Positions 1 to 64,000 of a DNA stretch of 64,000 nt are shown here, piece by piece; the stretch's first letter is position 1; each line of letters opens with the position of its first letter. Source of the DNA: Bacteroidales bacterium. GTDB lineage: Bacteria > Bacteroidota > Bacteroidia > Bacteroidales > UBA12077. Made by a program: the position numbers and the translations under genes. The stretch spans positions 867-64,866 of the forward strand of contig JAUWQL010000004.1 of assembly GCA_030611105.1 (NCBI GenBank), given 5' to 3'. The notes beneath the pieces are model-generated. The model saw nothing but the letters and a program-made list of their open reading frames with translations, ran no database searches and was not told the origin of the DNA.

Positions 1-1
1 A

Positions 2-253
2 TTAAAATCTATCCGTTTAAACAATAATATGTCTCAAAAAGAATTGGGTGATATTATTGGAAAAAGACCGGATGAGATAAGCAGGATAGAAAATGGTAAA
101 CCTATTACATTAATTAGCCTGCTTAGAATTTTAAGAGCTTTAAATAAACTGGAAAATCTGGAGCAAGCCATTAAGCCACCTGGAATAAGCCCCGTAGAAA
201 TGCTTAAACTGGAAGAAAAAAAACGTAAACGGGCTTCTAAAAGGAAAAAATGA
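2..253 (+). CDS. hipB: HipB-like XRE HTH antitoxin (5' end probably outside the window)
   Basis: Frame is open from position 2 (LKSIRLNNNMSQKELGDIIG...ISRIENG); XRE HTH pattern; ATGA overlap with hipA. Confidence 0.8.
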   Translation, partial: LKSIRLNNNMSQKELGDIIGKRPDEISRIENGKPITLISLLRILRALNKLENLEQAIKPPGISPVEMLKLEEKKRKRASKRKK

Positions 254-1536
254 TAGCAAAAGTTAAAATATGGAATAACCTGGTTGGAATAGTCTATTGG
301 GATAAGAATAGAAATATAGGAGTTTTTGAATATGATAGTTCGTTTGTTGATAAAGAGCTTGAAGTATCCCCCTTTCTTATGCCTGTGAAAGAAGGCGTTA
401 TATATGATTTTCCTGCTCTTAACTTCGAAACCTTTAAAGGTTTGCCTCCTATGATAGCTGATTCTTTGCCCGACGATTTCGGAAACCATATTATGAACAC
501 ATGGCTCTCACAGCAAGGTAAAACAATTGATGATTTATTGCCCACAGAGCGGTTAGGGTATGTTGGGAAACGGGGTATGGGAGCTTTAGAATATGAGCCG
601 ATTTTGGATAAATCTGAGGAATATACCAGTGATATTAACCTGGAAGAATTGGTTAATATTGCCAATAAAGTTCTTGCATCTAAAAATAGTGCTGAATTCC
701 ACTCCCTTGACTCGGAAGCTTTATCCAAAATATTAAGAATAGGAACTTCGGCAGGCGGGGCAAGGGCAAAAGTTATATTAGCTTTCGATGAAAAAAACAA
801 AATTTATAAACCGGGCGATATTATCCATGATGAAAACCATAGTTATTGGTTATTAAAATTAGACGGGGTTTCTGATAAGCAATTAGGCGATCCAAAAGGA
901 TATGGAAAAATTGAATATGCATATTATAATATGGCCAAAAAATGTGGTATTGAAATGTCATTTTCTAAATTACTTCATGAACATAACAGGGCGCATTTTA
1001 TTACAAAAAGATTTGACCGTACAGATGAGGGAGGGAAAGTCCATTTACAAACTTTATCCGGGTTAACAGGAATGGATTATAAACAAGCTAATATGTACTC
1101 GTACGAACAAGTGTTTACTGTCCTTCGACAGTTACGTTTGCCCTATAAAAGCATTGAGCAACAATTCAGGCGCATGGTTTTTAATATTGTTGCCCGTAAC
1201 CAGGACGACCATGTGAAAAACATCTCCTTTTTAATGGATAAAACCGGAACATGGTCACTATCTCCCGCCTATGATCTTACATATAGCCATAATCCGGGTG
1301 GAACATGGACTAATAAACACCAATTATCTGTAAGCGGGAAAAGAGATGAATTTACTATTGATGATCTTCTTAAAGTTGGGAAAGAAAACAATATTAGAAA
1401 CCGGAAATCTATTATATCAAATATTGTTGAAGTAGTAAGCAATTGGAAACAATTTGCCCAAAATGCCGAAATTAAACAAGCCAGAATAAAAGATATTGAA
1501 TCAAATCATAGAATAATTACAAACAAAAACCAATAA
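250..1536 (+). CDS. hipA: HipA family Ser/Thr kinase toxin
   Basis: N-terminal DSLPDDFG; P-loop GTSAGGARAK; RNQDDHVKN; LSPAYDL. Confidence 0.92.
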   Translation: MIAKVKIWNNLVGIVYWDKNRNIGVFEYDSSFVDKELEVSPFLMPVKEGVIYDFPALNFETFKGLPPMIADSLPDDFGNHIMNTWLSQQGKTIDDLLPTERLGYVGKRGMGALEYEPILDKSEEYTSDINLEELVNIANKVLASKNSAEFHSLDSEALSKILRIGTSAGGARAKVILAFDEKNKIYKPGDIIHDENHSYWLLKLDGVSDKQLGDPKGYGKIEYAYYNMAKKCGIEMSFSKLLHEHNRAHFITKRFDRTDEGGKVHLQTLSGLTGMDYKQANMYSYEQVFTVLRQLRLPYKSIEQQFRRMVFNIVARNQDDHVKNISFLMDKTGTWSLSPAYDLTYSHNPGGTWTNKHQLSVSGKRDEFTIDDLLKVGKENNIRNRKSIISNIVEVVSNWKQFAQNAEIKQARIKDIESNHRIITNKNQ

Positions 1537-1557
1537 AGAAATGAGTTTAGTTTTTTT

Positions 1558-1581
1558 AACAGGCAGGTTAACCTGTCTGTT
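1558..1581. terminator. Palindromic hairpin between convergent hipA and birA
   Basis: aacaggcaggtt/aacctgtctgtt with a T-tract upstream. Confidence 0.5.
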
Positions 1582-1588
1582 TGTCATT

Positions 1589-2329
1589 CTAAATTACAAA
1601 TTCAATTTCTTTAAAATCAAACTCCTTTTTCTCCTGGTCTTCAGTTAAAATTTGCAGATGCCCAAACTCATTAATCCCGGTTATTTTGGCTTTAAATATT
1701 TTATTATTACTTGAGTAGTTATAAAATTCATTATACCTGTAAAGGCATTTTATATATTCTTTATTAATTTCTTCAAATTTTCCGGCTTTAAGTTTATCAT
1801 AAAAGAAACGGATATTACTCCTTATTTTAACAATTTCCTGATCAATAGAATAAGTCTTTTTAGTAATTTGATTTAACGAAACAGGATTAGGAGCATCACT
1901 TAAAAATAGTGTCTGGTTAAGATTTAACCCAATGCCAATAATACTTTGATTTATATTCGATCCTTTAATAATATTTTCAATTAAGATTCCGGCAAGTTTT
2001 TTATTTTGGTAATATATATCATTTGGCCATTTAATTTTAATGTAATTTGTTTTTGCCCGCATATAATTAACAATACCTAATGATACTACTTTTGATAAAA
2101 GAAAGTTTTTTTCAACTGGTAAAAAATCAGGATATAATACAAGACTAAATAAAAGGTTCTTTCCTTTTTCACTTTCCCAGGTATTATTTTCCAGTCCTTT
2201 TCCCGAACTTTGAAATAAAGTAGAAATTATTGATCCTTCGGGATATTTTGATTTTTTTAAAAGATCAGAAAAATAATTATTGGTCGAATCTACCGTATTG
2301 AGTTTAATTATTTTTTGCCAGCTTTCCAT
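1589..2329 (-). CDS. birA: Biotin--[acetyl-CoA carboxylase] ligase
   Basis: VDSTN, IKWPNDI, KKLAGILIE, IGIGLNLNQ. Confidence 0.93.
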   Translation of the reverse strand: MESWQKIIKLNTVDSTNNYFSDLLKKSKYPEGSIISTLFQSSGKGLENNTWESEKGKNLLFSLVLYPDFLPVEKNFLLSKVVSLGIVNYMRAKTNYIKIKWPNDIYYQNKKLAGILIENIIKGSNINQSIIGIGLNLNQTLFLSDAPNPVSLNQITKKTYSIDQEIVKIRSNIRFFYDKLKAGKFEEINKEYIKCLYRYNEFYNYSSNNKIFKAKITGINEFGHLQILTEDQEKKEFDFKEIEFVI

Positions 2330-2563
2330 TTCTATTTTTTGGTAAAGTTATCTTGAAATATGACAAAAGTTAAAAAATCATGACAATTTCTTTAAAAATG
2401 GTTTAATAAATCCTAAAAAAATGACAATTTTACCGTCTAAACAAATCATTACTTATAACTGTTTAAAAGGAATGATTTTTGATTAGTGAAGACTTTCAGA
2501 CATAAAATTTGGAAACAATAATCGGAAGATAAACAGAGTTTTAAAAATAAATGGTAATTTTAT

Positions 2564-2571
2564 TACCTTTG
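2564..2571 (+). promoter_or_regulatory. Bacteroidota sigma70 -7 box upstream of rsfS-ftsH
   Basis: TACCTTTG fits TAnnTTTG, 16 nt before the ATG. Confidence 0.6.
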
Positions 2572-2587
2572 CCAAAAAATTGATTGA

Positions 2588-2986
2588 ATGGTTAAACAAA
2601 AAAATAAGCTTAAATTAAATACAAAAGAAATAGTTAGCGCAGCGATTGAAGGTATATTAAAGAAAAAGGGGAAGGATCCTATAAGTTTAAATTTAACAAA
2701 AATAGAAAATTCAGTTTGTAAATATTTTATAATTTGTCATGGTGATTCAAACACTCAGGTTGAAGCTTTGGCAGATTCAGTTATAGAAACAGTACGAGAA
2801 GAAACAGGCGAAAAAGTTTGGCATAAAGAAGGTCTGAACAATGCAACATGGGTATTGCTTGATTATAGCGATGTTGTAGTTCATATATTCCAAAAAGAAT
2901 ACAGAGACTTATATAACTTAGAAGAACTGTGGGCTGATGCAAAACTTACCCGGTATGATGACACCAAAAATAATGGAGAATTTTAA
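2588..2986 (+). CDS. rsfS: Ribosome silencing factor (Iojap)
   Basis: FIICHGDSNTQV, WVLLDYSDVVVHIF, YNLEELW. Confidence 0.95.
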   Translation: MVKQKNKLKLNTKEIVSAAIEGILKKKGKDPISLNLTKIENSVCKYFIICHGDSNTQVEALADSVIETVREETGEKVWHKEGLNNATWVLLDYSDVVVHIFQKEYRDLYNLEELWADAKLTRYDDTKNNGEF

Positions 2987-2988
2987 TA

Positions 2989-5097
2989 ATGGTTGATAAT
3001 AAACAAAATAGCAAAAAGCCAATTAATAGGCCAGGTTCAGATAAACCAAAACCAAAATTTAATGTTTACTGGATTTATGGATTAATAGCAGTAGTCTTTA
3101 TTGGATTACAACTTTTAAGTTTTACGCCAAAACCAACTGAAATTTCAATGCAGGAGTTTGAGCGTAATATGCTTAAAAACGGAGACGTTGCAAAAATTGT
3201 AGTTGTTAATAAAGAAAGAGCGAATATTTATATTAAAAAAGATCGATTAACCGATGCAAGGTATAAGGACTTACTTGAAAATAAGTTTGCTCGTACTTCT
3301 GAAGATGGACCACATTTTTTCTTCACCATTGGTTCAATGGAATATTTTGAGCGATGGATAAGCGAAGCTCAGGAGGATTATTTAAGAGGGGAGTATATAG
3401 AAATTAGTTATAAATCGCAACCTAATTATATGCGTGATATTATTGGATGGTTACTTCCAATATTTATTATTTTGGCTATATGGCTTTTTATTTTTAGAAG
3501 AATGTCGAAAGGTGGCGGTGGCCCCGGTGGAGGTAATATATTTAGTGTTGGCAAATCAAAAGCTCAGCTTTTTGATAAAGAAAGCGATATAAAAGTCGAC
3601 TTTAAGGATGTGGCTGGTTTAGAAGAGGCCAAAGTTGAAGTTCGCGAAATAGTTGATTTTTTAAAAACACCAAAAAAATACACAGATCTTGGAGCTAAGA
3701 TTCCAAAAGGAGTTCTTCTGGTTGGCCCTCCTGGAACAGGTAAAACATTAATGGCAAAAGCTGTTGCCGGCGAAGCTAATGTTCCTTTCTTTTCAATGTC
3801 GGGTTCCGATTTTGTTGAAATGTTTGTTGGAGTTGGGGCTTCGCGTGTTCGCGATTTATTTAAGCAAGCAAAAGAAAAAGCTCCATGTATCATTTTTATT
3901 GATGAGATTGATGCTATTGGTCGGGCTCGTGGAAGAAATCCAAATTTTGGTGCTAACGATGAACGTGAAAATACTTTAAACCAGTTATTGACCGAAATGG
4001 ATGGTTTTAGCAATAATGTTGGTGTAATAATTATGGCTGCTACAAATCGTGCTGATATTCTTGATAAAGCTTTAATGAGAGCAGGCCGTTTCGACCGTCA
4101 AATACATCTTGAGTTACCGGATATTAACGAACGAAGAGATATTTTCAAGGTACATTTAAAACCAATTAAAATGGAAAAAAACCTTGATATTGATTTTCTG
4201 GCAAAACAAACACCGGGATTTTCGGGTGCTGATATTGCTAATGTTTGTAACGAATCGGCATTAATAGCAGCCCGTAAGGAAAAGAAGACTGTTGAGCGCC
4301 AGGATTTTCTTGATGCAGTTGACAGGATAGTTGGTGGCATGGAGCGCAAAACCAAAATTATTACTAAAGAAGAAAAACGAACCATTGCATTTCACGAAGC
4401 AGGCCATGCCACTGTAAGTTGGCTGTTAGAGCATGCTCATCCTCTGGTAAAAGTAACTATTATTCCTCGCGGACGTTCATTGGGTGCTGCCTGGTATTTA
4501 CCCGAAGAAAGACAAATTACAACACGTGATCAGTTATTGGACGAAATGTGTGCTGCCCTTGGCGGAAGAGTTTCAGAAGAGTTGATGTTTGGGAAAATAT
4601 CGACAGGAGCAATGAATGATCTGGAAAAAATAACCAAGCAGGCTTATGCTATGATTGCGTATTTTGGAATGAGTGAAAAAGTGGGGCATGTGAGTTTTTA
4701 CGATTCTTCCGGTCAAACTGATATGACATTTACAAAGCCTTATAGCGAAAAAACTGCTGAACTTATTGATAAAGAAGTTAAGAATTTGATTGAAGAAGCT
4801 TATAAGCGTTCTTTTGAAATCTTAAAAAAACACAAAGATGGCTTAACTAAACTTGCAGAAATCCTTTTAGAAAAAGAAGTTATTTTCGCCGAAGACCTTG
4901 AAAAGATTTTTGGTAAACGTCCATGGAAAACTCAACATGAGAAGGAAGCCGAAGTAAGAAAGGAGCTTGAAGAGAAAAAGAAAAATAATAAATCTGCCCG
5001 CCAGTCTGCCTTGCCTCGCCGGCAGGCAGGCGACAAGGCAGGTCCGTCAGGAAGAAAAACAAAAGCTAAAAACCCTGTAAGCAAAAAGGGTAAGTAG
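2989..5097 (+). CDS. ftsH: ATP-dependent zinc metalloprotease FtsH
   Basis: Two TM segments, [20 protein letters not shown]; the C-terminal tail carries a 63-nt repeat insertion. Confidence 0.97.
4993..5055. repeat. Three nested 21-nt CCTR-hairpin elements in frame in ftsH
   Basis: Inner 5010-5030 cttg-cctcgcc-ggca-ggcagg; middle 5001-5009+5031-5042 (RC cctg-ccttgtc-ggca-gactgg); outer, decayed, 4993-5000+5043-5055. Confidence 0.75.
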
Positions 5098-5120
5098 AAT
5101 TTTGAATAAAATTTATAGAA

Positions 5121-5933
5121 TTGAGTAATTTAGTTCAACGCACCATAACCGGAATAATACTTTTAATAGTAGTAGTAGGTGCAATAACATTCGGGAAAAT
5201 AAGCTTTTTTATATTATTCGAATTAATAATAATTGGTGCACTGTATGAGTTTTATACATTAGCCGAAAAGAAAAAGTTTAATCCTTTAAAAGTTTACGGA
5301 ATAGTAATTGGCACAACAGTTTTTGCTGCCAATTATTTTTTTGTAAATGATTTGATAAGTGCTCAGGTATTCTTAGCAATAATTCCGATAGTAATAAGTG
5401 TTTTTATAATTGAACTCTATCGTAAGTCAGAATATGTTTTTTTAAATATTGGGTTTACTTTATTAGGTGTTTTGTATATCGCAATACCATTTTCTTTTGC
5501 AATTTACATTGTGTTTTCAGATGAAATAAATTACAATTCACATCTATTACTTGGCTTTTTCTTTTTAACATGGGCCTTTGATACTTTAGCTTATGTTTTT
5601 GGAGTGTCATTTGGTAAACATCGTTTGTTCGAAAGAATTTCTCCTAAAAAATCATGGGAAGGTTTTATTGGTGGAACATTGTCCAGTTTAGGTGTAGCTT
5701 ATGTAATATCAATTTTTTATACTGAATTGAGCTTTCTTCATTGGGCCGTATTATCAGTAATAATTTCAGTTTTTGGTACTTATGGCGATTTAGTCGAATC
5801 ATCTTTCAAAAGAAATATTGATGAAAAAGATTCCGGAAATATCTTACCGGGACATGGAGGTGTTTTAGATAGATTTGATGCCGTGTTGTTCACCTTGCCG
5901 CTATTTTATGTATATTTGCAGCTCATACAGTAA
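5121..5933 (+). CDS. cdsA: Phosphatidate cytidylyltransferase
   Basis: ISPKKSWEG, KDSGNILPGHGGVLDRFD; TTG start. Confidence 0.95.
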   Translation: MSNLVQRTITGIILLIVVVGAITFGKISFFILFELIIIGALYEFYTLAEKKKFNPLKVYGIVIGTTVFAANYFFVNDLISAQVFLAIIPIVISVFIIELYRKSEYVFLNIGFTLLGVLYIAIPFSFAIYIVFSDEINYNSHLLLGFFFLTWAFDTLAYVFGVSFGKHRLFERISPKKSWEGFIGGTLSSLGVAYVISIFYTELSFLHWAVLSVIISVFGTYGDLVESSFKRNIDEKDSGNILPGHGGVLDRFDAVLFTLPLFYVYLQLIQ

Positions 5934-5951
5934 CCCTTAATATTTTTTAAA

Positions 5952-6605
5952 ATGACTATACATAAAGAAGGACGGCCAATAGTTGCTCTGGTTTTTATTG
6001 TGTTAGTGGCTAGTAATCTACTAGTGTATTTTTTATCAAGTTATCTAATGTTAACATGGGCGATAGGTGTAGTATCCTTTTTATTTTTTTTATTTATTGT
6101 TCGTTTTTTCCGTAAGCCAAACAGACCATTAATTACAGATGACAATACTATTTATGCTCCTGCCGATGGTACTGTTATGGTGATAGAAGAAACCACTGAA
6201 GATGAGTATTTTAAAGATAAACGAATACAAGTATCAATATTTATGTCGGTTTGGAATATTCACATAAACTGGTTTCCTGTAGCAGGAATTATAAAATACT
6301 TCAAATATCACCCTGGCAAGTTTTTAGTTGCCCGCTTACCAAAATCTTCAGCAGAAAATGAGTGTACTACAGTTGTGTTAGAAGATAAAAACAAAAGACA
6401 AATTCTTGTAAGACAGATTGCCGGAATTCTTGCCCGACGAATTATTTCTTATGCCAAAGAAGGAATCGAAGTAAAACAAAATTCAGAATTAGGGTTTATC
6501 CGTTTCGGATCGCGTGTTGATGTTTTCTTACCGCTTGATGCAAAAATTAATGTTCAGTTAGGTCAAAAAACCAAAGGAACCCAAACAGTTGTTGCTACAT
6601 TTTAA
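5952..6605 (+). CDS. psd: Phosphatidylserine decarboxylase proenzyme
   Basis: APADG, IFMSVWNIH, GFIRFGSRVD cleavage motif. Confidence 0.93.
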   Translation: MTIHKEGRPIVALVFIVLVASNLLVYFLSSYLMLTWAIGVVSFLFFLFIVRFFRKPNRPLITDDNTIYAPADGTVMVIEETTEDEYFKDKRIQVSIFMSVWNIHINWFPVAGIIKYFKYHPGKFLVARLPKSSAENECTTVVLEDKNKRQILVRQIAGILARRIISYAKEGIEVKQNSELGFIRFGSRVDVFLPLDAKINVQLGQKTKGTQTVVATF

Positions 6606-7096
6606 TCAAAATAATTATCAATATTAATACGGTAGAGTTTTTCCTTATCGAAAATGAAAGTGTATTTTGTTCCTTCGCCTATCATTTGCAGGCTGTCTGA
6701 CTTAAATTTTAGATTATCTGAGAATCTACTTGTGAATTCATCTTTAGTTATTCCTACCCGAATACCATTCTTTAATACTATTTGTTTGTTTACAACTTTT
6801 CCGGCAAGTAAAAATTCTTGTCCCAGGTGAGTTTTATAAAAGAAAATTTCCGAATTTTTATAAGTAAACTGATAGATGGTATCTGTTTTTTCAGGATAGT
6901 GCTTGTTTTTTCGTAATAATTTTTGCGTATTAAATTTAGGTCTGGAAAGATTGGAGAAATTCTCTATGCTTTCTTTAAAACCAAAAGGATTTTCCAAAAA
7001 CTCTTTTTGACTTATAGATTTATATTCAATAGTTGACTTTTGAGAAGAGCATCCAAACAGGCTAATAATTAAAATAATTGTAAAATATTTTTTCAT
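6602..7096 (-). CDS. Hypothetical lipoprotein
   Basis: Lipobox LFGC after a hydrophobic signal. Confidence 0.7.
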   Translation of the reverse strand: MKKYFTIILIISLFGCSSQKSTIEYKSISQKEFLENPFGFKESIENFSNLSRPKFNTQKLLRKNKHYPEKTDTIYQFTYKNSEIFFYKTHLGQEFLLAGKVVNKQIVLKNGIRVGITKDEFTSRFSDNLKFKSDSLQMIGEGTKYTFIFDKEKLYRINIDNYFD

Positions 7097-7121
7097 ATTT
7101 AGCTAAAATACGAAGAAATAT

Positions 7122-8072
7122 CTATATAAAGAACAATGCAACACCGCCCACTGCTATAATTGATCCTATTACTTCTTTCAAAGTAATTTTTTCTTTAAAA
7201 AAGACAAGGGCCGGAGGTATAATTAGAACTGGAACAATAGCCATTATGGTTGATGCAACTCCTGTTGTAATGTGTTTTACCGAAAGCAACGAAAAAGATA
7301 CTCCAAGGAATGGTCCAAAAAAAGCACCTATGCTCAGTCGCGTCATTGCATCCCGATTCTTCATGGCTTCAATAACTTTTTTCCATCGTTTCATAAAAAC
7401 AAATATTATTGCAAAACCAACGAATCCGGTAATTACTCTAATTTGTGTTGCTGCAAAAGGATCAAAATCCTGCATTCCGTATTTACTCAAAACTAATCCC
7501 GCTCCTTGTCCGACAGCACCCCCAAAAGCAAGTAGAATACCTAAAACCGGATATGAAAGTTTAATTTTATTTCTCTTTCCACCTGCCCTGTCTGCCGAAT
7601 AGGCAGGATTCTTTTCTTCATTTTGAGTTTTAGATTTTCTATCCAGGACCACAATCATAATTCCCATAATGGTTAAAAACATTCCCAGTAAATTTTGAGG
7701 TGTTAGGGTTTCTCCCATTAAAAGCCATCCAAAAAAGGCTGTAATTGGAGGTGTAAGTGACATGATTAACATGGAAATGCGAGATCCAATTACAACGTAC
7801 GCTTCAAATAATAAAAGATCTCCAATTACAAATCCTACAAAACCGGATAGTGACAACCATATCCAATTATGAGCCGAAGCATCAAATGGTATAAATGAGC
7901 CACGGGTTACCTGACTGTAAATGCCAATAAAAATGAAAGCTATAAACAATCTTAAAAGGTTTGTCGATAATGATCCTACCTTTTTCCCTGCCGATTCAAA
8001 AGCTATGGCTGTTATTGTCCAGAATACGGCTGTTAGTAAAGCAGCGTACTCCCCTAAATGTGATTGAAACAT
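7122..8072 (-). CDS. DMT/EamA family transporter
   Basis: About 10 TM segments in two EamA repeats; the central loop contains a 21-nt element. Confidence 0.88.
   Translation of the reverse strand: MFQSHLGEYAALLTAVFWTITAIAFESAGKKVGSLSTNLLRLFIAFIFIGIYSQVTRGSFIPFDASAHNWIWLSLSGFVGFVIGDLLLFEAYVVIGSRISMLIMSLTPPITAFFGWLLMGETLTPQNLLGMFLTIMGIMIVVLDRKSKTQNEEKNPAYSADRAGGKRNKIKLSYPVLGILLAFGGAVGQGAGLVLSKYGMQDFDPFAATQIRVITGFVGFAIIFVFMKRWKKVIEAMKNRDAMTRLSIGAFFGPFLGVSFSLLSVKHITTGVASTIMAIVPVLIIPPALVFFKEKITLKEVIGSIIAVGGVALFFI
7587..7607 (-). repeat. 21-nt CCTR-hairpin element, codon-aligned in the DMT gene (PAYSADR)
   Basis: RC cct gcc tat tcg gca gac agg. Confidence 0.8.
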
Positions 8073-8199
8073 GATTTATTATTCTTTCCCCGATTTATAT
8101 TTCCAACAATATTTTATTATCGCTGAAAAAAACTTATTTTAGTTCAGATTTAAAATCTGATCAAAGCATTAGATATGAAATTTTAAGTAAAGTTTAATA

Positions 8200-9303
8200 A
8201 TGAACAGGAATTTACGCTATTTGTTTATTGCTATTGGAGTTGGCATTGCCGGCTTTATTTTATGGTATTTTAAATCAATAGTTGCATATATTCTTATTTC
8301 TTCGGTATTTACATTAATTGGACGACCAATAGTTTCATTTTTAAATAAATTACATTACAAAAAACTAAAAATTCCCAATGCTATTTCTGCATTATTAACA
8401 GTAGTTCTTTTTTGGACTTTAATCCTCGTATTTTTCAGGGTATTTATTCCTTTAATTGCGAATCAGGCAAGCGAACTTTCTGGTATTGATGCGGAGTCCG
8501 TTATGAGTAATTTGCAGGGGCCAATAGATAAAACAGAAGCTTTATTTGTTAAATACAATTTAAATTCAAACAATAATCAGTCGATGGATCAGTATTTAAC
8601 AGAGAAAGTTATGTCCGTTTTAAACGTTTCGGTTTTATCAAACTTTTTTGGTTCTATCGCTGGTATTTTGGGAAATATATTTATTGCAGCATTTGCTATT
8701 TCATTTATTACATTTTTCTTTTTAAAAGATAGAGGTTTGTTAAATGATGGAATATTATTATTTGTGCCTGATAAATATCTTGAAAAAGCAGAGCATATTT
8801 TAATGTCTGTGAAAAAGTTATTAACAAGGTATTTTATTGGAATAATTGTACAAATCAGCGGTATTATTACACTGGTATCCATTGGATTAACAATTGTCGG
8901 GATTGATTTCTCGGATGCTTTGGTAATTGGTCTTGTTGTTGGGCTTTTTAATATAATACCGTATTTAGGTCCGGTAATAGGCGCAATACTTGGATTAGTG
9001 CTGGGTTTAGCTACAAATATTGACTTAGCATTTTACTCAGAATTATTACCTTTATTAGGTTATATGAGCATCGTTTTTATTATTGTTCAGGTGATTGATA
9101 ATGTTGTTTTTCAGCCGTTTATATATTCGAGTAGTGTTAATGCTCATCCTTTAGAGATATTTTTAGTAATAATAATGGCCGGAAGTTTATTCGGAATAAC
9201 AGGTATGATACTTGCTATCCCAAGCTACACGATTTTAAGGGTTATAGCAAAGGAATTTTTCAATAATTTAAAGGTGGTTAAAAAATTAACCGAAAAATTT
9301 TAA
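8200..9303 (+). CDS. AI-2E (UPF0118) family transporter
   Basis: FNIIPYLGP, QVIDNVVFQP, HPLEIF, GMILAIP. Confidence 0.9.
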   Translation: MNRNLRYLFIAIGVGIAGFILWYFKSIVAYILISSVFTLIGRPIVSFLNKLHYKKLKIPNAISALLTVVLFWTLILVFFRVFIPLIANQASELSGIDAESVMSNLQGPIDKTEALFVKYNLNSNNNQSMDQYLTEKVMSVLNVSVLSNFFGSIAGILGNIFIAAFAISFITFFFLKDRGLLNDGILLFVPDKYLEKAEHILMSVKKLLTRYFIGIIVQISGIITLVSIGLTIVGIDFSDALVIGLVVGLFNIIPYLGPVIGAILGLVLGLATNIDLAFYSELLPLLGYMSIVFIIVQVIDNVVFQPFIYSSSVNAHPLEIFLVIIMAGSLFGITGMILAIPSYTILRVIAKEFFNNLKVVKKLTEKF

Positions 9304-9350
9304 GATAATAAAGTGGTATTTTATATATTTACGTGTCTAAATGTAAATTA

Positions 9351-9980
9351 ATGGGTAGAATTAAAGTTTTTATTTACTTCATATTTTTCTTAATTGCAAA
9401 TAGTGCATTTGCTCAGGTTGATACAATTACTTTCCGGTTTGTACCGGATGTAGCAACATATAGAATTAGATGTCAAGCTCAAAAAGTTAATGTAGTCTCA
9501 GGCGATACCACTTTCACAGACTTTCAAATTGCAGATACTGTTAATGGCGCATACACATTTGATTGGGGAGGAACAAAGAATCCAAATGTAGATGAAATAC
9601 CATTAGTAACTTATGAGTTTGATGGACCAGGAGTATATTCTTTTACTCTCTCTGTTTATGAGGACGCTTCAGGAAAAACTTTCATAGAAACTAAATCATT
9701 TGAGATTCGTGATTTAATTAGAGTCCCTAATGTTTTTACTCCTAATGGAGATGGTGAAAATGATCTTTTTGTGGTAAATTCAAACGGCATTGTTCCACTC
9801 GATATTTCAATTTATAGTCGTACAGGTACATTGGTTTATAGTGCAAGAGCTCCGATAATTATTTGGGATGGAAGAAATTCATCAGGATCAGAACTAAGCG
9901 AAGGAGTATATTTCTACATCTTAAAATCTGATGATCCTGCGGTCCTTGATCAAAACGGATTTCTGCATTTGTACAGATAA
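9351..9980 (+). CDS. Secreted protein with gliding-motility/T9SS type B C-terminal domain
   Basis: Signal peptide ending AFAQ; VPNVFTPNGDGEND...IYSRTG...WDG...GVYFY...GFLHLYR. Confidence 0.85.
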   Translation: MGRIKVFIYFIFFLIANSAFAQVDTITFRFVPDVATYRIRCQAQKVNVVSGDTTFTDFQIADTVNGAYTFDWGGTKNPNVDEIPLVTYEFDGPGVYSFTLSVYEDASGKTFIETKSFEIRDLIRVPNVFTPNGDGENDLFVVNSNGIVPLDISIYSRTGTLVYSARAPIIIWDGRNSSGSELSEGVYFYILKSDDPAVLDQNGFLHLYR

Positions 9981-10021
9981 TCACCCAAATTAATTTAATC
10001 ATTATACTATTTATACAGCAA

Positions 10022-10041
10022 TATGACAAATTGTTGTCATA
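10022..10041. promoter_or_regulatory. Perfect palindromic operator upstream of the cyd operon
   Basis: TATGACAA-attg-TTGTCATA; -7 box TATCTTTG at 10122-10129. Confidence 0.55.
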
Positions 10042-10147
10042 CATGCTTATACGACTATTTGTAGTTTAAAATGGCTTGATATTGGGAAATGCGTACCGTA
10101 TTACTTTTTTTAAATTTTCATTATCTTTGGTTAATAAATCTCATTTA

Positions 10148-10369
10148 ATGAAAAAAGGAAACATCTTTAAAAGAATATTTCTATTTTATTACGAAGGTTT
10201 TAAAAATATGACAGTTGGTAAAAGGCTTTGGTTTATTATCATAATAAAACTTTTTATCATGTTTGCCATTTTAAAGATATTCTTTTTTAAAGATTTCTTA
10301 AATAATAAGTTTGATACTGAAGAAGAAAAAGGGAATTATGTAATTGAGCAATTAACTAAGGGCTTGTAA
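10148..10369 (+). CDS. DUF4492 family small membrane protein
   Basis: FYYEGFKNMTVGKRLWFIIIIKLFIMFAILKIFFF, located upstream of cydA; stop codon supplied by the MITE. Confidence 0.88.
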   Translation: MKKGNIFKRIFLFYYEGFKNMTVGKRLWFIIIIKLFIMFAILKIFFFKDFLNNKFDTEEEKGNYVIEQLTKGL

Positions 10370-10520
10370 AGAAATAAAGTGGACAAAATTCATAAAGTTA
10401 TTTTGTGCTATAACAAGGCGTAAAAGTTGCGAATAGCCACAGTTTATTTAATAACTTTTACAACGCAGTTATAGTGCAAAAGAATAAGTGAAGATGTTCA
10501 GTTTATTTCTTTACAAGCCC
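10360..10520. mobile_element. 161-bp MITE with 19-bp perfect TIRs and TAA target duplication (IS5/Harbinger-like ends)
   Basis: taa|GGGCTTGTAAAGAAATAAA...TTTATTTCTTTACAAGCCC|taa; inner inverted repeat ttttgtgctataac/gttatagtgcaaaa. Confidence 0.8.
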
Positions 10521-10540
10521 TAACCCTAAAAATACAAACA

Positions 10541-12106
10541 ATGATTGAACATCTTGATTTAGCCCTGGTCAATTGGTCGAGGGCGCAATTTGCACTTACA
10601 GCACTGTATCATTGGCTATTTGTTCCGCTTACTTTGGGGATTACATTTATTATAGCCTTTATGGAAACTCTGTATGTTAAAACAGGTGATCCGGAATGGA
10701 AAAAAATAACGAAGTTCTGGATGACACTGTTTGGTATTAACTTTGCCATTGGTGTTTCAACAGGTATTATTCTCGAGTTTGAATTTGGAACTAACTGGTC
10801 TAATTATTCCTGGTTTGTTGGGGATATTTTCGGAGCTCCTTTGGCAATAGAGGGTATTATGGCATTTTTTATGGAATCTACTTTTATTGCCATCATGTTT
10901 TTTGGCTGGAACAAAGTAAGTAAGAAATTTCATTTACTCTCAACCTGGTTGGTAGCTATAGGGTCTAATTTATCTGCATTATGGATTTTAATTGCTAATG
11001 GATGGATGCAATATCCTGTAGGGATGCATTTTAATCCTGATACAGCCCGAAACGAAATGCTTGACTTCTGGGAGGTGTTTTTATCTCCGATAGGAATAAA
11101 CAAGTTTTTACATACCATTACTTCTTCTTATGTATTAGCATCGGTTTTTGTTATTGGTGTTAGTGCCAGGTTTTTATTAAAAGGAAGAGAGCAATTATTA
11201 GCTAAACGAAGTATCATAATAGCTACTATTTTTGGTTTAGTAAGTAGCATGTTTCTTATTTATACCGGCGACGGTTCTGCTTACCAGGTTGCCCAAAAAC
11301 AACCGATGAAACTTGCTGCTATGGAAGGATTATATGAAGGATCTGAAGGAGCCGGTCTTATTCTGCTTGGTATGCCAACTCCGGGAAAAGAAATTAATGA
11401 TGGAAAAGACGATTATGTTTTTAAGTTTGAGATTCCAAAACTTCTTTCATTTCTTGGTTACAGAAATGCAGATGCATTTGTGCCCGGTGTAAAAGATATA
11501 GTTGAAGGAGGATTCGAATACGAAGATAAAAACGGAGAAACTCAGATTGCATTATCCGCTCTGGAAAAAATTGAGAAGGGTAAATTGGCAATTAATGCAT
11601 TATCTGATTATAAGAAAGCTAAAGAATCAGAAGATGTGGTTAAACAAGAAGAATATTTAAAAATTTTCAGAGAAAACTTTAAATATTTTGGATATGGATT
11701 TTTAAATGATCCTAAGAGTATTATTCCTAATGTTCCGATAACATTTTATAGTTTTCACATAATGGTTGCTCTGGGATTTTGGTTTATTCTGCTCTTTGCA
11801 CTCGTATTATTTTTTATTTTAAAAGATAAACTGATAGGGAAAAGATGGCTTTTACGTTTGGCAATAATTACTGTTCCTCTGGCTTTTATTGCTTCATTAT
11901 CAGGGTGGATTGTTGCAGAGGTTGGTCGTCAGCCATGGACCATTCAGGATCTTTTGCCTACTGTTGCTTCAGTTTCACAGATTGATGCAAGTGCTGTTCA
12001 AATAACTTTTTGGTTGTTTACTTTGGTGTTTACAGCATTACTAATTGCTGAGCTGAAGATTATGTTTAAGCAAATAAAAATCGGACCTAAAGAAGGAGGA
12101 CATTAA
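10541..12106 (+). CDS. cydA: Cytochrome bd ubiquinol oxidase subunit I
   Basis: HWLFVPLT, EFGTNWS, QPMKLAAMEG, EVGRQPW. Confidence 0.97.
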   Translation: MIEHLDLALVNWSRAQFALTALYHWLFVPLTLGITFIIAFMETLYVKTGDPEWKKITKFWMTLFGINFAIGVSTGIILEFEFGTNWSNYSWFVGDIFGAPLAIEGIMAFFMESTFIAIMFFGWNKVSKKFHLLSTWLVAIGSNLSALWILIANGWMQYPVGMHFNPDTARNEMLDFWEVFLSPIGINKFLHTITSSYVLASVFVIGVSARFLLKGREQLLAKRSIIIATIFGLVSSMFLIYTGDGSAYQVAQKQPMKLAAMEGLYEGSEGAGLILLGMPTPGKEINDGKDDYVFKFEIPKLLSFLGYRNADAFVPGVKDIVEGGFEYEDKNGETQIALSALEKIEKGKLAINALSDYKKAKESEDVVKQEEYLKIFRENFKYFGYGFLNDPKSIIPNVPITFYSFHIMVALGFWFILLFALVLFFILKDKLIGKRWLLRLAIITVPLAFIASLSGWIVAEVGRQPWTIQDLLPTVASVSQIDASAVQITFWLFTLVFTALLIAELKIMFKQIKIGPKEGGH

Positions 12107-12107
12107 A

Positions 12108-13238
12108 ATGTTTGAAAGTTTATCACATTTAGCATTACAACAATATTGGTGGGTAATTATCTCACTATTAGGGGCTATATTAGTTTTCTTATTATTTGTT
12201 CAGGGTGGTCAAACACTGATTTACACTTTAGGAAAAACAGATATGGAACGTCGTCTCCTGATAAACTCATTAGGTCGAAAATGGGAATTTACATTTAGTA
12301 CTCTGGTAACATTTGGAGGAGCATTTTTTGCATCTTTTCCATTGTTTTATGCCACAAGTTTTGGAGGAGCATACTGGGTTTGGATGTTAATCCTTTTTGC
12401 TTTCATTATTCAGGCTGTTTCGTATGAATTTAGATCAAAGCCAAATAATTTTTTAGGAGCAAAAACATACGAGGTTTTTCTTTTTATAAACGGAGTATTG
12501 GGAACAATTTTATTGGGAATAGTTGTAGCAACATTTTTTACGGGTTCCGAATTCTCGGTAAATGAAATGAATTTCTCAAAATGGGAAGGTGCTGCAATGG
12601 GACTTGAGTTAGTGTTAAATCCTCATAATCTTTCATTAGGATTAGCTATATTCTTTCTGGCCAGAGTTCTTGCTATCCTTTATTTTATGAATAATATTGA
12701 TGATGAGAATATCTTTAGCAGATCGAAAAAGCAGTTAATTTATAATGCAATTCCTTTTCTTGTATTCTTTTTAGTTTTTGTAATCTGGTTAATGTTTATC
12801 GATGGTTTTGCTTATGATCCTGTAAGTAAAAAAGTTTCATACGAATCCTATAAGTATCTGCATAACTTTTTACAAATGCCATTGGTATTGATCATATTCT
12901 TATTAGGAGTTGTTCTAGTTTTACTTGGAATTGGTAAATCGATATTCACAATTTGCACAAAAGGTATTTGGGTTGCCGGAGCAGGAACAATAATGACTGT
13001 TTTAGCTTTGTTTTTATTAGCAGGATTTAATAATACAGCATTTTATCCATCAACATTTGATTTGCAGAGTTCACTTACCATTGAAAATGCATCATCGAGT
13101 AAATATACGCTTAAAGTTATGGGCTATGTTTCTTTAATGGTGCCATTTGTGATTGCTTATATTTGGTATACCTGGAGGTTAATGAATAATAAAAAGATTG
13201 ATGCAGATGAAATGAATGAAGATATTCACATTTATTAA
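12108..13238 (+). CDS. cydB: Cytochrome bd ubiquinol oxidase subunit II
   Basis: GRKWEFTF, GGAFFASFP, SLTIENASSS; directly follows cydA. Confidence 0.95.
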   Translation: MFESLSHLALQQYWWVIISLLGAILVFLLFVQGGQTLIYTLGKTDMERRLLINSLGRKWEFTFSTLVTFGGAFFASFPLFYATSFGGAYWVWMLILFAFIIQAVSYEFRSKPNNFLGAKTYEVFLFINGVLGTILLGIVVATFFTGSEFSVNEMNFSKWEGAAMGLELVLNPHNLSLGLAIFFLARVLAILYFMNNIDDENIFSRSKKQLIYNAIPFLVFFLVFVIWLMFIDGFAYDPVSKKVSYESYKYLHNFLQMPLVLIIFLLGVVLVLLGIGKSIFTICTKGIWVAGAGTIMTVLALFLLAGFNNTAFYPSTFDLQSSLTIENASSSKYTLKVMGYVSLMVPFVIAYIWYTWRLMNNKKIDADEMNEDIHIY

Positions 13239-13295
13239 GAACCACTGAATAAATATAAAATAACTTGGAACTCGAAACTTTTTAAATTTAAACTA

Positions 13296-13403
13296 ATGAA
13301 TATGTATTTAACAGAAATAATATGGTTAATTGTTTGGCCGGTTCTGATTTGGATAAGCTATAAGCTTTCAGCTTTTGCTGTAAAAAAGTACGAAGAAAAA
13401 TAA
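13296..13403 (+). CDS. Small single-TM protein, probable CydX/CydS-like subunit (absent from the ORF track)
   Basis: MNMYLTEIIWLIVWPVLIWISYKLSAFAVKKYEEK, between cydB and the terminator. Confidence 0.7.
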   Translation: MNMYLTEIIWLIVWPVLIWISYKLSAFAVKKYEEK

Positions 13404-13425
13404 AATTTATTAAGTGTATAAGATA

Positions 13426-13460
13426 AACCTGTTCTTAATTTTAAGGGCAGGTTGTTTTAT
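13426..13460 (+). terminator. Intrinsic terminator of the cyd operon
   Basis: aacctgttcttaa/ttaagggcaggtt hairpin with T-rich tail. Confidence 0.6.
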
Positions 13461-13528
13461 TTAAATTGGGTTCCTCAAATAAAAACTGTTACTTTTATTT
13501 TTTTAATTAAATCAATCCTTATTAATTT

Positions 13529-14476
13529 ATGAAATACAAAATCAATTTATTTTTAGTTATTATAATTATTATAACCTTAATATCTTGTGAAGAGAGCGAA
13601 ATAGGAATAAAGAAAAATTCACATAGAATTAAAGAAATTATTAAGCAAAGGGTCTCGAGTAGTGCTGTAGATGAAAAAACATTATTTACTTATAATGAAG
13701 AAAAAATTGTTAAAATAGAGTACCTGTATAAATTTGAAGAGGAATGGGAATTGATGGAGTTTGATTCAATTGTGTACACGGATAATAAGATTATTATCAC
13801 ACATTATTATGAGGTATCTGATGGGCCAGCCATTTCAGAAAAGGAAGAACTTATTATTAGAGATAATAAAATAATCGAAGCAACTCTATTTTATTATTCT
13901 CAATCATTTGAACCTACAGATAAAGTTGTTTATGGATATGAAGGCAAAAATGTAGTAAAAGCGGAATATTTTAGTTACCATAATGAAAATTGGGTATTGC
14001 GAGATAAAGATGAACTAAGCTATGATGATAACTTAGTTATTGAATATTGTAGTTATACAATAGATTATGAAGGGAACTCATATCTTGATTATAAAGAAAT
14101 TTTTAGTTATGAAAATAAAAGATTGGTTGAATGGTATCGGTCTTACCCAACAGATTCTGAAAATTGGATAAATAGTTTGAAATTTGAATATTTGTATCAA
14201 GGAAATTTACAAATGGAATCTGCAATTTATGACTTTGTAGATAATGAATGGGTATATGATTATTCGTTTTATTACAATTACAATGAATTTGATTATTTAG
14301 AAAAAGAAGAGCTAGTAACAACCACTAAAACTTATACTTATGAGAAGGGTCATGGAAATTATAGCTTATTCATCATAACTCCAGTATATAGAAGGTATAA
14401 TTTACCTAGTCCAAAAAGTGATAATGATGATAATAAATACAAAGAAAGCTTTTATCATTATATTTATTTATTTTAA
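13529..14476 (+). CDS. Hypothetical Tyr/Glu-rich lipoprotein with beta-strand repeats
   Basis: Lipobox LISC; recurring K-x-E-Y-x-Y motifs. Confidence 0.7.
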   Translation: MKYKINLFLVIIIIITLISCEESEIGIKKNSHRIKEIIKQRVSSSAVDEKTLFTYNEEKIVKIEYLYKFEEEWELMEFDSIVYTDNKIIITHYYEVSDGPAISEKEELIIRDNKIIEATLFYYSQSFEPTDKVVYGYEGKNVVKAEYFSYHNENWVLRDKDELSYDDNLVIEYCSYTIDYEGNSYLDYKEIFSYENKRLVEWYRSYPTDSENWINSLKFEYLYQGNLQMESAIYDFVDNEWVYDYSFYYNYNEFDYLEKEELVTTTKTYTYEKGHGNYSLFIITPVYRRYNLPSPKSDNDDNKYKESFYHYIYLF

Positions 14477-15588
14477 TGGCCAAACTCAAAAGTATATCAA
14501 AACTAAATAAGTGGTTCGATGGTTTAAACGAACCATTAATCATTGCAGGCCCGTGTAGTGCAGAATCAGAAGAACAAGTTATGCAAACCGCTAAAGAAAT
14601 TGCTGCTTTGGGGAAGGTGAAAGTATTTCGATCGGGTATTTGGAAACCACGTACTCGCCCGGGAAATTTTGAAGGTGTTGGCGAAGAAGGATTACAATGG
14701 TTGCAACAAGTAAAAAAGGAAACAGGACTTTTAACAACAGTAGAAGTTGCAAATCCTGAGCATGTCGATTTAGCTATTAAATACAATATTGATATACTTT
14801 GGATTGGTGCCAGAACAACTTCTAATCCTTTCTCTGTTCAGGAGTTAGCCGATCACTTAAAAGGATATGATAAACCGGTAATGGTTAAGAATCCTATTAA
14901 CCCTGATGTTAACCTTTGGGTAGGGGCATTGGAGCGATTTCACAAAGCAGGCATTAATAAATTAGCTGCTGTTCATCGCGGATTTTACCCTTTTGAAGCT
15001 ACTTCGTTGCGCAATATTCCAAAATGGGAAGTACCGATTGAACTAAAAAGTATATGTCATGATTTGCCAATAATATGTGATCCAAGCCATATTGCAGGTA
15101 ATACAGAATTCATTGCAGAAATAGCACAAAAGGCTATTGATATGAACATGGATGGTTTAATGATAGAAACACATTATAATCCAACGCTTGCTTTAAGTGA
15201 TATGAATCAGCAGTTAACTCCACAACAACTGGGGAATCTTCTGGATAATCTGATTTTTAGAACAGCAACAACAAAAGATGAAGATTTTGCTGATATCCTG
15301 GACACACTGCGCAATCAAATTGATTCTATTGATCAGCAAATGCTTGAACTATTATCTCAAAGGATGAATATAGTGGAGGAAATTGGTAAATATAAAAGCA
15401 AAAATGAGGTTACTATACTACAGCTTCGTCGTTGGGAGAAGATACTGTCTACAAGATTAAAACTAGGGAAGAGCTTAGGACTATCAGAAGATTTTGTAAA
15501 AAATTTACTCCAACTTGTACACAAAGAATCTATTCAACGACAAACCGAAGTAATGAAGAAGCTTACTTCTTCAAAAAAGAAAGAATAA
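14476..15588 (+). CDS. Bifunctional DAHP synthase / chorismate mutase type II
   Basis: IAGPCSAES, WKPRTRP, WIGART, CDPSH; C-terminal LRNQIDSID...LLSQRM. Confidence 0.93.
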   Translation: MAKLKSISKLNKWFDGLNEPLIIAGPCSAESEEQVMQTAKEIAALGKVKVFRSGIWKPRTRPGNFEGVGEEGLQWLQQVKKETGLLTTVEVANPEHVDLAIKYNIDILWIGARTTSNPFSVQELADHLKGYDKPVMVKNPINPDVNLWVGALERFHKAGINKLAAVHRGFYPFEATSLRNIPKWEVPIELKSICHDLPIICDPSHIAGNTEFIAEIAQKAIDMNMDGLMIETHYNPTLALSDMNQQLTPQQLGNLLDNLIFRTATTKDEDFADILDTLRNQIDSIDQQMLELLSQRMNIVEEIGKYKSKNEVTILQLRRWEKILSTRLKLGKSLGLSEDFVKNLLQLVHKESIQRQTEVMKKLTSSKKKE

Positions 15589-15599
15589 ATAAATTTTTA

Positions 15600-15854
15600 C
15601 TATTTTACTTCCTTAAGAGTATAATCAAATCCTTCCATAATCGGATTCGATAATATTTTATTACAAGCTTCATTAACTCTTTCCATTGCAATTTCTTTAC
15701 TCGCTGCTTCAATTTCCAAAGTAATATGTTTACCTATTCGAACATTCGAAACTTCGGTAAAACCAATATTTTTCATACTATTAGTTACAGCTTTTCCCTG
15801 AGGATCTAATAAAGCTTTTAGAGGCATTACGTTTATTTCTGCAATAAATTTCAT
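15600..15854 (-). CDS. purS: Phosphoribosylformylglycinamidine synthase subunit PurS
   Basis: LLDPQGKAV, VRIGKHI, LSNPIME. Confidence 0.95.
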   Translation of the reverse strand: MKFIAEINVMPLKALLDPQGKAVTNSMKNIGFTEVSNVRIGKHITLEIEAASKEIAMERVNEACNKILSNPIMEGFDYTLKEVK

Positions 15855-15865
15855 ATTGTTAATAA

Positions 15866-16615
15866 TTAATCAATGTTAAAAATCCAGTTGTTAATAGCTG
15901 ATAATAAAATATATAATATAATAATAATAGGAATGGCTATCGTATGCAATGATATTAATAAAATCACAGATAACACAATAAAAATATATCGAATTTTATT
16001 TCCTTGAAAACCTAAATTTTTAAATTTTAACGAAAACATTGGGAATTCTGCAACAAGTAATAAAGAAAATATAATTACTAAAACTGATAATACATATTTG
16101 TTTTTCAAAATTGTAAGTAAAAGATCATTTGTGGTAATTATACTAACTAAATAGAGTGATACAAAAAATATTGCATTTGCAGGAACGGCTAGTCCAATAA
16201 AATTTTCCGTTTGCCTTTCGTCTACATTGAATTTTGCTAATCTTACTCCCGAAAGAATTGCAACAAAAAACGGGATTAATAAAAATAGAATTTCAGTTAT
16301 TGTTAGATTTTCAATTGGAGGTAAGTGAACTGTTTTGAACAGAGAAATTTTCATCAGATGGAAAATAATAACTGAAGGAGCAATACCAAAGCTTACTATA
16401 TCAGCTAATGAATCTAATTCTTTTCCAACAATAGAATATGCTTTTAATAATCGAGCAGACATTCCATCCATGAAATCAAAAAAAGCTGCTAAGAATATCA
16501 TATAAACTGAAAAAAGCATATAACCCTCAAAGGCCAAGGCAATTGATATGCATCCTGACAATAAATTTAATGAGGTTATGGTATTAGGAATGTGTTTTTT
16601 TATTTTAATTAGCAT
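15866..16615 (-). CDS. pssA: CDP-diacylglycerol--serine O-phosphatidyltransferase
   Basis: IPNTITSLN, DFMDGMSAR, GKELDSLADIVSFGIAP, RLAKFN. Confidence 0.9.
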   Translation of the reverse strand: MLIKIKKHIPNTITSLNLLSGCISIALAFEGYMLFSVYMIFLAAFFDFMDGMSARLLKAYSIVGKELDSLADIVSFGIAPSVIIFHLMKISLFKTVHLPPIENLTITEILFLLIPFFVAILSGVRLAKFNVDERQTENFIGLAVPANAIFFVSLYLVSIITTNDLLLTILKNKYVLSVLVIIFSLLLVAEFPMFSLKFKNLGFQGNKIRYIFIVLSVILLISLHTIAIPIIIILYILLSAINNWIFNID

Positions 16616-16748
16616 ATTTCTTTTTTGTATTAATAACAATAATGTTCACAAAAATAAGTTAAAAAATATAGTTTGATAAATATTTTATTAATTACTAAGT
16701 TTATCGACTGAAAATTAGTTAAAGCATACCTGATTTATATTAATCTTG

Positions 16749-17822
16749 ATGAGGCGAAAAATTTTAATACCAATTTTACTTTGTATAGCTAATCTTACTT
16801 ATAGCCAAACAGCTAAGTATAGTAATGAGTTTCTATCCATTGGTGTTGGAGCAAGATCTTTAAGTATGTCAAATGCTATAGTAGCAAATGTTAACGATGT
16901 AACTTCAGGATATTGGAACCCCGCAGGATTAACCATGTTACAAAATGATTTTGATGCCGGTTTAATGCATGCAGAGTATTTTGCCGGAATTGCCAAGTAT
17001 GATTACCTTGCAGGTGCAATGGCTTTGGATACCAGTAGTTATTTGGGAGTAACAATAATCCGATTTGGTGTTGATGATATACCCAATACCACAGATTTAA
17101 TTGATGGTGACGGAAATATTGATTATGACAGAATTTCACGATTTTCGGCAGCCGATTATGCTTTGTTATTAAGCTATGCCCGAAAAACTAAAATCACGGA
17201 TTTATCTTACGGAGCTAATGTTAAAATAATTTATCGAAGCATAGGAAAATTTGCTCATTCCTGGGGTTTTGGACTTGATCTGGGTTTGCAGTACAAATTG
17301 AATGACTGGAGGTTTGGTGCAATGGCTCGTGATATAACTTCGACTTTTAATGCATGGAGTTTTAACGAAGATGAATTAATTATTGAAGTTCAGGATTCTG
17401 TATTCAATTTTGCCCCGGATAATTCGTTGGAAATAACATTGCCAAGATTATTGCTTGGTGTTTCGAGAGAATTTCCAATTTATAACAAGTTTAAAGGATT
17501 AGTAGAGATGGATTTGGATTTTACTTTCGATGGTCAGCGTCATGTGCTAATTGAAGGCGATCCAATTAGTATTGATCCTCACCTTGGAATAGAAATTAAT
17601 TATAACCAGTTGGCTTTTATCCGGTTTGGAATTGGAAACTTTCAGCGTGTAGAAGAATTTGAAAATAAAGAATCAATGACTTTTCAGCCAAACTTTGGAA
17701 TTGGAATTCAGTTTAAAGGTGTAAGTATAGATTATGCTTTAACTGATATTGGAGATCAATCCTTGGCACTATATTCTAATGTATTTACTTTAAGATATTC
17801 ATTTGATAAAAAGAAAAAATAA
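16749..17822 (+). CDS. PorV/PorQ family outer-membrane beta-barrel (T9SS shuttle-like)
   Basis: FLSIGVGARSLSM, YWNPAGL; barrel-like C-terminus. Confidence 0.8.
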   Translation: MRRKILIPILLCIANLTYSQTAKYSNEFLSIGVGARSLSMSNAIVANVNDVTSGYWNPAGLTMLQNDFDAGLMHAEYFAGIAKYDYLAGAMALDTSSYLGVTIIRFGVDDIPNTTDLIDGDGNIDYDRISRFSAADYALLLSYARKTKITDLSYGANVKIIYRSIGKFAHSWGFGLDLGLQYKLNDWRFGAMARDITSTFNAWSFNEDELIIEVQDSVFNFAPDNSLEITLPRLLLGVSREFPIYNKFKGLVEMDLDFTFDGQRHVLIEGDPISIDPHLGIEINYNQLAFIRFGIGNFQRVEEFENKESMTFQPNFGIGIQFKGVSIDYALTDIGDQSLALYSNVFTLRYSFDKKKK

Positions 17823-17827
17823 AGTTA

Positions 17828-17860
17828 AAACATTCGAAGTTTTTAAAACTTCAGATGTTT
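17828..17860. repeat. Intergenic double palindrome (REP-like)
   Basis: aaacattcgaagtttt-t-aaaacttcagatgttt. Confidence 0.55.
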
Positions 17861-17925
17861 AAATACCTTATCTTTTATTAGCCAAAAAAATATCACTATT
17901 TTTGTTTAAAGCTAAATAATCAACT

Positions 17926-18348
17926 ATGATAATTGCCGTAGATTTTGATGGTACGATTGTAGATCATGAGTATCCTGATATTGGTAAACCAAAATTATTT
18001 GTATTTGAAACTTTAAAAGCTTTGCAAGAGCAAGGCCATCAGTTAATTTTGTGGACTTATAGAGCTGGCAAGGAGTTGGACGAGGCTGTAGAATATTGCA
18101 AAAAGAATGGAATTGAATTTTATGCAGTAAATAAAAATTATCCCGAAGAGATTTATGATGATTCTATAAGCAGGAAAATTTTGGCCGATATTTATATTGA
18201 TGATAAAAATGCTGGAGGCTTTCCGGGATGGAGTGAAATTTGGCAAATGTTAAACCCTGAACTTTTCAATGACGATGTAAAAAAGCAAATGAAAAACATT
18301 CCGGTTTCGAAAAAAACATTCTGGCAAAAATTAAAATTGTTTCGTTAA
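17926..18348 (+). CDS. HAD-type phosphatase (BT0820-like)
   Basis: IAVDFDGTIV, LILWTYR, ADIYIDDKN. Confidence 0.88.
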   Translation: MIIAVDFDGTIVDHEYPDIGKPKLFVFETLKALQEQGHQLILWTYRAGKELDEAVEYCKKNGIEFYAVNKNYPEEIYDDSISRKILADIYIDDKNAGGFPGWSEIWQMLNPELFNDDVKKQMKNIPVSKKTFWQKLKLFR

Positions 18349-18391
18349 TTAAAAATGGTATCAGAAGATTTGTTAAATAATTTAGTGCAAA

Positions 18392-18416
18392 CTTCGTGAC
18401 TTTGAGACTTTGTGGC
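18392..18416. repeat. Period-8 repeat arm
   Basis: cttcgtga ctttgaga ctttgtgg c. Confidence 0.5.
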
Positions 18417-18432
18417 AAAAAATATATAAATT

Positions 18433-19545
18433 ATGGAAATAGCAAAATCAGCAATTTACAATTTCTTTCTTTTTTTACTTTTTTTATTACAAATATCTTG
18501 CTCACATCAAAAAAAGACTGATGTAAAACAAGATACTAATGTAAAATCAGAGAACGTAACAAAACGAGTTTCGGTAATTGAAATTGGTTCTCCTAAGTCG
18601 GGCGAGATGTTTACAATAGGAGATAATATAGAAGTGAAAATAGGATTGAAAGAATCAGATGTGAAAATAGATTCTTTAATTGTGGAATCAAATGGTTCTA
18701 AAACAGTTATAAACCCTGATAATTTAGATTATACATGGGAAACTAAAGATTTATATACAGGTGCTAATCAAATAAAAGTATTTGCATATTCGGGTAGCAA
18801 TAAAATAGATAGTTATTACTTGAAATTACGATTTAAATCAGATATTAAACCAGAGCAATATGAATGTAAAATTATAAATACATATCCACATGATAAAAAT
18901 GCGTATACACAAGGCTTGTTTTATGATAATGGAGTAATGTATGAAGGCACTGGACCAAGAGGCGAATCATCTTTAAGAAAAGTAAGATTTGAAACCGGAG
19001 AACTAATTTCAATTTTAAGCCTTGATGCTAAATATTTTGGGGAAGGTATAACAGCTTTTAAAGATAAAATAATTCAGTTAACCTGGACATCTCGTACCGG
19101 ATTTGTTTACGATAAAAAGAGTTTTAAATTAATTACAACTTTGCAATATCCTACGCAAGGCTGGGGGATTACAACCGATGGCGAAAAATTAATCATGAGC
19201 GATGGTACTCAAACGATACATTTTCTTGATCCGGAATATTTTAATGAAATTGGAAAAATCGAAGTTTATGACCATGAAGGGCCTGTTCGCAATTTAAATG
19301 AGCTTGAATATATTGATGGTATTGTTTATGCCAATGTTTATCAAACTGAATATATTGTTGCTTTTGATCTGACAAATGGGAAAGTATTAAAACGAATCGA
19401 TTGCAGAAAAATCGTTCCTAATGGTTTTCATGGAGAAAGAGACAATGTATTAAATGGTATTGCATACGATAAAAAAAATGACAGGTACTTTTTAACCGGA
19501 AAACGTTGGCCAAGTTTATTTGAAGTTAAGTTTGTGAAAAAATAA
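18433..19545 (+). CDS. Glutaminyl-peptide cyclotransferase (lipoprotein)
   Basis: YTQGL, YEGTG, FGEGI, QLTW, GWG, LNELE, VLNGIAY, TGKRW. Confidence 0.92.
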   Translation: MEIAKSAIYNFFLFLLFLLQISCSHQKKTDVKQDTNVKSENVTKRVSVIEIGSPKSGEMFTIGDNIEVKIGLKESDVKIDSLIVESNGSKTVINPDNLDYTWETKDLYTGANQIKVFAYSGSNKIDSYYLKLRFKSDIKPEQYECKIINTYPHDKNAYTQGLFYDNGVMYEGTGPRGESSLRKVRFETGELISILSLDAKYFGEGITAFKDKIIQLTWTSRTGFVYDKKSFKLITTLQYPTQGWGITTDGEKLIMSDGTQTIHFLDPEYFNEIGKIEVYDHEGPVRNLNELEYIDGIVYANVYQTEYIVAFDLTNGKVLKRIDCRKIVPNGFHGERDNVLNGIAYDKKNDRYFLTGKRWPSLFEVKFVKK

Positions 19546-19548
19546 GTA

Positions 19549-19590
19549 CAACGCGCATTTCTACCTGTCGGCAGACAGGCCTGCGCGTTG
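19549..19590. repeat. GC-rich hairpin with a 20-nt CCTR-hairpin element (19560-19579) in its loop
   Basis: caacgcgca-tt-[tcta-cctgtc-ggca-gacagg]-cc-tgcgcgttg. Confidence 0.78.
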
Positions 19591-19639
19591 AAAAAATGAG
19601 TTGTTAAATCATCGGATAGGAATGTCGGATGTGCAAATT

Positions 19640-22228
19640 CTAATTTGCAATTCTAAACGTGAGTTTCACAAGAAAAACATTGTATGGATGAATATTAAAT
19701 AAAGCATCAATATCATCATAAAAGGCAAAATCTCCCTGTCCAACACTCCCGGTTTTACTTTGAGTCCATACAAGATACAATAATGATCCGGGTCTGTATT
19801 CCCATCTTACAACTAAATTTGATCTGAATTGTCGGAAATTGAAATCGTAATCGTTTTCATAATCTTCAGTTGTAAAAGACATGTCTGTACTGTAACGATC
19901 TTCAAATTTATCGGCATTAGGATTTGTTATGTATTTTGGATCGGAATAATCTACAGCAGTGATAAAAGGAGATCCATAATATTGAATCGTCAATTCCGGT
20001 GTAATGGTGTAATCAATTCGTACTGTTAAATCGGTTGTAATTTGATCAATTTGAGCAAATATATACCTGTCCTCGTTATTGTATTCTTCTGTAGTTACAT
20101 ATTGTAATTCTCTGTTTGACACAGAATAACTTGGCATAAATGACAGCTTTAATGCATCGAAAGGACGATAAACAAGATCAATACCATACCAGGAACTCTT
20201 CCTGGAATTCTCGAATCCCCAATTGCTTCCTGTATTACCATAAACCTGTAGTTTTTTTCTACTATCTGTGCCAAAATGCATCCAATAATTAAAACTTCCG
20301 GGATATTTAATTGATGGCCCTCCTCTTAACATATCATTTTGAGTACTTTCGCCTTCAATATTTGTTCCTCCACCAAACGACCAATGATTTTTGAATTGCA
20401 TCCACATGTTAACATTTCCGCCATAAAAATTGTTGTTTAATCCAAAATCCCAGCCACTCCATTGATTAAAATTAAGACTCATATTTCTAAAAATACTAAA
20501 TGGTTCACTCCATCGGTATCCTGCCCAAAATACCTGGAATATAGCATCGGAGTGATGTAAAAAGCCAATATCGTTAGTTTCAAATTCAGGCGATCTCCAT
20601 GTAATCCAGGTCATCCATCTCCATTTACTACTTCCTTGTTTCCCTGCCTGAATTGTACCTGCATGGCCGGTCATTGAAGTAAGTGTAGAATCAAAAGTTG
20701 TATAATCGTTATCTGGTCGTTGAAAATATCTTCGTGATGATTCTTGTTGTGATATTATTGCAGTACTGTCACCTTGAATATGACTCATGGCATATTTTAA
20801 TGTTATGTAGTATTTTTTATCTTTTAAATATTGGGTGAAATCAATGCCTCCTGTGTATGCATCGGTATTTAAATAATCAAGATGATCATCATTTATAAAA
20901 CGATTTGTTGATGTAAACATACCTCCAATAATGGTATTGTTATCGTTTAGGTCTTTTTGAACTCTTGTAACAAAATAATTTGTTAGAGGCTCAACAGTTT
21001 CTTTTCTTCTTTCACCGTTATTATCAATCTCGGCCTTTTCTTCTGCTGTTACACTTTCGATAATCCCGATTGATAACCCGTTTTTCGTTTTGCCGGTTAG
21101 TTTTAGGGCACCTAAAATAGTTGTATTTTCCGGCACATCTGCATATTCATTATCGTTTAAACTTGGATAATAATGAGGAGCCCTGCCAATACGTCTTGAA
21201 TAAAATAAGTTATCACGAGCAAATGAGTTTCCTCCTCCCGAGAGTTGGAAATTTGTAATATTTCTACCTTCAATAAAGAAAGGTCGTTTTTCCTGGAAAT
21301 AAGTTTCAAAGGCGGTTAAGTTAACATCAGATGGGTCAGCTTCTACCTGTCCGAAATCAGGATTTATAGTAAAATCTAAAGTAAAATCGTTTGTAATTCC
21401 AATTTTACCATCAATTCCGGCACCAAAACTAGGTTCAAATCCTTTAGAAAATGGATTATCTTCATCTTTTGTATAAGATTCTGTTTTCGCAAGAATATAT
21501 GGTGATATTTCAATTTGGCGTTTTGGTTTAATATTTTTTATCCCGTGTAATTCACCAAAATGGCGAACCCATCCTGAAGCATCCTGAGAAAAATAAGACC
21601 AATGAGATTTTTCTTCGTTTCTGAAAAAGCGTCTGTTTACCTGAAAACCCCAAATCTGGTTTTCTTTGTGATTGCTAAATCGTAATTGAGTAAATGGAAT
21701 TTTCATTTCGGCTATCCAGCCAAGACTGTCAATGCTGGTTTCAAGATACCAAATCGGGTCCCAGGTTGAATCCCAACTATTACCATCGTTGCTTATCATT
21801 TCGTCTCCTTTCACTCCTGAAACGGATCCGGTAAATGAGAAGGCCGTACGTTTATCAAAATAACTATCAATATTTACTTCAACCCAGTCGCCATCAAATC
21901 CATCGCGACGAGACATGCGCCTGACAATTTTTTCAGGTTCGGTATCAAAAGCACGAATTAATATATACAGATTATCATCATCGTATAAAACTTTAAAAGC
22001 TGTTTCTTGTGAAGGGGCTTCTCCATCATTGGGTGATCGTTGTATAAAATCGCCTGACCATTCAACAATATCCCAAATGTCATTGTCAATTAATCCGTCA
22101 ATTTTAGGAGGCCCGTTACTAATTCTTTTAGTATTGTAAAATCTTTTCTCTGTGGTATTTTCTTGAGCAACAGCAGTAAACATTATAAAAATTAAAATTG
22201 CCGTAATAAATAAGTGTTTTGATTTCAT
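19640..22228 (-). CDS. DUF5916 / CBM9-like domain outer-membrane protein
   Basis: IDG...W, YDDDNLY, WIAEMKIPF, INPDFGQVEADP, EKRPFFIEG, FYSRRIG, VVRWEYRPGS. Confidence 0.85.
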   Translation of the reverse strand: MKSKHLFITAILIFIMFTAVAQENTTEKRFYNTKRISNGPPKIDGLIDNDIWDIVEWSGDFIQRSPNDGEAPSQETAFKVLYDDDNLYILIRAFDTEPEKIVRRMSRRDGFDGDWVEVNIDSYFDKRTAFSFTGSVSGVKGDEMISNDGNSWDSTWDPIWYLETSIDSLGWIAEMKIPFTQLRFSNHKENQIWGFQVNRRFFRNEEKSHWSYFSQDASGWVRHFGELHGIKNIKPKRQIEISPYILAKTESYTKDEDNPFSKGFEPSFGAGIDGKIGITNDFTLDFTINPDFGQVEADPSDVNLTAFETYFQEKRPFFIEGRNITNFQLSGGGNSFARDNLFYSRRIGRAPHYYPSLNDNEYADVPENTTILGALKLTGKTKNGLSIGIIESVTAEEKAEIDNNGERRKETVEPLTNYFVTRVQKDLNDNNTIIGGMFTSTNRFINDDHLDYLNTDAYTGGIDFTQYLKDKKYYITLKYAMSHIQGDSTAIISQQESSRRYFQRPDNDYTTFDSTLTSMTGHAGTIQAGKQGSSKWRWMTWITWRSPEFETNDIGFLHHSDAIFQVFWAGYRWSEPFSIFRNMSLNFNQWSGWDFGLNNNFYGGNVNMWMQFKNHWSFGGGTNIEGESTQNDMLRGGPSIKYPGSFNYWMHFGTDSRKKLQVYGNTGSNWGFENSRKSSWYGIDLVYRPFDALKLSFMPSYSVSNRELQYVTTEEYNNEDRYIFAQIDQITTDLTVRIDYTITPELTIQYYGSPFITAVDYSDPKYITNPNADKFEDRYSTDMSFTTEDYENDYDFNFRQFRSNLVVRWEYRPGSLLYLVWTQSKTGSVGQGDFAFYDDIDALFNIHPYNVFLVKLTFRIAN

Positions 22229-22266
22229 GAAAATAATTAATTTATAATTAGGAAAATTGCATTAAA

Positions 22267-22290
22267 GACGAAAGGAATTGCAAAATGTTG
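22267..22290 (-). promoter_or_regulatory. ECF sigma-type promoter for the DUF5916 gene
   Basis: RC CAAC-N16-CGTC, about 40 nt upstream of the ATG. Confidence 0.5.
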
Positions 22291-22347
22291 TATCATTTCT
22301 TTAATTTCTTTATTAAGATTTGTTTTAAGATATTTTATCAAAGCGAA

Positions 22348-22463
22348 ACAAAACTTATGCCATGCACGGTAAGTATGTAACAGTATGCGGGTTGTGTTTT
22401 TGTTGCTAATAAATGTAGCAGTAAAAATGTACTATTTCGGACAAATTTGTACGATTTTGGGGT
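22348..22463 (-). promoter_or_regulatory. Putative sigma54 promoter with upstream enhancer sites
   Basis: RC TGGCATAAGTTTTGT (22348-22362); TGT-N10-ACA at 22428-22443 and a degenerate copy from 22448. Confidence 0.5.
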
Positions 22464-22851
22464 AGTTTCGAAGTGTTGAAACAACTAGCAACGAAAGAAT
22501 ATTATTTAAAAAAGAAAAAGATTGTATGTTGAATATTTATGAATAATTTTAACTACTTATGAACCTAAAATTTCTTTAGGGGAAAGTACATACAATCTTT
22601 TCCGGTAGCTAAAGTAGGTAAAGTGTTCGGGGCTTAAAAATTAATTCTATAACTGTAGTTTATAAGTGTACTAAAAGCAATTAAATCAAAATAGCTGGAG
22701 TTAATAGTGGGGCATCCACTAAAAAAAGAGTAGAATAATGCAGAAAGGTCGATAAAAAGGATTGTTTGTTTTTCCTTAAATGTTGTTTGTATGTGAATAT
22801 AGGTTATTCCTTAATTTAAGGTAACAGTATAATTAATCATAAATTAGAAAA

Positions 22852-24081
22852 TTATAAATAATCCATTGCCGATTGTTTGGTTTTCATAAACGGAGCCACA
22901 GCTCGTTCATAAATTCCTTGTACATATGCGATTGCCATTCCGTAGTTTGTTACAGGTATTCCTGCATCAATGGCAGGACGTAACCTGTTTATCAATTGTT
23001 TTCGGGTAATAACACAACCTCCGCACTGCACAACTAATGCATATTCTTTTATATCACGAGGCAAATTATCAAGTCCTGCAACTACATCATATTCAAGTTT
23101 CTTACCTGTAAAGTTAGAAATCCAACGAGGAATTTTTACCCTGCCAATATCATCGCATGATACATGGTGAGTACATGATTCCAGGCTTAACACTCGATCG
23201 CCATCTTTTAATTCTGAGATTTTAGGAGTGCCTTTCAAAAAATATTCAAACTCACCTTTATATCTTGCCAGAACAATGCTAAAACTTGTTAAAGGAATAT
23301 TTCTTGGAATAGAAGCATCGGCTTTTGTAAAAATCTGGCTGTCGGTTATGACAAGTGCAGGAGTAATTTTTGTTTTACGCAAAAAAGCATCTACTTCACG
23401 TTCTTTTAGAACAATAGCTACAGCATCATTGTCCAGAATATCGCGAATAGCTTGTACTTGTGGTAGAATCATTCTGCCAGCAGGGGCTTCAATATCAATA
23501 GGTGTAATTAATAAAACAATATCGCCATACGATAATAAGTCACCAACTAATGATGGAGTCTTATATGCTGATTCCGGAATTGTTGTTTTTATTAAACGAA
23601 TTAGTTTTTCAAGATTCTCGGCTTTTATGGTATCGAATTCGATAATTGTTGCATTCGTTTGTGAAACAATGGAAGTGCGTGAATCATCACTTAATTGCTT
23701 AATGTCAGATTTGTTATGAACGATAAAGAAAGGAGTATCTGTTTTCTTAAATTCTTCAATCAGTGATTTTTCAAATTCCCCAAATATATTTTCTGTGATA
23801 ACAAGAATTGCTAAATCGATAGTTTTAATTGAAGCTAAAGTTTTTTCTATTCTTTTTGTTCCTAATTCACCTTTATCATCAATTCCTGCTGTATCAATTA
23901 AAATTACCGGTCCGAAGCCGGTAATCTCAAAAGACTTTTTTACAGGATCGGTCGTTGTTCCCGCAAAATCAGAAACAATGGCTACATCCTGTCCCGCAAG
24001 ACGGTTGATTAATGAACTCTTCCCGTTATTTCGTCGTCCGTAAATACCTATATGTGGTTTTGATTCTTTTCCTTTGGTCAT
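22852..24081 (-). CDS. hydF: [FeFe]-hydrogenase H-cluster maturation GTPase HydF
   Basis: GRRNNGKSS, GTTTDPV, DTAG, NKSD, ESCTHH, QCGGC, TNYG. Confidence 0.95.
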   Translation of the reverse strand: MTKGKESKPHIGIYGRRNNGKSSLINRLAGQDVAIVSDFAGTTTDPVKKSFEITGFGPVILIDTAGIDDKGELGTKRIEKTLASIKTIDLAILVITENIFGEFEKSLIEEFKKTDTPFFIVHNKSDIKQLSDDSRTSIVSQTNATIIEFDTIKAENLEKLIRLIKTTIPESAYKTPSLVGDLLSYGDIVLLITPIDIEAPAGRMILPQVQAIRDILDNDAVAIVLKEREVDAFLRKTKITPALVITDSQIFTKADASIPRNIPLTSFSIVLARYKGEFEYFLKGTPKISELKDGDRVLSLESCTHHVSCDDIGRVKIPRWISNFTGKKLEYDVVAGLDNLPRDIKEYALVVQCGGCVITRKQLINRLRPAIDAGIPVTNYGMAIAYVQGIYERAVAPFMKTKQSAMDYL

Positions 24082-24119
24082 TATTACTTTTTTAAAATGA
24101 TAATTGAAAAACAAATATA

Positions 24120-24140
24120 TATCACAATTATAAATTAAAA
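24120..24140. repeat. 21-bp direct repeat, copy 1 (copy 2 at 28411-28431)
   Basis: Exact match tatcacaattataaattaaaa. Confidence 0.65.
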
Positions 24141-24190
24141 TTGTTTTTTCTCATTACAAAAGTATAAGTTTTTGGATAACACCATTTAAG

Positions 24191-24251
24191 CTTACAAAGT
24201 TGTAAGTTACAAGATTGTAAGTTACAAAGTTGTAAGTTGCAAATTTATAAC
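24191..24251. repeat. Four tandem 15-bp palindromic units upstream of the ATPase gene
   Basis: c-ttacaaagttgtaag ttacaagattgtaag ttacaaagttgtaag ttgcaaatttataac; abuts -7 box TATATTTG (24253-24260). Confidence 0.8.
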
Positions 24252-24277
24252 TTATATTTGTTTGTAAAATATAACCT

Positions 24278-25411
24278 ATGGAAACGCCTTTTGTTTTTGG
24301 GAAAATAGCTTCAGATAAGAATTTTACCAACAGGAAAACAGAACTTAATCAACTGATTTTAAACTTTACATCACTTGTAAATACGATACTTATTTCTCCG
24401 CGTCGTTGGGGGAAATCGTCATTAGTAATTAAAGCCGCAGAAGAAGCACAAAAAAAGGATAAATCATTACGATTTTGTTTTATTGATATTTATAATGTTC
24501 GTTCAGAAGAACAGTTTTATCAATTACTGGCACAAGAAATTTTACGGGCTTCTTCATCGAAAATTGAAGGCCTTATGGAAAATGCTAAAAAATTTATGGG
24601 GCATTTTATTCCACGAATTTCATTTAGCCCCGATTCCTCTAACGAATTTTCGTTGGGATTGGATTGGCAAGAAGTAAAAAAACAACCTGATGATATTTTG
24701 AATTTAGCTGAAAATATTGCCAAAGAAAAAAAGTTGAAGTTCATTATTTGTATTGATGAGTTTCAGAATATTTCAGGATTTGAAGACCCTTTGGCTCTGC
24801 AAAAGAAAATGCGGTCGCATTGGCAAAAACACAAAAATACATCATATTGCTTGTATGGAAGTAAAAGGCATATGTTAATGGAAGTTTTTGCTTCGCCTTC
24901 GATGCCTTTTTATAAGTTTGGAGACATTCGGTTTTTACAGAAAATTGACAAAGAAGAATGGATTCCATTCTTAAAAAAACGTTTTTCTGAAACAGGGAAG
25001 AAAATAGGTAATAATAATGCTCTTTTTATTACAAATCTTGCAGAATGCCATCCATATTATATCCAACAACTTGCTCAACAAGTTTGGTTAAGAACAGAAA
25101 CGGAATGTAATAGCGAAATAGTTATAGCTGCTCATGAAAGTCTTGTAATGCAGCTTAGTCTTCTCTTTCAATCCTTAACTGATGAATTGAGTAATACTCA
25201 AATAAACTTTTTAAAGGCTATTTTAAGCGAAGCAACACAACTGAGTTCAAAAAAGACTTTGCAGGAATTTCGTTTAGGAACATCAGCAAATATATTGAGA
25301 ATTAAGCAAGCCTTATTGAATAAAGAAATTATTGATATACAGGGGAATGTGGTAAGTTTTCTTGACCCGATTTACAAATACTGGTTAAAGAATTATTTTT
25401 TCAAGATTTGA
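24278..25411 (+). CDS. AAA/archaeal-type ATPase with probable C-terminal wHTH
   Basis: PFVFG, FTNRKTE, Walker A SPRRWGKSS, Walker B ICIDEFQ, GSKRH, HPYYIQ, FLDP. Confidence 0.88.
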   Translation: METPFVFGKIASDKNFTNRKTELNQLILNFTSLVNTILISPRRWGKSSLVIKAAEEAQKKDKSLRFCFIDIYNVRSEEQFYQLLAQEILRASSSKIEGLMENAKKFMGHFIPRISFSPDSSNEFSLGLDWQEVKKQPDDILNLAENIAKEKKLKFIICIDEFQNISGFEDPLALQKKMRSHWQKHKNTSYCLYGSKRHMLMEVFASPSMPFYKFGDIRFLQKIDKEEWIPFLKKRFSETGKKIGNNNALFITNLAECHPYYIQQLAQQVWLRTETECNSEIVIAAHESLVMQLSLLFQSLTDELSNTQINFLKAILSEATQLSSKKTLQEFRLGTSANILRIKQALLNKEIIDIQGNVVSFLDPIYKYWLKNYFFKI

Positions 25412-25521
25412 GCAAGATAAGGGTATAGTTTATATAAAAACGAATTTATTAACGAATGCTTTTCATTGTTATGTCTTTTGTAAATTTCAATATGTGGTTT
25501 TGATTCTTTTCCTTGGGTCAT
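25393..25521 (-). pseudogene. Decayed duplicate of the hydF 5' end
   Basis: MTQGKESKPHIEIYKRHNNEKHSLINS vs HydF MTKGKESKPHIGIYGRRNNGKSSLINR; ungapped DNA alignment at offset 1440. Confidence 0.85.
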
Positions 25522-25529
25522 TTTAATTC

Positions 25530-26378
25530 TTATAAACTGTCTTTGAAATAATTAATATTATCTGTTTGAATAAAATCGGGATGCAATGATAAAACTGATT
25601 TTAAATCATTTTTAGAATTAGGAGTCCATAGTTGAATAGATAAACCCTTTTTATGCGCAAGCTCCATACTTTTATTACTAACACATGAATCACGATAATT
25701 TTGTGAAACTCCAGTGTAATCTTTTTTATAAGCTTTTTTAATCAGTTTTTCAAAATTAGAGAAACCAAGCAAATAAGTGTTTATTTCAGAGTTATATCTA
25801 AAACGATCAAGTAAATATTCAGATTCAGTTTCAACCATAATTTGTTTAGAAATTTTATATTCTTTTGTCAGCTGAATTACTATATCTGCAATCTGATTTA
25901 AATATTTGGCTGAAGCATAACCCTTGTTAAAACAATTTGGATTAAATATGATTTTAACATCTAATGATATTACTTTGTTTATTTGGTTTTCACCAAAATA
26001 CTTAAATATTTCGTTTAAAGTATTAATTTTTGTGTTTGGGTGAAGATATTCAAAATGTTGTGTTATCTGGTCATCCATAAGTTGAGGGATGCTAATTAAT
26101 GTGGAGTCTTCAGTATAAAATTGAGGGTCGTGATATACCCACACAGTTCCATCCAAGCTCATTTGAATATCCAGTTCCACGCCATCAGCAATATCAAGTG
26201 CTTTAATAATTGCAGGTAAAGTATTATCCATTAATGTATCGTTATATCCTTTTATTCCGTAAGCTCTATGACCTAGGATTTTTGTTTTATGGTTTGCATT
26301 GTCATATTTGTTTTGTGAGCAACCAAAAAATAATAATAAAGTAATTACAAGTATTATTGGGATTTTAAATCTATTCAT
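25530..26378 (-). CDS. Glycerophosphodiester phosphodiesterase family lipoprotein
   Basis: Lipobox FFGC; GHRA, DNT, ELDIQMSLDG..VYHD, LDVK, WTPN, IQTD. Confidence 0.88.
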   Translation of the reverse strand: MNRFKIPIILVITLLLFFGCSQNKYDNANHKTKILGHRAYGIKGYNDTLMDNTLPAIIKALDIADGVELDIQMSLDGTVWVYHDPQFYTEDSTLISIPQLMDDQITQHFEYLHPNTKINTLNEIFKYFGENQINKVISLDVKIIFNPNCFNKGYASAKYLNQIADIVIQLTKEYKISKQIMVETESEYLLDRFRYNSEINTYLLGFSNFEKLIKKAYKKDYTGVSQNYRDSCVSNKSMELAHKKGLSIQLWTPNSKNDLKSVLSLHPDFIQTDNINYFKDSL

Positions 26379-28398
26379 CTGATATTAAAAGATTGTTTTG
26401 AGTAATATAATTATTTAAGATCACAAAATTAGCAAGATCTTGTTTTAAAGAGTCAAGTAAATCTTGATTTTCGATTAATTGAAGATTTAGGTTATCTTGT
26501 AATAAAAATAACTCACCATTTGATAACAAATAATCACCAGAAATATAATCAGTAATTTCTCGATTTGTTCTCATTAACGGAATAATATGAGTATTTCTAA
26601 ATTTTTTTTCAAAATCAATTTGTTTACCCAACCAATGTGCTTTTTCTGGCATCTTAAAATTGAAATTTTTAGATAAAAAAGGATAAAATGTAGGAGTGAT
26701 GTTGGCATGAGATGATACCGATGAAAATCGAACTGGCTCTTTTAACATTGGAGAGAAAATAATAAAAGGGACATGATATATGTCGATTTTACTTTTTGCG
26801 TTTTGACTTCCTATTCGATGATCACCTGTAATAACGAATATAGTGTTTTTATAATCTTCTCGTTTTTTATATTGGTTTAAAAAATATCTTAACGCATCAT
26901 CGGTATAAAGTACAGTAGAAAATATTTCGGAATAATTTTCAGCTTCTTTTTTCTGCGTTTCATTCATTCCAATTTCATCCAATCTTTCTAAAAACTGTTG
27001 ACGATAATAATCATTGTTTGGAGGCCGAAAAGGGTGATGAAGACTTAGTGTAAGATAAATATCAAGTCGCGGTGTTTTTTGAATTGAGTCTAATATTTCA
27101 AAAGAACGCAGATATACTTTTTTATCTGGATAGCCCCAAGAAACGCCATTTTTATCCTTTTCAATTTTTGAGTATTTATTCCCAAAACTTTTCAAAATGA
27201 AGCCAATATTTTGGTAATTCATAAATTTCTCCATATTATCAAATCCTGTCCATCCGCCATAAAAAAAGTTGGTTTGATAATTATGATTATTTAGCCATTT
27301 AATAAGTGTGGAATGATTAATTGCAAAATCAGCTTGAATTAAATTCATAAAACCTTTTTCGCCATATGGAAGTGATCCGAAAATAGAAGGAATAACATTA
27401 AATGTTCTTTCAGAAGTACTTAAAAAGTTTTCCCAATACAAGCTTTTATTTATTAAAGAATCGATAAAGGGAGTAAAACTACCTAAATATGCATTGCTAC
27501 CACAAAAAGCACTCGACAGACTTTCCATTATAATGAAAACCAGATTTGGAGACTCTTTACTTAAATTAAAATATGAGCCCAGAATATCAGTGGTATCTGG
27601 TGTATGCTCCAATGGATATTTTCGGTTATTAAATGGAATGTCAGAATGGACTTTTTGAAATTTTGAAACTATTTGATTAAACTCAACTGCATTAATATCT
27701 GATTTGCCCAAAAGATGATTAGCACAATTTTTTGAAAAGTATGATAATTTATTAATGGTAAGATTAAAGGCAATATCATTTGAAAAATTTCTACGGGCAG
27801 GATTCAAGTCCTTTGTTAAAAAAACACCACATACTATAAATATGATACTAACAATAAATATTTTATTAAAAATTAATTTCCTAAAAATGATATATGCAAG
27901 AAATATTCCTAATACTATAGCAATTAAATACCTGATAAAATCCCAAAATGTTAAATCGACAGATTCCTTGGCAATATATAAAAGCTCATTTAGTGGATAA
28001 GCAAAAACAGCATGGTCAAGCGGCACAGAGGTGTATTTTAAATAATCTATTAAAATTAAAATAATTAGAATTAGAATTATATTGATAAAATAAAATACAA
28101 CTCTGGATAGTCTTTGCGATATTTTAAAAAATATTGTAAAAGGTAAAAAGAAGATTAAAGATATTAGTGTAATAAAGAGAAAATCATAATAAATACCATA
28201 AAATTCGAAGAATACAAAACTTAGTTTAAAACGAAAGTTATTGCTTAAATAAAAAAACTCATAAATACGAATCAGGAAAAATTCAGCAAAAAGGATTAAT
28301 AGTATTATTCCATATTCGTTTAAGAATGGTTTTAGCCATCTAAAAACTTTGAGTATGTTTTTTAGAATTATATCTTTAGTGTTTTTAAAGATGTCCAT
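26371..28398 (-). CDS. LTA synthase / sulfatase-like membrane protein
   Basis: N-terminal TMs, PNLVFIIMESL, TLSLHHPF, YTDDAL, ITGDH. Confidence 0.87.
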   Translation of the reverse strand: MDIFKNTKDIILKNILKVFRWLKPFLNEYGIILLILFAEFFLIRIYEFFYLSNNFRFKLSFVFFEFYGIYYDFLFITLISLIFFLPFTIFFKISQRLSRVVFYFINIILILIILILIDYLKYTSVPLDHAVFAYPLNELLYIAKESVDLTFWDFIRYLIAIVLGIFLAYIIFRKLIFNKIFIVSIIFIVCGVFLTKDLNPARRNFSNDIAFNLTINKLSYFSKNCANHLLGKSDINAVEFNQIVSKFQKVHSDIPFNNRKYPLEHTPDTTDILGSYFNLSKESPNLVFIIMESLSSAFCGSNAYLGSFTPFIDSLINKSLYWENFLSTSERTFNVIPSIFGSLPYGEKGFMNLIQADFAINHSTLIKWLNNHNYQTNFFYGGWTGFDNMEKFMNYQNIGFILKSFGNKYSKIEKDKNGVSWGYPDKKVYLRSFEILDSIQKTPRLDIYLTLSLHHPFRPPNNDYYRQQFLERLDEIGMNETQKKEAENYSEIFSTVLYTDDALRYFLNQYKKREDYKNTIFVITGDHRIGSQNAKSKIDIYHVPFIIFSPMLKEPVRFSSVSSHANITPTFYPFLSKNFNFKMPEKAHWLGKQIDFEKKFRNTHIIPLMRTNREITDYISGDYLLSNGELFLLQDNLNLQLIENQDLLDSLKQDLANFVILNNYITQNNLLISDE

Positions 28399-28410
28399 CG
28401 AAAGAGTTTT

Positions 28411-28431
28411 TATCACAATTATAAATTAAAA
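28411..28431. repeat. 21-bp direct repeat, copy 2
   Basis: Identical to 24120-24140. Confidence 0.65.
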
Positions 28432-28492
28432 ATATTGTTAAACTAAGCAATCCTGAAAATAATTTATATTTTCGATTCATAAACTTAAAATT

Positions 28493-29419
28493 ATGTCTGA
28501 AATTTTATCAATCGTAATTCCTGCATATAACGAAGAAAATAATATTAATCTTATTTATCAGGAATTAAAAAAAGAACTTAAAGAAATTGAGTTTAAAATC
28601 ATTTTTGTTGATGATGGAAGTAAAGACTGTACTTATGATAAAATACAGGAATTAGCTGAAAAGGATAATAATATTTTTGGGATATCATTTTCCAGGAACT
28701 TTGGGAAAGAAGCGGCTATTTTAGCAGGACTAAAGGAATCTAAAACAGAATTAGTTGTTGTAATGGATTCAGATTTACAGCATCCACCTGAAGTTATTCA
28801 TGAAATGGTTAAAGGAGTTGTTGAAGAAGGTTACGATATTGTAACTACCAAAAGAATATCAAGAAAAGGTGATCCGTATTTTAAAAGTTTTATGTCGAAA
28901 AAGTTTTATAAACTAATTAATAGATTAAGCGATACGAAAATTGTAGATGGAGCTCAGGATTTTAGAATAATGACACGACAGGTTGTTAATTCGGTATTAG
29001 AATTGGATGAATATCATCGTTTTTCAAAAGGTATTTTTAGTTGGGTAGGTTACGATGTAAAATATATTGAGGTTGACTCATACAAACGAATAGAAGGAAA
29101 GTCCTCCTGGTCTTTCTGGAGTTTAAGTAAATATGCTATTGAAGGGGTTGTATCTTTCTCAACCAGACCTCTGAGATTTGCTACAGTTTTTGGTTCAATA
29201 GTTTCAGTGTTATCATTTTTATATTTAATACAAGTTATCATTGAAGTATTGATTCTAGGAAAAATAGCACCTGGGTATGCCTCAACAATTGCAGTTGTGT
29301 TATTTTTAGGCGGGATTCAATTATTAGCATTAGGGATTATCGGAGAATATATTTCAAGAACTTATATGCAAGTTAAAAAAAGGCCGCATTATTTTATAAA
29401 AAAACGTTGCGGTAAATAA
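28493..29419 (+). CDS. GT2 polyprenol-phosphate glycosyltransferase (GtrB-like)
   Basis: IPAYNEE, VDDGSKD, FSRNFGKE, MDSDLQHPP, two C-terminal TMs, GEYI...RP. Confidence 0.92.
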   Translation: MSEILSIVIPAYNEENNINLIYQELKKELKEIEFKIIFVDDGSKDCTYDKIQELAEKDNNIFGISFSRNFGKEAAILAGLKESKTELVVVMDSDLQHPPEVIHEMVKGVVEEGYDIVTTKRISRKGDPYFKSFMSKKFYKLINRLSDTKIVDGAQDFRIMTRQVVNSVLELDEYHRFSKGIFSWVGYDVKYIEVDSYKRIEGKSSWSFWSLSKYAIEGVVSFSTRPLRFATVFGSIVSVLSFLYLIQVIIEVLILGKIAPGYASTIAVVLFLGGIQLLALGIIGEYISRTYMQVKKRPHYFIKKRCGK

Positions 29420-29450
29420 ATCAACTACAAATAAATCAAATTACATTAAG

Positions 29451-31757
29451 GTGAATATCAAAAGCATTAAATCATTTGGAGTTGTTGGTAATGTGGTATT
29501 ATCATCAATTTTACTGGTAATTTTTTACGGTACAATTTTAAAAAATGCAAACAACACCTATTTTTCTGCATCAGGTGATGGACTAAAAAGTACATTTGGA
29601 TCGGCTTATCATTTGAATTACGATACTACCTATTTGCGAACTGCTTATATGAATTATCCCTTTGGAGAATCAGTTTTTTACACCGGAGGACAACCCGTAA
29701 TCGTTAATTCTTTTAAATTGCTGAAAAGCATAGGAATAGATTTATCGTCAAATTTAGTGGGAATTATTAATATTTGGATGCTGTTTTCCATTGCCCTTGG
29801 TGCATTGTTCATCTATTTAATCTTAAGAGAATTAAATCTGCCGATAATTTATAGCATTGTGGTTAGTAATATTATAATTTTTATGTCTCCACAACTTGAC
29901 AGGTTTGGCGGACATTATAATCTTGCATATTTGTATTTTATTCCTTTAATGATTTATCTGTTTTTTCTTTTTTACAGAAAACGAAAACTCTATTTATCTA
30001 TACTACTGGGATTAGTCGCATTGTTGTCATTAGGTACACACGCATATTTCTTTGGATTTTATGCCATTTTACTAATTTGTTTTTGGGTAGGAGCTTTTCT
30101 TTATGATAAAAAGTCTTTTGGAAATATTAAGTTTATTTTATTAAATATTTTTATCCAGTTTATTTTACCGTTTATCATTTTTCAGGCATTAATGCTTTTA
30201 TCCGGTGAAATGCATGATAGAACTTCATATCCCTGGGGATTCTTTTCTTTTATCGCATATCCACAAGGCATTTTTTATCCGTTAACAAGGGCTTATGGTA
30301 AGTTTATTTATGTAAAGCAGGTTCCCTGGGAAGGTATTTCCTATATAGGTTTGGTTTCGCTAATTGGATTCCTTTTTATAATCTACAATTCGGTAAAAAA
30401 ACAAAGAAAAGATAAAGCTTGGAATTTTCTAAAGATTACTGACAGTCCGTACCTTAATATTTTATTTTGGTCATCTTTTGTGGCATTATTATATAGTTTC
30501 GGGATGCCATTTACTTTGGGTTTACAAAAGCTATTTAACCATATGGGAATGCTTAAACAATTAAGGGCTCCTGGCAGATTCGCCTGGCTTTTCTTTTACA
30601 CCATAAATATTACGACATTCTATTTACTATGGAACTATTATAAGCAAGGTAAAAAGATATTAGCACTGTCAATTTTGGGTTTTGCTTTAATTTGGGGAAG
30701 TTATGATTCATATCTGAATGTTAAATCTCAACCAAAATTTATTAATAACACAATTGAAAGTTTGAATGATAAAGAAAACGAAACTGAAATAAATCAGTGG
30801 TATAACGAAATTGATTTTGAAAAATATCAGGCAATTATTCCACTTCCTTATTATCATGTAGGATGTGAGAATTACAGTCTTTACAAAGGTTCTGCCAGTA
30901 TTGGGCAGTCTTTTATTACTTCCATGAAAACAGGATTGCCTTTAACTTCTGTAATGTTAAGTCGTACCTCGATGGAACAGTCTGTTAAAAATATACAGTT
31001 GTTTTTAGAACCATATAACTCTTTTGATATTATTGATTTGTGGCCAAGCGAAAAACCTTTTCTGGTATTGTTTACAAAGAAAGATTTTTTAGATGAAAAT
31101 GAAAGAAGAATTAAAAATAAAGCAAAACTTTTAACTTATAACAGTGAGATGGAAATCAGAGAAATTACAATTGATGATTTTAAAGAAATTTTAAAAGAAA
31201 CAAAGGAGAAAGTTAAAACAGAAATAGAGTTTGAAGAACTTTTTGATGTAGATGGATTTTTAAGTACAGATTCTATTTATAACTTTTATTACGAAAGTTT
31301 TGGAGACAAGTACTCTGGTGAATCTCCATTAGGTGAAAATTGCTATTGCGGTATTATTACTAAACAAAATTTGGTTCTGGAAACCAAAATTGCAAATATT
31401 GATACTACAAAAAATTATATTATTTCGCTGTGGGTGGAGAATATGGATAGGGATTTATATCCCAGAACAAAATTAACAGTATCTATTTTTAATGAATCGG
31501 GAAAAAAATACTATAATAATAAAATTGACATCTGGCGAAAAACTAAAATCATTGATTCAAATGGTTGGGGATTGGTAGAATTTGAGATTGAATTCAAAGA
31601 ACCAACAGGTAAATTAAGTATTTCAATGAAGAATAAGTTGATGACCAAGGGTGAACTTAAAGTTGATGAAATATTAATTAGGCCTTCAGGAATAGACCTG
31701 TATTATAAGGATGCAGACTTTATTTATAAGAATAATAGATTTTATATAATGCATTAA
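29451..31757 (+). CDS. Polytopic membrane protein, probable GT-C/YfhO-like glycosyltransferase
   Basis: GTG start; many TMs, NYPFGE, YIG, QLRAPGRF; lies next to a GT2 gene. Confidence 0.6.
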   Translation: MNIKSIKSFGVVGNVVLSSILLVIFYGTILKNANNTYFSASGDGLKSTFGSAYHLNYDTTYLRTAYMNYPFGESVFYTGGQPVIVNSFKLLKSIGIDLSSNLVGIINIWMLFSIALGALFIYLILRELNLPIIYSIVVSNIIIFMSPQLDRFGGHYNLAYLYFIPLMIYLFFLFYRKRKLYLSILLGLVALLSLGTHAYFFGFYAILLICFWVGAFLYDKKSFGNIKFILLNIFIQFILPFIIFQALMLLSGEMHDRTSYPWGFFSFIAYPQGIFYPLTRAYGKFIYVKQVPWEGISYIGLVSLIGFLFIIYNSVKKQRKDKAWNFLKITDSPYLNILFWSSFVALLYSFGMPFTLGLQKLFNHMGMLKQLRAPGRFAWLFFYTINITTFYLLWNYYKQGKKILALSILGFALIWGSYDSYLNVKSQPKFINNTIESLNDKENETEINQWYNEIDFEKYQAIIPLPYYHVGCENYSLYKGSASIGQSFITSMKTGLPLTSVMLSRTSMEQSVKNIQLFLEPYNSFDIIDLWPSEKPFLVLFTKKDFLDENERRIKNKAKLLTYNSEMEIREITIDDFKEILKETKEKVKTEIEFEELFDVDGFLSTDSIYNFYYESFGDKYSGESPLGENCYCGIITKQNLVLETKIANIDTTKNYIISLWVENMDRDLYPRTKLTVSIFNESGKKYYNNKIDIWRKTKIIDSNGWGLVEFEIEFKEPTGKLSISMKNKLMTKGELKVDEILIRPSGIDLYYKDADFIYKNNRFYIMH

Positions 31758-31854
31758 AATAATTAAGAAGTAGAAAAATAAAAAAAAATGAGAAAATTAT
31801 TTATAATTTAAGTTTAAAAAAGTTATTTTTAGTAAAATTAAACACAAATATATT

Positions 31855-32997
31855 ATGAGAAAAAAGACAATCGTATTATTACTATTTTTTTTAGGCATTA
31901 ATTTTTTGAATGAACTCTATGCCCAAATTCCTGAAAATGACAAAAATTGGGAATTGATTATAAACGAAGAGTTTGATAACATTAATGTATTTAATAGTAG
32001 ATGGCAAAAAAGTTATTGGGGGTGGAATACTAATTTTGCCAACTGTACTCCTGAACTACAAGTATATAAGCCAGAAAACGTTGGGATATCAACAGTGAAT
32101 GGCGGAAAGTTAACTTTAACAGCAAAGAAAGAGACTGCCTGGGATTTAGTCTTTGAATGGGAAGATACTACTGAAGTTTTATGTGATGGGATACAAAATT
32201 ACAGAAAATTTGATTACACATCTGGAGTAATTGCATCAAAATCAAAATACTCTTATGGTTATTACGAGATTAAATGTAAACTACCTAAAGGAAAAGGTTT
32301 TTGGCCAGCATTTTGGTTATGGGCTGGTCCAGATTGTAATTACGGGCATGAAATTGATATTTTAGAAGTACATGGAGGATTGAGTGAACATTTGGTTAGT
32401 TATGGAGCAAATAATTGGTGGTCTGAAGGAGTTGATTGTGAAGATAATAGTGACCAGAAGTTAATTGAAAATATACCAAGAATGGATTTAAATTATTATA
32501 CATATTCATGTGAATGGATTCCAAACCAATTATCTTGGTATTATAACTCAAATTCTAATCCTGTCAAAATATTTAAGGGGCAATATGTTCCTAGAAAACC
32601 TAGACATATAATAGCGAATTTAGCAATAGATCAGTATCATCCGCCAGATTATTCAGGTGTAATAATTCTTAAAAAAGAGCAATTTTTGCAAAAAGATGAA
32701 AAGATTTTAATCGAAAAACCAGGTACTAGTATTACAATTTTTCCATCATCGGTGTATATTGATTATATTAGATATTATAGGCTAAAAATGGATTGTAATA
32801 CTTCTATAAATCAAAGTGGATTTAATTTCACTTCGCATAATTATGCGGTTAAAAAATCATATACTTTATATAATTCAACAGTACCGACAAATAGCAAAAA
32901 TACATTAAGAGCAACAGATTTTATTTTACTCGAAAGTAATTTTACTGTGCCGTTAGGGAGTGAATTAGCAATTATACCAACACCTTGTATTAATTAA
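31855..32997 (+). CDS. Secreted GH16 glycoside hydrolase
   Basis: Signal peptide; YTSG, YGYYE, GFWPAFWLW, catalytic EIDILE, IDYIRYY. Confidence 0.88.
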   Translation: MRKKTIVLLLFFLGINFLNELYAQIPENDKNWELIINEEFDNINVFNSRWQKSYWGWNTNFANCTPELQVYKPENVGISTVNGGKLTLTAKKETAWDLVFEWEDTTEVLCDGIQNYRKFDYTSGVIASKSKYSYGYYEIKCKLPKGKGFWPAFWLWAGPDCNYGHEIDILEVHGGLSEHLVSYGANNWWSEGVDCEDNSDQKLIENIPRMDLNYYTYSCEWIPNQLSWYYNSNSNPVKIFKGQYVPRKPRHIIANLAIDQYHPPDYSGVIILKKEQFLQKDEKILIEKPGTSITIFPSSVYIDYIRYYRLKMDCNTSINQSGFNFTSHNYAVKKSYTLYNSTVPTNSKNTLRATDFILLESNFTVPLGSELAIIPTPCIN

Positions 32998-33017
32998 TAA
33001 TAGTTAAAATTTATATT

Positions 33018-34082
33018 ATGAACAAAAATAAAATTAAAGTATTTACATTAATAATGATTAGTTTCATTTTAAGTAGTTTAAATGGATATTCTCAACTTAA
33101 AGTTATAAGTAATGGAAAGGTGGTATAGGAACATACAATCCAACAGCCAAGTTAGAAGTATTGGGTGATGGGACATCGGAAATTAGGTTGTGGGCTAAAA
33201 ATTCAAATACAGCCAGAATATGGGCAATAAATTATATTTATGCTTACGGTTTTGGCGTAGATGGTAACGGTATGGGACATATTTATTCTAATTTAAATAA
33301 CCCATTATCATTAGTTAGTTTCTATCAAAATAAAGTTGGAATAAGGAGAACCCCATATTATACTTTAGATGTTAATGGTACTATCCGTGGAGTTGTGGTA
33401 ACTCCGTCAGATGAACGTTTGAAAAGTAATATTAAACCATTGCAAAATAACCTTAAACTTATAAGAGGTATAAATGGTGTTTCATATAATTATAAAAATG
33501 ATGAAGAATCTGATATGAAATCTCAAAAAGAACGTTTTGGTTTTATTGCCCAAGATCTTGAGAAAAGCATGCCAAATCTAGTGTATAAGGATGATGAAGG
33601 TTTATTGTCTATAGATTATATTTCTATGATACCTGTATTAGTAGAAGCTGTCAAGGAACTTGATATTGCTCAAAAAGAAAATGAAATACTAAAAACTAAA
33701 TTGGATGTAATTACAGAGGAGCTGGAATATATAAAAGAAAATTATGAAGAATTAAAAGATAAGGTCATAACACTTGAGACATCAACAAATAAAAAGTTTA
33801 ATATTGATGATATTAATTCTGACAATCCAAAATTACTTCAGAATAAGCCAAATCCTTTTGATAAAGAAACCAAAATAAGTTTTTATTTACCCGTTGAAAA
33901 GAATAATGCATTTATATATATATGACATGCAGGGAACTCAAATAAAATCTTTTAACTTATCAGTTACTGGATACTCGGATATAACTTTAAGAAATACAGG
34001 GTTGCAACCAGGAATTTATATGTATTCATTAATTGTTGATGGACAAGAGATTGATACTAAACGCATGATTCTTACAGAATAG
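33018..34082 (+). pseudogene. Tail-fibre/peptidase S74 chaperone-domain protein with T9SS CTD, two frameshifts
   Basis: Signal peptide from ATG 33018; NGKV|GIGTYNP frameshift near 33121; SDERLKSNI, FGFIAQD, IDYISMIPVLVEAVKE; QNKPNPF...IYI|YDMQG...GIYMYSLIVDG...TKRMIL frameshift in a (TA)n tract at 33913-33923. Confidence 0.85.
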
Positions 34083-34103
34083 CTAATTATATTCTTGAGA
34101 TAG

Positions 34104-34136
34104 AAAACTCCCTTTCTTTTTAATAAAGGGAGTTTT
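34104..34136 (+). terminator. Intrinsic terminator
   Basis: aaaactcccttt...aaagggagtttt. Confidence 0.7.
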
Positions 34137-34162
34137 GCTTTAAAATATTATAATGAATTTAT

Positions 34163-35650
34163 ATGTTAACAAGAAATAATTACCATACAATAATAAAAAT
34201 ACTTTTATTTATTGGAATTGTTTATTTCCCTATTTTCCTTCATTTAGAGTATTTACCTATAAGAATTTGGGATGAATCCAGATTAGCATTAAATGCATAT
34301 GAAATGCATGAAAATGGCAATTTTCTGGTTACTTACTTTAAAGGTAATCCTGATATGTGGAATACTAAGCCACCTTTAATGATTTGGTCTCAGGTGTTTT
34401 TTATAAAATTGTTTGGAGTAGGGGAATTGGCAATTAGATTGCCTGCAGCACTTGCAGCATTCTTAACTTGCGTTGTTCTAATTATCTTTTCTTTAAAATA
34501 TTTAAAGTCGTATTGGTTTGGATTGTTCGCGGTTATTATATTAATAACATCAAAAGGATTTATTTCTGTGCACGGTGCCAAGACAGGAGATTATGATTCG
34601 TTATTAGTGTTTTTTCTGACACTTTCATCTTTGGCATTTTTCATGTATTTGCAGAACATTGAGAATAACAAAAAATACATATACTTTTTCTTCATAGGGC
34701 TGATTTTAGCTGTTTTAACTAAGGGAATCGTAGGTTTAATGTTAACTCCGACATTATTTTTATTTACTTTAATAAAGAAAAAACTGGTATTTATTTTAAA
34801 GGATAAACATTTTTATATTAATCTGGGAATTTTTATAATTATTGTTTTTGGATATTACTTTTTACGAGAACTTAAAAACCCGGGATATATCAAGGCCGTT
34901 TTTGATAATGAGCTTGGGGGCAGATATATGGATACATTAGGTGGGCATAAGCACGGATTCTGGTATTTTTATAAAAATATAATTAATGAGAGATTTAAGA
35001 TTTGGTATTGGATCGTTCCAATTGGAGTAATAATCGGGTTTATTCATAGGAATAAAAAGATTAAAAGCATAACACTTTTTACGTTATTAATAATAGTACA
35101 ATATTTCCTGACAATCTCTTTCAGCCATACAAAACTAAGCTGGTACGATTTACCATTATATCCATTTTTGTCGGTATTAGTTTCGATTCCAATATTCTGG
35201 ATTTTTACGAAATTACGTTACAATAAATTTTTGAATTCTAATTTATTTTATAAAACAATCCCTTTTTTAATTGTAATTGCAATATTTATTAGTTCGTATC
35301 AATCTATAATAAATAAAGTATTTAAACCAAAGGAAAACCCATGGGATCAGGAATTTTATAACATAAGCTATTTTATGAAGGATGCAGTAAAATCAAATAA
35401 AAATTTTAATAACCATTTACTAGTTTATCATGGGTACAATGCGCATTTGTATTTTTATACCAAGTTATTAAATGATAAAAAACAGAATATAAAAATAATT
35501 TCAAAAGAAGAGATAAAGGGAAGTGAGACAATTATTGCTGACCAAAAAGAAACTAAAGAATATATTGAAGATAATTTCTTGTATGAAATTATAGAAAAAT
35601 ATAAAAACGTTAATGTTTACAAATTAGAAAAACCCCGGTTAAATGAATGA
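34163..35650 (+). CDS. ArnT/PMT-family (GT-C) glycosyltransferase
   Basis: WDESR, NTKPPL, ELAIRLP, LTKG; many TMs. Confidence 0.87.
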   Translation: MLTRNNYHTIIKILLFIGIVYFPIFLHLEYLPIRIWDESRLALNAYEMHENGNFLVTYFKGNPDMWNTKPPLMIWSQVFFIKLFGVGELAIRLPAALAAFLTCVVLIIFSLKYLKSYWFGLFAVIILITSKGFISVHGAKTGDYDSLLVFFLTLSSLAFFMYLQNIENNKKYIYFFFIGLILAVLTKGIVGLMLTPTLFLFTLIKKKLVFILKDKHFYINLGIFIIIVFGYYFLRELKNPGYIKAVFDNELGGRYMDTLGGHKHGFWYFYKNIINERFKIWYWIVPIGVIIGFIHRNKKIKSITLFTLLIIVQYFLTISFSHTKLSWYDLPLYPFLSVLVSIPIFWIFTKLRYNKFLNSNLFYKTIPFLIVIAIFISSYQSIINKVFKPKENPWDQEFYNISYFMKDAVKSNKNFNNHLLVYHGYNAHLYFYTKLLNDKKQNIKIISKEEIKGSETIIADQKETKEYIEDNFLYEIIEKYKNVNVYKLEKPRLNE

Positions 35651-36578
35651 TATTTCAGTAATCATACCAATTTATAATGAAGAAAGTAACCTAGATGAAT
35701 TATACAATCGCCTTGAGAAATCTGTATTAAAGGTGTCATCAAATTATGAAATTTTATTTATAAACGATGGAAGTATTGATAATTCGTTAGAGAAAATTAA
35801 AGAATTTGCAGGTAAAAATAAAAATGTCCGATACCTAAGTTTTAGCAGGAACTTTGGCCATCAAATTGCAATTTCTGCAGGAATTGATAAATGTTCAGGT
35901 GATACTGTTATTATTATTGACGGTGATTTACAAGATCCCCCTGAACTAATTCCGGATTTATATAAAAAACACAAAGAAGGTTATAATGTAGTTTATGCCA
36001 AAAGGAAAACCCGAAAAGGAGAGAATCTTTTCAAGAAAATAACAGCAAAATTCTTTTATAGAATATTGTCAAAGATTACATCAGTTAATATACCCCTGGA
36101 CACCGGAGATTTTAGATTAATTGATGATAAGATACTAAAAAGCCTAAAATTAATGCCTGAAAAACACAAGTTCATTCGTGGTCAAATATCATGGCTCGGA
36201 TTTAAACAAACTTTTATTGAATATGATAGGGATTCAAGAAAGCATGGCGAAACAAAGTTCACGTATAGAAAAATGATGAATTTTGCAATTGATGGGATTA
36301 CTTCATTTTCTGCATTCCCATTGAAAATCGTTACTTTCCTTGGTTTTATAGTTTCTCTTTTTTCTTTAATTGTTATTCTATATGCTATATATTCTAGGTT
36401 CATATTAGATAGAGTTATTACGGGCTGGACTTCTCTTATTATAAGTACAATGTTTATTGGAGGTGTTCAGCTTTTATCCATAGGAATAATAGGAGAATAT
36501 ATCAGCAGAATTAATAACGAAGTAAAGAACAGGCCATTATATATTGTTGAAGAGGATAATATAGACATGAAACTCTAA
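35643..36578 (+). CDS. GT2 polyprenol-phosphate glycosyltransferase (GtrB-like)
   Basis: IPIYNEE, INDGS, SRNFGHQ, DGDLQDPP, DTGDFRL, GEYISR..RPLY. Confidence 0.92.
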   Translation: MNDISVIIPIYNEESNLDELYNRLEKSVLKVSSNYEILFINDGSIDNSLEKIKEFAGKNKNVRYLSFSRNFGHQIAISAGIDKCSGDTVIIIDGDLQDPPELIPDLYKKHKEGYNVVYAKRKTRKGENLFKKITAKFFYRILSKITSVNIPLDTGDFRLIDDKILKSLKLMPEKHKFIRGQISWLGFKQTFIEYDRDSRKHGETKFTYRKMMNFAIDGITSFSAFPLKIVTFLGFIVSLFSLIVILYAIYSRFILDRVITGWTSLIISTMFIGGVQLLSIGIIGEYISRINNEVKNRPLYIVEEDNIDMKL

Positions 36579-36620
36579 ACTTTGAACTTTATACCATATA
36601 TTTTTTAGGTCGAACTCAGG

Positions 36621-38066
36621 TTATTCAGTAATATCTTTCAAGGTAAATCCCATCTTTAAAAGATTTTGCGGCGCAAGAATTTTATCCAGCTTTTCAGGTT
36701 CAACTAGCTTTAATTTACTGTTAACACTGAAAACATCTTGTTTAGTTTTTTTCATTTCTTTAGCTAATTTGACTGCATTGTTATATCCAATATACGGACT
36801 AAGTGCAGTTGTAATGGCGGGGCTTTTATACAATAGGTCTTCGGCTGTGTTATTATCAATTTCCAGTCCTTTAAACAAGTTTTCTTTAAGTGTTTTGTTT
36901 GCTGCAATCAATAGTTTTATACTTTCTAATAAAGCATTCCCAATAACAGGTAAGTAAGGATTTAGATCAAGGCAACCTTGAGCGCTAAGCGATGTAATTA
37001 GAGAATCGTTCGAATAGATTTTATGTGCAGCACTTATAACAAATTCAGGAATAACCGGGTTTGCTTTACCCGGCATGATTGAACTTCCAACTTGTTTTTG
37101 AGGAATAGTAATTTCTTTTGTTCCGGTAATATCTGATGAAAGTAAGCGAATATCTGAAACCATCTTTTCAAGATTTACGGCATGAGATTTTAATATGGCA
37201 TGTACCTCAACCAATGAGTCAATGTTATTGGTTGCATCAGGCATATTTTCACTTCGGGTAATTGGCAAGTTAGTTAGTTTTTGCAATGTTGGTACTACTT
37301 CCATTATAAAAAACCTTGGAACAGAAATTCCGGTACCAATTGCGCTACCGCCAAGATTAACTACTTTAATACGTTCGAAACATTTGGATACTCTCCACCA
37401 GTCGCGCGATAAAGCTTCGTTGTACGAGCTAAAAAGCATAGCATAAGAAGATGGAACAGCTTCCTGCATTTGAGTGTAAGCAATTCGTAATTTGTTACGA
37501 CTTTTATTTTCAATTGCTTCTATATCAAATCGTAAATCGTTTATTTTTTCTTCAAGCTCAACCAACAGTTTAATGCTTGCTACTTTTAGTGATGTTGGAA
37601 TTACATCATTAGTCGATTGATAAATATTGGCATGTTCAATCGGATCAATAAAATTATATTCACCGGCATTATGACCAAGTTTCAAAAGTGATTCATTTGC
37701 AATTATTTCATTAACATTCATGTTAATGCTTGTGCCTGCACCGCCCTGAATAGCTGGTACAATAAAATGATTAAAATACTTACCTTCTGCAACTTCTTCG
37801 GCCGATTCAATTAAAGCAGTAATTATTGATTTGTCAAAAAGATTAATTGGGAGATCATTATCAGGATGTTTTTCCAGAACAGCTTTTTTAAAACTATCGT
37901 AAGTAAGGTAACAAGCCAGTTTTGTTAATCCGATTGCTTTATACCATTCAATATGAAAAGGAGTATTGTCAGGGAAATTTTCTCTTGCTCTTAATGAATG
38001 TATTCCATACAAAGCATCTTTATTGATTTGCTTTTCGCCTAAAAAATCTTTCTCAATCCTATCCAT
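36621..38066 (-). CDS. aspA: Aspartate ammonia-lyase family protein
   Basis: YGIHSLRARENF, QGGAGTSINMNVNE, QSTND, GSSIMPGKANP. Confidence 0.85.
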   Translation of the reverse strand: MDRIEKDFLGEKQINKDALYGIHSLRARENFPDNTPFHIEWYKAIGLTKLACYLTYDSFKKAVLEKHPDNDLPINLFDKSIITALIESAEEVAEGKYFNHFIVPAIQGGAGTSINMNVNEIIANESLLKLGHNAGEYNFIDPIEHANIYQSTNDVIPTSLKVASIKLLVELEEKINDLRFDIEAIENKSRNKLRIAYTQMQEAVPSSYAMLFSSYNEALSRDWWRVSKCFERIKVVNLGGSAIGTGISVPRFFIMEVVPTLQKLTNLPITRSENMPDATNNIDSLVEVHAILKSHAVNLEKMVSDIRLLSSDITGTKEITIPQKQVGSSIMPGKANPVIPEFVISAAHKIYSNDSLITSLSAQGCLDLNPYLPVIGNALLESIKLLIAANKTLKENLFKGLEIDNNTAEDLLYKSPAITTALSPYIGYNNAVKLAKEMKKTKQDVFSVNSKLKLVEPEKLDKILAPQNLLKMGFTLKDITE

Positions 38067-38137
38067 TATATTTAACTTTTAGCTTTTAGTCATTAGTTCT
38101 TAGTTTAACTTTAAACCTGAAACAAGGAACTTTAAAC

Positions 38138-39304
38138 TTATTTAGAGATAGGTTGTGCATATGCAATTACATCTTTACCTGTAATTTCTTTTTCACATAA
38201 AATGATTAATCTTTCCAGTACGTTTCTAAACTCACGAATATTTCCTGTCCAGTTTATTTTTTTTAATTCTTCAATAGCATCATCGTTAATTTCCTTTTTA
38301 GGTACACCATAGTCAGCACATATTAATTCATTAAAATGATTTGCTAATAATGGTATATCATCTTTTCTTTCATTTAATCCGGGAACTGAAATAAGTATAA
38401 CACTTAACCTGTGATAAAGGTCTTCGCGGAAATTGTGATTTTTAATTTCTTCTTTAAGATTTTTGTTTGTTGCTGCGATTATACGTACATCAACATGAAT
38501 ATCTTTATCGCTGCCAACTCTTGTGACTTTCTTTTCTTCAAGTGCTTTTAAAACTTTTGCTTGTGCGTTAAGACTCATGTCCCCAATCTCATCAAGAAAT
38601 ATGGTGCCTGTATGTGCTTGTTCAAATTTACCTTTTCGTTGTTTATGTGCTGAAGTAAAAGCTCCTTTTTCATGACCAAAAAGCTCACTTTCAATTAATT
38701 CTGAAGGTATTGCAGCACAATTTACTTCAACGAAAGGAAATTCAGCACGGTCACTCTTTTCGTGCAACCAGCGTGCTACTAATTCTTTACCTGATCCGTT
38801 TGGTCCTGTAATTAAAACCCGCGCATTGGTTGGAGCAACTTTCTCGATCATATCTTTTACCTTTTTAACAGGTGCCGACTCACCAACTATATCGTAAGTT
38901 TTTGTTACTTTACGTTTTAATGTTTTGGTTTCTTTAATTAATGAAGATCTGTCCATTGCATTACGTATGGTAACTAACAAGCGATTTAAATCAAGTGGTT
39001 TTTCGATAAAATCGTATGCTCCCTTTTTTATGGATTCGACTGCTGTATCAATATTACCATGACCGGAAATCATTATAACCGGAACATCGGTAGCAACTCC
39101 AAAAATATCTTCCAAAACTTCAATACCATCTTTTTTGGGCATTTTAATATCCAGAAGAACAATATCATATTTATTATTTTTAAATTGTTCCAATCCTTCT
39201 TCTCCATCTGCTGCAATATCAACCTGATGTTCTTCATATTCCAGTATTTCCTTTAGAGTATCTCTTATACTTTTTTCGTCGTCGATAACTAAAATTTTAG
39301 CCAT
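38138..39304 (-). CDS. Sigma54-type response regulator (NtrX-like, REC+AAA)
   Basis: REC with DIKMP; GPNGSGKE, ESELFGHEKGAFTSA, FLDEIG, FREDLYHRL, WTGNIRE. Confidence 0.9.
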   Translation of the reverse strand: MAKILVIDDEKSIRDTLKEILEYEEHQVDIAADGEEGLEQFKNNKYDIVLLDIKMPKKDGIEVLEDIFGVATDVPVIMISGHGNIDTAVESIKKGAYDFIEKPLDLNRLLVTIRNAMDRSSLIKETKTLKRKVTKTYDIVGESAPVKKVKDMIEKVAPTNARVLITGPNGSGKELVARWLHEKSDRAEFPFVEVNCAAIPSELIESELFGHEKGAFTSAHKQRKGKFEQAHTGTIFLDEIGDMSLNAQAKVLKALEEKKVTRVGSDKDIHVDVRIIAATNKNLKEEIKNHNFREDLYHRLSVILISVPGLNERKDDIPLLANHFNELICADYGVPKKEINDDAIEELKKINWTGNIREFRNVLERLIILCEKEITGKDVIAYAQPISK

Positions 39305-39315
39305 AGAATTAAATT

Positions 39316-40245
39316 TTAACTGTTTAATATTTTATCGACCATGCCTTCTTTAATTGCAAAAGCCGATTGTGTTAATGAATTAAGTTTAAATTTTCTGATG
39401 ATAAAATTAACAAAAATACTTGCCAGAACAATCATTTCAACCCGAACCAATTCCAGTCCTTCCATTTTTTTGCGTTCTTCAAGTGTCGATTTTAAAAGAT
39501 CTTCGTGTAATATAGCATAATCCTCCAAATTAATAGGATAGGACTTGCTCTTTTTTACTTCTTCCGGAATTCCACCGTTTTTAGCTATTATCATTGCCCG
39601 AAATGAATCGAAAGTGCCCGAGCAACCAATTAATTTTTTAGCTTGGTATTTTTCAAAAGCTTCGTATAAGGGTTCAAGTTCAGAGTCAATGTATTGCTCA
39701 ACTTTCTTTGTCTGATCTAAAGTAATCGGGTCTGATGGTTTAAACATGTCAAGCAGTCTGGCCATTCCTAATTTAAAACTTTTTTTCCAAATCAGGCCTG
39801 TATTATTAGCTATAATAAACTCGTTGCTTCCACCGCCGATATCAAGAATTAATACATTCTCATTATTGAATTTTACTACTTGTTTTACACCACGATAAAT
39901 TAATTCTGCTTCTTCATCACCTGAAATAATCCGGACTTTTAATCCAAATTTATTTTCAATGGAATCGACAAATTCTTTTCCGTTCTCTGTACTTCTAACT
40001 CCGGATGTAGCGGTAGTAATAATATTTTCAGCATTAAATCGTGTTATACTTTTCATATGTTGTGAAATCGCGTTTATTCCACGTTCAAATGCTTCGGGAG
40101 TAATTAATTTATTGTTAATCCCATCTTTGCCAAGCTTTACACCGGCTTTATCCTTAAAAATGATTTTATATTGATTATTATCAGAAGTTTCGACAATAAG
40201 TAAATTGAAAGTATTAGTACCCATGTCGATAATTGCGATTCTCAT
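39316..40245 (-). CDS. ppx: Ppx/GppA exopolyphosphatase
   Basis: IDMGTNT, ATSGVR, ISGDEEA, DIGGGSNE. Confidence 0.88.
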   Translation of the reverse strand: MRIAIIDMGTNTFNLLIVETSDNNQYKIIFKDKAGVKLGKDGINNKLITPEAFERGINAISQHMKSITRFNAENIITTATSGVRSTENGKEFVDSIENKFGLKVRIISGDEEAELIYRGVKQVVKFNNENVLILDIGGGSNEFIIANNTGLIWKKSFKLGMARLLDMFKPSDPITLDQTKKVEQYIDSELEPLYEAFEKYQAKKLIGCSGTFDSFRAMIIAKNGGIPEEVKKSKSYPINLEDYAILHEDLLKSTLEERKKMEGLELVRVEMIVLASIFVNFIIRKFKLNSLTQSAFAIKEGMVDKILNS

Positions 40246-40266
40246 AATAACAAAATTTAAAATAAA

Positions 40267-40297
40267 AAAACTATCTGCTAAGTAAACAGATAGTTTT
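40267..40297 (-). terminator. Intrinsic terminator after the ABC permease
   Basis: aaaactatctg...cagatagtttt. Confidence 0.65.
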
Positions 40298-40331
40298 GAG
40301 AAAATAAAGCGTTTAATAGAAATCTTTTATA

Positions 40332-41672
40332 TTAAGACTTATATCGTAACCATTTCCACAACTCTTTGTAATTAACTTTTTTACCATACATAAGAATTCC
40401 TGTACGATAAATTTTACCTGCAAACCATGTAGAACCAATAAATGTTAGTACCAATAATCCCATTGATAATGCAAGTTCCCAATATGGAACGCCAAAAGGA
40501 ATCCGAACCATCATTACAATTGGAGAAGTAAATGGTATTATTGAAAACCAGAATGCTACAGAGCTTTCAGGATTTTGTACAACATTCATCATTACAAAAA
40601 TACCCAGAATTAAAGGTATTGTAATCGGAAGCATAAATTGCTGTGTATCTGTCTCATTATCAACGGCAGATCCGATAGCCGCAAATAAAGATCCATACAA
40701 TAAATATCCACCTAAAAAGAAAAAGATGAACGAGCCAAATATTAAACCGAAATTCATTGATTTAGCAGAATTAAGCATGCTTGTAAACTTGTCCATATTT
40801 TGTGGTTCTATTGTTTCAACCTGAGGTATGTTTTGTTGTTCTAATAAATCCTGAACCACAATTTCCTGCGCATTTTGTGTTCCTGATTCAGGGAAGAATA
40901 CTGTCTTAACTCCCGTTATAATAATAAAAGTAAGCAATATCCATAGCAAGAATTGTGTTAAACCAACCAGTGCAATTCCAACAATTTTCCCCATCATTAA
41001 TTGAAATGGCCTTGCCGATGAAATAATAATTTCAACTATTCTACTTGTTTTTTCTTCAATAACTCCACGCATTACCTGGGCACCAAACATGAAAATGAAG
41101 AAATAAATTAAAAAGCCACTGGCGTAACCAACAACCATAGCTATTTCAGTTGAACTTTCTTTTTCTTCGCCATCATCGGTCCATTGAATTGTACGTATTG
41201 AAACATCTGATTTGATTGATTTCAATACCTCTTCATCTATACCATGAGACCGCAGTTTTTTATTTTTTAATTCTTTTTCCATAGCATTTGCTATATGCGA
41301 TTTTACTGAAAAACTTGGTTGCTTTTTTGAATATAAACGAACTGCACTTGGTTCATGAGTAATGCTTGGAAGTATTTGTAAAACTGCATAATAATCTAAT
41401 TCAGAAAAATTAGCTTTTAATTCTTCGAGTTTTTTATTCTCCAAATATTCGAACTTAATATAATCAGTATCGGCTATCTTATTTATAAAAATACCCGAGT
41501 TATCGATAACAGCAATGTTCTTTACATCGGTATCTTTCATTGATGCCAGCCATGCAGGAACAATCATCATTGCGGCAAAAAGAACCGGGCCAAGAATTGT
41601 CATTACAATAAATGATTTCTTTTTTACTCTTGTCAAATATTCTCGTGATATAATTAATTTGATTTTATTCAT
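40332..41672 (-). CDS. ABC-2 type transporter permease (NatB/YhaP-like)
   Basis: REYLTRVK, EEKTSRIVEII, MMGKIVG, IPFTSP. Confidence 0.9.
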   Translation of the reverse strand: MNKIKLIISREYLTRVKKKSFIVMTILGPVLFAAMMIVPAWLASMKDTDVKNIAVIDNSGIFINKIADTDYIKFEYLENKKLEELKANFSELDYYAVLQILPSITHEPSAVRLYSKKQPSFSVKSHIANAMEKELKNKKLRSHGIDEEVLKSIKSDVSIRTIQWTDDGEEKESSTEIAMVVGYASGFLIYFFIFMFGAQVMRGVIEEKTSRIVEIIISSARPFQLMMGKIVGIALVGLTQFLLWILLTFIIITGVKTVFFPESGTQNAQEIVVQDLLEQQNIPQVETIEPQNMDKFTSMLNSAKSMNFGLIFGSFIFFFLGGYLLYGSLFAAIGSAVDNETDTQQFMLPITIPLILGIFVMMNVVQNPESSVAFWFSIIPFTSPIVMMVRIPFGVPYWELALSMGLLVLTFIGSTWFAGKIYRTGILMYGKKVNYKELWKWLRYKS

Positions 41673-41679
41673 TGGTATA

Positions 41680-42600
41680 TTAATTTTTGTATTCGTTTAC
41701 TACTTTTATAAAAATATCGTTCATGCTTGGAATAAGCTCTTTGAATGAGATAATTTCAACAGCAGGAATAATTAATGAAAGCAATTCGTTTTCATTTGTT
41801 TGATGTAGTAATTTTATACGAACCGCACTATGTCCGTCAACCTTCGTCTTATCAATAATCTCATAATACTGATTCAGTGATTTCTCAAGTTTTTCTACTT
41901 CTCCGTTAAAAGAGATTTCATAAATATTCGACTTGTATTTTTTTCGAATATCATCAATATGTCCTTCTAAAATGTTTCGTGATTGATTTATTAAAGTAAT
42001 ATGATCGCACAATTCTTCAACCGATGCCATGTTATGAGTAGAAAATATTATGGTTGCTCCTTTTTTCTTCAAGTCTATAATTTCCTGTTTTAACATATTT
42101 GCATTAATAGGGTCGAACCCACTAAAAGGCTCATCAAATATTAATAATTCCGGTTCGTGCAATATAGTAGTAACAAACTGTACCTTTTGAGCCATTCCTT
42201 TAGAAAGTTCTTCGACTTTTTTGTCCCACCAAGCCTCCATTTCAAATTTTCCGAACCAGTATTTTAATCGTTTTAGAGCATCTCGTTTTGATAATCCTTT
42301 TAACCTAGCCAGATACAATGCCTGTTCTCCAACTTTCATTTTTTTGTATAAACCACGTTCTTCAGGTAAATATCCAATAATATTTACATCTTCCGGCTGC
42401 AAAGGTCTTCCTTTTAATAAAATCTCACCTTTATCGGGAGCGGTTATGCGGTTTATTATTCTGATAAGTGTTGTTTTTCCTGCTCCATTTGGCCCGAGCA
42501 AGCCATAAATGCTATTTTCGGGTATGCTAACATTAACATCATCCAAAGCCAGGTGATTCACAAACTTTTTCTCAATATTTTGTGCTTTAAGTAATTCCAT
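41680..42600 (-). CDS. ABC transporter ATP-binding protein (NatA/YhaQ-like)
   Basis: GPNGAGKT, YLPEERGLY, LSKGM, DEPFSGFDP. Confidence 0.93.
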   Translation of the reverse strand: MELLKAQNIEKKFVNHLALDDVNVSIPENSIYGLLGPNGAGKTTLIRIINRITAPDKGEILLKGRPLQPEDVNIIGYLPEERGLYKKMKVGEQALYLARLKGLSKRDALKRLKYWFGKFEMEAWWDKKVEELSKGMAQKVQFVTTILHEPELLIFDEPFSGFDPINANMLKQEIIDLKKKGATIIFSTHNMASVEELCDHITLINQSRNILEGHIDDIRKKYKSNIYEISFNGEVEKLEKSLNQYYEIIDKTKVDGHSAVRIKLLHQTNENELLSLIIPAVEIISFKELIPSMNDIFIKVVNEYKN

Positions 42601-42793
42601 CGATTTTTTAACAGTTAAATTATTTAATTGATAAAGATATGAAATAAGTAGGCGTTTTGAATAAATTATTACATTGCCAACGTTAAAATTTGTTAAATAT
42701 TCGAGGATAGTTCCAAAGTTCTGAGTTCCGAGTTTGAAAAGTTCAAAGTTTCAGATTTTTACTATTTTACTAATTTACCAGTAAACCAGTAAC

Positions 42794-44257
42794 CTATTTT
42801 ATTGTCCAGTCTTTCCAAACACTTTCAACATCGGGACTAATATTTACCTGTGGATTTTGTTCTTTGTCGTTTATCATAACTGATTTAACTGCAACCTGTT
42901 TGTTTAAATAATCGGCTAATTCCGACAAACTAACATTACCATTTGTTTCCTGTAGTTTTTTTAAAAGGAAATAAGTAAATAATCCATGTTGCTGGTTTTT
43001 ATATGGAAGCGATGATTGTGTTCCTGAGCTAGCTGTAAAAACAATCAGGTTGCCTTTTAATAAATTTTCTTTAGGTTGAATTTTGACTCCACGTGTAGCT
43101 AATAATCCCTGATTTCGGGCTCCGCCGCTAAAACATGCATCTAAAAATACCGTTACTCTTTTTACCGGATATTCAGCAAGTTTTTTATAAACATCATTCA
43201 ATTTGATTGCGTATTCAAGATCAGTTCCGCTTACATCAACCGGAATTAGATACGGTTCTTTCGTTTCTTCATCAGGGAAACCATGTCCGGCATAATAGAA
43301 ATAAATTTCAGCTTCGCCATCCAGATTTTTGGCGATAACATTCATCTTTTCTATTGATTTGCTAAACTCAACAACTTGAGCATTAATTATTAATATTATA
43401 TTTTCATCAGGAATACCTAATGTTTTTTCTGCATATTCTTTAAAAACTCTGGCATCTCTTTTAGCAAATTCAACATTTACTTCGCTGGTTAATCCTTTTT
43501 GATATGAATTATAATCTTCGTTACCAATAATTAAAGCATATCGATTATGATTTTTTTCGGTTGAGACAGGAATATTTATGTCAACGTTAGAAACATGCAT
43601 CTCCTTTGTTTTAGTAATTGATTTTTTTTCTTCAGCAATGGTTTTATTATCAATTTGATTTCTTTTAGTTGCTTGAGTTTTTTGTGTTATTTGAACAAGT
43701 TCAAAGTTGCCTTCGCCACGAATAGATTTTTCAATATAATTTATAGATTTTAAAACAGCAATTTTAAAGGATGAATTTAACGCCAGTTTAGCTGATTGAG
43801 CACCTTTTTTGTTAGGTTGTGTAGAAATTTGGCTTATCCGTTCTTTATATCTTTTTATTCTATTTCCTCTTAAATCAAATACAACAACATCTATGGTAGA
43901 TTTTGCTATCCATTTTTTTTCTTTTCGAACTACAAAATAATCAACTATATCAATCTTAACAAAAACTTTATCAGGTTCAGGATTGAAATCATTTCTAATA
44001 TTTCTGATTAAATTGATTTTGGTGCGGGGGTAACTTTCTTTTATATAATCACCAATTGCTCTTATAATTTTTTCACTAAACAATTTCGAAGATGTTCTGT
44101 TGTCTTTTATTAAAACATCAATGTTAAGTTTTACGGGAGTATTATAGGTTTTAACTACTTTTATTTTTATTGGTTCAAAAGCTTGATTATTTTGATCCTG
44201 AGAAAAAGAAATCTTTGCAATAAAAACTGTGATTAGAATAAATAGTAGTTTTTTCAT
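42794..44257 (-). CDS. Secreted caspase-family (peptidase C14) protein
   Basis: Signal peptide; YALIIGNEDY, YYAGHG, FLDACFSG, HGLFTYFLL, QNP. Confidence 0.88.
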   Translation of the reverse strand: MKKLLFILITVFIAKISFSQDQNNQAFEPIKIKVVKTYNTPVKLNIDVLIKDNRTSSKLFSEKIIRAIGDYIKESYPRTKINLIRNIRNDFNPEPDKVFVKIDIVDYFVVRKEKKWIAKSTIDVVVFDLRGNRIKRYKERISQISTQPNKKGAQSAKLALNSSFKIAVLKSINYIEKSIRGEGNFELVQITQKTQATKRNQIDNKTIAEEKKSITKTKEMHVSNVDINIPVSTEKNHNRYALIIGNEDYNSYQKGLTSEVNVEFAKRDARVFKEYAEKTLGIPDENIILIINAQVVEFSKSIEKMNVIAKNLDGEAEIYFYYAGHGFPDEETKEPYLIPVDVSGTDLEYAIKLNDVYKKLAEYPVKRVTVFLDACFSGGARNQGLLATRGVKIQPKENLLKGNLIVFTASSGTQSSLPYKNQQHGLFTYFLLKKLQETNGNVSLSELADYLNKQVAVKSVMINDKEQNPQVNISPDVESVWKDWTIK

Positions 44258-44556
44258 GATGAATATGTGTTTGGGTAACTGTTGTTTGGTAATCAATGAT
44301 CAATTCAATGTTGTTAAAATTACGAGTTTTTTATGAAGATAAAATGAAGAATTTGTAATTTTTGTTTAAAATGATAAAATGAATTAAATGTTGATTTTGT
44401 AATAAGTGCTATAAGTGCAGATTAATTTTAATATATCATGTGATATTTAATCATTTATTTTAGTACTTTAATGTAAAATTTAGCATTAGGTGTAAAAATT
44501 ATTATTTTGTCTGATATTTTTATATATTTTTATACCTTTGAATATATGCTAATATT

Positions 44557-46446
44557 ATGAAAAAGAATATTTTACTCCTGATTTTTATAGCCTTATCCTT
44601 TAATTTGATTGCAAATATTAATACACAGGTTGACAGCCTTTATAAAAAGCTGATCAATGTGGAAGACTCGTTAAAAGCAGAGCTCCTGAATGAGCTTAGT
44701 TGGGAACTACGAAATTCAGAACCTGAAAAATCTATAGATTACGGTCTGGAAGCAATCAAATTTGCAGAAAAATATAATAACTATGAAGAACTTGTACAAG
44801 CCCATAGTTTTATTGGTGTAGCATATAGAATTTTAGGAAATTACTCAGAAGCAATAGATTTTAATTATAAAGGCTTAGAGCTTGCAAAAAAATATGGAGA
44901 AACAGAACAAGAAGGTTATGCATATATTAACATTGGGAATCTACATATTTATCAGGGGTACTATTATAATGCTTTAGAAAATCTTAACAAAGGAAAAAAA
45001 ATTGCTGAAAAACTTGATCATAAAAGGATGTTGGGATATGTGTATTTAAATATGGGTCGGGCACAAATGTTAAGAGAAGAAAATATTGAAGCGCTGGAAA
45101 ATTTTAATAAAGCACTTAAATTGAGAATTGAAATCGATCAGGTTTCAGGTCAGGCTGTTTGCTATAAGTATATTGGAGATATTTATTTAGAACTGGGTGA
45201 TAATACATTAGCGTTAGAAAATTACAGACGTTCTCTTGAAGTAGTAGATAAGAATATGGATAAAGATTTGTATGCAAATATTCATACTATGTTAGCTAAA
45301 GCTCATTTTTTAGTTGGGAATTACAACATGGCAAAAACTAATGCTGAGAAAAGCATGAAGATTGCAAAGGAAATAGGTGCTAAACTAATAATCCGAGACA
45401 ATTTTAAGATTTTATCTGATATAGATTTAAAGACTGGTAATTATAGGGCAGCTTCAAAACATTTAGAATGTATTATAAATTACAATGACACGCTCTTTAG
45501 CCAACAGCTTTCGGAGAAAATGTTTAATCTCGAATATCAGTATGAAAAACAAAGGAAACAAGCTGAAATAGATTTGTTAAATAAGGATAAAAAAATTAAG
45601 GAATTGGGACTTCGTCGTGCGAGAACTTATAATTCTGCACTATTAATAATATTAGGATTAGTAACTGCCCTTTTTGTTTATGTTTTGATTTCATTAAAGC
45701 ATAGAAGAGAGCAAAATATGTTGTTGGAAAAACAAAAAGAAGAGCTTGATAATATTAATAAGACTAAAGACAAAATGTTTTTAATTATTGGGCATGATTT
45801 GCGAGGCCCGATAGGAAACTTAAAGTCTTTGATTGAAATGTTGTTAGAAGATGAAGAAATAACTCAGGATAAAAGCTTACTTGAGACATTTAGGATTTTT
45901 ATGAAATCTGTACAATCGATTAGTGACTTGCTTGAGAACTTATTGCTTTGGGCTAAAAGTCAAAGAGGAGAAATAAGTTTCTCACCAGAAAATATTAGTT
46001 TAAATACAATAATAAAAAGAAATTTACAATTATTTAGAACTATAGCGGATCATAAAAGAATAAAATTAACCGTTAAAATGGATGACAATTTTGACGTATT
46101 GGCCGATAAAAATATGTTATTGACTGTTGTTCGAAATATTATATCAAATGCTATTAAATATACCCCACGTGGAGGTTCAATTGATATTTGTGTTGAACGA
46201 GATGTTCAGTTTCATAAAGTTTCGATAAAGGATACTGGCATTGGGTTCGATAATGAAACTGCGAGTAAAATATTCGATACTGCTAGTTTCTATACTACTT
46301 CTGGAACAAATAATGAAGCAGGGTCTGGTTTAGGATTACTCTTAAGTAAAGAATTTGTTGAGAGAAATGGAGGAAAAATCTGGACAGAGAGTGTGCAGGG
46401 GGAAGGTGCTACATTCTATTTTACAACACCTGTCTCTAATTTTTAA
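44557..46446 (+). CDS. TPR-containing sensor histidine kinase
   Basis: Periplasmic TPRs, one TM, HDLRGP, NAIKYT, DTGIG, GSGLGL. Confidence 0.92.
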   Translation: MKKNILLLIFIALSFNLIANINTQVDSLYKKLINVEDSLKAELLNELSWELRNSEPEKSIDYGLEAIKFAEKYNNYEELVQAHSFIGVAYRILGNYSEAIDFNYKGLELAKKYGETEQEGYAYINIGNLHIYQGYYYNALENLNKGKKIAEKLDHKRMLGYVYLNMGRAQMLREENIEALENFNKALKLRIEIDQVSGQAVCYKYIGDIYLELGDNTLALENYRRSLEVVDKNMDKDLYANIHTMLAKAHFLVGNYNMAKTNAEKSMKIAKEIGAKLIIRDNFKILSDIDLKTGNYRAASKHLECIINYNDTLFSQQLSEKMFNLEYQYEKQRKQAEIDLLNKDKKIKELGLRRARTYNSALLIILGLVTALFVYVLISLKHRREQNMLLEKQKEELDNINKTKDKMFLIIGHDLRGPIGNLKSLIEMLLEDEEITQDKSLLETFRIFMKSVQSISDLLENLLLWAKSQRGEISFSPENISLNTIIKRNLQLFRTIADHKRIKLTVKMDDNFDVLADKNMLLTVVRNIISNAIKYTPRGGSIDICVERDVQFHKVSIKDTGIGFDNETASKIFDTASFYTTSGTNNEAGSGLGLLLSKEFVERNGGKIWTESVQGEGATFYFTTPVSNF

Positions 46447-46496
46447 ACTTGATTTTTATTAATCGTAGCATTTTTTTTGTTTGCGACCTTAAAATA

Positions 46497-46534
46497 AATC
46501 CTGCCATGTTTTAAATCAGGCAGGATTTGTATTT
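46497..46534. terminator. Hairpin terminator between convergent genes
   Basis: aatcctgcc...ggcaggatt. Confidence 0.6.
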
Positions 46535-46590
46535 GCTGCTTTTAAGGTTTGAGCTGCAATAGTTAGCATACCAAAAATAATTATAGTGTT

Positions 46591-46821
46591 TTACCAATAT
46601 TTTTCCAATTCCATTTCAGGAGAATGTTCAGCTCGGCTTTTAAATCCTAATTTCTCATAAAACCCAGTTTTGTCTTTAGCACAGACAGAAATATTGTGCC
46701 ATGAGTTTTTCAAAGCAGTAAATAATTCTTCTTTTGTCAATTCATATTTTGTGTTCCAACCAGTTGTTTCGAAGATCTCAAAAAATTGTTCTGCCGTTGG
46801 TAATTTTTCAGAATATTTCAT
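46591..46821 (-). pseudogene. GNAT acetyltransferase with an in-frame internal deletion
   Basis: Both GNAT-like ends are present (FETTGWN...ALKNSW; GFYEKLGF) but acetyl-CoA motif A is absent. Confidence 0.6.
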
Positions 46822-46905
46822 TTTAAAAGAAGTTTAAATGCTTATCTAAAAACAATAAAAAAATATTTAATCACTTGACATTTAGCAATAATATTACTAA
46901 TATTG

Positions 46906-46924
46906 CCTACTAGTACCTACTAGT
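46906..46924. promoter_or_regulatory. Putative GntR operator
   Basis: cctactagt-a-cctactagt, 19 nt before the GntR ATG. Confidence 0.45.
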
Positions 46925-46943
46925 TAGTTTTATTGTAAAATAT

Positions 46944-47951
46944 ATGATTACAAAGTTAATTAATATTGACGATTCGTTAAAAATTCCTAAATATAAACAG
47001 ATAATTAATTCTGTTTTCTACGCTATTGAAAAAAAATACATTTTAAAAGGAGATCAAATCCCTTCTATTAATGAAATAAGCAAACTTTACAATCTTTCAA
47101 GAGATACTGTAATGACAGCCTTTAACGAATTAAAAGCAAAAGGAATAATAAAATCAGTTCCGGGGAAAGGATATTATATAAACAGCACGGAAATAAGGAG
47201 AGAAGAAAATATTTTTCTGCTTTTCGATGAATTAAATGCATTTAAAGAAATACTATATAATTCGTTTGTTGAAAATATTAAAGGTAGAGCAACTGTTGAT
47301 ATATATTTTCATTATTTCAATAAACGTATTTTCAAAAATCTGATTAACGAAAATATCGAAAAATACACTACTTTCATTATTATGCCTGTAGGCTTTAATG
47401 GAATTGCCGATGCGGTAAATCGTATAAAAAATGGTAAAACATATATTCTCGATCAGGCTAATCCCGAATTAATCAGCAAGTATCCGGCAATATATCAAAA
47501 CTTCGAAAAGGATATTTTCAATTCTTTATCTTCAGGAGAAACATTACTTACGAAATATAAAACGTTAATAATGATTTATCCGGGAGGCAAAGAACCAAAA
47601 GGCCAGCTGAATGGGTTTGTGAAATTCTGCAAGAAGAAGAATTTTGATTATAAGATTATTCAAAATCCCAAAGAAAGGAAAATTCGAAAAGGAGATGTTT
47701 ACGTTATTCCCAACGATATTGATTTGGTTAATATTATAAAAAAAACCCGCGAACTAAATTATGCTATTGGTAAAGATATCGGAATAATATCATACAACGA
47801 TACTCCTTTAAAAGAAGTTGTAGGAGATGGAATAACAACAATATCAACTGATTTTAAATTAATGGGTAAAACTTTAGCCGAAATGGTACTAAATAACATC
47901 GATAAAAAGATTGAAAATCCGTCATCATTAATAATTAGAAAATCATTATAA
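46944..47951 (+). CDS. GntR family regulator with periplasmic-binding-like effector domain
   Basis: PKYKQI, GDQIPSIN, SRDTV, PGKGYY; IISYNDTPLK, TTISTDF. Confidence 0.9.
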   Translation: MITKLINIDDSLKIPKYKQIINSVFYAIEKKYILKGDQIPSINEISKLYNLSRDTVMTAFNELKAKGIIKSVPGKGYYINSTEIRREENIFLLFDELNAFKEILYNSFVENIKGRATVDIYFHYFNKRIFKNLINENIEKYTTFIIMPVGFNGIADAVNRIKNGKTYILDQANPELISKYPAIYQNFEKDIFNSLSSGETLLTKYKTLIMIYPGGKEPKGQLNGFVKFCKKKNFDYKIIQNPKERKIRKGDVYVIPNDIDLVNIIKKTRELNYAIGKDIGIISYNDTPLKEVVGDGITTISTDFKLMGKTLAEMVLNNIDKKIENPSSLIIRKSL

Positions 47952-47963
47952 AATTTGATAGAT

Positions 47964-50393
47964 ATGAAAAAAATAACTTTTTTATTACTTGCAACAATTT
48001 TAACAGGATCATGCTTGAATAAAGATAATAACATAAAAGATTATCCTGTTAAACCGGTAGCCTTTACAAACGTAAAATTTACAGACAATTTCTGGCTCCC
48101 ACGGTTAGATACAAATAGAATTATTACCATTCCTTATGATTTTAAAAAGTGTGAAGAGACTCATAGAATTGACAATTTTGCAATTGCAGGAGGATTACAG
48201 GAAGGATCTTTTGTAGGAATCAGATATAATGATTCCGATGTTTTTAAAGTTATAGAAGGAGCATCATACTCGTTGAATATCCATCCTGATCCGGAATTAG
48301 AAAAGTATTTAGATGGTTTAATTGCAAAAATTGCTGCAGCACAGGAAGATGATGGTTATTTATATACTTGCAGAACCATAAATCCCGACAGTTTACCACG
48401 GCATACAGGAGATACAAAATGGTCGCAATTAAAAGACAGTCACGAACTTTATAATATAGGACACATGTACGAAGCTGCCGTTGCATATTATCGGGCAACC
48501 GGTAAAAAATCTTTATTAGATGTAGCAATTAAGAGCGCAAATTTAGTTAATGAAATTTTCGGACCGGGCAAAGATCAGTTACATGGGGTTCCCGGGCATC
48601 AGGAAATAGAAATGGGCTTAGTAAAATTATACAGAGTTACTGCTGATGAAAAGTACTTAAAACTTGCCAAATATTTCTTAGATCAAAGAGGAAATGCCAA
48701 TGGCCATGAACTATACGTTTATGGCGAAGATGGAAATAACAAAGTATATACTCAGGATCATAAACTGGTTACTGAACAATTTGAAGCTATAGGGCACGCA
48801 GTAAGAGCCGTTTATATGTATTCCGGAATGGCAGATATTGCTGCTCTTACAAACGATAAAAAATACAATTCAGCAATTGATATTTTATGGAATAATGTAG
48901 TATCGAAAAAATTATATATTACCGGAGGAATTGGTTCTAAACATGCAGGTGAAGCATTTGGTGAAAATTACCATTTACCAAACCTGAGTGCTTATAACGA
49001 AACCTGTGCTGCTGTTGCCAATATGCTATGGAATCAAAGAATGTTCTTATTAAACGGAGATGCAAAATATATTGATGTTTTAGAACGTACTCTTTATAAC
49101 GGATTTCTTTCGGGAGTTTCAATTCACGGTGATAAATTTTTCTATCCGAATCCACTAGAATCTGATGGTAGCCACCAAAGAAAACCATGGTTTAGTTGCT
49201 CGTGTTGCCCTACAAATGTTGTTCGCTTTTTACCATCATTACCCGGATATGTTTATGCACACACAAAAGATGATTTATTTATAAATCTGTATATCGGGAA
49301 TAAGGCAAATATTAATATGAATTTCGGGGAAATAAGTATATCGCAAAGCACCGATTATCCTTGGGACGGAAATGTAAAAATCAATATTGAACCTGAAACC
49401 AAATCTAAATTTACTGTATCGTTAAGAATTCCGGGATGGGCTCAAAACAAACCCGTACCATCTGATTTATATTGTTATATGAATGAATCGGATCTGAAAG
49501 CTGTAATTAAAATCAATAACAAAGAAACTTCATACAATATTACCAATGGATATGCTAAAATAAACAGACAGTGGGAAAAAGGAGATATTATAGAAATTAA
49601 TTTCCCGATGCCTGTACGAAAAGTTGTTGCAAACAAAAAAGTTGAGGAAGATAAAGGGAAATTTTCTATTGAAAGAGGCCCTTTGGTATATTGTGCTGAA
49701 TGGCTTGATAATGGAGGGAAAGTACGAAATCTGTTATTAGATAAAAATACTGATTTTACATATGAATTTAAAGAAAACCTAATTAACGGTGTTAATATTT
49801 TAAGAGGAATGTCAAAATCGTTATCCATCGATAAAGCAGGTAATTCTACAATAGAAACAGAACAAGATTTTATTGCTATTCCATATTATGCATGGGCTCA
49901 CAGGGGGAATGGCGAAATGACAGTGTGGTTTCCGTACGAAAAATCGGCAACTAACCCGACTCCACCACCAACTATAGCATCTGAAAGCAAGGTGTCTGCA
50001 TCTTATATTTACGATCAAGTTTTGGCAGTTAACGACCAGATTAATCCTAAAAACTCTAACGATCATGATATTCCAAGGTTAACATTTTGGGATCATAAAG
50101 GAACAACAGAATGGGTACAATATGATTTTAAAGAAGAAACAATAATTAGTAATATTCATATATATTGGTTCGATGATGGGCCTGATGGTGGTTGCAGAGT
50201 TCCTGAAACATGGAAGGTAACATATCTGAAAAACGGTGAATGGAAAGAAATATCAACACATGGTGAATATCCGGTTTTAAAAGATGAGTTTACTTCTATC
50301 GAAATTTCTAACGTAAGAACAAAATCGATGAAGTTAGAAATTAAACTACAGGAAAACTTTTCCGGGGGTATTCTCGAATGGAAACTTGATTAA
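47964..50393 (+). CDS. GH127 family glycoside hydrolase (lipoprotein) with C-terminal extra domain
   Basis: Lipobox TGSC; DSDVFK, HELYN, GHAVR, YNETCA, CSCCPTN, RGPLVY, IPYYAW. Confidence 0.92.
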   Translation: MKKITFLLLATILTGSCLNKDNNIKDYPVKPVAFTNVKFTDNFWLPRLDTNRIITIPYDFKKCEETHRIDNFAIAGGLQEGSFVGIRYNDSDVFKVIEGASYSLNIHPDPELEKYLDGLIAKIAAAQEDDGYLYTCRTINPDSLPRHTGDTKWSQLKDSHELYNIGHMYEAAVAYYRATGKKSLLDVAIKSANLVNEIFGPGKDQLHGVPGHQEIEMGLVKLYRVTADEKYLKLAKYFLDQRGNANGHELYVYGEDGNNKVYTQDHKLVTEQFEAIGHAVRAVYMYSGMADIAALTNDKKYNSAIDILWNNVVSKKLYITGGIGSKHAGEAFGENYHLPNLSAYNETCAAVANMLWNQRMFLLNGDAKYIDVLERTLYNGFLSGVSIHGDKFFYPNPLESDGSHQRKPWFSCSCCPTNVVRFLPSLPGYVYAHTKDDLFINLYIGNKANINMNFGEISISQSTDYPWDGNVKINIEPETKSKFTVSLRIPGWAQNKPVPSDLYCYMNESDLKAVIKINNKETSYNITNGYAKINRQWEKGDIIEINFPMPVRKVVANKKVEEDKGKFSIERGPLVYCAEWLDNGGKVRNLLLDKNTDFTYEFKENLINGVNILRGMSKSLSIDKAGNSTIETEQDFIAIPYYAWAHRGNGEMTVWFPYEKSATNPTPPPTIASESKVSASYIYDQVLAVNDQINPKNSNDHDIPRLTFWDHKGTTEWVQYDFKEETIISNIHIYWFDDGPDGGCRVPETWKVTYLKNGEWKEISTHGEYPVLKDEFTSIEISNVRTKSMKLEIKLQENFSGGILEWKLD

Positions 50394-50405
50394 TTCTTAA
50401 ACATA

Positions 50406-50445
50406 TCTACCTGTCGCCTACCTGACGGCAGTCAGGGTAAACAGG
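50406..50445 (+). repeat. Nested pair of 20-nt CCTR-hairpin elements
   Basis: tctacctgtcg[cctacctgacggcagtcagg]gtaaacagg. Confidence 0.85.
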
Positions 50446-50466
50446 CAATAGAATGATTATATCAAA

Positions 50467-50561
50467 AATATCAAATATCGAACAAGGAATAATGAATTAC
50501 GAAGTAAAAAAATGAAGTAAAAATTTCATTATTCGATATTCGGTGTTCATTATTCGATATT
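50467..50561. repeat. Inverted heptad-periodic repeat
   Basis: aatatca aatatcg aacaagg aataatg aattacg; RC of right arm aatatcg aataatg aacaccg aatatcg aataatg. Confidence 0.7.
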
Positions 50562-50603
50562 TATAAATAACAGAACATGAATGAACTATAAAAATATAAA
50601 CAG

Positions 50604-51719
50604 ATGAAAGGAAACATTTTAAAATTCGCATTATTCTTTTTGTTAATATCAATTTTTTCTTGTACAAGAGAAAACAAAAACAACAATATGAAAAAAGAAT
50701 TAAAAACCTTTATCCTGTCGAATAAAACCAATTGTTCTGTTAAAATTACAAATTTCGGGGCAAAAGTTATGTCAATAAATGTGCCTGATAAGAATGGTAA
50801 TATTGATGATGTTGTATTAAGCTACAATACTCCTGAAGAATATATTAGTGGAAATCCATACTTTGGAGCAATAATAGGACGATACGGAAACCGGATTAAT
50901 AAAGGGAAATTTGTTTTAAACAACACGGAATATTCTTTAGCTACCAACAACGGCAACAACCATCTTCATGGTGGGCCAAATGGTTTTCATAATGTAATTT
51001 GGGAGGTGGTAGAATATAAAAACGATGATGATCAACATTTTGTAAAATTCAAATATTTCAGTAAAGATGGCGAAGAAGGATATCCGGGCAATTTAACTGT
51101 TTATGTAAAATATTCATTTACCAACGAAAATGAATTAATAATTGATTATGATGCTACATGCGATAAAACTACAATTATTAATCTTACTCATCATTCATTT
51201 TTCAATCTTAAAGATGCAGGAAAATCTGATATTCTTGAACATGAGTTTAAAATTTTTGCCGACAGTTATACTCCTGTAAACAATGAACTAATTCCTACAG
51301 GACAAATACTAAAAGTAAAAGAAACTCCAATGGACTTCACTAAATTTACAACTATAGGCAAACGAATTAACGAGGAATATGTACAGCTTCAATATGGAAA
51401 AGGCTATGATCATAACTGGGTTTTAAATAAAATATCAGATTCATTAAGCTTGGCTGCAATTGTTCGTGAGCCTGTTTCGGGCAGAAAAATGGAAGTATTT
51501 ACTACAGAACCGGGATTACAATTCTACTCCGGCAACTTTCTTGATGGTTCCGATATTGGAGAAGACAGTACAAAATATAATCACAGAACTGCATTTTGTC
51601 TGGAGACACAACATTTTCCTGATTCTCCAAATCATAAAAATTTTCCATCAACAGTACTTGAGGCAGGGAAAGCATATAAACAAAAAACGATATATAAATT
51701 TTCAACCTATCTGCCCTGA
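50604..51719 (+). CDS. galM: Aldose 1-epimerase (galactose mutarotase)
   Basis: GRYGNRI, HLHGG, EEGYPG, NLTHHSFFNL, YDHNW, CLETQHFPDSPN. Confidence 0.93.
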   Translation: MKGNILKFALFFLLISIFSCTRENKNNNMKKELKTFILSNKTNCSVKITNFGAKVMSINVPDKNGNIDDVVLSYNTPEEYISGNPYFGAIIGRYGNRINKGKFVLNNTEYSLATNNGNNHLHGGPNGFHNVIWEVVEYKNDDDQHFVKFKYFSKDGEEGYPGNLTVYVKYSFTNENELIIDYDATCDKTTIINLTHHSFFNLKDAGKSDILEHEFKIFADSYTPVNNELIPTGQILKVKETPMDFTKFTTIGKRINEEYVQLQYGKGYDHNWVLNKISDSLSLAAIVREPVSGRKMEVFTTEPGLQFYSGNFLDGSDIGEDSTKYNHRTAFCLETQHFPDSPNHKNFPSTVLEAGKAYKQKTIYKFSTYLP

Positions 51720-51745
51720 CTGCCGTTAGGCAGGCGATAGGCAAG
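51706..51745 (-). repeat. Nested pair of 20-nt CCTR-hairpin elements supplying the galM stop codon
   Basis: RC cttgcctatcg[cctgcctaacggcagtcagg]gcagatagg. Confidence 0.85.
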
Positions 51746-51763
51746 ATAATTAAATAAACAATT

Positions 51764-53329
51764 ATGGATTTTGGAACTATAGATTTCATAGTATTTGCTT
51801 CGTATTTACTCCTAATAATTTTTATTGGTTTGTGGGTATCACGAACAAAAAAGGGCGAAAAGAAAACCTCGTCAGATTATTTTCTGGCAAGTAAATCGTT
51901 ACCATGGTGGGCAATTGGGGCATCGCTTATAGCAGCAAATATTTCTGCCGAGCAATTTATTGGAATGTCGGGTTCGGGATATGTTATTGGTTTAGGAATA
52001 GCTTCTTACGAATGGATGGCAGCAATTACATTAATTATTGTTGCAAAATATTTCTTACCTATATTTCTTGAAAAAGGAATTTATACCATGCCTCAATTTC
52101 TCGAATTAAGATTTGATAACAGAGTTAGAACAAGCCTTGCTGTATTTTGGTTGTTAGTTTACATTTTTGTAAATCTTACATCGGTGCTTTATTTAGGCGC
52201 ATTAGCATTACAAACCATAATTGGAGTAAAGTTAATATACGGCATTATTGGTTTGGCTCTTTTTTCGGCAATTTATTCAATTTATGGTGGATTAAAAGCA
52301 GTAGCATGGACAGATGTTGTTCAGGTAATATTCTTAATTGGAGGTGGATTAGTTACAACATATTTGGCTTTGGATTATTTAGGTGGTGAAAAAGGTGCTT
52401 TTGCCGGTTTTGGAAATTTGTTACATCAGGTTCCCGAGAAATTCGATATGATACTTGATAAGACACACTCAAATTACCCTGAATTACCGGGTATATGGGT
52501 TATATTAGGTGGTATGTGGATAGCGAATATAAGTTATTGGGGATGTAATCAATATATAATTCAACGAGCTTTAGCTGCTAAAAGCCTTAAAGAAGCACAA
52601 AGAGGCTTAGTTTTTTCGGGATTTTTGAAGATAATTATTCCATTAATTGTTGTAATACCTGGTATTGCAGCTTTTGCACTTAATGCCGACATTACAAAAC
52701 CCGATGAGGCGTATCCATGGTTATTAGACACTTTTGTTGTATCAGGACTAAAAGGATTAGCATTTGCTGCTCTGATTGCAGCTGTAGTATCGTCATTAAG
52801 CTCGATGATAAACAGTACTTCTACGATTTTTACAATGGATATCTATAAAAATTATTTCAATAAAAATGCTTCTGAAACAAACCTGGTTACAACAGGTAGA
52901 ATTACAAGCGGAGCAGCGTTATTAGTAGCTGTATTAGTCGCCCCACAACTTGTAACACTCGAACAGGCATTTCAATTTATTCAGGAATTTACCGGTTTTG
53001 TAAGTCCCGGAATTGTTGCAATATTTATTGTAGGATTATTCTGGAAAAGAGCAACATCAAATTCAGTTCTTTGGGCAGCACTAACAACAGTTCCATTATC
53101 GTTTGGATTTAAATTTTTAACTCCCGATATGGCATTTCTTAACAGAATGGGATTTGTATTTCTTATTTTATTGGCTATAATATTTTTCATTTCAATAATT
53201 GAAAGCAAAACAGATGACCCTAAAGGAATAGATATTAGCAAAAAACTATTTCATACAGGTACAAAATTTAATATATCTGCAATAGGTATTTTAATTATTT
53301 TATCTGTTTTATATACTTTATTTTGGTAA
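51764..53329 (+). CDS. Sodium/sugar symporter (SSS family)
   Basis: DYFLASKSLPWW, NISAEQFIGMSG, YWGCNQYIIQRALAAK. Confidence 0.93.
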   Translation: MDFGTIDFIVFASYLLLIIFIGLWVSRTKKGEKKTSSDYFLASKSLPWWAIGASLIAANISAEQFIGMSGSGYVIGLGIASYEWMAAITLIIVAKYFLPIFLEKGIYTMPQFLELRFDNRVRTSLAVFWLLVYIFVNLTSVLYLGALALQTIIGVKLIYGIIGLALFSAIYSIYGGLKAVAWTDVVQVIFLIGGGLVTTYLALDYLGGEKGAFAGFGNLLHQVPEKFDMILDKTHSNYPELPGIWVILGGMWIANISYWGCNQYIIQRALAAKSLKEAQRGLVFSGFLKIIIPLIVVIPGIAAFALNADITKPDEAYPWLLDTFVVSGLKGLAFAALIAAVVSSLSSMINSTSTIFTMDIYKNYFNKNASETNLVTTGRITSGAALLVAVLVAPQLVTLEQAFQFIQEFTGFVSPGIVAIFIVGLFWKRATSNSVLWAALTTVPLSFGFKFLTPDMAFLNRMGFVFLILLAIIFFISIIESKTDDPKGIDISKKLFHTGTKFNISAIGILIILSVLYTLFW

Positions 53330-53385
53330 AACAAGTAACCTATAATAACGCAGAAGTTTGCATTTTTAGAGGTTGCCATAATTTT

Positions 53386-54540
53386 ATGATAAAAGAAAAA
53401 ATTTACAAGCAATTTAAAGCAAAATTCGAAGGTGAACCAATAATGGTAGAGTCGCCGGGAAGAATAAATCTTATAGGTGAACATACTGATTATAACGATG
53501 GATTTGTTCTCCCTGCTGCTATAGATAAATACATTTATATAGCAATAAATAAATCTGAAGATAATTCGTGCAATGTATTTTCATGCGATTTTAATGAATC
53601 TGTTACATTTCAGATAGATACGCAACAGAAATCTGAAAAACACTGGGCAAATTATTTAATAGGTGTTATTAATGAAATTGGTAACAGAGGAAAAAAGTTA
53701 AATGGTTTCAATCTTGTTTTTGGAGGAAATATACCAATCGGTACAGGATTATCATCATCGGCTGCCTTGGAAACAGGTTTGGCTTTTGCTTTAAACAAAC
53801 TATTTAATCTGGGATTCAATACACTTGAACTAATAAAAATGTCGCAAGATGCCGAAAATAATTTTGTAGGTGTAAATTGCGGAATTATGGATCAGTTTGC
53901 TGCAATAATGGGCAAAAAAAATCATTTTGTAAAACTCGATTGCCGAAGTCTGGAATTCGAATACTTTCCTTTTAAAACCGATAACTATCAACTATTACTC
54001 TGCAATAGTAATGTTAAACATAGTTTGGTAGATTCGGAATATAACGACAGAAGACTGGAATGCGAAAAAGGAGTGAAAATATTAAGTAGGTATTTAAATA
54101 ATATTACCAAATTACGTGATGTTTCATCGGAGGAATTGGAAAACCATAAGGCAGATTTTCCCATAAGTACATACGAGAAATGCTCTTATGTAATCGAAGA
54201 AAACTCAAGACTAATCGAAGCGTGCGAGCAACTAAACAATAAAAACTTAAGCTATGTCGGGAAGTTGATGTATGAAACTCACGAGGGTTTAAAAAATAAA
54301 TATAAAGTAAGTTGTAGCGAACTTGACTTTCTTGTCGATTTTACAAAACAATACAATGAAATACCAGGCTCAAGAATGATGGGTGGAGGATTTGGAGGTT
54401 GTACTATTAATCTCATAAACAAAGATTTTAAGAAAGATTTTATTCAGCTAATTTCTGAAGCATATAAAGAGAAATTTAATATCGAAGCCGAATTTTATAA
54501 TATTAATATTGTTGATGGCACAAGAATAATCGAAATATAG
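53386..54540 (+). CDS. galK: Galactokinase
   Basis: PGRINLIGEHTDYN, PIGTGLSSSAA, CGIMDQ, GSRMMGGGFGGC. Confidence 0.95.
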   Translation: MIKEKIYKQFKAKFEGEPIMVESPGRINLIGEHTDYNDGFVLPAAIDKYIYIAINKSEDNSCNVFSCDFNESVTFQIDTQQKSEKHWANYLIGVINEIGNRGKKLNGFNLVFGGNIPIGTGLSSSAALETGLAFALNKLFNLGFNTLELIKMSQDAENNFVGVNCGIMDQFAAIMGKKNHFVKLDCRSLEFEYFPFKTDNYQLLLCNSNVKHSLVDSEYNDRRLECEKGVKILSRYLNNITKLRDVSSEELENHKADFPISTYEKCSYVIEENSRLIEACEQLNNKNLSYVGKLMYETHEGLKNKYKVSCSELDFLVDFTKQYNEIPGSRMMGGGFGGCTINLINKDFKKDFIQLISEAYKEKFNIEAEFYNINIVDGTRIIEI

Positions 54541-54555
54541 GATTCCATATATATA

Positions 54556-54586
54556 AGACCTTAAGGTTTTTTAAACCGTAAGGTCT
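54556..54586. repeat. Intergenic double palindrome (same architecture as 17828)
   Basis: agaccttaaggtttt-ttaaaccgtaaggtct. Confidence 0.55.
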
Positions 54587-54744
54587 AAGTTAAAATAAAA
54601 AAATCCGGTGCAGTTATAAATATTTAACTACGCCAGACTTCCTGTATTATTTAGTATTTCAAAAAACCTTATCTTTTTGGTTTAGGCTTATAAATAAAAA
54701 AAGGATGTGAAATTATTGAAGAAGTTTGAATAAAAAAGCCAGAC

Positions 54745-55146
54745 CTAAATCCAGCTGTTATAATTTCTGAAGTCGATAAAAATTTCGCTGGTTTTATTTT
54801 CTTTTACAATGAATTTCCCCTTGATTGATTTGCTGGGTTCTCCGTTATACGAATAAACTTTAACCTCATAAGTATGTACACCTGCTTCCAGTTTTTTCTT
54901 CAGTTTGAACGTGGTGTTAGTTCCTGCCTCCGGAAAATCACTGTTATTATTTAAAGATCCAAGCTTTTTTTGATCAACGTAAATATCGATATCAAAAGAA
55001 CTATTCATTATATCCTGATTCGTTTCGAAAGAAACTTCTCCGATTTTCTGATCAACCCTGCCTGCCGGACAGGCAGGCTGTTCCTCCATTTCACAACTTA
55101 GAAGCAATGTAATAAGCATTATTCCTATGAATTTTTCAGGTTTCAT
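54745..55146 (-). CDS. Hypothetical lipoprotein
   Basis: Lipobox LLSC; ECF-like promoter GCAAC-N17-CATC at 55177-55202 (minus strand). Confidence 0.72.
   Translation of the reverse strand: MKPEKFIGIMLITLLLSCEMEEQPACPAGRVDQKIGEVSFETNQDIMNSSFDIDIYVDQKKLGSLNNNSDFPEAGTNTTFKLKKKLEAGVHTYEVKVYSYNGEPSKSIKGKFIVKENKTSEIFIDFRNYNSWI
55057..55077 (-). repeat. 21-nt CCTR-hairpin element, codon-aligned in the lipoprotein (PACPAGR)
   Basis: RC cct gcc tgt ccg gca ggc agg. Confidence 0.85.
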
Positions 55147-55250
55147 TTTTTTGTAATTTTTAAATTATATTTATAAGATGTTTATATCCTTAAAAAAGTT
55201 GCTTTTAATTAAATATATCTTTTAAACATATAATTAACACCCTAAACAAA

Positions 55251-56057
55251 ATGACAAAATTTAAAGACAAAACAGTCCTGATTACTGGTAGTGCTGCCGG
55301 TATTGGGAAAATAATGGCAGAAAAAATTTTACATCTTGGAGCATCGAAAATGATTCTCTGGGATATTAATAAAGAGAATCTTGACACAACAACAAAACAG
55401 CTTAAAGAGTCAGGCTTTGATGTTTACTCGTATATTGTTGATGTATCCAATCTTGAGATAGTGAAACAAACAGCTCAAAAAGTAAAAGATGAAGTTGGTA
55501 AAGTTGATATTTTAATTAATAATGCGGGAGTTGTTGTGGGAAAATATTTTCATGAGCATTCGCACGATGATATTGACTTTTCGATGAATATAAATATATC
55601 AGCTTTAATGCATATCACTTTAGAGTTCTTAAATGATATGATTGAAAAGGGAGAAGGACATATTGTAAATATAGCATCAGCTGCTGGAATGACTGCAAAT
55701 CCGAAAATGTCGGTTTATAGCGCCAGTAAATGGGCTGCTATTGGATGGTCTGATTCTTTACGTTTGGAGTTAGAACTTATTAGTAAAAATGTAAAAGTAA
55801 CTACGGTTACTCCTTATTACATAAGCACCGGAATGTTCGATGGTGTAAAATCGCGAATAATACCTATTGTAAAACCCGAAACGGCAGCAAATAAAATTAT
55901 TAAGGCAATAAGAAAAAACAAACTGATTATTCGTATGCCATGGTTGGTTTACGTTCTTCCGTTTGTTAAAGGAATTTTGCCTGTGCGTTGGTTTGATTTT
56001 GTTGTAGGTAAAGGCTTTGGGGTTTATAAAAGCATGAACGAATTTAAAGGACATTAA
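55251..56057 (+). CDS. Short-chain dehydrogenase/reductase
   Basis: TGSAAGIG, NNAG, YSASK. Confidence 0.92.
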   Translation: MTKFKDKTVLITGSAAGIGKIMAEKILHLGASKMILWDINKENLDTTTKQLKESGFDVYSYIVDVSNLEIVKQTAQKVKDEVGKVDILINNAGVVVGKYFHEHSHDDIDFSMNINISALMHITLEFLNDMIEKGEGHIVNIASAAGMTANPKMSVYSASKWAAIGWSDSLRLELELISKNVKVTTVTPYYISTGMFDGVKSRIIPIVKPETAANKIIKAIRKNKLIIRMPWLVYVLPFVKGILPVRWFDFVVGKGFGVYKSMNEFKGH

Positions 56058-56069
56058 AAATAAATTACT

Positions 56070-57440
56070 ATGACCACATTAGAAATAATTAATCTGCAAC
56101 GAGACTATTTTTTTTCAAATAAAACAAAGTCTGTAAAATTCAGGATTGAACAACTAAAAAAGTTTCGTAAAATCCTAAAAGATAATGAATCATTGCTTTA
56201 TGATGCAATTGATAAGGATTTTGGAAAATCAAAATACGAAACATATTTAACAGAGCTTTCTTTAGTTTATCACGAAATAAATCTGGCGATTAAAAAAGTT
56301 CGTAAATGGTCACGGCCAAAATATGTATGGACTAATATGGCAAATTTTCCCGGTAAAAGCCGAATATTTTCTGAGCCATTAGGTAATTCATTAGTTATTG
56401 GAGCCTGGAATTATCCTTATCAGCTTTCACTTATACCTGCAATTACTGCTATTGCTGCGGGGAATACGGTAATAATAAAACCAAGCGAATTATCAGAGCA
56501 TACTTCAACGGTTATGAGCAAATTGATTAATGAAAACTTTGATTCGGGATTATTATATGTAAAAGAGGGAAGTGTTAAAGAAACAACCGAATTGTTAGAG
56601 CAAAGATTTGACAAAATTTTCTTTACCGGAAGTACTGCCGTAGGGCGAATTGTAATGCAGGCTGCAGCAAATCATCTTACTCCTGTTACCTTGGAACTTG
56701 GAGGTAAAAGTCCGGTATTTGTTTTGCCGGATGCCAGTTTAAAAATGACAGCCAAACGAATTGCATGGGGTAAATTTTTAAATGCAGGACAGACATGTGT
56801 CGCTCCGGATTATGTGTTGGTTCATAAGGATATTAAAGAAAAACTTTTACAAGAACTTAAAAAGCAAGTTGAGATTATTCATGGGAAAGAACCAAAAGGA
56901 AAAGAAACTTATGTTCGTATAATTAACAAACGACATTTCGATAGATTAAATGAATTAATTCATCGTGATAAAATTTATTACGGGGGTGAAACAGATGAGG
57001 AACATTTATACATTAGTCCAACCATACTTGATAATATTTCTTTTGACGATAAAGTAATGGAGGATGAAATATTTGGACCGATCCTTTCTGTAATTGAATT
57101 TGATAATTTGGATGATATTATTAAAAAAGTAAAAACAAGGCCAAATCCATTGGCATTATATGTATTTACTAAGAAAAATAAAATTAAGAAAAGACTTATT
57201 AAAGAGATTTCCTTTGGAGGCGGAACTGTGAACGATACTATTTTGCATTTATCTAATTCAAAACTCCCATTTGGTGGTAAAGGATTTAGCGGAACAGGCA
57301 ATTATCATGGTAAAGCCGGCTTCGACACTTTTAGTCACAAAAAAAGCATTCTGTTTAAAGGATTATGGTTTGAACCATTTCTAAAGTATAAGCCTTATAA
57401 TAAGTTTAAACTTAAATTATTGAAATGGATTATTGAGTAG
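56070..57440 (+). CDS. Aldehyde dehydrogenase (ALDH3-like)
   Basis: WNYP, KPSE, FTGS, LELGGKSP, NAGQTCVAPDY, EIFGP, PFGG. Confidence 0.94.
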   Translation: MTTLEIINLQRDYFFSNKTKSVKFRIEQLKKFRKILKDNESLLYDAIDKDFGKSKYETYLTELSLVYHEINLAIKKVRKWSRPKYVWTNMANFPGKSRIFSEPLGNSLVIGAWNYPYQLSLIPAITAIAAGNTVIIKPSELSEHTSTVMSKLINENFDSGLLYVKEGSVKETTELLEQRFDKIFFTGSTAVGRIVMQAAANHLTPVTLELGGKSPVFVLPDASLKMTAKRIAWGKFLNAGQTCVAPDYVLVHKDIKEKLLQELKKQVEIIHGKEPKGKETYVRIINKRHFDRLNELIHRDKIYYGGETDEEHLYISPTILDNISFDDKVMEDEIFGPILSVIEFDNLDDIIKKVKTRPNPLALYVFTKKNKIKKRLIKEISFGGGTVNDTILHLSNSKLPFGGKGFSGTGNYHGKAGFDTFSHKKSILFKGLWFEPFLKYKPYNKFKLKLLKWIIE

Positions 57441-57484
57441 TTGAATTATAAATTCAGGATGTTTAAAAAGTGAAAAAAATATTA

Positions 57485-57559
57485 AACCGCAAAGACACAA
57501 AGACGCAAAGCAAGAAATAATAAGTTCAATATACTTAGCGTCTTGGCGACTTAGCGGTT
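57485..57559. repeat. Inverted period-8 repeat between convergent genes
   Basis: aaccgcaaagacacaaagacgcaaag ... cttagcgtcttggcgacttagcggtt. Confidence 0.72.
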
Positions 57560-57571
57560 AATTATGTTTTA

Positions 57572-59665
57572 TTACTTCAATCCGTTTCTTTCTAAGAAAG
57601 CATCTAGTTTTGGTTCTGAGCCACGATATTTTTTGTAAAGCTCCATTGCTGGTTCCGTATTTCCTCTTGAGAAAATATTATCGCGTAATGATGCCGCAGT
57701 TTCCTGATCGAATAATCCTTTTTCTTTGAAAACACTAAACGCATCAGCATCTAAAACTTGTGCCCACTGGTAACTGTAATATCCTGAAGAATATCCACCA
57801 GCAAAAATATGTGCAAAATAAGGACTGCGATAACGAACAACAATCTCGTCAATCATTCCTATTTTAGTTAAAATCTCATTTTCGAATACAGTAGCATCTT
57901 TTTCAACAGCTTCATTCATTGTATGCCAATACATATCTAATAATGCAGCCGAAGTATATTCTAACACAGTAAATCCTTTATTGAATAATCCGCTATTCGA
58001 AATTTTATCGATTAATTCTTGAGGAATAACTTCACCTGTTTCATAATGCTTAGCATACATTTTCATCACTTCTGGTTCTGCAGCCCAGTTTTCCATAATT
58101 TGTGATGGTAACTCTACAAAATCTCTTGCAACAGAAGTTCCTGATAGGGAATGATACTTACACTTTGATAATAATCCATGTAAAGCATGTCCAAACTCGT
58201 GGAAAGTAGTTGTAACTTCATCAACTGATAATAAAGCTGGCATATCTCCAACAGGAGCTGTGTAGTTAAAGTTTGTAGTAATAATTGGATCAATACCTTC
58301 TGATTGTCTTCTGAACGCATCCATCCAGGCACCACTTACTTTGCTTTCACGTGGATACCAGTCCATATACAGAATTCCTAAGAAGGTTCCATCAGGATTT
58401 TGAACCTCAAAAACTTCAACATCAGGATGATATTTTGGAATATCTGTTCTTTCAACAAAATTTAATCCCCATAGTTTTGTTGCAACAGCAAAAGCTCCAT
58501 TACGAACATTATTCTTTTCAAAATAAGGACGAAGCATTTCTTCATCAAGGTCATATTTTTCTTTACGTAATTTTTCTGCATAATACCACCAATCCCAGTG
58601 TGCTAGTTTGAAATCTTCGCCTTCTTTGTCAATCATTTTTTGTAGTTCGGTTACTTCTGCTTTTGCAATAGGTAAAGCAGCATCCCACACCTTGTTTAGA
58701 AATTCAAAAACAGTTTCAGGATTTTTAGCCATATTAACATCTAAAACATATTCTGCATGGTTTTTAAATCCGAATAAATTAGCTTTCTCAACGCGTAAAG
58801 CAGCCATTCGTGATAGTATCTTTTTATTATCATATTCGTTGTTGTTATCACCACGCATAATATATGCAGTGTGTAATTTTTCTCTTAATTCACGATTCTC
58901 GGCATAAGTTAAGAATGGCAGCATACTTGGTTTATGAGTGGTAAAAATCCACTTATCCTCCATGTCTGCTTTTTTTGCAGTTTCAGCAGCAGCCTGAATA
59001 ACTGATTCCGGCAAACCAGCCAAGTCTGTCTGATTCTCAATAACCATTTTGTAATTATTCGTCTCAGCTAAAATGTTATCGCCAAATTGTAGTGTAAGTA
59101 ATGAAAGATCTTCGTTAATTGCTCTAAGCTTATCTTGTTTTTCAGTGTCAAGATTAGCTCCGCCTCTTTCAAAGTTTTTATATGAAACCTCTAGTAATCT
59201 GTTTTGTTCTGGAGTAAGGTCAAACTCATCTTTTTGTTCGTATATAGCTTTTACTTTTTTGAACAGCTGAAGGTTTAAAGAAATATCATCGCTATGTTTT
59301 GATAATAAAGGAGCTACTTTTTTTGCCACGTTTTGCATTTCATCGCTGGTTAACGAAGCATTCAAATTATTAAATGTATAATCAACCTGAGTTAAAAGTT
59401 TTCCGCTAAAGTCCAGTGCTTCAATTGTATTTTCAAAAGTTGGAACTTCAGGATTATTAACAATTGCAGCAATTTCATCATCGTGATGCTTGATTGCTTC
59501 CTGGTAAGCAGGAACAAAATGTTCAACTTTAATTAACTCAAAGGGTGGAACACCATAAGGCGTTTCAAATTTACTTAATAATGGATTTTCCATTTCAACG
59601 GGTTTTTGAGTACATGATGCAAGGAAGAGTCCAAACGCAAGTACCATTAATGTAATTTTTTTCAC
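57572..59665 (-). CDS. dcp: M3 family peptidyl-dipeptidase (lipoprotein)
   Basis: GTG start, lipobox LASC; HEFGHALH, DFVELPSQIMENW, YFAHIF.GGYSSGYYSY. Confidence 0.9.
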   Translation of the reverse strand: MKKITLMVLAFGLFLASCTQKPVEMENPLLSKFETPYGVPPFELIKVEHFVPAYQEAIKHHDDEIAAIVNNPEVPTFENTIEALDFSGKLLTQVDYTFNNLNASLTSDEMQNVAKKVAPLLSKHSDDISLNLQLFKKVKAIYEQKDEFDLTPEQNRLLEVSYKNFERGGANLDTEKQDKLRAINEDLSLLTLQFGDNILAETNNYKMVIENQTDLAGLPESVIQAAAETAKKADMEDKWIFTTHKPSMLPFLTYAENRELREKLHTAYIMRGDNNNEYDNKKILSRMAALRVEKANLFGFKNHAEYVLDVNMAKNPETVFEFLNKVWDAALPIAKAEVTELQKMIDKEGEDFKLAHWDWWYYAEKLRKEKYDLDEEMLRPYFEKNNVRNGAFAVATKLWGLNFVERTDIPKYHPDVEVFEVQNPDGTFLGILYMDWYPRESKVSGAWMDAFRRQSEGIDPIITTNFNYTAPVGDMPALLSVDEVTTTFHEFGHALHGLLSKCKYHSLSGTSVARDFVELPSQIMENWAAEPEVMKMYAKHYETGEVIPQELIDKISNSGLFNKGFTVLEYTSAALLDMYWHTMNEAVEKDATVFENEILTKIGMIDEIVVRYRSPYFAHIFAGGYSSGYYSYQWAQVLDADAFSVFKEKGLFDQETAASLRDNIFSRGNTEPAMELYKKYRGSEPKLDAFLERNGLK

Positions 59666-59871
59666 GGCTTTAAGATTTATTAAGTTTTAATATTAAATAC
59701 TGATATTTAGGTTTCAAATTTATAAAATTCTCATGAATAAAAAACCGTAATTTATTTCACCTTTATTAAATTTATCATAAAGAGCTATATTAATAAAGGC
59801 TCCAAAGAAAAGGAATATAACTACATTAAAATTAACATATATGGTGTACATTTGATCTCTTTCAAAATAAA

Positions 59872-60684
59872 ATGATCAGGTATTTTATACATATAGCTTA
59901 TAACGGAACAAATTATCGGGGTTGGCAAAGACAACGTAATGTGCTCTCTATTCAAGAGATCTTTGAAAATAAGCTGGAGCAAGTTTTTAAATATAAAATA
60001 CCCTGCCTTGGATGTGGCAGAACTGATGCGGGAGTACATGCATCTCAATATTTTTTCCATATCGATTTGAAAAACGATTTGCAACCTGACTTAAAATTTA
60101 TATTAAATAAAATGTTGCCAAAAGATATTTCTGTTTTTGATATAATAAGAATGGAAGGGGAGCCTCATGCACAATTTGATGCCACAGAACGAACTTATGA
60201 CTATTTTATTCATACAACAAAAGATCCATTTATTGCTGATTTAAGCTCGTTTTATTTATTGGAAAATATCGATTTAAATAAAATAAAGAAAGCTATTCTA
60301 ATAATTCCAAATTACACTGATTTTCGAGCTTTTTGTAAAACTCCGGACAGACATAACAACACAATTTGCAATGTTAAATCAGTAAAGTTTTTTTATAACC
60401 AAAATAAAAATCGTTTACGTTTTCAGTTTACTTCTAATAAATTCCTAAAAAGTATGATTAGGATTATTGTTTACAAACTTCTTGAAATTGGAACGGGAAA
60501 ATTAAGCGTCGAAGAATTTGAGTACTTTTTAAAAAGCAAAGAGATACCACGATTCAACGATCTTGCTTATCCACAAGGACTTTATCTTTCAAAGATTACT
60601 TATCCATTCATAAATATTGTACCAAGGACCGAAATGTTTACAATATTTCAAAGCGGAAAAGAGAGTTTTTGGCAGGAAGTATAA
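59872..60684 (+). CDS. truA: tRNA pseudouridine(38-40) synthase
   Basis: AYNGTNYRGWQRQ, GCGRTDAGVHA, FLKSMIR, PQGLYL. Confidence 0.92.
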   Translation: MIRYFIHIAYNGTNYRGWQRQRNVLSIQEIFENKLEQVFKYKIPCLGCGRTDAGVHASQYFFHIDLKNDLQPDLKFILNKMLPKDISVFDIIRMEGEPHAQFDATERTYDYFIHTTKDPFIADLSSFYLLENIDLNKIKKAILIIPNYTDFRAFCKTPDRHNNTICNVKSVKFFYNQNKNRLRFQFTSNKFLKSMIRIIVYKLLEIGTGKLSVEEFEYFLKSKEIPRFNDLAYPQGLYLSKITYPFINIVPRTEMFTIFQSGKESFWQEV

Positions 60685-60763
60685 TTTTATTAGGTTTGTT
60701 TATTATTGGAGCAATAAGTCTTCTTTGGGCAAATAAAAGAAATTTTCCGAATAAGTAATTTAT

Positions 60764-61525
60764 ATGACTAAATATCAACCTGAACCATATTGGTCGGAAG
60801 TAGCAAAAAGAATAAAATCACGAAAAGGGGAAAATATTATTGCAGGTGATGATGAACCTTTTTACAGATATAAGCGCAAGAAATTTCTTTCAATGCTTAA
60901 TTCTGTAAATTTTAAAGACAAAAGTGTTCTTGAGATAGGATGTGGACCAGGAGGAAATTTGCAAGAGATATGGAAGAAGTCACCTTTGAGATTAGCAGGA
61001 GCTGATATTTCTGCCGAAATGATTGAGCTTTCAAGAGATAAATTGCCCCGGGAAATAGAATTGATAAAGATTGATGGTACCAGTCTTCCTTTTAAAGATC
61101 AGGAATTTGGATATGTATTTACTGCAACGGTATTACAACATAATACAAATGAGGAAATGTTGAAAAAAATCATGGCTGAATTATGCAGAGTTGCTGGTGA
61201 TAAAGTTTTTCTTTTTGAACGGATAGAAAAAAAGATAAAAGGAGACGAATTGTGTTATGGCAGACCCATTAGTTATTATGAGCAAATTTGTAATTCACAT
61301 GGTTTTGAATTGATTAACAAAGAGTTTATTAATATCCGTATAAGTTATTATATTTCAGGAATAATAAGGAAAGTATTTAGCCCTAAAACAAGACAAGAAG
61401 GGGAGCCTTTAAGTAGAACTGCAATTTTATTACAAAATATTACTCTTCCTATAACAAAGCAACTTGATAAACTATTTACGTCCAGAAAGGATGTTGCTAA
61501 ATTGGAATTCAAACGCAAAAACTAA
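60764..61525 (+). CDS. Class I SAM-dependent methyltransferase
   Basis: VLEIGCGPG, GADIS, LPFKDQEF, VLQH. Confidence 0.85.
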   Translation: MTKYQPEPYWSEVAKRIKSRKGENIIAGDDEPFYRYKRKKFLSMLNSVNFKDKSVLEIGCGPGGNLQEIWKKSPLRLAGADISAEMIELSRDKLPREIELIKIDGTSLPFKDQEFGYVFTATVLQHNTNEEMLKKIMAELCRVAGDKVFLFERIEKKIKGDELCYGRPISYYEQICNSHGFELINKEFINIRISYYISGIIRKVFSPKTRQEGEPLSRTAILLQNITLPITKQLDKLFTSRKDVAKLEFKRKN

Positions 61526-61551
61526 TCTGTTTTATATTGAGTTAATTAGTT

Positions 61552-63267
61552 TTATCTAACCTTTAATTTATCACCGGTTGTTTCTATGATATTTTTATAA
61601 TATTCTTCAGAGTATCCTGGTTGTTCTATCCCGGGTGTGGAGAACTCTTTATCAAACAATCGTCTGACATAATTGGAGCTATCACCCTGGTGTTTTTTAA
61701 TGTTTCCATCGGAGAAAGTAACTAAAAGTTGATTTCCAAAATTATACCATGTATTAAATGTTTGAGTTGATTTTTTAATTGAGAATTTGCTAACTAATTC
61801 TATGGCTTCATTAGGATTTGTTTTGTAAAGTTCATCGGCTTTTTTGTCCATGGTATTTACTTCTTCCATATAACTTAATTCCAGTTCATCTTGCTTAGCT
61901 TTAATCGTTGGCATTACTCTGTCCATAATAGCATAAGCAAAATTTGAAACCCGGTTAAATAACCAGAATGCAGAAGTTTCGCTGTAATTCATTATATCTC
62001 CATTCCCCATTTTGAAATTTTCAGGTGCTTTTTGTAATCCGGCATATAGAGGAGTGTAAACAGTTAAATAAGTGTCATCTACTCCAAACCAACAAATACC
62101 ACCAATAGGATCAGGTAAATGTGAGCGAGATTGTGTTACAATAGAGTATGCAGTTTGTTGTGTCGATATTGCTCTTTCATTAAAATATTGCTGGTCATCT
62201 ACTTTCCAGTATAATGGCCGCCAACGAACCGTACAACCAAAAGAGCCGGCACCAACATCTTTTGTCATATCCATTGGTGTGTTCTGGTAATAATCGCGCA
62301 TCATATTCATAACATCTCGCACTCCCAGTTTTCTGTCAGGTTTTATATATAAAGGAAACCTATTTTCCAGGTTTTCACCCATTGCATAATCCAGGTATTT
62401 GTCCATACCACTTGCTACTTTATTAAAACCTGCATAAACTCGTGCTTCGCAAAATCGTGTAGCACCAAAACTTATTGGATTGTACGCAGCAGCAAAACTA
62501 AATTCTTCATGTTTTACATTGTCATTAATAAATCCCATTTCTTTTGCGAAAGTGATAACATCTTTATCATATATGCAATCAAGTTCTGGTAAATACAAGT
62601 ATTTATCGTTGTTTATGTATTTTGTTGATATAGAATTCTTTTTATTTTCTTTAGGGAAATTAGTAATCCTGGCATGGTTTGCATGACCTGATATAAATCC
62701 GTCAGGAATTTTTTGTGCTACCCAAACAGCTCCTTTTTTACCATGATCTTTACTTATCAGTTCTAAAATCCAAACTTCATTTTTATCTGCGATTGTGAAC
62801 GATTCACCTGAACTTGCATAACCATAGTTTGAGACTAAAAAATGGAATGTTCGTATGGCTTCGCGAGCATTGCTTGCACGTTGTAAGCTTAGCCAAATTA
62901 AACTACCAACATCAATTATTGCGGTACTGTCAACACATTCGGATCTGCCACCCCATGTCGATTCGCTGATAACTACCTGATGTTCGTTCATATTGCCAAT
63001 TACCCGGTATGTATGACTTACTTGAGGAATGGCACCTAATTTTTTACCTGTTATCCAATCAATTATTTCTACCTGAGTATTTGCAGCATGGTCTTTTGCT
63101 GCCCAAAAATAGAGTGCTCCATAAATATCATGCGAATCACATGCATAAGATGTTATTACTGAGCCATCGGCAGAAGCACCTTTTGTTACCATGAAGTTGG
63201 TGCAAGCATAGCTATTTTGTATAAAAAGGAAAAGAACAAAAGATAAAAAAAAGATAATATTTTTCAT
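61552..63267 (-). CDS. C69 family dipeptidase
   Basis: Signal peptide ending at A-CTNF (Ntn Cys), NMNEHQV.ISESTWGG, HANHARI, ERAISTQQT. Confidence 0.9.
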   Translation of the reverse strand: MKNIIFFLSFVLFLFIQNSYACTNFMVTKGASADGSVITSYACDSHDIYGALYFWAAKDHAANTQVEIIDWITGKKLGAIPQVSHTYRVIGNMNEHQVVISESTWGGRSECVDSTAIIDVGSLIWLSLQRASNAREAIRTFHFLVSNYGYASSGESFTIADKNEVWILELISKDHGKKGAVWVAQKIPDGFISGHANHARITNFPKENKKNSISTKYINNDKYLYLPELDCIYDKDVITFAKEMGFINDNVKHEEFSFAAAYNPISFGATRFCEARVYAGFNKVASGMDKYLDYAMGENLENRFPLYIKPDRKLGVRDVMNMMRDYYQNTPMDMTKDVGAGSFGCTVRWRPLYWKVDDQQYFNERAISTQQTAYSIVTQSRSHLPDPIGGICWFGVDDTYLTVYTPLYAGLQKAPENFKMGNGDIMNYSETSAFWLFNRVSNFAYAIMDRVMPTIKAKQDELELSYMEEVNTMDKKADELYKTNPNEAIELVSKFSIKKSTQTFNTWYNFGNQLLVTFSDGNIKKHQGDSSNYVRRLFDKEFSTPGIEQPGYSEEYYKNIIETTGDKLKVR

Positions 63268-63390
63268 AATTATATTTTTATTTTTTTGAATGGGGAAAAT
63301 ATTAAAAATATCAGTAAATAAAAAGATTTTTATGATTAATATAAAATACTAACAGGATTGAAATAATGTGGTACTACATTTATACTATGA

Positions 63391-63999
63391 CTACTCTTTT
63401 ACGGGGAAAATTTTAATTTCGGAAATACAGGTATCATCCCATTTGGATCCTTTGTATACATCACGGATCGTAAATTTGATTTTGTTCATAAAAATTGGTT
63501 TATCGAATTCTATATATTGCATATCTATGGTATCTTTTAGAGTATATAACTGGTAATGAGTTTCATTAAATTCGTTATCACATTTCAATAAGAGTTTTTT
63601 TACCCGATTATTTTCTTTAAAAGTAATATAATCTTTTGCGTATCCGTTTATGATACCTATTTTTTTGATTTTATAAGATCCTTTTAAATAATCATCCTCG
63701 CCAATTTCCATATACGGCGACATGTTTATTGTAATAAATTCATTTTTACCGTAATCTTCTTTGCCTTCAACCCAGGCTGTTTCCGGTCGTTCATCTATAA
63801 TATTTTTTACCGAATATCGACCGTTTTTATCTTCCAGTTCGGAACTGGCAGAAAGCCCAACAAACAATTCTGGTTTGTCAATTACAATGTCAAAATCAGG
63901 TTCAATATCAGTATAAATCGTTGAAGTTGGTAAGTTCCAACCTTTAGCATTAGTATAAGTTTTTAGTTTCAATTGTCCATTGTCTTCATATATTTCATG
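63391..63999 (-). CDS. Protein with C-terminal discoidin/NADase-type glycan-binding domain (5' end outside the window)
   Basis: ASSEL...Y.VKNIID...TAWVEG..G.NE, INGYAK, NNRVK, VYKGSKWDDTCISEI; frame is open to the window edge. Confidence 0.75.
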   Translation of the reverse strand, partial: HEIYEDNGQLKLKTYTNAKGWNLPTSTIYTDIEPDFDIVIDKPELFVGLSASSELEDKNGRYSVKNIIDERPETAWVEGKEDYGKNEFITINMSPYMEIGEDDYLKGSYKIKKIGIINGYAKDYITFKENNRVKKLLLKCDNEFNETHYQLYTLKDTIDMQYIEFDKPIFMNKIKFTIRDVYKGSKWDDTCISEIKIFPVKE

Positions 64000-64000
64000 G

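Follow-up and report, generated by a model that had tools for sequence, protein, structure and literature searches.

A 20-nucleotide REP/SDR-like mobile hairpin element in a Bacteroidales genome and in distant phyla

We describe a genuine, very small non-autonomous mobile DNA element of the REP/SDR-like kind, here called E, which is present as ten units at six loci in a 64,000-nucleotide stretch of a Bacteroidales genome (the window). The 20-nt consensus of E reads CCTG + CCTGNC + GGCA + GNCAGG, comprising a CCTG tail, a 6-bp stem with a covarying middle pair and a GGCA loop. In sub-lineages the unit is 21 nt long through one additional base in the left arm. E is GC-rich and resides in a host genome (G000) of 3.77 Mb with 31.5% GC.

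The element and its loci in the window

The core CCTNNCGGCAGNNAGG matched three times within the window (at most one mismatch) against 0.07 matches expected, and none of 100 shuffles reached three. Genome-wide, the 20-mer template gave 187 matches with up to three mismatches, compared with 1 when the genome was reversed; in each genome set scanned, the reversed pattern matched either once or not at all. The whole genome holds 65 exact core matches, a count in which perfectly palindromic copies score on both strands. The variable stem position forms an A-T, T-A or C-G pair in 60 of these 65, which agrees with the claim of an earlier sequence-only reading that stem pairing, not sequence, is conserved. 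Rfam families gave no match within the window. The ancestral form of E is a perfect (CCTG)2CC/GG(CAGG)2 palindrome.

The features are as follows, with the type of evidence in brackets.

4993-55077, no strand: the finding as a whole, six loci with ten 20/21-nt units (sequence reads and shuffle control)
4993-5055, minus strand: three-level nest of 63 nt (3 x 21 nt) in the C-terminal tail encoded by the FtsH ORF 2989-5097 (sequence, translation)
5010-5030, no strand: innermost 21-mer of the FtsH nest (template scan; pairwise alignment, locus L369)
7578-7586, minus strand: decayed 9-nt right-arm duplicate adjoining the EamA unit, encoding AGG (nucleotide comparison with G002 and G005)
7587-7607, minus strand: 21-mer in the central loop of an EamA-family transporter (ORF 7122-8072, minus), encoding PAYSADR (PF00892, two stretches)
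19549-19589, plus strand: host hairpin holding a 20-mer in its loop, with a 9-bp stem 19549-19557 / 19581-19589 (fold, ORF list)
19560-19579, plus strand: 20-mer between convergent ORFs, with tail TCTA, a perfect 6-bp stem and a GGCA loop (fold)
50406-50445, plus strand: two-level intergenic 20-mer nest, outer copy decayed with loop GGTA and right arm AACAGG (sequence, fold)
50417-50436, plus strand: inner 20-mer of this nest, placed after the first G of the outer loop (template scan, core match)
51706-51745, minus strand: two-level 20-mer nest over the 3' end of ORF 50604-51719, aldose-1-epimerase-like as named by eye from the translation (sequence, translation)
51715-51734, minus strand: inner 20-mer of this nest, its stem with one A-C mismatch (core match, template scan)
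55057-55077, minus strand: 21-mer in a small lipoprotein-like ORF (54745-55146, minus), encoding PACPAGR (sequence, translation)

All six loci read as claimed, with ten units of one shared architecture. As had also been stated, the units within protein bodies are 21 nt long (FtsH, EamA transporter, lipoprotein-like ORF) and the 20-nt units are intergenic (19560-19579, 50406-50445) or, at 51706-51745, overlap an ORF end, where a TGA within the nest supplies the stop codon. The FtsH ORF matches TIGR01241 with 809 bits over residues 33-637 of 702, and the nest encodes 21 residues past the conserved FtsH domains. At the EamA site the earlier figure of 21 nt needs correction: the insert amounts to 30 nt because of the extra 9-nt right-arm remnant at 7578-7586. 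Relatives carry a 21-nt unit (G002) or an 18-nt unit (G005) at this site, and nine more distant orthologues aligned carry none. The DNA fold of the 20-mer at 19560-19579 has -5.8 kcal/mol (z -5.2) and that of 19545-19592 has -15.6 kcal/mol (z -5.4); the host hairpin occupies a terminator-like position between ORFs 18433-19545 (+) and 19640-22228 (-), and the surrounding stretch is 89% identical to G002. The PACPAGR unit directly follows the signal peptide and folds into an 8-bp stem with a 5-nt loop (-8.8 kcal/mol).

Precise gain and loss, nesting and unit length

Of 29 aligned pairs of loci, 12 differ by an exact gap of 20, 21 or 42 nt without target duplication. The block missing from G000 measures precisely 20/21 nt at L159, L163, L166, L177, L182, L194, L197 and L203, the inner unit alone being missing at L182 and L197, and precisely 42 nt at L161, L196, L200 and L202. 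Three of the six window loci also have an empty site: the close relative G005 lacks exactly 5010-5030 while keeping the outer 42 nt of the FtsH nest, G005 likewise lacks exactly 55057-55077, reading ...TTCGAC/CTGTTCC... (the stroke marking the insertion point), and in another sample (run X3) one contig passes directly from 51703 to 51745 within the epimerase-like locus, skipping 41 nt. Gain or loss of E involves a precise block of 20, 21 or 42 nt and leaves the target site unduplicated. Both the absence of a duplication and the precise empty sites that the sequence-only reading had expected from alignment of orthologous loci are borne out by these relatives. Two-unit composites of 42 nt recur and are gained or lost as a single block. 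Duplications of a 9-nt arm are polymorphic between close relatives at L167 and L183.

A favoured target of E is its own loop (CG/GCAG), and insertion there yields nests. All eight canonical nests lie at this position, and inner and outer stems differ in seven of them, which rules out slippage as the origin of the nests. Repeats of the right arm only number 14 (right-arm-after) versus the eight full nests. Within the window, the claimed placement of the inner copy after the first G of the loop holds for 50406-50445, 51706-51745 and the inner two levels of 4993-5055, but the outermost FtsH level has no clean fit. Many insertions are found at an AAG/TT-like site; position -1 is G in 26 and A in 13 of 41 copies, and position -2 is never G. 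Copies of E are also present in hairpin loops other than its own, namely those of other REPs and of one terminator-like hairpin, and separate units within short heptamer arrays. The idea that E targets hairpin loops in general is partly supported: these loops and its own are hit, but enrichment of flanking stems is modest: 4 of 52 non-nested non-coding copies have a flank stem of at least 7 bp versus 1.8% in controls.

Unit length is linked to coding status, taken here as location inside an ORF of 100 aa or more, a proxy by ORF length rather than a gene call. Among 99 loci of G000 (at most one mismatch), 20-mers are divided into 53 non-coding and 5 in ORFs, and 21-mers into 15 and 26 (Fisher p=7e-9). 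The two closest relatives, G002 and G005, repeat this rule (29/3 vs 8/16, p=1e-5), so that the genome-wide scan of length against coding status proposed earlier gives a positive result in all three genomes. Beyond the genus the rule is weak (76/22 vs 14/9, p=0.12). Genome-wide copies also confirm that in-gene units are in frame and add 7-residue peptides; 17 of 26 CDS 21-mers are in the xC-CTG frame. The counts suggest that selection sorts insertions by length. On this reading 20-mers would survive only outside genes or at gene ends, whereas 21-mers and 42-nt doublets would survive in genes, mostly in linkers or tails and in the Cys-free frame (L-P/S-A-x-x-Q/K-A-G).

Distribution and candidate enzyme

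The same 20-mer is present in 34 of 37 genomes of the genus, in 68 of 301 genomes of the phylum sample and in 37 of 151 CPR genomes, and also in Omnitrophota, Planctomycetota and Proteobacteria. Viral loci number 67, and some viral contigs hold several copies. The sequence is nearly invariant across these very distant phyla; E may have spread horizontally or may be very old. Many copies form the core of larger genome-specific repeats (G063, G303, G271, families in G000), within which they would then hitch-hike, and in the deltaproteobacterial genome G056 one copy sits within a REP hairpin. No left/right pair of E ends bounding larger DNA was found.

One REP-associated tyrosine transposase (RAYT) of G000, P0005 (C181; 97.5 bits on NF047646, cut-off 80), has E on both sides within about 45-65 nt and in one orientation. 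The sequence on its flanks is found at no other place in G000, where each of the remaining RAYT paralogues has a palindrome of its own beside it. Homologues in G008 and G046 have E on both sides too. In these two genomes the RAYT has a larger REP of its own whose loop contains E, so the adjacency may only reflect the preference of E for hairpin loops. In G006 and G009, E 21-mers are located in frame within RAYT genes, and in-frame REP copies inside RAYT genes are described for RAYT subclass 2.4 (PMC6006769). In the CPR sample a RAYT-like gene was found in 22 of 37 E-positive vs 43 of 114 E-negative genomes (odds ratio 2.4, p=0.023, uncorrected for phylogeny or completeness), whereas in the phylum of the window 22 of 23 E-rich and 25 of 28 E-free genomes have a RAYT, which gives no discrimination. 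E was found within 1.5 kb of none of 11 RAYT loci in five other E-rich genera, beside none of 12 in four distant genomes and beside one of 30 in CPR, the last being an E-like copy (1 mismatch) about 650 nt away. About 24 of the 29 P0005 homologue loci in the genus have no adjoining E. A close orthologue of P0005 is missing from the genus; its best match outside G000 is 53% identical. Four E-bearing CPR genomes (G380, G432, G425, G490; completeness not given) gave no Y1_Tnp match at an E-value of at most 0.01; G380 has 11 E copies in 0.7 Mb and G432 about 20.

The earlier proposal of a co-occurring HUH/RAYT gene flanked by copies fits G000, G008 and G046 but not most RAYT loci elsewhere. A RAYT is a candidate for the enzyme that moves E, with weak direct support; the link in three genomes of the genus does not generalise. 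The same division affects the notion of a minimal non-autonomous element: the non-coding repeat family and its exact presence or absence between close relatives stand, whereas the moving enzyme is putative, and neither a strand-specific nor a single-stranded intermediate was seen. By analogy with the guide-tetranucleotide mechanism of IS200/IS605 and REP (PMC6006769), E would move as a single-stranded hairpin that a RAYT-type HUH tyrosine (Y1) transposase excises and reinserts in trans, and the 5' CCTG would act as guide tetranucleotide by pairing with the 3' CAGG end. We give about an even chance to the complete reading, a non-autonomous 20-nt element whose insertions selection sorts by length, moved by a RAYT-type Y1 transposase and spread across phyla.

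Possible, though doubtful, is a mobile E moved by another agent: an enzyme not yet recognised, a nuclease/ligase carried by a phage or plasmid, or some general activity of the host that acts on the loops of single-stranded hairpins. In that case E would come to lie beside RAYTs only through its entry into REP hairpin loops, as the copies in G008, G046 and G056 suggest, but the flanks of the C181 RAYT are unique to that locus and have E on both sides. The RAYT loci without E and the E-rich genomes without any Y1 match fit such an agent, but the CPR association with RAYT is positive, if modest, and the Y1-negative CPR genomes may be incomplete or hold relic copies. The viral loci, some with several copies, also speak for another agent, and near-identity across phyla suits a conserved or universal partner better than RAYTs, which are described as co-evolving with lineage-specific REPs (PMC6006769). 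However, among 187 cross-phylum and viral loci no family of genes was found repeatedly in the vicinity of E (largest cluster 6 loci), the E clusters inspected, whose ORFs lacked annotation, hold no obvious enzyme, and a 5' tetranucleotide with a hairpin and no target duplication is the anatomy of HUH substrates.

We consider it improbable that E is mainly a functional site under selection (a protein-binding, terminator or mRNA-stabilising hairpin) that spread by hitch-hiking in larger repeats and recombination and not by its own transposition. The near-invariant 20-mer, the copies at the core of larger repeats and the window copy in a terminator-like hairpin between convergent ORFs would suit such a site, but presence or absence of exactly 20/21 nt is seen at unique sites that have nothing in common, some of them within essential genes. 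Moreover, copies lying in frame in protein linkers are decaying in sequence, Rfam gave no match in the window, self-nesting is heterotypic, and a selected site is not expected to pile into its own loop. That slippage during replication, or duplication driven by palindromes, of (CCTG)n/(CAGG)n-like sequence gave rise to the pattern in place of insertion is very improbable: it would fit the polymorphic arm duplications, the right-arm-only repeats and the palindromic ancestral form, but as sole explanation it is contradicted and stands only as a secondary process on existing copies, since it cannot account for whole 20-mers placed in unique, AT-rich sequence of no relation to them (L163, L166, L177), make nests with stems differing on both arms (7/8) or account for the same 20-mer in hundreds of unrelated genomes at a reversed control of 0-1.

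Comparison with known systems

Read as a mobile element, E shares with REP/RAYT systems (REPtrons) the form of a small GC-rich hairpin preceded by an unpaired 5' tetranucleotide, many scattered copies that have no coding capacity and lie mostly outside genes, and a bona fide RAYT in its genome that it flanks. REPs likewise have in-frame copies inside genes, including RAYT genes (PMC3733652, PMC6006769), and the 42-nt composites moving as one block recall REPIN doublets. With 20 nt, E is shorter than the REPs of PMC6006769 (21-65 nt) and as short as the smallest of PMC3733652 (20-40 bp). REPIN-RAYT systems are described as mostly vertically inherited (bioRxiv 10.1101/2022.05.22.493013), whereas E is found over many phyla. 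Tails of described REPs are GT[AG]G or CGTC, in contrast to CCTG in E. Unlike REPs, E inserts precisely as single units, nests in its own loop and sorts by length with coding status. It flanks only a minority of the RAYTs in the genomes that carry it, and in some of these genomes no Y1 gene was detected.

IS200/IS605 elements and the gene-less PATEs, like E, make no target duplication, and their hairpins, guide tetranucleotide 5' of the hairpin foot, short adjoining target and single-stranded DNA substrates invite comparison (PMC6006769). They have two different subterminal hairpins (left and right end) and span hundreds of bases, whereas E is a single 20-nt hairpin.

Rickettsia palindromic elements (RPEs) are roughly 100-150 bp long. 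They resemble E as in-frame palindromic repeats in genes that are probably still functional (PMC3733652). In contrast to E they are confined to Rickettsia, have no 20/21 dichotomy and do not self-nest at a fixed loop position. Yeast mitochondrial GC clusters and byp elements are also mobile hairpins, short and rich in GC, which insert into genes and into one another within AT-rich genomes, and we know of no sequence relation to E. They are organellar and eukaryotic, and byps are bypassed by the ribosome rather than translated.

The small dispersed repeats SDR4-6 were reportedly described from Nostocaceae by Elhai and colleagues in 2008 (Genome Res 18:1484). Like E, they are mobile repeats of very small size (about 21-27 nt) that can form hairpins and insert precisely into a short, defined site. 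SDRs also nest and occur beside heptamer arrays, and to our knowledge no gene is associated with SDR4-6. SDR5 inserts between nucleotides 3 and 4 of HIP1 (PMC4390886), and SDRs are reported only in Nostocaceae according to PMC5861425. E differs in its hosts, which are Bacteroidota-like, CPR, Omnitrophota, Planctomycetota, proteobacterial and phage; the comparison with SDRs made here is one of descriptions. Such a spread of one 20-mer across phyla is unusual for a REP/SDR-like element.

Structure of the repeat and its two lengths

The repeat, designated E, is 20 nt long: a GGCA loop closed by the 6-bp stem CCTGNC/GNCAGG, with a 4-nt tail that reads CCTG or, in certain window copies, CCTA or TCTA. 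A 21-nt variant carries one extra left-arm base, located between CCTGCCT and CGGCAG. Reading the sequence at all six window loci described in the sequence-only reading confirmed the repeat at each of them. The core CCTNNCGGCAGNNAGG has three window matches at ≤1 mismatch compared to 0.07 from shuffles, and 0 of 100 shuffles reached three. Folded as single-stranded DNA, the 20-mer at 19560-19579 gives -5.8 kcal/mol (z -5.2); a 9-bp hairpin between two converging ORFs holds it in its loop. The 21-mer at 55057-55077 is predicted to form an 8-bp stem with a 5-nt loop (-8.8 kcal/mol, DNA fold). Rfam covariance models run over the whole window gave no match at gathering thresholds.

Units of E within or overlapping genes of the window
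4993-5055: 63-nt nest; FtsH C-terminal tail, past the conserved domains (TIGR01241 aligns up to residue 637 of 702, 809 bits)
7587-7607: EamA transporter, central loop
51706-51745: overlaps and terminates an aldose-1-epimerase-like ORF (identity read from the translation by eye)
55057-55077: small lipoprotein-like ORF, directly after the signal peptide

We mapped the family in the window's own genome, G000 (3,774,987 bases, 217 contigs, 31.5% GC), by a Hamming scan with templates. At ≤3 mismatches the 20-mer template gave 187 matches versus 1 in the reversed genome, and best-assignment resolved 189 non-overlapping loci (≤3 mismatches). The exact core is found 65 times, palindromic copies being counted on both strands; the variant CCTGCCTGCCGGCAGGCAGG is a perfect 20-nt palindrome. 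Since the variable stem position is an A-T, T-A or C-G pair in 60 of the 65 exact cores, stem pairing is kept, and the covariation proposed from the window copies holds genome-wide. The 21-mers occur in few recurring forms, also found in relatives and other phyla, and therefore look like propagating sub-lineages and not like one-off errors. The 20/21-nt repeat family is real. We rejected an origin as assembly artefact or adapter because E is present in isolate genomes (e.g. Winogradskyella, Flagellimonas, Flavobacterium and Gaetbulibacter records), lies in frame in conserved genes and forms clean indels between relatives.

From the window copies it had been suggested that units inside genes are 21 nt and those outside 20 nt long. 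A genome-wide scan, in which cover by an ORF of ≥100 aa served as proxy for coding, showed this partition in G000 (p=7e-9), and length sorting by coding status holds in the window's genus.

Length of E and coding status (Fisher test)
G000, ≤1 mismatch, 99 loci: 20-mers 53 non-coding, 5 coding; 21-mers 15 non-coding, 26 coding; p=7e-9
G000, ≤2 mismatches: 20-mers 64 non-coding, 5 coding; 21-mers 30 non-coding, 44 coding; p=1e-11
Closest relatives G002 and G005: 20-mers 29 non-coding, 3 coding; 21-mers 8 non-coding, 16 coding; p=1e-5
Outside the genus: 20-mers 76 non-coding, 22 coding; 21-mers 14 non-coding, 9 coding; p=0.12, a weak trend, not significant

Of the five 20-mers classed as coding in G000, three lie no more than 5 codons from an ORF end. 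Among the coding 21-mers, 17 of 26 are in the frame xC-CTG, giving the cysteine-free peptide L-P/S-A-x-x-Q/K-A-G, while the remaining two frames give PACPAGR-like or CL-like peptides; these counts are not fully independent, some copies being repeats of one 42-nt composite. E supplies heptapeptide and 14-residue inserts to real proteins: the FtsH tail, a transporter loop and even REP-associated tyrosine transposases (RAYTs). Selection would purge frame-breaking 20-mers from genes and favour the cysteine-free frame, and the split between 20 and 21 nt would then represent selection visibly filtering mobile-element insertions by reading frame. We consider it very probable that E is a mobile element filtered by selection.

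Gain, loss and target sites

We mapped the E-bearing loci of G002 and G005 (flank identity about 90–95%) by their flanks onto G000 and obtained 29 alignable pairs. In 12 pairs G000 is without exactly the unit(s): 20 or 21 nt are missing in eight (L159, L163, L166, L177, L182, L194, L197, L203) and 42 nt in four (L161, L196, L200, L202). The unit is present in both genomes in eight pairs, two of which (L167, L183) differ by a 9-nt arm duplication; irregular gaps were found in five further pairs and no usable alignment in four. Within the window, the unit at 55057-55077 and, in the FtsH nest, the innermost 21 nt (5010-5030) are exactly missing from G005, and position 51703 is joined to 51745 in a contig from another sample. 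The precise empty sites sought after the sequence-only reading were thus found both in the pairs and at these three polymorphic window loci. At the EamA site 21- and 18-nt versions are present in the two closest relatives and none in 9 more distant orthologues. Polymorphism within populations could be glimpsed on the Logan contigs of the metagenome runs, as this 41-nt skip from 51703 to 51745 and as 22 gap letters in one contig.

Target duplication is absent from every empty site, in agreement with the window copies, and at most one G is ambiguous; gain and loss of E are exact. The base immediately 5' of 41 exact 20-mers is G 26 times and A 13 times, with no G at position -2, while on the 3' side T predominates, and G in nests. 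Two further observations concern the window's spacers. In the bin 50382-50575 the summed contig depth is about 10–300 times that of neighboring bins in all four metagenome runs (137-333), and the spacer around the nest therefore holds multi-copy sequence or sequence common to many organisms. In the intergenic region 54540-54745, before the lipoprotein-like ORF, about 127 nt are absent from the orthologous G005 contig (query gap 54602-54729).

Self-nesting occurs at a fixed loop position. G000 contains eight canonical nests, in all of which the inner unit follows the first G of the outer loop (between CG and GCAG), as seen before in the window; inner and outer stems differ in 7 of 8. At L182 and L197 the inner unit alone is absent from G000, and nests are therefore insertions and not products of slippage, which is secondary and visible as 9-nt arm duplications. 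In a second type of nest a 21-mer is located between CCGGA and CGGG of another 21-mer, and the resulting 42-nt composite occurs five times in G000 and also in relatives.

It had also been proposed that E targets hairpin loops. This stands for its own loop, but among non-nested, non-coding units flanking stems of ≥7 bp are only modestly enriched (4/52 versus 1.8% of controls). Period-7 repeat context was found for 7/56 units versus 0.7% of controls by a custom flank measure, and TRF placed only 1/99 units near a period-7 array. Heptamer tandem arrays (for instance tttcaag, taaaaag/tacaaag, actttag) flank some G000 units, with the unit lying between array units (e.g. C135:22120-22190, C39:7230-7300, C50:8640-8710, C74:20380-20440), and comparable arrays adjoin a unit in other phyla (L096, L105, L086, L068).

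Many copies are embedded in larger genome-specific repeats. Dense clusters in five genomes (G063, G303, G423, G057, G271) consist of larger local repeats in spacers with E at their core, and no enzyme gene that could be its home was obvious among the unannotated ORFs. In other genera (L413-L414, G063:C2:1198000-1234500; L415; L418) E either forms the core of longer local repeats in many spacers of one gene cluster, with 15 copies in 36 kb, or is found inside 192-nt and about 290-nt tandem repeats. Such arrangements suggest amplification by hitch-hiking.

Occurrence across phyla and phages

E occurs across phyla and in phages, namely in about a quarter of the sampled genomes of two very distant phyla, including Patescibacteria (CPR) genomes of 0.7–1 Mb, and on phage contigs. 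The window's own phylum is probably Bacteroidota, going by its protein family names and by the type of RAYTs present.

Genomes carrying E
Window's genus: exact 20-mer in 34/37 genomes; reversed control 0 hits
Window's phylum, even sample of high-quality genomes: 68/301 genomes (52/144 genera; patchy by family); reversed control 1 hit in total
Phylum of a complete 0.9-Mb WWE3 (CPR) genome: 37/151 genomes, up to about 20 copies in 0.8 Mb; reversed control 0 hits

A scan with one genome per species gave at least 120 loci. Titles among the matches listed include Bacteroidota, many CPR lineages, Omnitrophota, Planctomycetota, Gamma- and Deltaproteobacteria, Bdellovibrionales, Nitrospirota, Chloroflexota and others. 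In one deltaproteobacterial MAG there are 82 strand hits, both strands of palindromic copies included, and viral contigs carry E at 67 loci. The contexts recur in distant genomes: hairpin loops, heptamer arrays, nests and tRNA-like sequences. In the latter, seen in CPR and Bacteroidales records, the 20-mer lies in the D-arm or just 5' of the T-arm, beside normal tRNA genes (L013:2000-2120, L036:4020-4100, L074:2100-2160, L064:3615-3700, L416:6760-6830). ARAGORN called none of the E-bearing tRNA-like sequences; they may be broken or fragmentary tRNAs, or else tRNAs able to tolerate the insert or to remove it. A distribution across phyla would not be expected of REP-like repeats, seen as lineage-specific and inherited vertically, and points either to a tiny element that spreads horizontally or to a conserved partner yet to be found.

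Relation to known repeats and candidate enzymes

E works like REPs and like the small dispersed repeats (SDRs) of Nostocaceae. REPs are short (about 20–65 nt), GC-rich, dispersed imperfect palindromes of mainly extragenic location, and E with its 20 nt and 189 loci agrees with this description, 53 of 58 20-mers in G000 being located outside long ORFs (≤1 mismatch). Unlike REPs, whose hairpin foot carries a conserved 5' tetranucleotide, GT[AG]G (or CGTC), E has the tail CCTG in the large majority of copies; PMC6006769 describes atypical structures without GT[AG]G for Bacteroidetes (subclass 2.6) and class 3 genes. In REPINs, two inverted REPs that form a larger hairpin are the unit of duplication; 42-nt composites of E are gained or lost as a block in 4/29 pairs, and single units also move alone in 8/29. 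PATEs, derived from IS200/IS605, have distinct left and right subterminal hairpins whereas E has a single one, and MITEs (70–300 bp, terminal inverted repeats and target-site duplication) differ in size and in the duplication, which E lacks. REP copies in frame within genes, and REPs inserted into RAYT genes, have been published before (PMC3733652, PMC6006769), and SDRs are reported only from Nostocaceae (PMC5861425). A full-text literature search with the E strings found no paper; E may nevertheless have been described before. E is unusual in its minimal size, clean single-unit empty sites, fixed-site self-nesting, 20/21 sorting and cross-phylum spread.

RAYTs are regarded as the enzymes that move REPs and REPINs. 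G000 encodes at least eight RAYT-like genes, most of which have a distinct palindrome of their own on either side in the classical layout of a REPtron, so that one 3.8-Mb genome holds several separate REPtron-like loci.

RAYT-like paralogues in G000
C27:26217-26684
C93:2096-2524
C127:11157-11564
C119:9067-9492
C50:2262-2780
C30:8991-9490
C30:5862-6044
C7:28374-28697

The sequence-only reading had suggested looking for a HUH/RAYT, GIY-YIG or RT gene flanked by dense copies of E. A RAYT with E on both sides was found in three genomes only: for P0005, a RAYT of 176 aa on G000 contig C181 (NF047646, 97.5 bits, cut-off 80), and for its homologues in the congeners G008 and G046, but not for most homologues in the genus nor in other carriers. 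E lies on both sides of the P0005 ORF at about 45–65 nt and in one orientation, and the sequence around these two copies is found nowhere else in G000. In G008 and G046 the RAYT has a larger REP of its own, and the flanking E occupies its loop. Two further homologues contain in-frame 21-mers inside the gene, an arrangement described for RAYT subclass 2.4 (PMC6006769). In the homologue L315 (G009:C15) the E-encoded LPVRQAG is located between the tyrosine of the catalytic motif and the following IHNNP, and probably affects activity.

Elsewhere, E was found within 1.5 kb of a RAYT at 0/11 loci of five other E-rich genera, 0/12 loci of four distant genomes and 1/30 loci in CPR. RAYT-like genes are near-universal in the window's phylum regardless of E (22/23 versus 25/28 genomes). 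Within CPR, E and RAYT-like genes are positively but only modestly associated (22/37 E-positive versus 43/114 E-negative genomes; odds ratio 2.4; p=0.023, with no correction for phylogeny or completeness), and four E-bearing CPR genomes, whose completeness is not given, had no Y1 (HUH tyrosine transposase) match at E≤0.01. All-against-all BLAST of 1392 ORFs from 187 cross-phylum and viral loci gave no recurrent gene beside E, clusters spanning at most 6 loci, and tblastn with 11 Y1/RAYT proteins matched in 4/187 loci, none directly flanking E. No large autonomous element framed by left and right arms of E emerged, the distances between orphan arms showing no preferred longer spacing.

By analogy with IS200/IS605 elements and REPs, E would move as a single-stranded hairpin that a Y1 HUH transposase cuts and joins, its CCTG tail pairing with the CAGG end; in that chemistry a guide tetranucleotide lies 5' of the hairpin foot (PMC6006769). 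We place a RAYT-type enzyme as the mover of E at slightly less than an even chance, the remainder falling mainly on some other mobiliser. A more far-reaching reading appears unlikely to us: E as the smallest transposable unit yet seen in bacteria, a near-frozen 20-nt hairpin that spreads among phyla (Bacteroidota-like, CPR/Patescibacteria, Omnitrophota, Planctomycetota, Proteobacteria) and via phages without need of a resident dedicated transposase, moved by a conserved host or phage function acting on single-stranded hairpin loops, with the 21-nt variant as a natural generator of heptapeptide insertions in proteins, essential ones such as FtsH among them.

To our knowledge, clean single-unit REP insertion events are rarely documented. 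With many exact pairs of empty and filled sites for a 20-nt unit, E represents a test case for REP mobility. Its target is defined (after a G, and between CG and GCAG of its own loop), and the mechanism is open to direct test with oligonucleotides and one small protein. Units of E also produce small indels in orthologue alignments and disrupt tRNA-like and repeat annotation.

A 150-aa Y1 protein is encoded at C21:7192-7622 in G000. Strong matches of this type are absent from the 3 E-less genomes of the genus, but also from 8 E-bearing ones. Its translated part P0006 (118 aa) ends with ...REYIKNQE, resembling RAYT subclass 1.2 (Cyanobacteria/Bacteroidetes, low copy) as presented in PMC6006769. 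One E is located about 70 nt upstream of the gene, within the loop of another hairpin.

Follow-up and report, generated by a model that had tools for sequence, protein, structure and literature searches.

The window analysed here comprises 64,000 nucleotides of a Bacteroidales MAG, and in it the gene galM lies between two inverted 40-bp sequences, each of which has the form of one short palindrome placed inside another. The locus thereby raises the question whether this pair serves the gene or is two independent arrivals of one small repeat, and how a repeat comes to lie inside itself at the same base on both sides. GalM (aldose 1-epimerase, 371 aa; 50604..51719, + strand; Pfam PF01263, 302 bits) is preceded by a GH127 beta-L-arabinofuranosidase-like gene (812 aa; 47955..50393, + strand) and followed by a gene of the sodium:solute symporter family (51764..53329, + strand); galactokinase is next (53323-54540). 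Doublet A (50406..50445, + strand) begins 12 nt past the stop of the GH127 gene and consists of an outer left half (50406-50416), an inner 20-mer (50417-50436) and an outer right half (50437-50445). Doublet B (51706..51745, unit on the - strand) has its outer left half at 51735-51745, its inner 20-mer at 51715-51734 and its outer right half at 51706-51714. The final codons of galM and its TGA stop (51717-51719) fall within this doublet, whose end is separated by 18 nt from the symporter start codon downstream. The galM C-terminus ...KFSTYLP* is encoded by doublet B, and homologues stop 2-4 residues past KF. The whole gap from doublet A to the galM start codon is occupied by a second dispersed repeat of ~150 bp (50446..50603, no strand assigned), which is unrelated to the 20-mer; on C196 and C146, blastn against the own genome finds copies of 84-87% identity, with weaker ones elsewhere. 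Contig depth shows a spike at 50420-50547 in 4/4 runs.

Doublet A reads TCTACCTGTCGCCTACCTGACGGCAGTCAGGGTAAACAGG, and the reverse complement of doublet B reads CTTGCCTATCGCCTGCCTAACGGCAGTCAGGGCAGATAGG. A recount agrees with the earlier note: the two are identical at 31/40 positions and all nine differences are transitions (positions 1, 2, 4, 8, 15, 19, 33, 35 and 37), seven in the outer 20 and two in the inner 20, with the same 11+20+9 split in A and B. The longest uninterrupted identity is 13 bp. Four of the seven outer differences, read from the aligned outer units, form two compensatory pairs, outer positions 4/13 pairing as A-T in A but as G-C in B, and outer positions 8/17 as G-C in A but as A-T in B; these four differences are therefore not independent decay events. 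The insertion point carries a 1-nt ambiguity, the alternative reading being a unit permuted by one G that enters between C10 and G11. Doublet A adopts a nested hairpin fold (RNA -17.0 kcal/mol, z -2.99; DNA -8.0 kcal/mol, z -2.64). Logan contigs of two public runs, which may be the window's source sample, cover both doublets with 0 differences. With at most 3 mismatches, the 20-mer is present in 3 copies in the 64-kb window against 0.00 expected (100 shuffles), and its presence is thus not due to chance. Doublets A and B are nested copies of one 20-nt G+C-rich hairpin repeat. A single unit, TCTACCTGTCGGCAGACAGG (19560..19579, + strand), occupies the tip of a foreign hairpin of 9 bp in which 19549-19557 pairs with 19582-19590; it has the T1/A4 variant in common with the outer unit of doublet A.

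In the source genome (31.5% GC), the family with the consensus CCTGCCTGNCGGCAGNCAGG occupies 86 loci at up to 3 mismatches, 35 of them perfect. Its spread is extragenic: ORFs of at least 150 aa make up 84% of the genome, though just 9/88 hits lie inside them, and 45/88 are situated within 150 bp downstream of a stop codon. Copies occur in both orientations relative to the upstream gene. Most elements (69/87) are singlets, and several units lie among short tandem repeats (e.g. C135, C50, C170). The folding energy of the single 20-mer is -9.3 kcal/mol (z -3.6) for RNA and -5.8 kcal/mol (z -4.8) for DNA, and two registers 4 nt apart are possible, pairing positions 1-6 with 11-16 or 5-10 with 15-20. 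Positions 9 and 16 are complementary in 73/83 units (A/T 27, T/A 27, C/G 19) and define subfamilies; a variant with A3 and T14 (C195, C151, C51, C152) preserves the other register. In the 5' tail, CCTG, every position is conserved in 58-63 of 67 oriented units.

The nesting is base-precise. The 11+20+9 split is found in 13/14 doublets of the source genome and likewise in 13/14 doublets from 7 other genomes of the genus, where the search pattern permitted any split. Among 80 fetched loci from MAGs of ~16 phylum-level groups, 46 have the canonical 11+20+9 form, and 40/43 clear doublets in other phyla split at 11 or at the mirror position 9; flanks of the 11+9 type arise by chance at 7.5e-05 per site. 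Exceptions are one doublet of the source genome (C19) and one elsewhere (L120), both split ~8+12. Splits are thus random neither in the genome nor in the genus nor in other phyla, and the base-precise nesting proposed in the earlier note stands. Inner and outer units belong to unlike subfamilies (positions 9/16) in 12/14 doublets, including both at galM, so that the inner unit came from elsewhere. The same note had younger copies entering older ones. In favour of this, outer units differ from the family consensus at 0-5 positions (mean ~2.7) and inner units at 0-2 (mean ~0.4), and 11/14 inner units belong to the A/T subfamily; against it, the outer divergence at galM partly reflects covarying subfamily state and not age. 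Six elements possess an extra right half without a left half, the reverse case occurring in none, a pattern that simple insertion leaves unexplained.

Doublets also vary as wholes. Contig X3, of a near-identical strain, joins 51703 directly to 51745, skipping 41 nt, with 1 other letter over the 156 nt past the joint; this empty site is one short contig (187 nt, depth ~4) known from its joint coordinates rather than its letters, and the gap, 51704-51744, is offset by 1-2 nt from the 40-mer of doublet B. Contig X4 joins 51706 to 51755. Doublet B as a whole is present or absent between strains, by a change that may have been an insertion or a precise excision. A pattern search of JGI metagenomes for the flanks of doublet B at a gap of 0-30 nt, i.e. 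an empty or an outer-only allele, returned 0 stretches. The outer variant GCTTGCCA...GCAGGCAAG always occurs with an inner unit, at 3 loci in the source genome and 3 in G002. Identical 40-mers with 4 outer changes (L070, L106) are present in one Desulfotomaculum MAG and one Omnitrophota MAG, so that one diverged 40-mer is shared across two phyla, in unrelated flanks. Doublets therefore appear to travel as one piece besides forming by nesting. Precise site choice and movement of the doublet as a unit had been posed as alternatives; both appear to hold, the former from the subfamily mismatches and the latter from the empty-site contig and the recurrent diverged 40-mers.

The 20-mer is probably a tiny non-autonomous mobile element of the REP or small-dispersed-repeat kind, a judgement that leaves the mobilising enzyme aside. 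New copies would preferentially insert at DNA hairpin tips, presumably by way of a single-stranded hairpin intermediate. Flanks that pair perfectly over at least 7 bp surround 8/85 elements, compared with 0.4% of random sites. Where the target is a resident copy, entry would take place at one phosphodiester, between G11 and G12, and in the same orientation, yielding the 11+20+9 doublet, which could afterwards be copied or lost as one piece. A and B would then be separate events at gene ends, A just past the GH127 stop and B in the last codons of galM, which it would re-terminate, the two forming no functional pair. Single copies show neither a conserved target nor a target duplication: of 53, 23 have G and 18 have A at position -1. 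A target rule of the IS608 type was rejected since no conserved tetranucleotide precedes the single copies.

Nested forms could also grow in place, without any transfer of DNA from one locus to another, if the CCTG/CAGG-rich arms were duplicated through local slippage or with a hairpin as template. In formal terms, a nested doublet amounts to a tandem duplication of both its arms, some extra right halves are identical to the first (three in C115, two each in C38 and C82), and C39:179, L083 and L072 contain runs of (CCTG)n...(CAGG)n. However, local copying cannot produce the unlike subfamilies of inner and outer units that both galM doublets display, nor does it account for one diverged 40-mer in unrelated flanks of two phyla or for a whole doublet that is present or absent between strains; for the two galM copies growth in place is largely refuted, and as a general account we regard it as very improbable. 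A further reading is that the hairpins are kept for use by the cell, as 3' protection of mRNA, for the decoupling of genes or as a protein-binding site, and owe their spread to function more than to selfish copying. Compensatory changes in both pairing registers, the position of about half the copies shortly past a stop and the galM stop codon inside doublet B agree with such a role, and REPs near stop codons reportedly reduce translation in E. coli, a finding ascribed to Liang, Rudd and Deutscher in 2015. The copies nevertheless occur in both orientations relative to the upstream gene, B is absent in a related strain, identical sequence is present in ~16 phylum-level groups and in viral contigs, and the doublets lack a T-run (CAATAG follows A, GATAAT follows B on the + strand). 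Since, moreover, 0 terminator-like sites were called in 50300-51900, a function as intrinsic terminators was rejected. An Rfam scan of 50300-51850 (E up to 1) gave a chance-level RNase P of 14 bits inside galM as its sole match. We consider host selection as the main cause of the spread unlikely; host function and mobility do not exclude each other.

The inverted arrangement itself invites a reading as a device on galM, be it an inversion switch, the ends of a composite mobile unit or RNA segments that pair across the message, and the earlier note had suggested inversion and long-range mRNA pairing. The copies are inverted, 1.26 kb apart and have one gene between them, and if carried by a single transcript, the two could pair at 31 Watson-Crick and 4 G-U positions of 40, as counted from the alignment. 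Yet 4 pairs of units lie within 1.5 kb of each other where 2.7 are expected (P 0.29), and the bracketing of galM by two copies fits chance. In the X3 contig, from which B is absent, the end of galM runs on into the symporter side, so that the related strain keeps galM beside the symporter gene without the pair. RecA recombination usually requires ~25 bp of identity, which the 13 bp in common to A and B fall short of. Nothing indicates inversion, the contig joints of four runs listing no strand-changing joint in 50100-52000, which carries little weight because contigs drop rare variants. Pairing across the mRNA is not supported either, each copy folding stably by itself. A galM homologue is present in only 6/24 sampled genomes of the genus, at up to 49% identity, and no conserved surroundings are therefore seen at galM. 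With its chance spacing, its short exact match and a strain contig without B, the locus resembles neither a composite transposon nor an invertible segment, and a device on galM is hardly credible. Inverted copies flanking a gene thus need not be a switch. For annotation, a further point is that hairpins can rewrite gene ends, galM having received a new C-terminus and stop codon.

Near-identical 20-mers are present in uncultured Bacteroidota, CPR/Patescibacteria, Planctomycetota, Nitrospirota, Acidobacteriota, Omnitrophota and others, as well as in viral contigs; a 0.9-Mb Saccharibacteria MAG contains 10 units. The perfect doublet has only chance-level matches among 72,556 plasmids and none among 50,697 phage records. 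Identical sequence in so many groups and in viral contigs points to transfer and not to a host-specific function. We tentatively entertain, while inclining slightly against it, the wider view of the 20-mer as a pan-bacterial micro-element that spreads horizontally, represents the smallest kind of mobile DNA and integrates at hairpin tips including its own through machinery not yet linked to it (a promiscuous Y1 enzyme or something undescribed), repeated self-entry producing multi-level nested palindromes that spread as new elements. Near-identity across phyla, tiny CPR genomes and viral contigs could mean that micro-elements cross phylum borders, or that they rely on a widely shared host activity.

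Among known repeats, the small dispersed repeats (SDRs) of Nostocaceae, reportedly described by Elhai et al. in 2008, are said to be mobile, 21-27 nt long, nested in one another and situated among short tandem repeats. Tobes and Pareja, whose work is cited in PMC3116915, are said to have reported in 2006 that IS1397 and ISKpn1 target REP loops. These insertion sequences likewise direct their insertion at the loop of a palindromic repeat, but they are full-size and encode their own transposase, whereas the incoming DNA here is another 20-nt hairpin. With SDRs the 20-mer shares its very small size, its mobility and the base-precise entry into a palindrome, a likeness of behaviour only; its hosts, which are not cyanobacteria, differ, as its sequence presumably does, and its target is its own hairpin. 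Elhai 2015 (PMC4390886) places the insertion of Nostocaceae SDR5 exactly between nucleotides 3 and 4 of the HIP1 palindrome, and PMC5861425 reports SDRs only from Nostocaceae. [quoted passage not shown] Unlike in REPINs, one unit lies inside another here, in the same orientation and at 11+20+9. The idea of the doublet as replicating unit agrees with its absence as a whole from one strain contig and with the recurrence of diverged 40-mers, yet singlets prevail (69/87). The word 'nested' has 0 occurrences in the text of PMC6006769, PMC3733652 and PMC12306157. Three exact 20-mers gave 0 occurrences in a full-text literature search; the supplementary REP tables of PMC6006769 and PMC3733652 might list the motif. 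Movement and site choice of REP-like repeats are still largely inferred, and a 20-nt element specifying to the base where it integrates offers a simple substrate, in which one oligonucleotide is both donor and target and the 40-mer product is easily detected.

The units are, like REPs, short, imperfect, extragenic G+C-rich hairpins in tens of copies, and one RAYT-type gene here is flanked by two of them. This gene (G000:C181:40490-41017) scores 97.5 bits against NF047646 (cut-off 80) and lies between two units, 44 bp upstream and 58 bp downstream, each on the opposite strand from the gene; a RAYT gene on G008:C1 has the same two-sided layout. In Quentin et al. 2018 (PMC6006769), TnpA-Y1 subclass 2.6 of Bacteroidetes has the motifs NH[LIV]H, WQ and YIH[QN]NP, its genes have at their flanks 'atypical secondary structures' that recur elsewhere in the genome, and its REPs are said to be without GT[AG]G. 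The protein here, with SHIH, WQ and YLHNNP, comes close to these subclass motifs. The units differ from REPs (Quentin et al. 2018; Messing et al. 2012, PMC3479197) in having no GT[AG]G foot but a 5' tail of CCTG. They differ further in that the copies flanking the gene are direct instead of inverted, that most related RAYT genes lack a unit and that one 20-mer occurs in many phyla. The self-nesting 20-mer is accordingly filed as a variant within the REP/SDR kind of repeats.

As mobilising enzyme, the leading candidate is a trans-acting HUH/Y1 transposase of the RAYT type, an assignment that is possible but doubtful. Y1-family matches are present in 28/28 unit-bearing relatives against 8/13 unit-free ones, and RAYT homologues in 19/28 against 2/13, both comparisons being uncorrected for kinship. 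Against it, 28/30 loci with RAYT homologues in relatives have no flanking unit, several having other palindromes, and the two unit-flanked genes are not orthologues, the G008 gene resembling one on G000:C27 without an adjacent unit. Numbers of units and of RAYT genes are uncorrelated in the genus (rho 0.07); G015 possesses 2 RAYT homologues and no unit, while G002 and G022 (genomes 71% and 78% complete) lack a RAYT homologue and yield more than 40 unit hits. The Saccharibacteria MAG lacks a Y1 match despite its 10 units, and in contrast to the REP-RAYT co-evolution described in print, the 20-mer is identical across many phyla. Units may adjoin RAYT genes merely since those genes are hairpin-flanked. 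Five viral records with at least 3 units, all fragments (28-83% complete), yielded neither a Y1 nor a GIY-YIG match. Two other enzymes were dropped as mobilisers: an IS200-like (subclass 1.2-like) gene, with a unit in 0/30 such loci of relatives, and a small GIY-YIG nuclease, with a unit within 60 bp in only 2/17 small GIY-YIG genes of six genomes. By rough estimate ~5% of genes in the source genome adjoin a unit by chance. One IS200-like gene of the source genome (C21) has a unit 69 bp upstream, and on G033:C217 a unit together with an 82-aa GIY-YIG gene is present twice in tandem.

The 20-nt unit, with the genome-wide consensus CCTGCCTGNCGGCAGNCAGG, occurs at 86 loci (≤3 mismatches, 35 of them perfect) in the host genome, which comprises 3.77 Mb in 217 contigs at 31.5% G+C and carries the window on contig C9; the metagenomes listed as containing window DNA are from cold seeps and marine sediments. 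Unit copies are extragenic: 9 of 88 matches lie inside ORFs of ≥150 aa, though such ORFs cover 84% of the genome, and 45 of 88, facing either way, lie ≤150 bp past a stop codon. In 73 of 83 copies the letter at position 9 can pair with that at position 16 (A/T 27, T/A 27, C/G 19), and this covariation supports a stem of positions 5-10/15-20 with the loop GGCA, while a variant with A3 and T14 (contigs C195, C151, C51 and C152) keeps a second stem, 1-6/11-16. With one stem preserved by the 9/16 complementarity and the other by the A3/T14 variant, the unit has two folding registers, offset by 4 nt; in its C/G form it is a perfect palindrome over all 20 bp.

Within the window, the inner 20-mer is matched three times at ≤3 mismatches (0.00 expected), the third copy being a single unit at 19560-19579. 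The galM locus consists, in order, of a GH127 gene (+, stop at 50393), doublet A (50406-50445, +), a dispersed repeat of ~150 bp unrelated to the unit (50446-50603), galM (+), doublet B (51706-51745, minus strand) overlapping the galM stop, a symporter gene (+, start at 51764) and galK (+). Both doublets are reproduced without difference in Logan contigs of two public runs, perhaps from the window's own sample. Alignment bears out their description in the earlier note: both have the geometry 11+20+9, the outer 11+9 letters forming a second copy of the inner 20-mer, and doublet A is identical to the reverse complement of doublet B at 31 of 40 positions, with nine differences, transitions without exception, seven in the outer and two in the inner 20 positions.

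Nesting is base-precise. With all flank splits tried at each unit of the own genome, 14 units have flanks that make a second unit (chance rate at random sites 7.5e-05), and the split is 11+9 in 13 of them, the exception being a doublet on contig C19 split at ~8+12. An any-split pattern (CCTG, 0-16 nt, unit, 0-16 nt, CAGG) retrieved 14 doublets in 7 other genomes among 37 of the genus, 13 with identical junctions. The same pattern, applied to one genome per prokaryotic species, gave at least 123 stretches; 80 loci were examined, and among the matches listed 46 of these are canonical 11+20+9 doublets when read on the appropriate strand, the remaining non-canonical loci being mostly chance flanks. 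A first pass placed 40 of 43 clear doublets among the matches listed at split 11 or 9, split 9 being the mirror of split 11 for the near-palindromic C/G form. A G on either side leaves the nesting site with a 1-nt ambiguity. One split dominates in the genome, the genus and other species, and therefore the random nesting elsewhere in the genome that would speak against the earlier note's base-precise site choice is not what is found.

In 12 of the 14 own-genome doublets the inner unit belongs to another subfamily, as defined by positions 9/16, than the outer one; over all 14, the inner unit is A/T in 11, the outer T/A in 6, C/G in 5 and A/T in 3. Because local duplication cannot yield differing inner and outer subfamilies, the inner units came in from other loci. 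That younger copies entered older ones agrees with the mismatches to consensus (0-5 in outer, 0-2 in inner units), but the contrast at galM is only partly to be read in this way. Of 89 family-wide departures from consensus, 51 are transitions, 49 of these G:C to A:T; assuming independent changes, nine transitions out of nine would have P ~0.007. They are not independent, since outer positions 4/13 (A-T in copy A, G-C in copy B) and 8/17 (G-C in copy A, A-T in copy B) each keep one stem. Copy A's outer unit is one change from TCTACCTGTCGGTAGACAGG, a form with both stems perfect that is also the outer unit of a Stahlbacteria MAG locus (L060) and, with one further change, of a WOR-3 MAG locus (L097). 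Given the covarying stem pairs and the occurrence of this form elsewhere, the 7-versus-2 contrast reflects a subfamily difference as well as age. In the own-genome doublets the outer units, the more distant from consensus, show 26 transitions to 6 transversions.

In a contig of the public metagenome run X3, which is short, of low depth and known by its joint coordinates, not its letters, 51703 is joined straight to 51745 (with 31 and 156 letters to either side of the joint and one other letter) and the whole of doublet B is absent; the gap, 51704-51744, is 1-2 nt off the ends of the 40-mer. Insertion of doublet B and its precise loss are indistinguishable in this allele. Its predicted galM end is ...KFSIIK*, with TAA at 51755, and galM homologues stop 2-4 residues past KF, as the X3 allele would. 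In a further run, X4, a contig has three other letters bridging 51706 and 51755. The outer variant GCTTGCCA...GCAGGCAAG, with a compensatory C6-to-T/G19-to-A pair, always contains an inner unit and occurs at three loci in the own genome and three in another compared genome, G002. Identical 40-mers with four outer changes are shared by a Desulfotomaculum MAG (L070) and an Omnitrophota MAG (L106) in unrelated flanks. The X3 empty site, the recurring variant and the shared 40-mer suggest that doublets, once formed, act as elements in their own right, in line with the earlier proposal that the doublet moves as a unit.

The bracketing of galM is concluded to be coincidental, the outcome of two insertions that both fell at gene ends, since 4 unit pairs lie ≤1.5 kb apart where 2.7 are expected (P 0.29), A and B share exact matches of at most 13 bp, and no terminator-like sites are called at the locus; neither doublet is followed by a T-run. 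The changed galM C-terminus and stop at doublet B are the sole local effect shown, and the hairpin may also influence galM translation or the downstream gene. The repeat at 50446-50603 fills the whole gap from doublet A to the galM start codon, ending at the ATG, and may carry the galM promoter; copies are 84-87% identical on contigs C196 and C146 and weaker on C140, C28 and C215, and in four metagenome runs its contig depth exceeds that of the flanks by a factor of tens to hundreds.

At ≤1 mismatch, 22 of the 24 genus members sampled carry units, as do 5 of 16 other families in the order. Canonical doublets occur in at least ~16 phylum-level groups, counted from record titles: Bacteroidota, Actinomycetota, delta-proteobacterial/Syntrophaceae, Stahlbacteria, Balneolaceae, Neomarinimicrobiota, Desulfotomaculum, several CPR lineages, Planctomycetales, Nitrospirota, Auribacterota, WOR-3, Spirochaetaceae, Methylomirabilota, Omnitrophota and Terriglobia. 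All hosts among the matches listed are MAGs. Mis-binning is an unlikely cause of the spread, because flank G+C content differs greatly among loci. IMG/VR contigs contain 78 stretches with the unit, some several times, and a search of plasmids and phages of cultured hosts for the doublet gave nothing real.

Nine Y1-transposase matches are found in the own genome. One, of 176 aa (C181:40490-41017), scores 97.5 bits against the NCBIfam model of REP-associated tyrosine transposases (RAYT; cut-off 80), has motifs fitting Bacteroidetes subclass 2.6 in the relevant parts of Quentin et al. (PMC6006769), and is flanked by units 44 bp upstream and 58 bp downstream, each lying antisense to the gene. A homologue in genome G008 is arranged likewise, within direct repeats of ≥130 bp. 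Among 41 relatives, uncorrected for kinship, some Y1 match is present in 28/28 unit-bearing versus 8/13 unit-free genomes, and RAYT homologues in 19/28 versus 2/13. Several results speak against a link: the flanked C181 and G008 genes are not orthologues, 28 of 30 RAYT-homologue loci are without a unit, several having other palindromes, unit numbers within the genus are uncorrelated with RAYT numbers (rho 0.07), and in five other-phylum MAGs (9 to ~99 units) a unit is near just 2 of 15 RAYT-type loci, whose proteins bear no relation to those of the Bacteroidales. Units near RAYT genes may simply have landed in RAYT-flanking hairpins. No Y1 match was found in a unit-bearing Saccharibacteria MAG. 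The RAYT is a candidate enzyme, its link to the unit being inconsistent across genomes. Two alternatives, small GIY-YIG genes and IS200-like genes, were examined and dropped. Genome G033 contains a tandem pair of a perfect C/G unit followed after 19 nt by the gene of an 82-aa GIY-YIG nuclease (C217:28330-28910; L192:731-1311), the two proteins being nearly identical. Three own-genome Y1 genes of 144-156 aa (C21:7272-7703, C111:10575-11042, C183:2783-3217) have the motif YI(K/L)NQ.EHH, which the relevant parts of Quentin et al. (PMC6006769) give for subclass 1.2 of Cyanobacteria and Bacteroidetes, with no REP known.

In behaviour, REP/RAYT systems and the small dispersed repeats (SDRs) of Nostocaceae are closest; a section of PMC4390886 describes the latter as inserting precisely into the palindrome HIP1. 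Unlike classical REPs, the unit lacks the GT[AG]G feature, and the doublet differs in geometry from the REPIN, an inverted REP pair, and so is not one. The three 20-mers have no occurrence in the full-text literature searched, supplementary tables and Elhai 2008 being outside this scope, and the portions of the REP literature examined, likewise exclusive of supplementary tables, make no mention of self-nesting. No prior description of the unit sequence was found, and the element is best regarded as of a known kind, REP/SDR-like, in a new form. What most deserves further attention is its cross-phylum spread and the machinery that integrates it.

Perfectly pairing flanks (≥7 bp within 4 nt of the ends) surround 8 of 85 elements, against 0.4% of random sites; the single copy at 19560 has CAACGCGCA on one side and TGCGCGTTG on the other. 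Hairpin tips in general seem to be preferred targets. Neither a conserved target nor a target duplication was seen at single copies. Six elements are accompanied by a surplus right half GCAGNCAGG that has no left counterpart, and the reverse form was seen in none; one or two such halves follow units at C115:11572, C38:16762, C82:10878 and C27:9966 of the own genome. Many single units lie within runs of 7-8-nt tandem repeats (GTTTCAAG, CTTTAAA, AGTAAAA and similar) that continue on both sides (C135:22142, C50:8667, C170:19566, C39:7253 and 11618, C74:20396), surroundings that resemble the heptamer repeats around cyanobacterial SDRs. The window contains a related composite G+C-rich palindrome (4996-5050, ...TCTGCCTTGCCTCGCCGGCAGGCAGGCGACAAGGCAGG...), and similar 40-mers with an inner unit of 21 nt are present on contigs C29, C59 and C198. 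Tandem unit arrays occur in genome G034 (C250:3098-3159 and C219:4232-4475), one with three copies spaced at 21 bp, the other with three at 112 bp. Palindromes made of the unit's halves are nested to at least three levels in a Bacteroidales (L072) and a Kuenenbacteria (L095) MAG locus, and in the own genome C57:4738-4797 has the look of a triple that has decayed.
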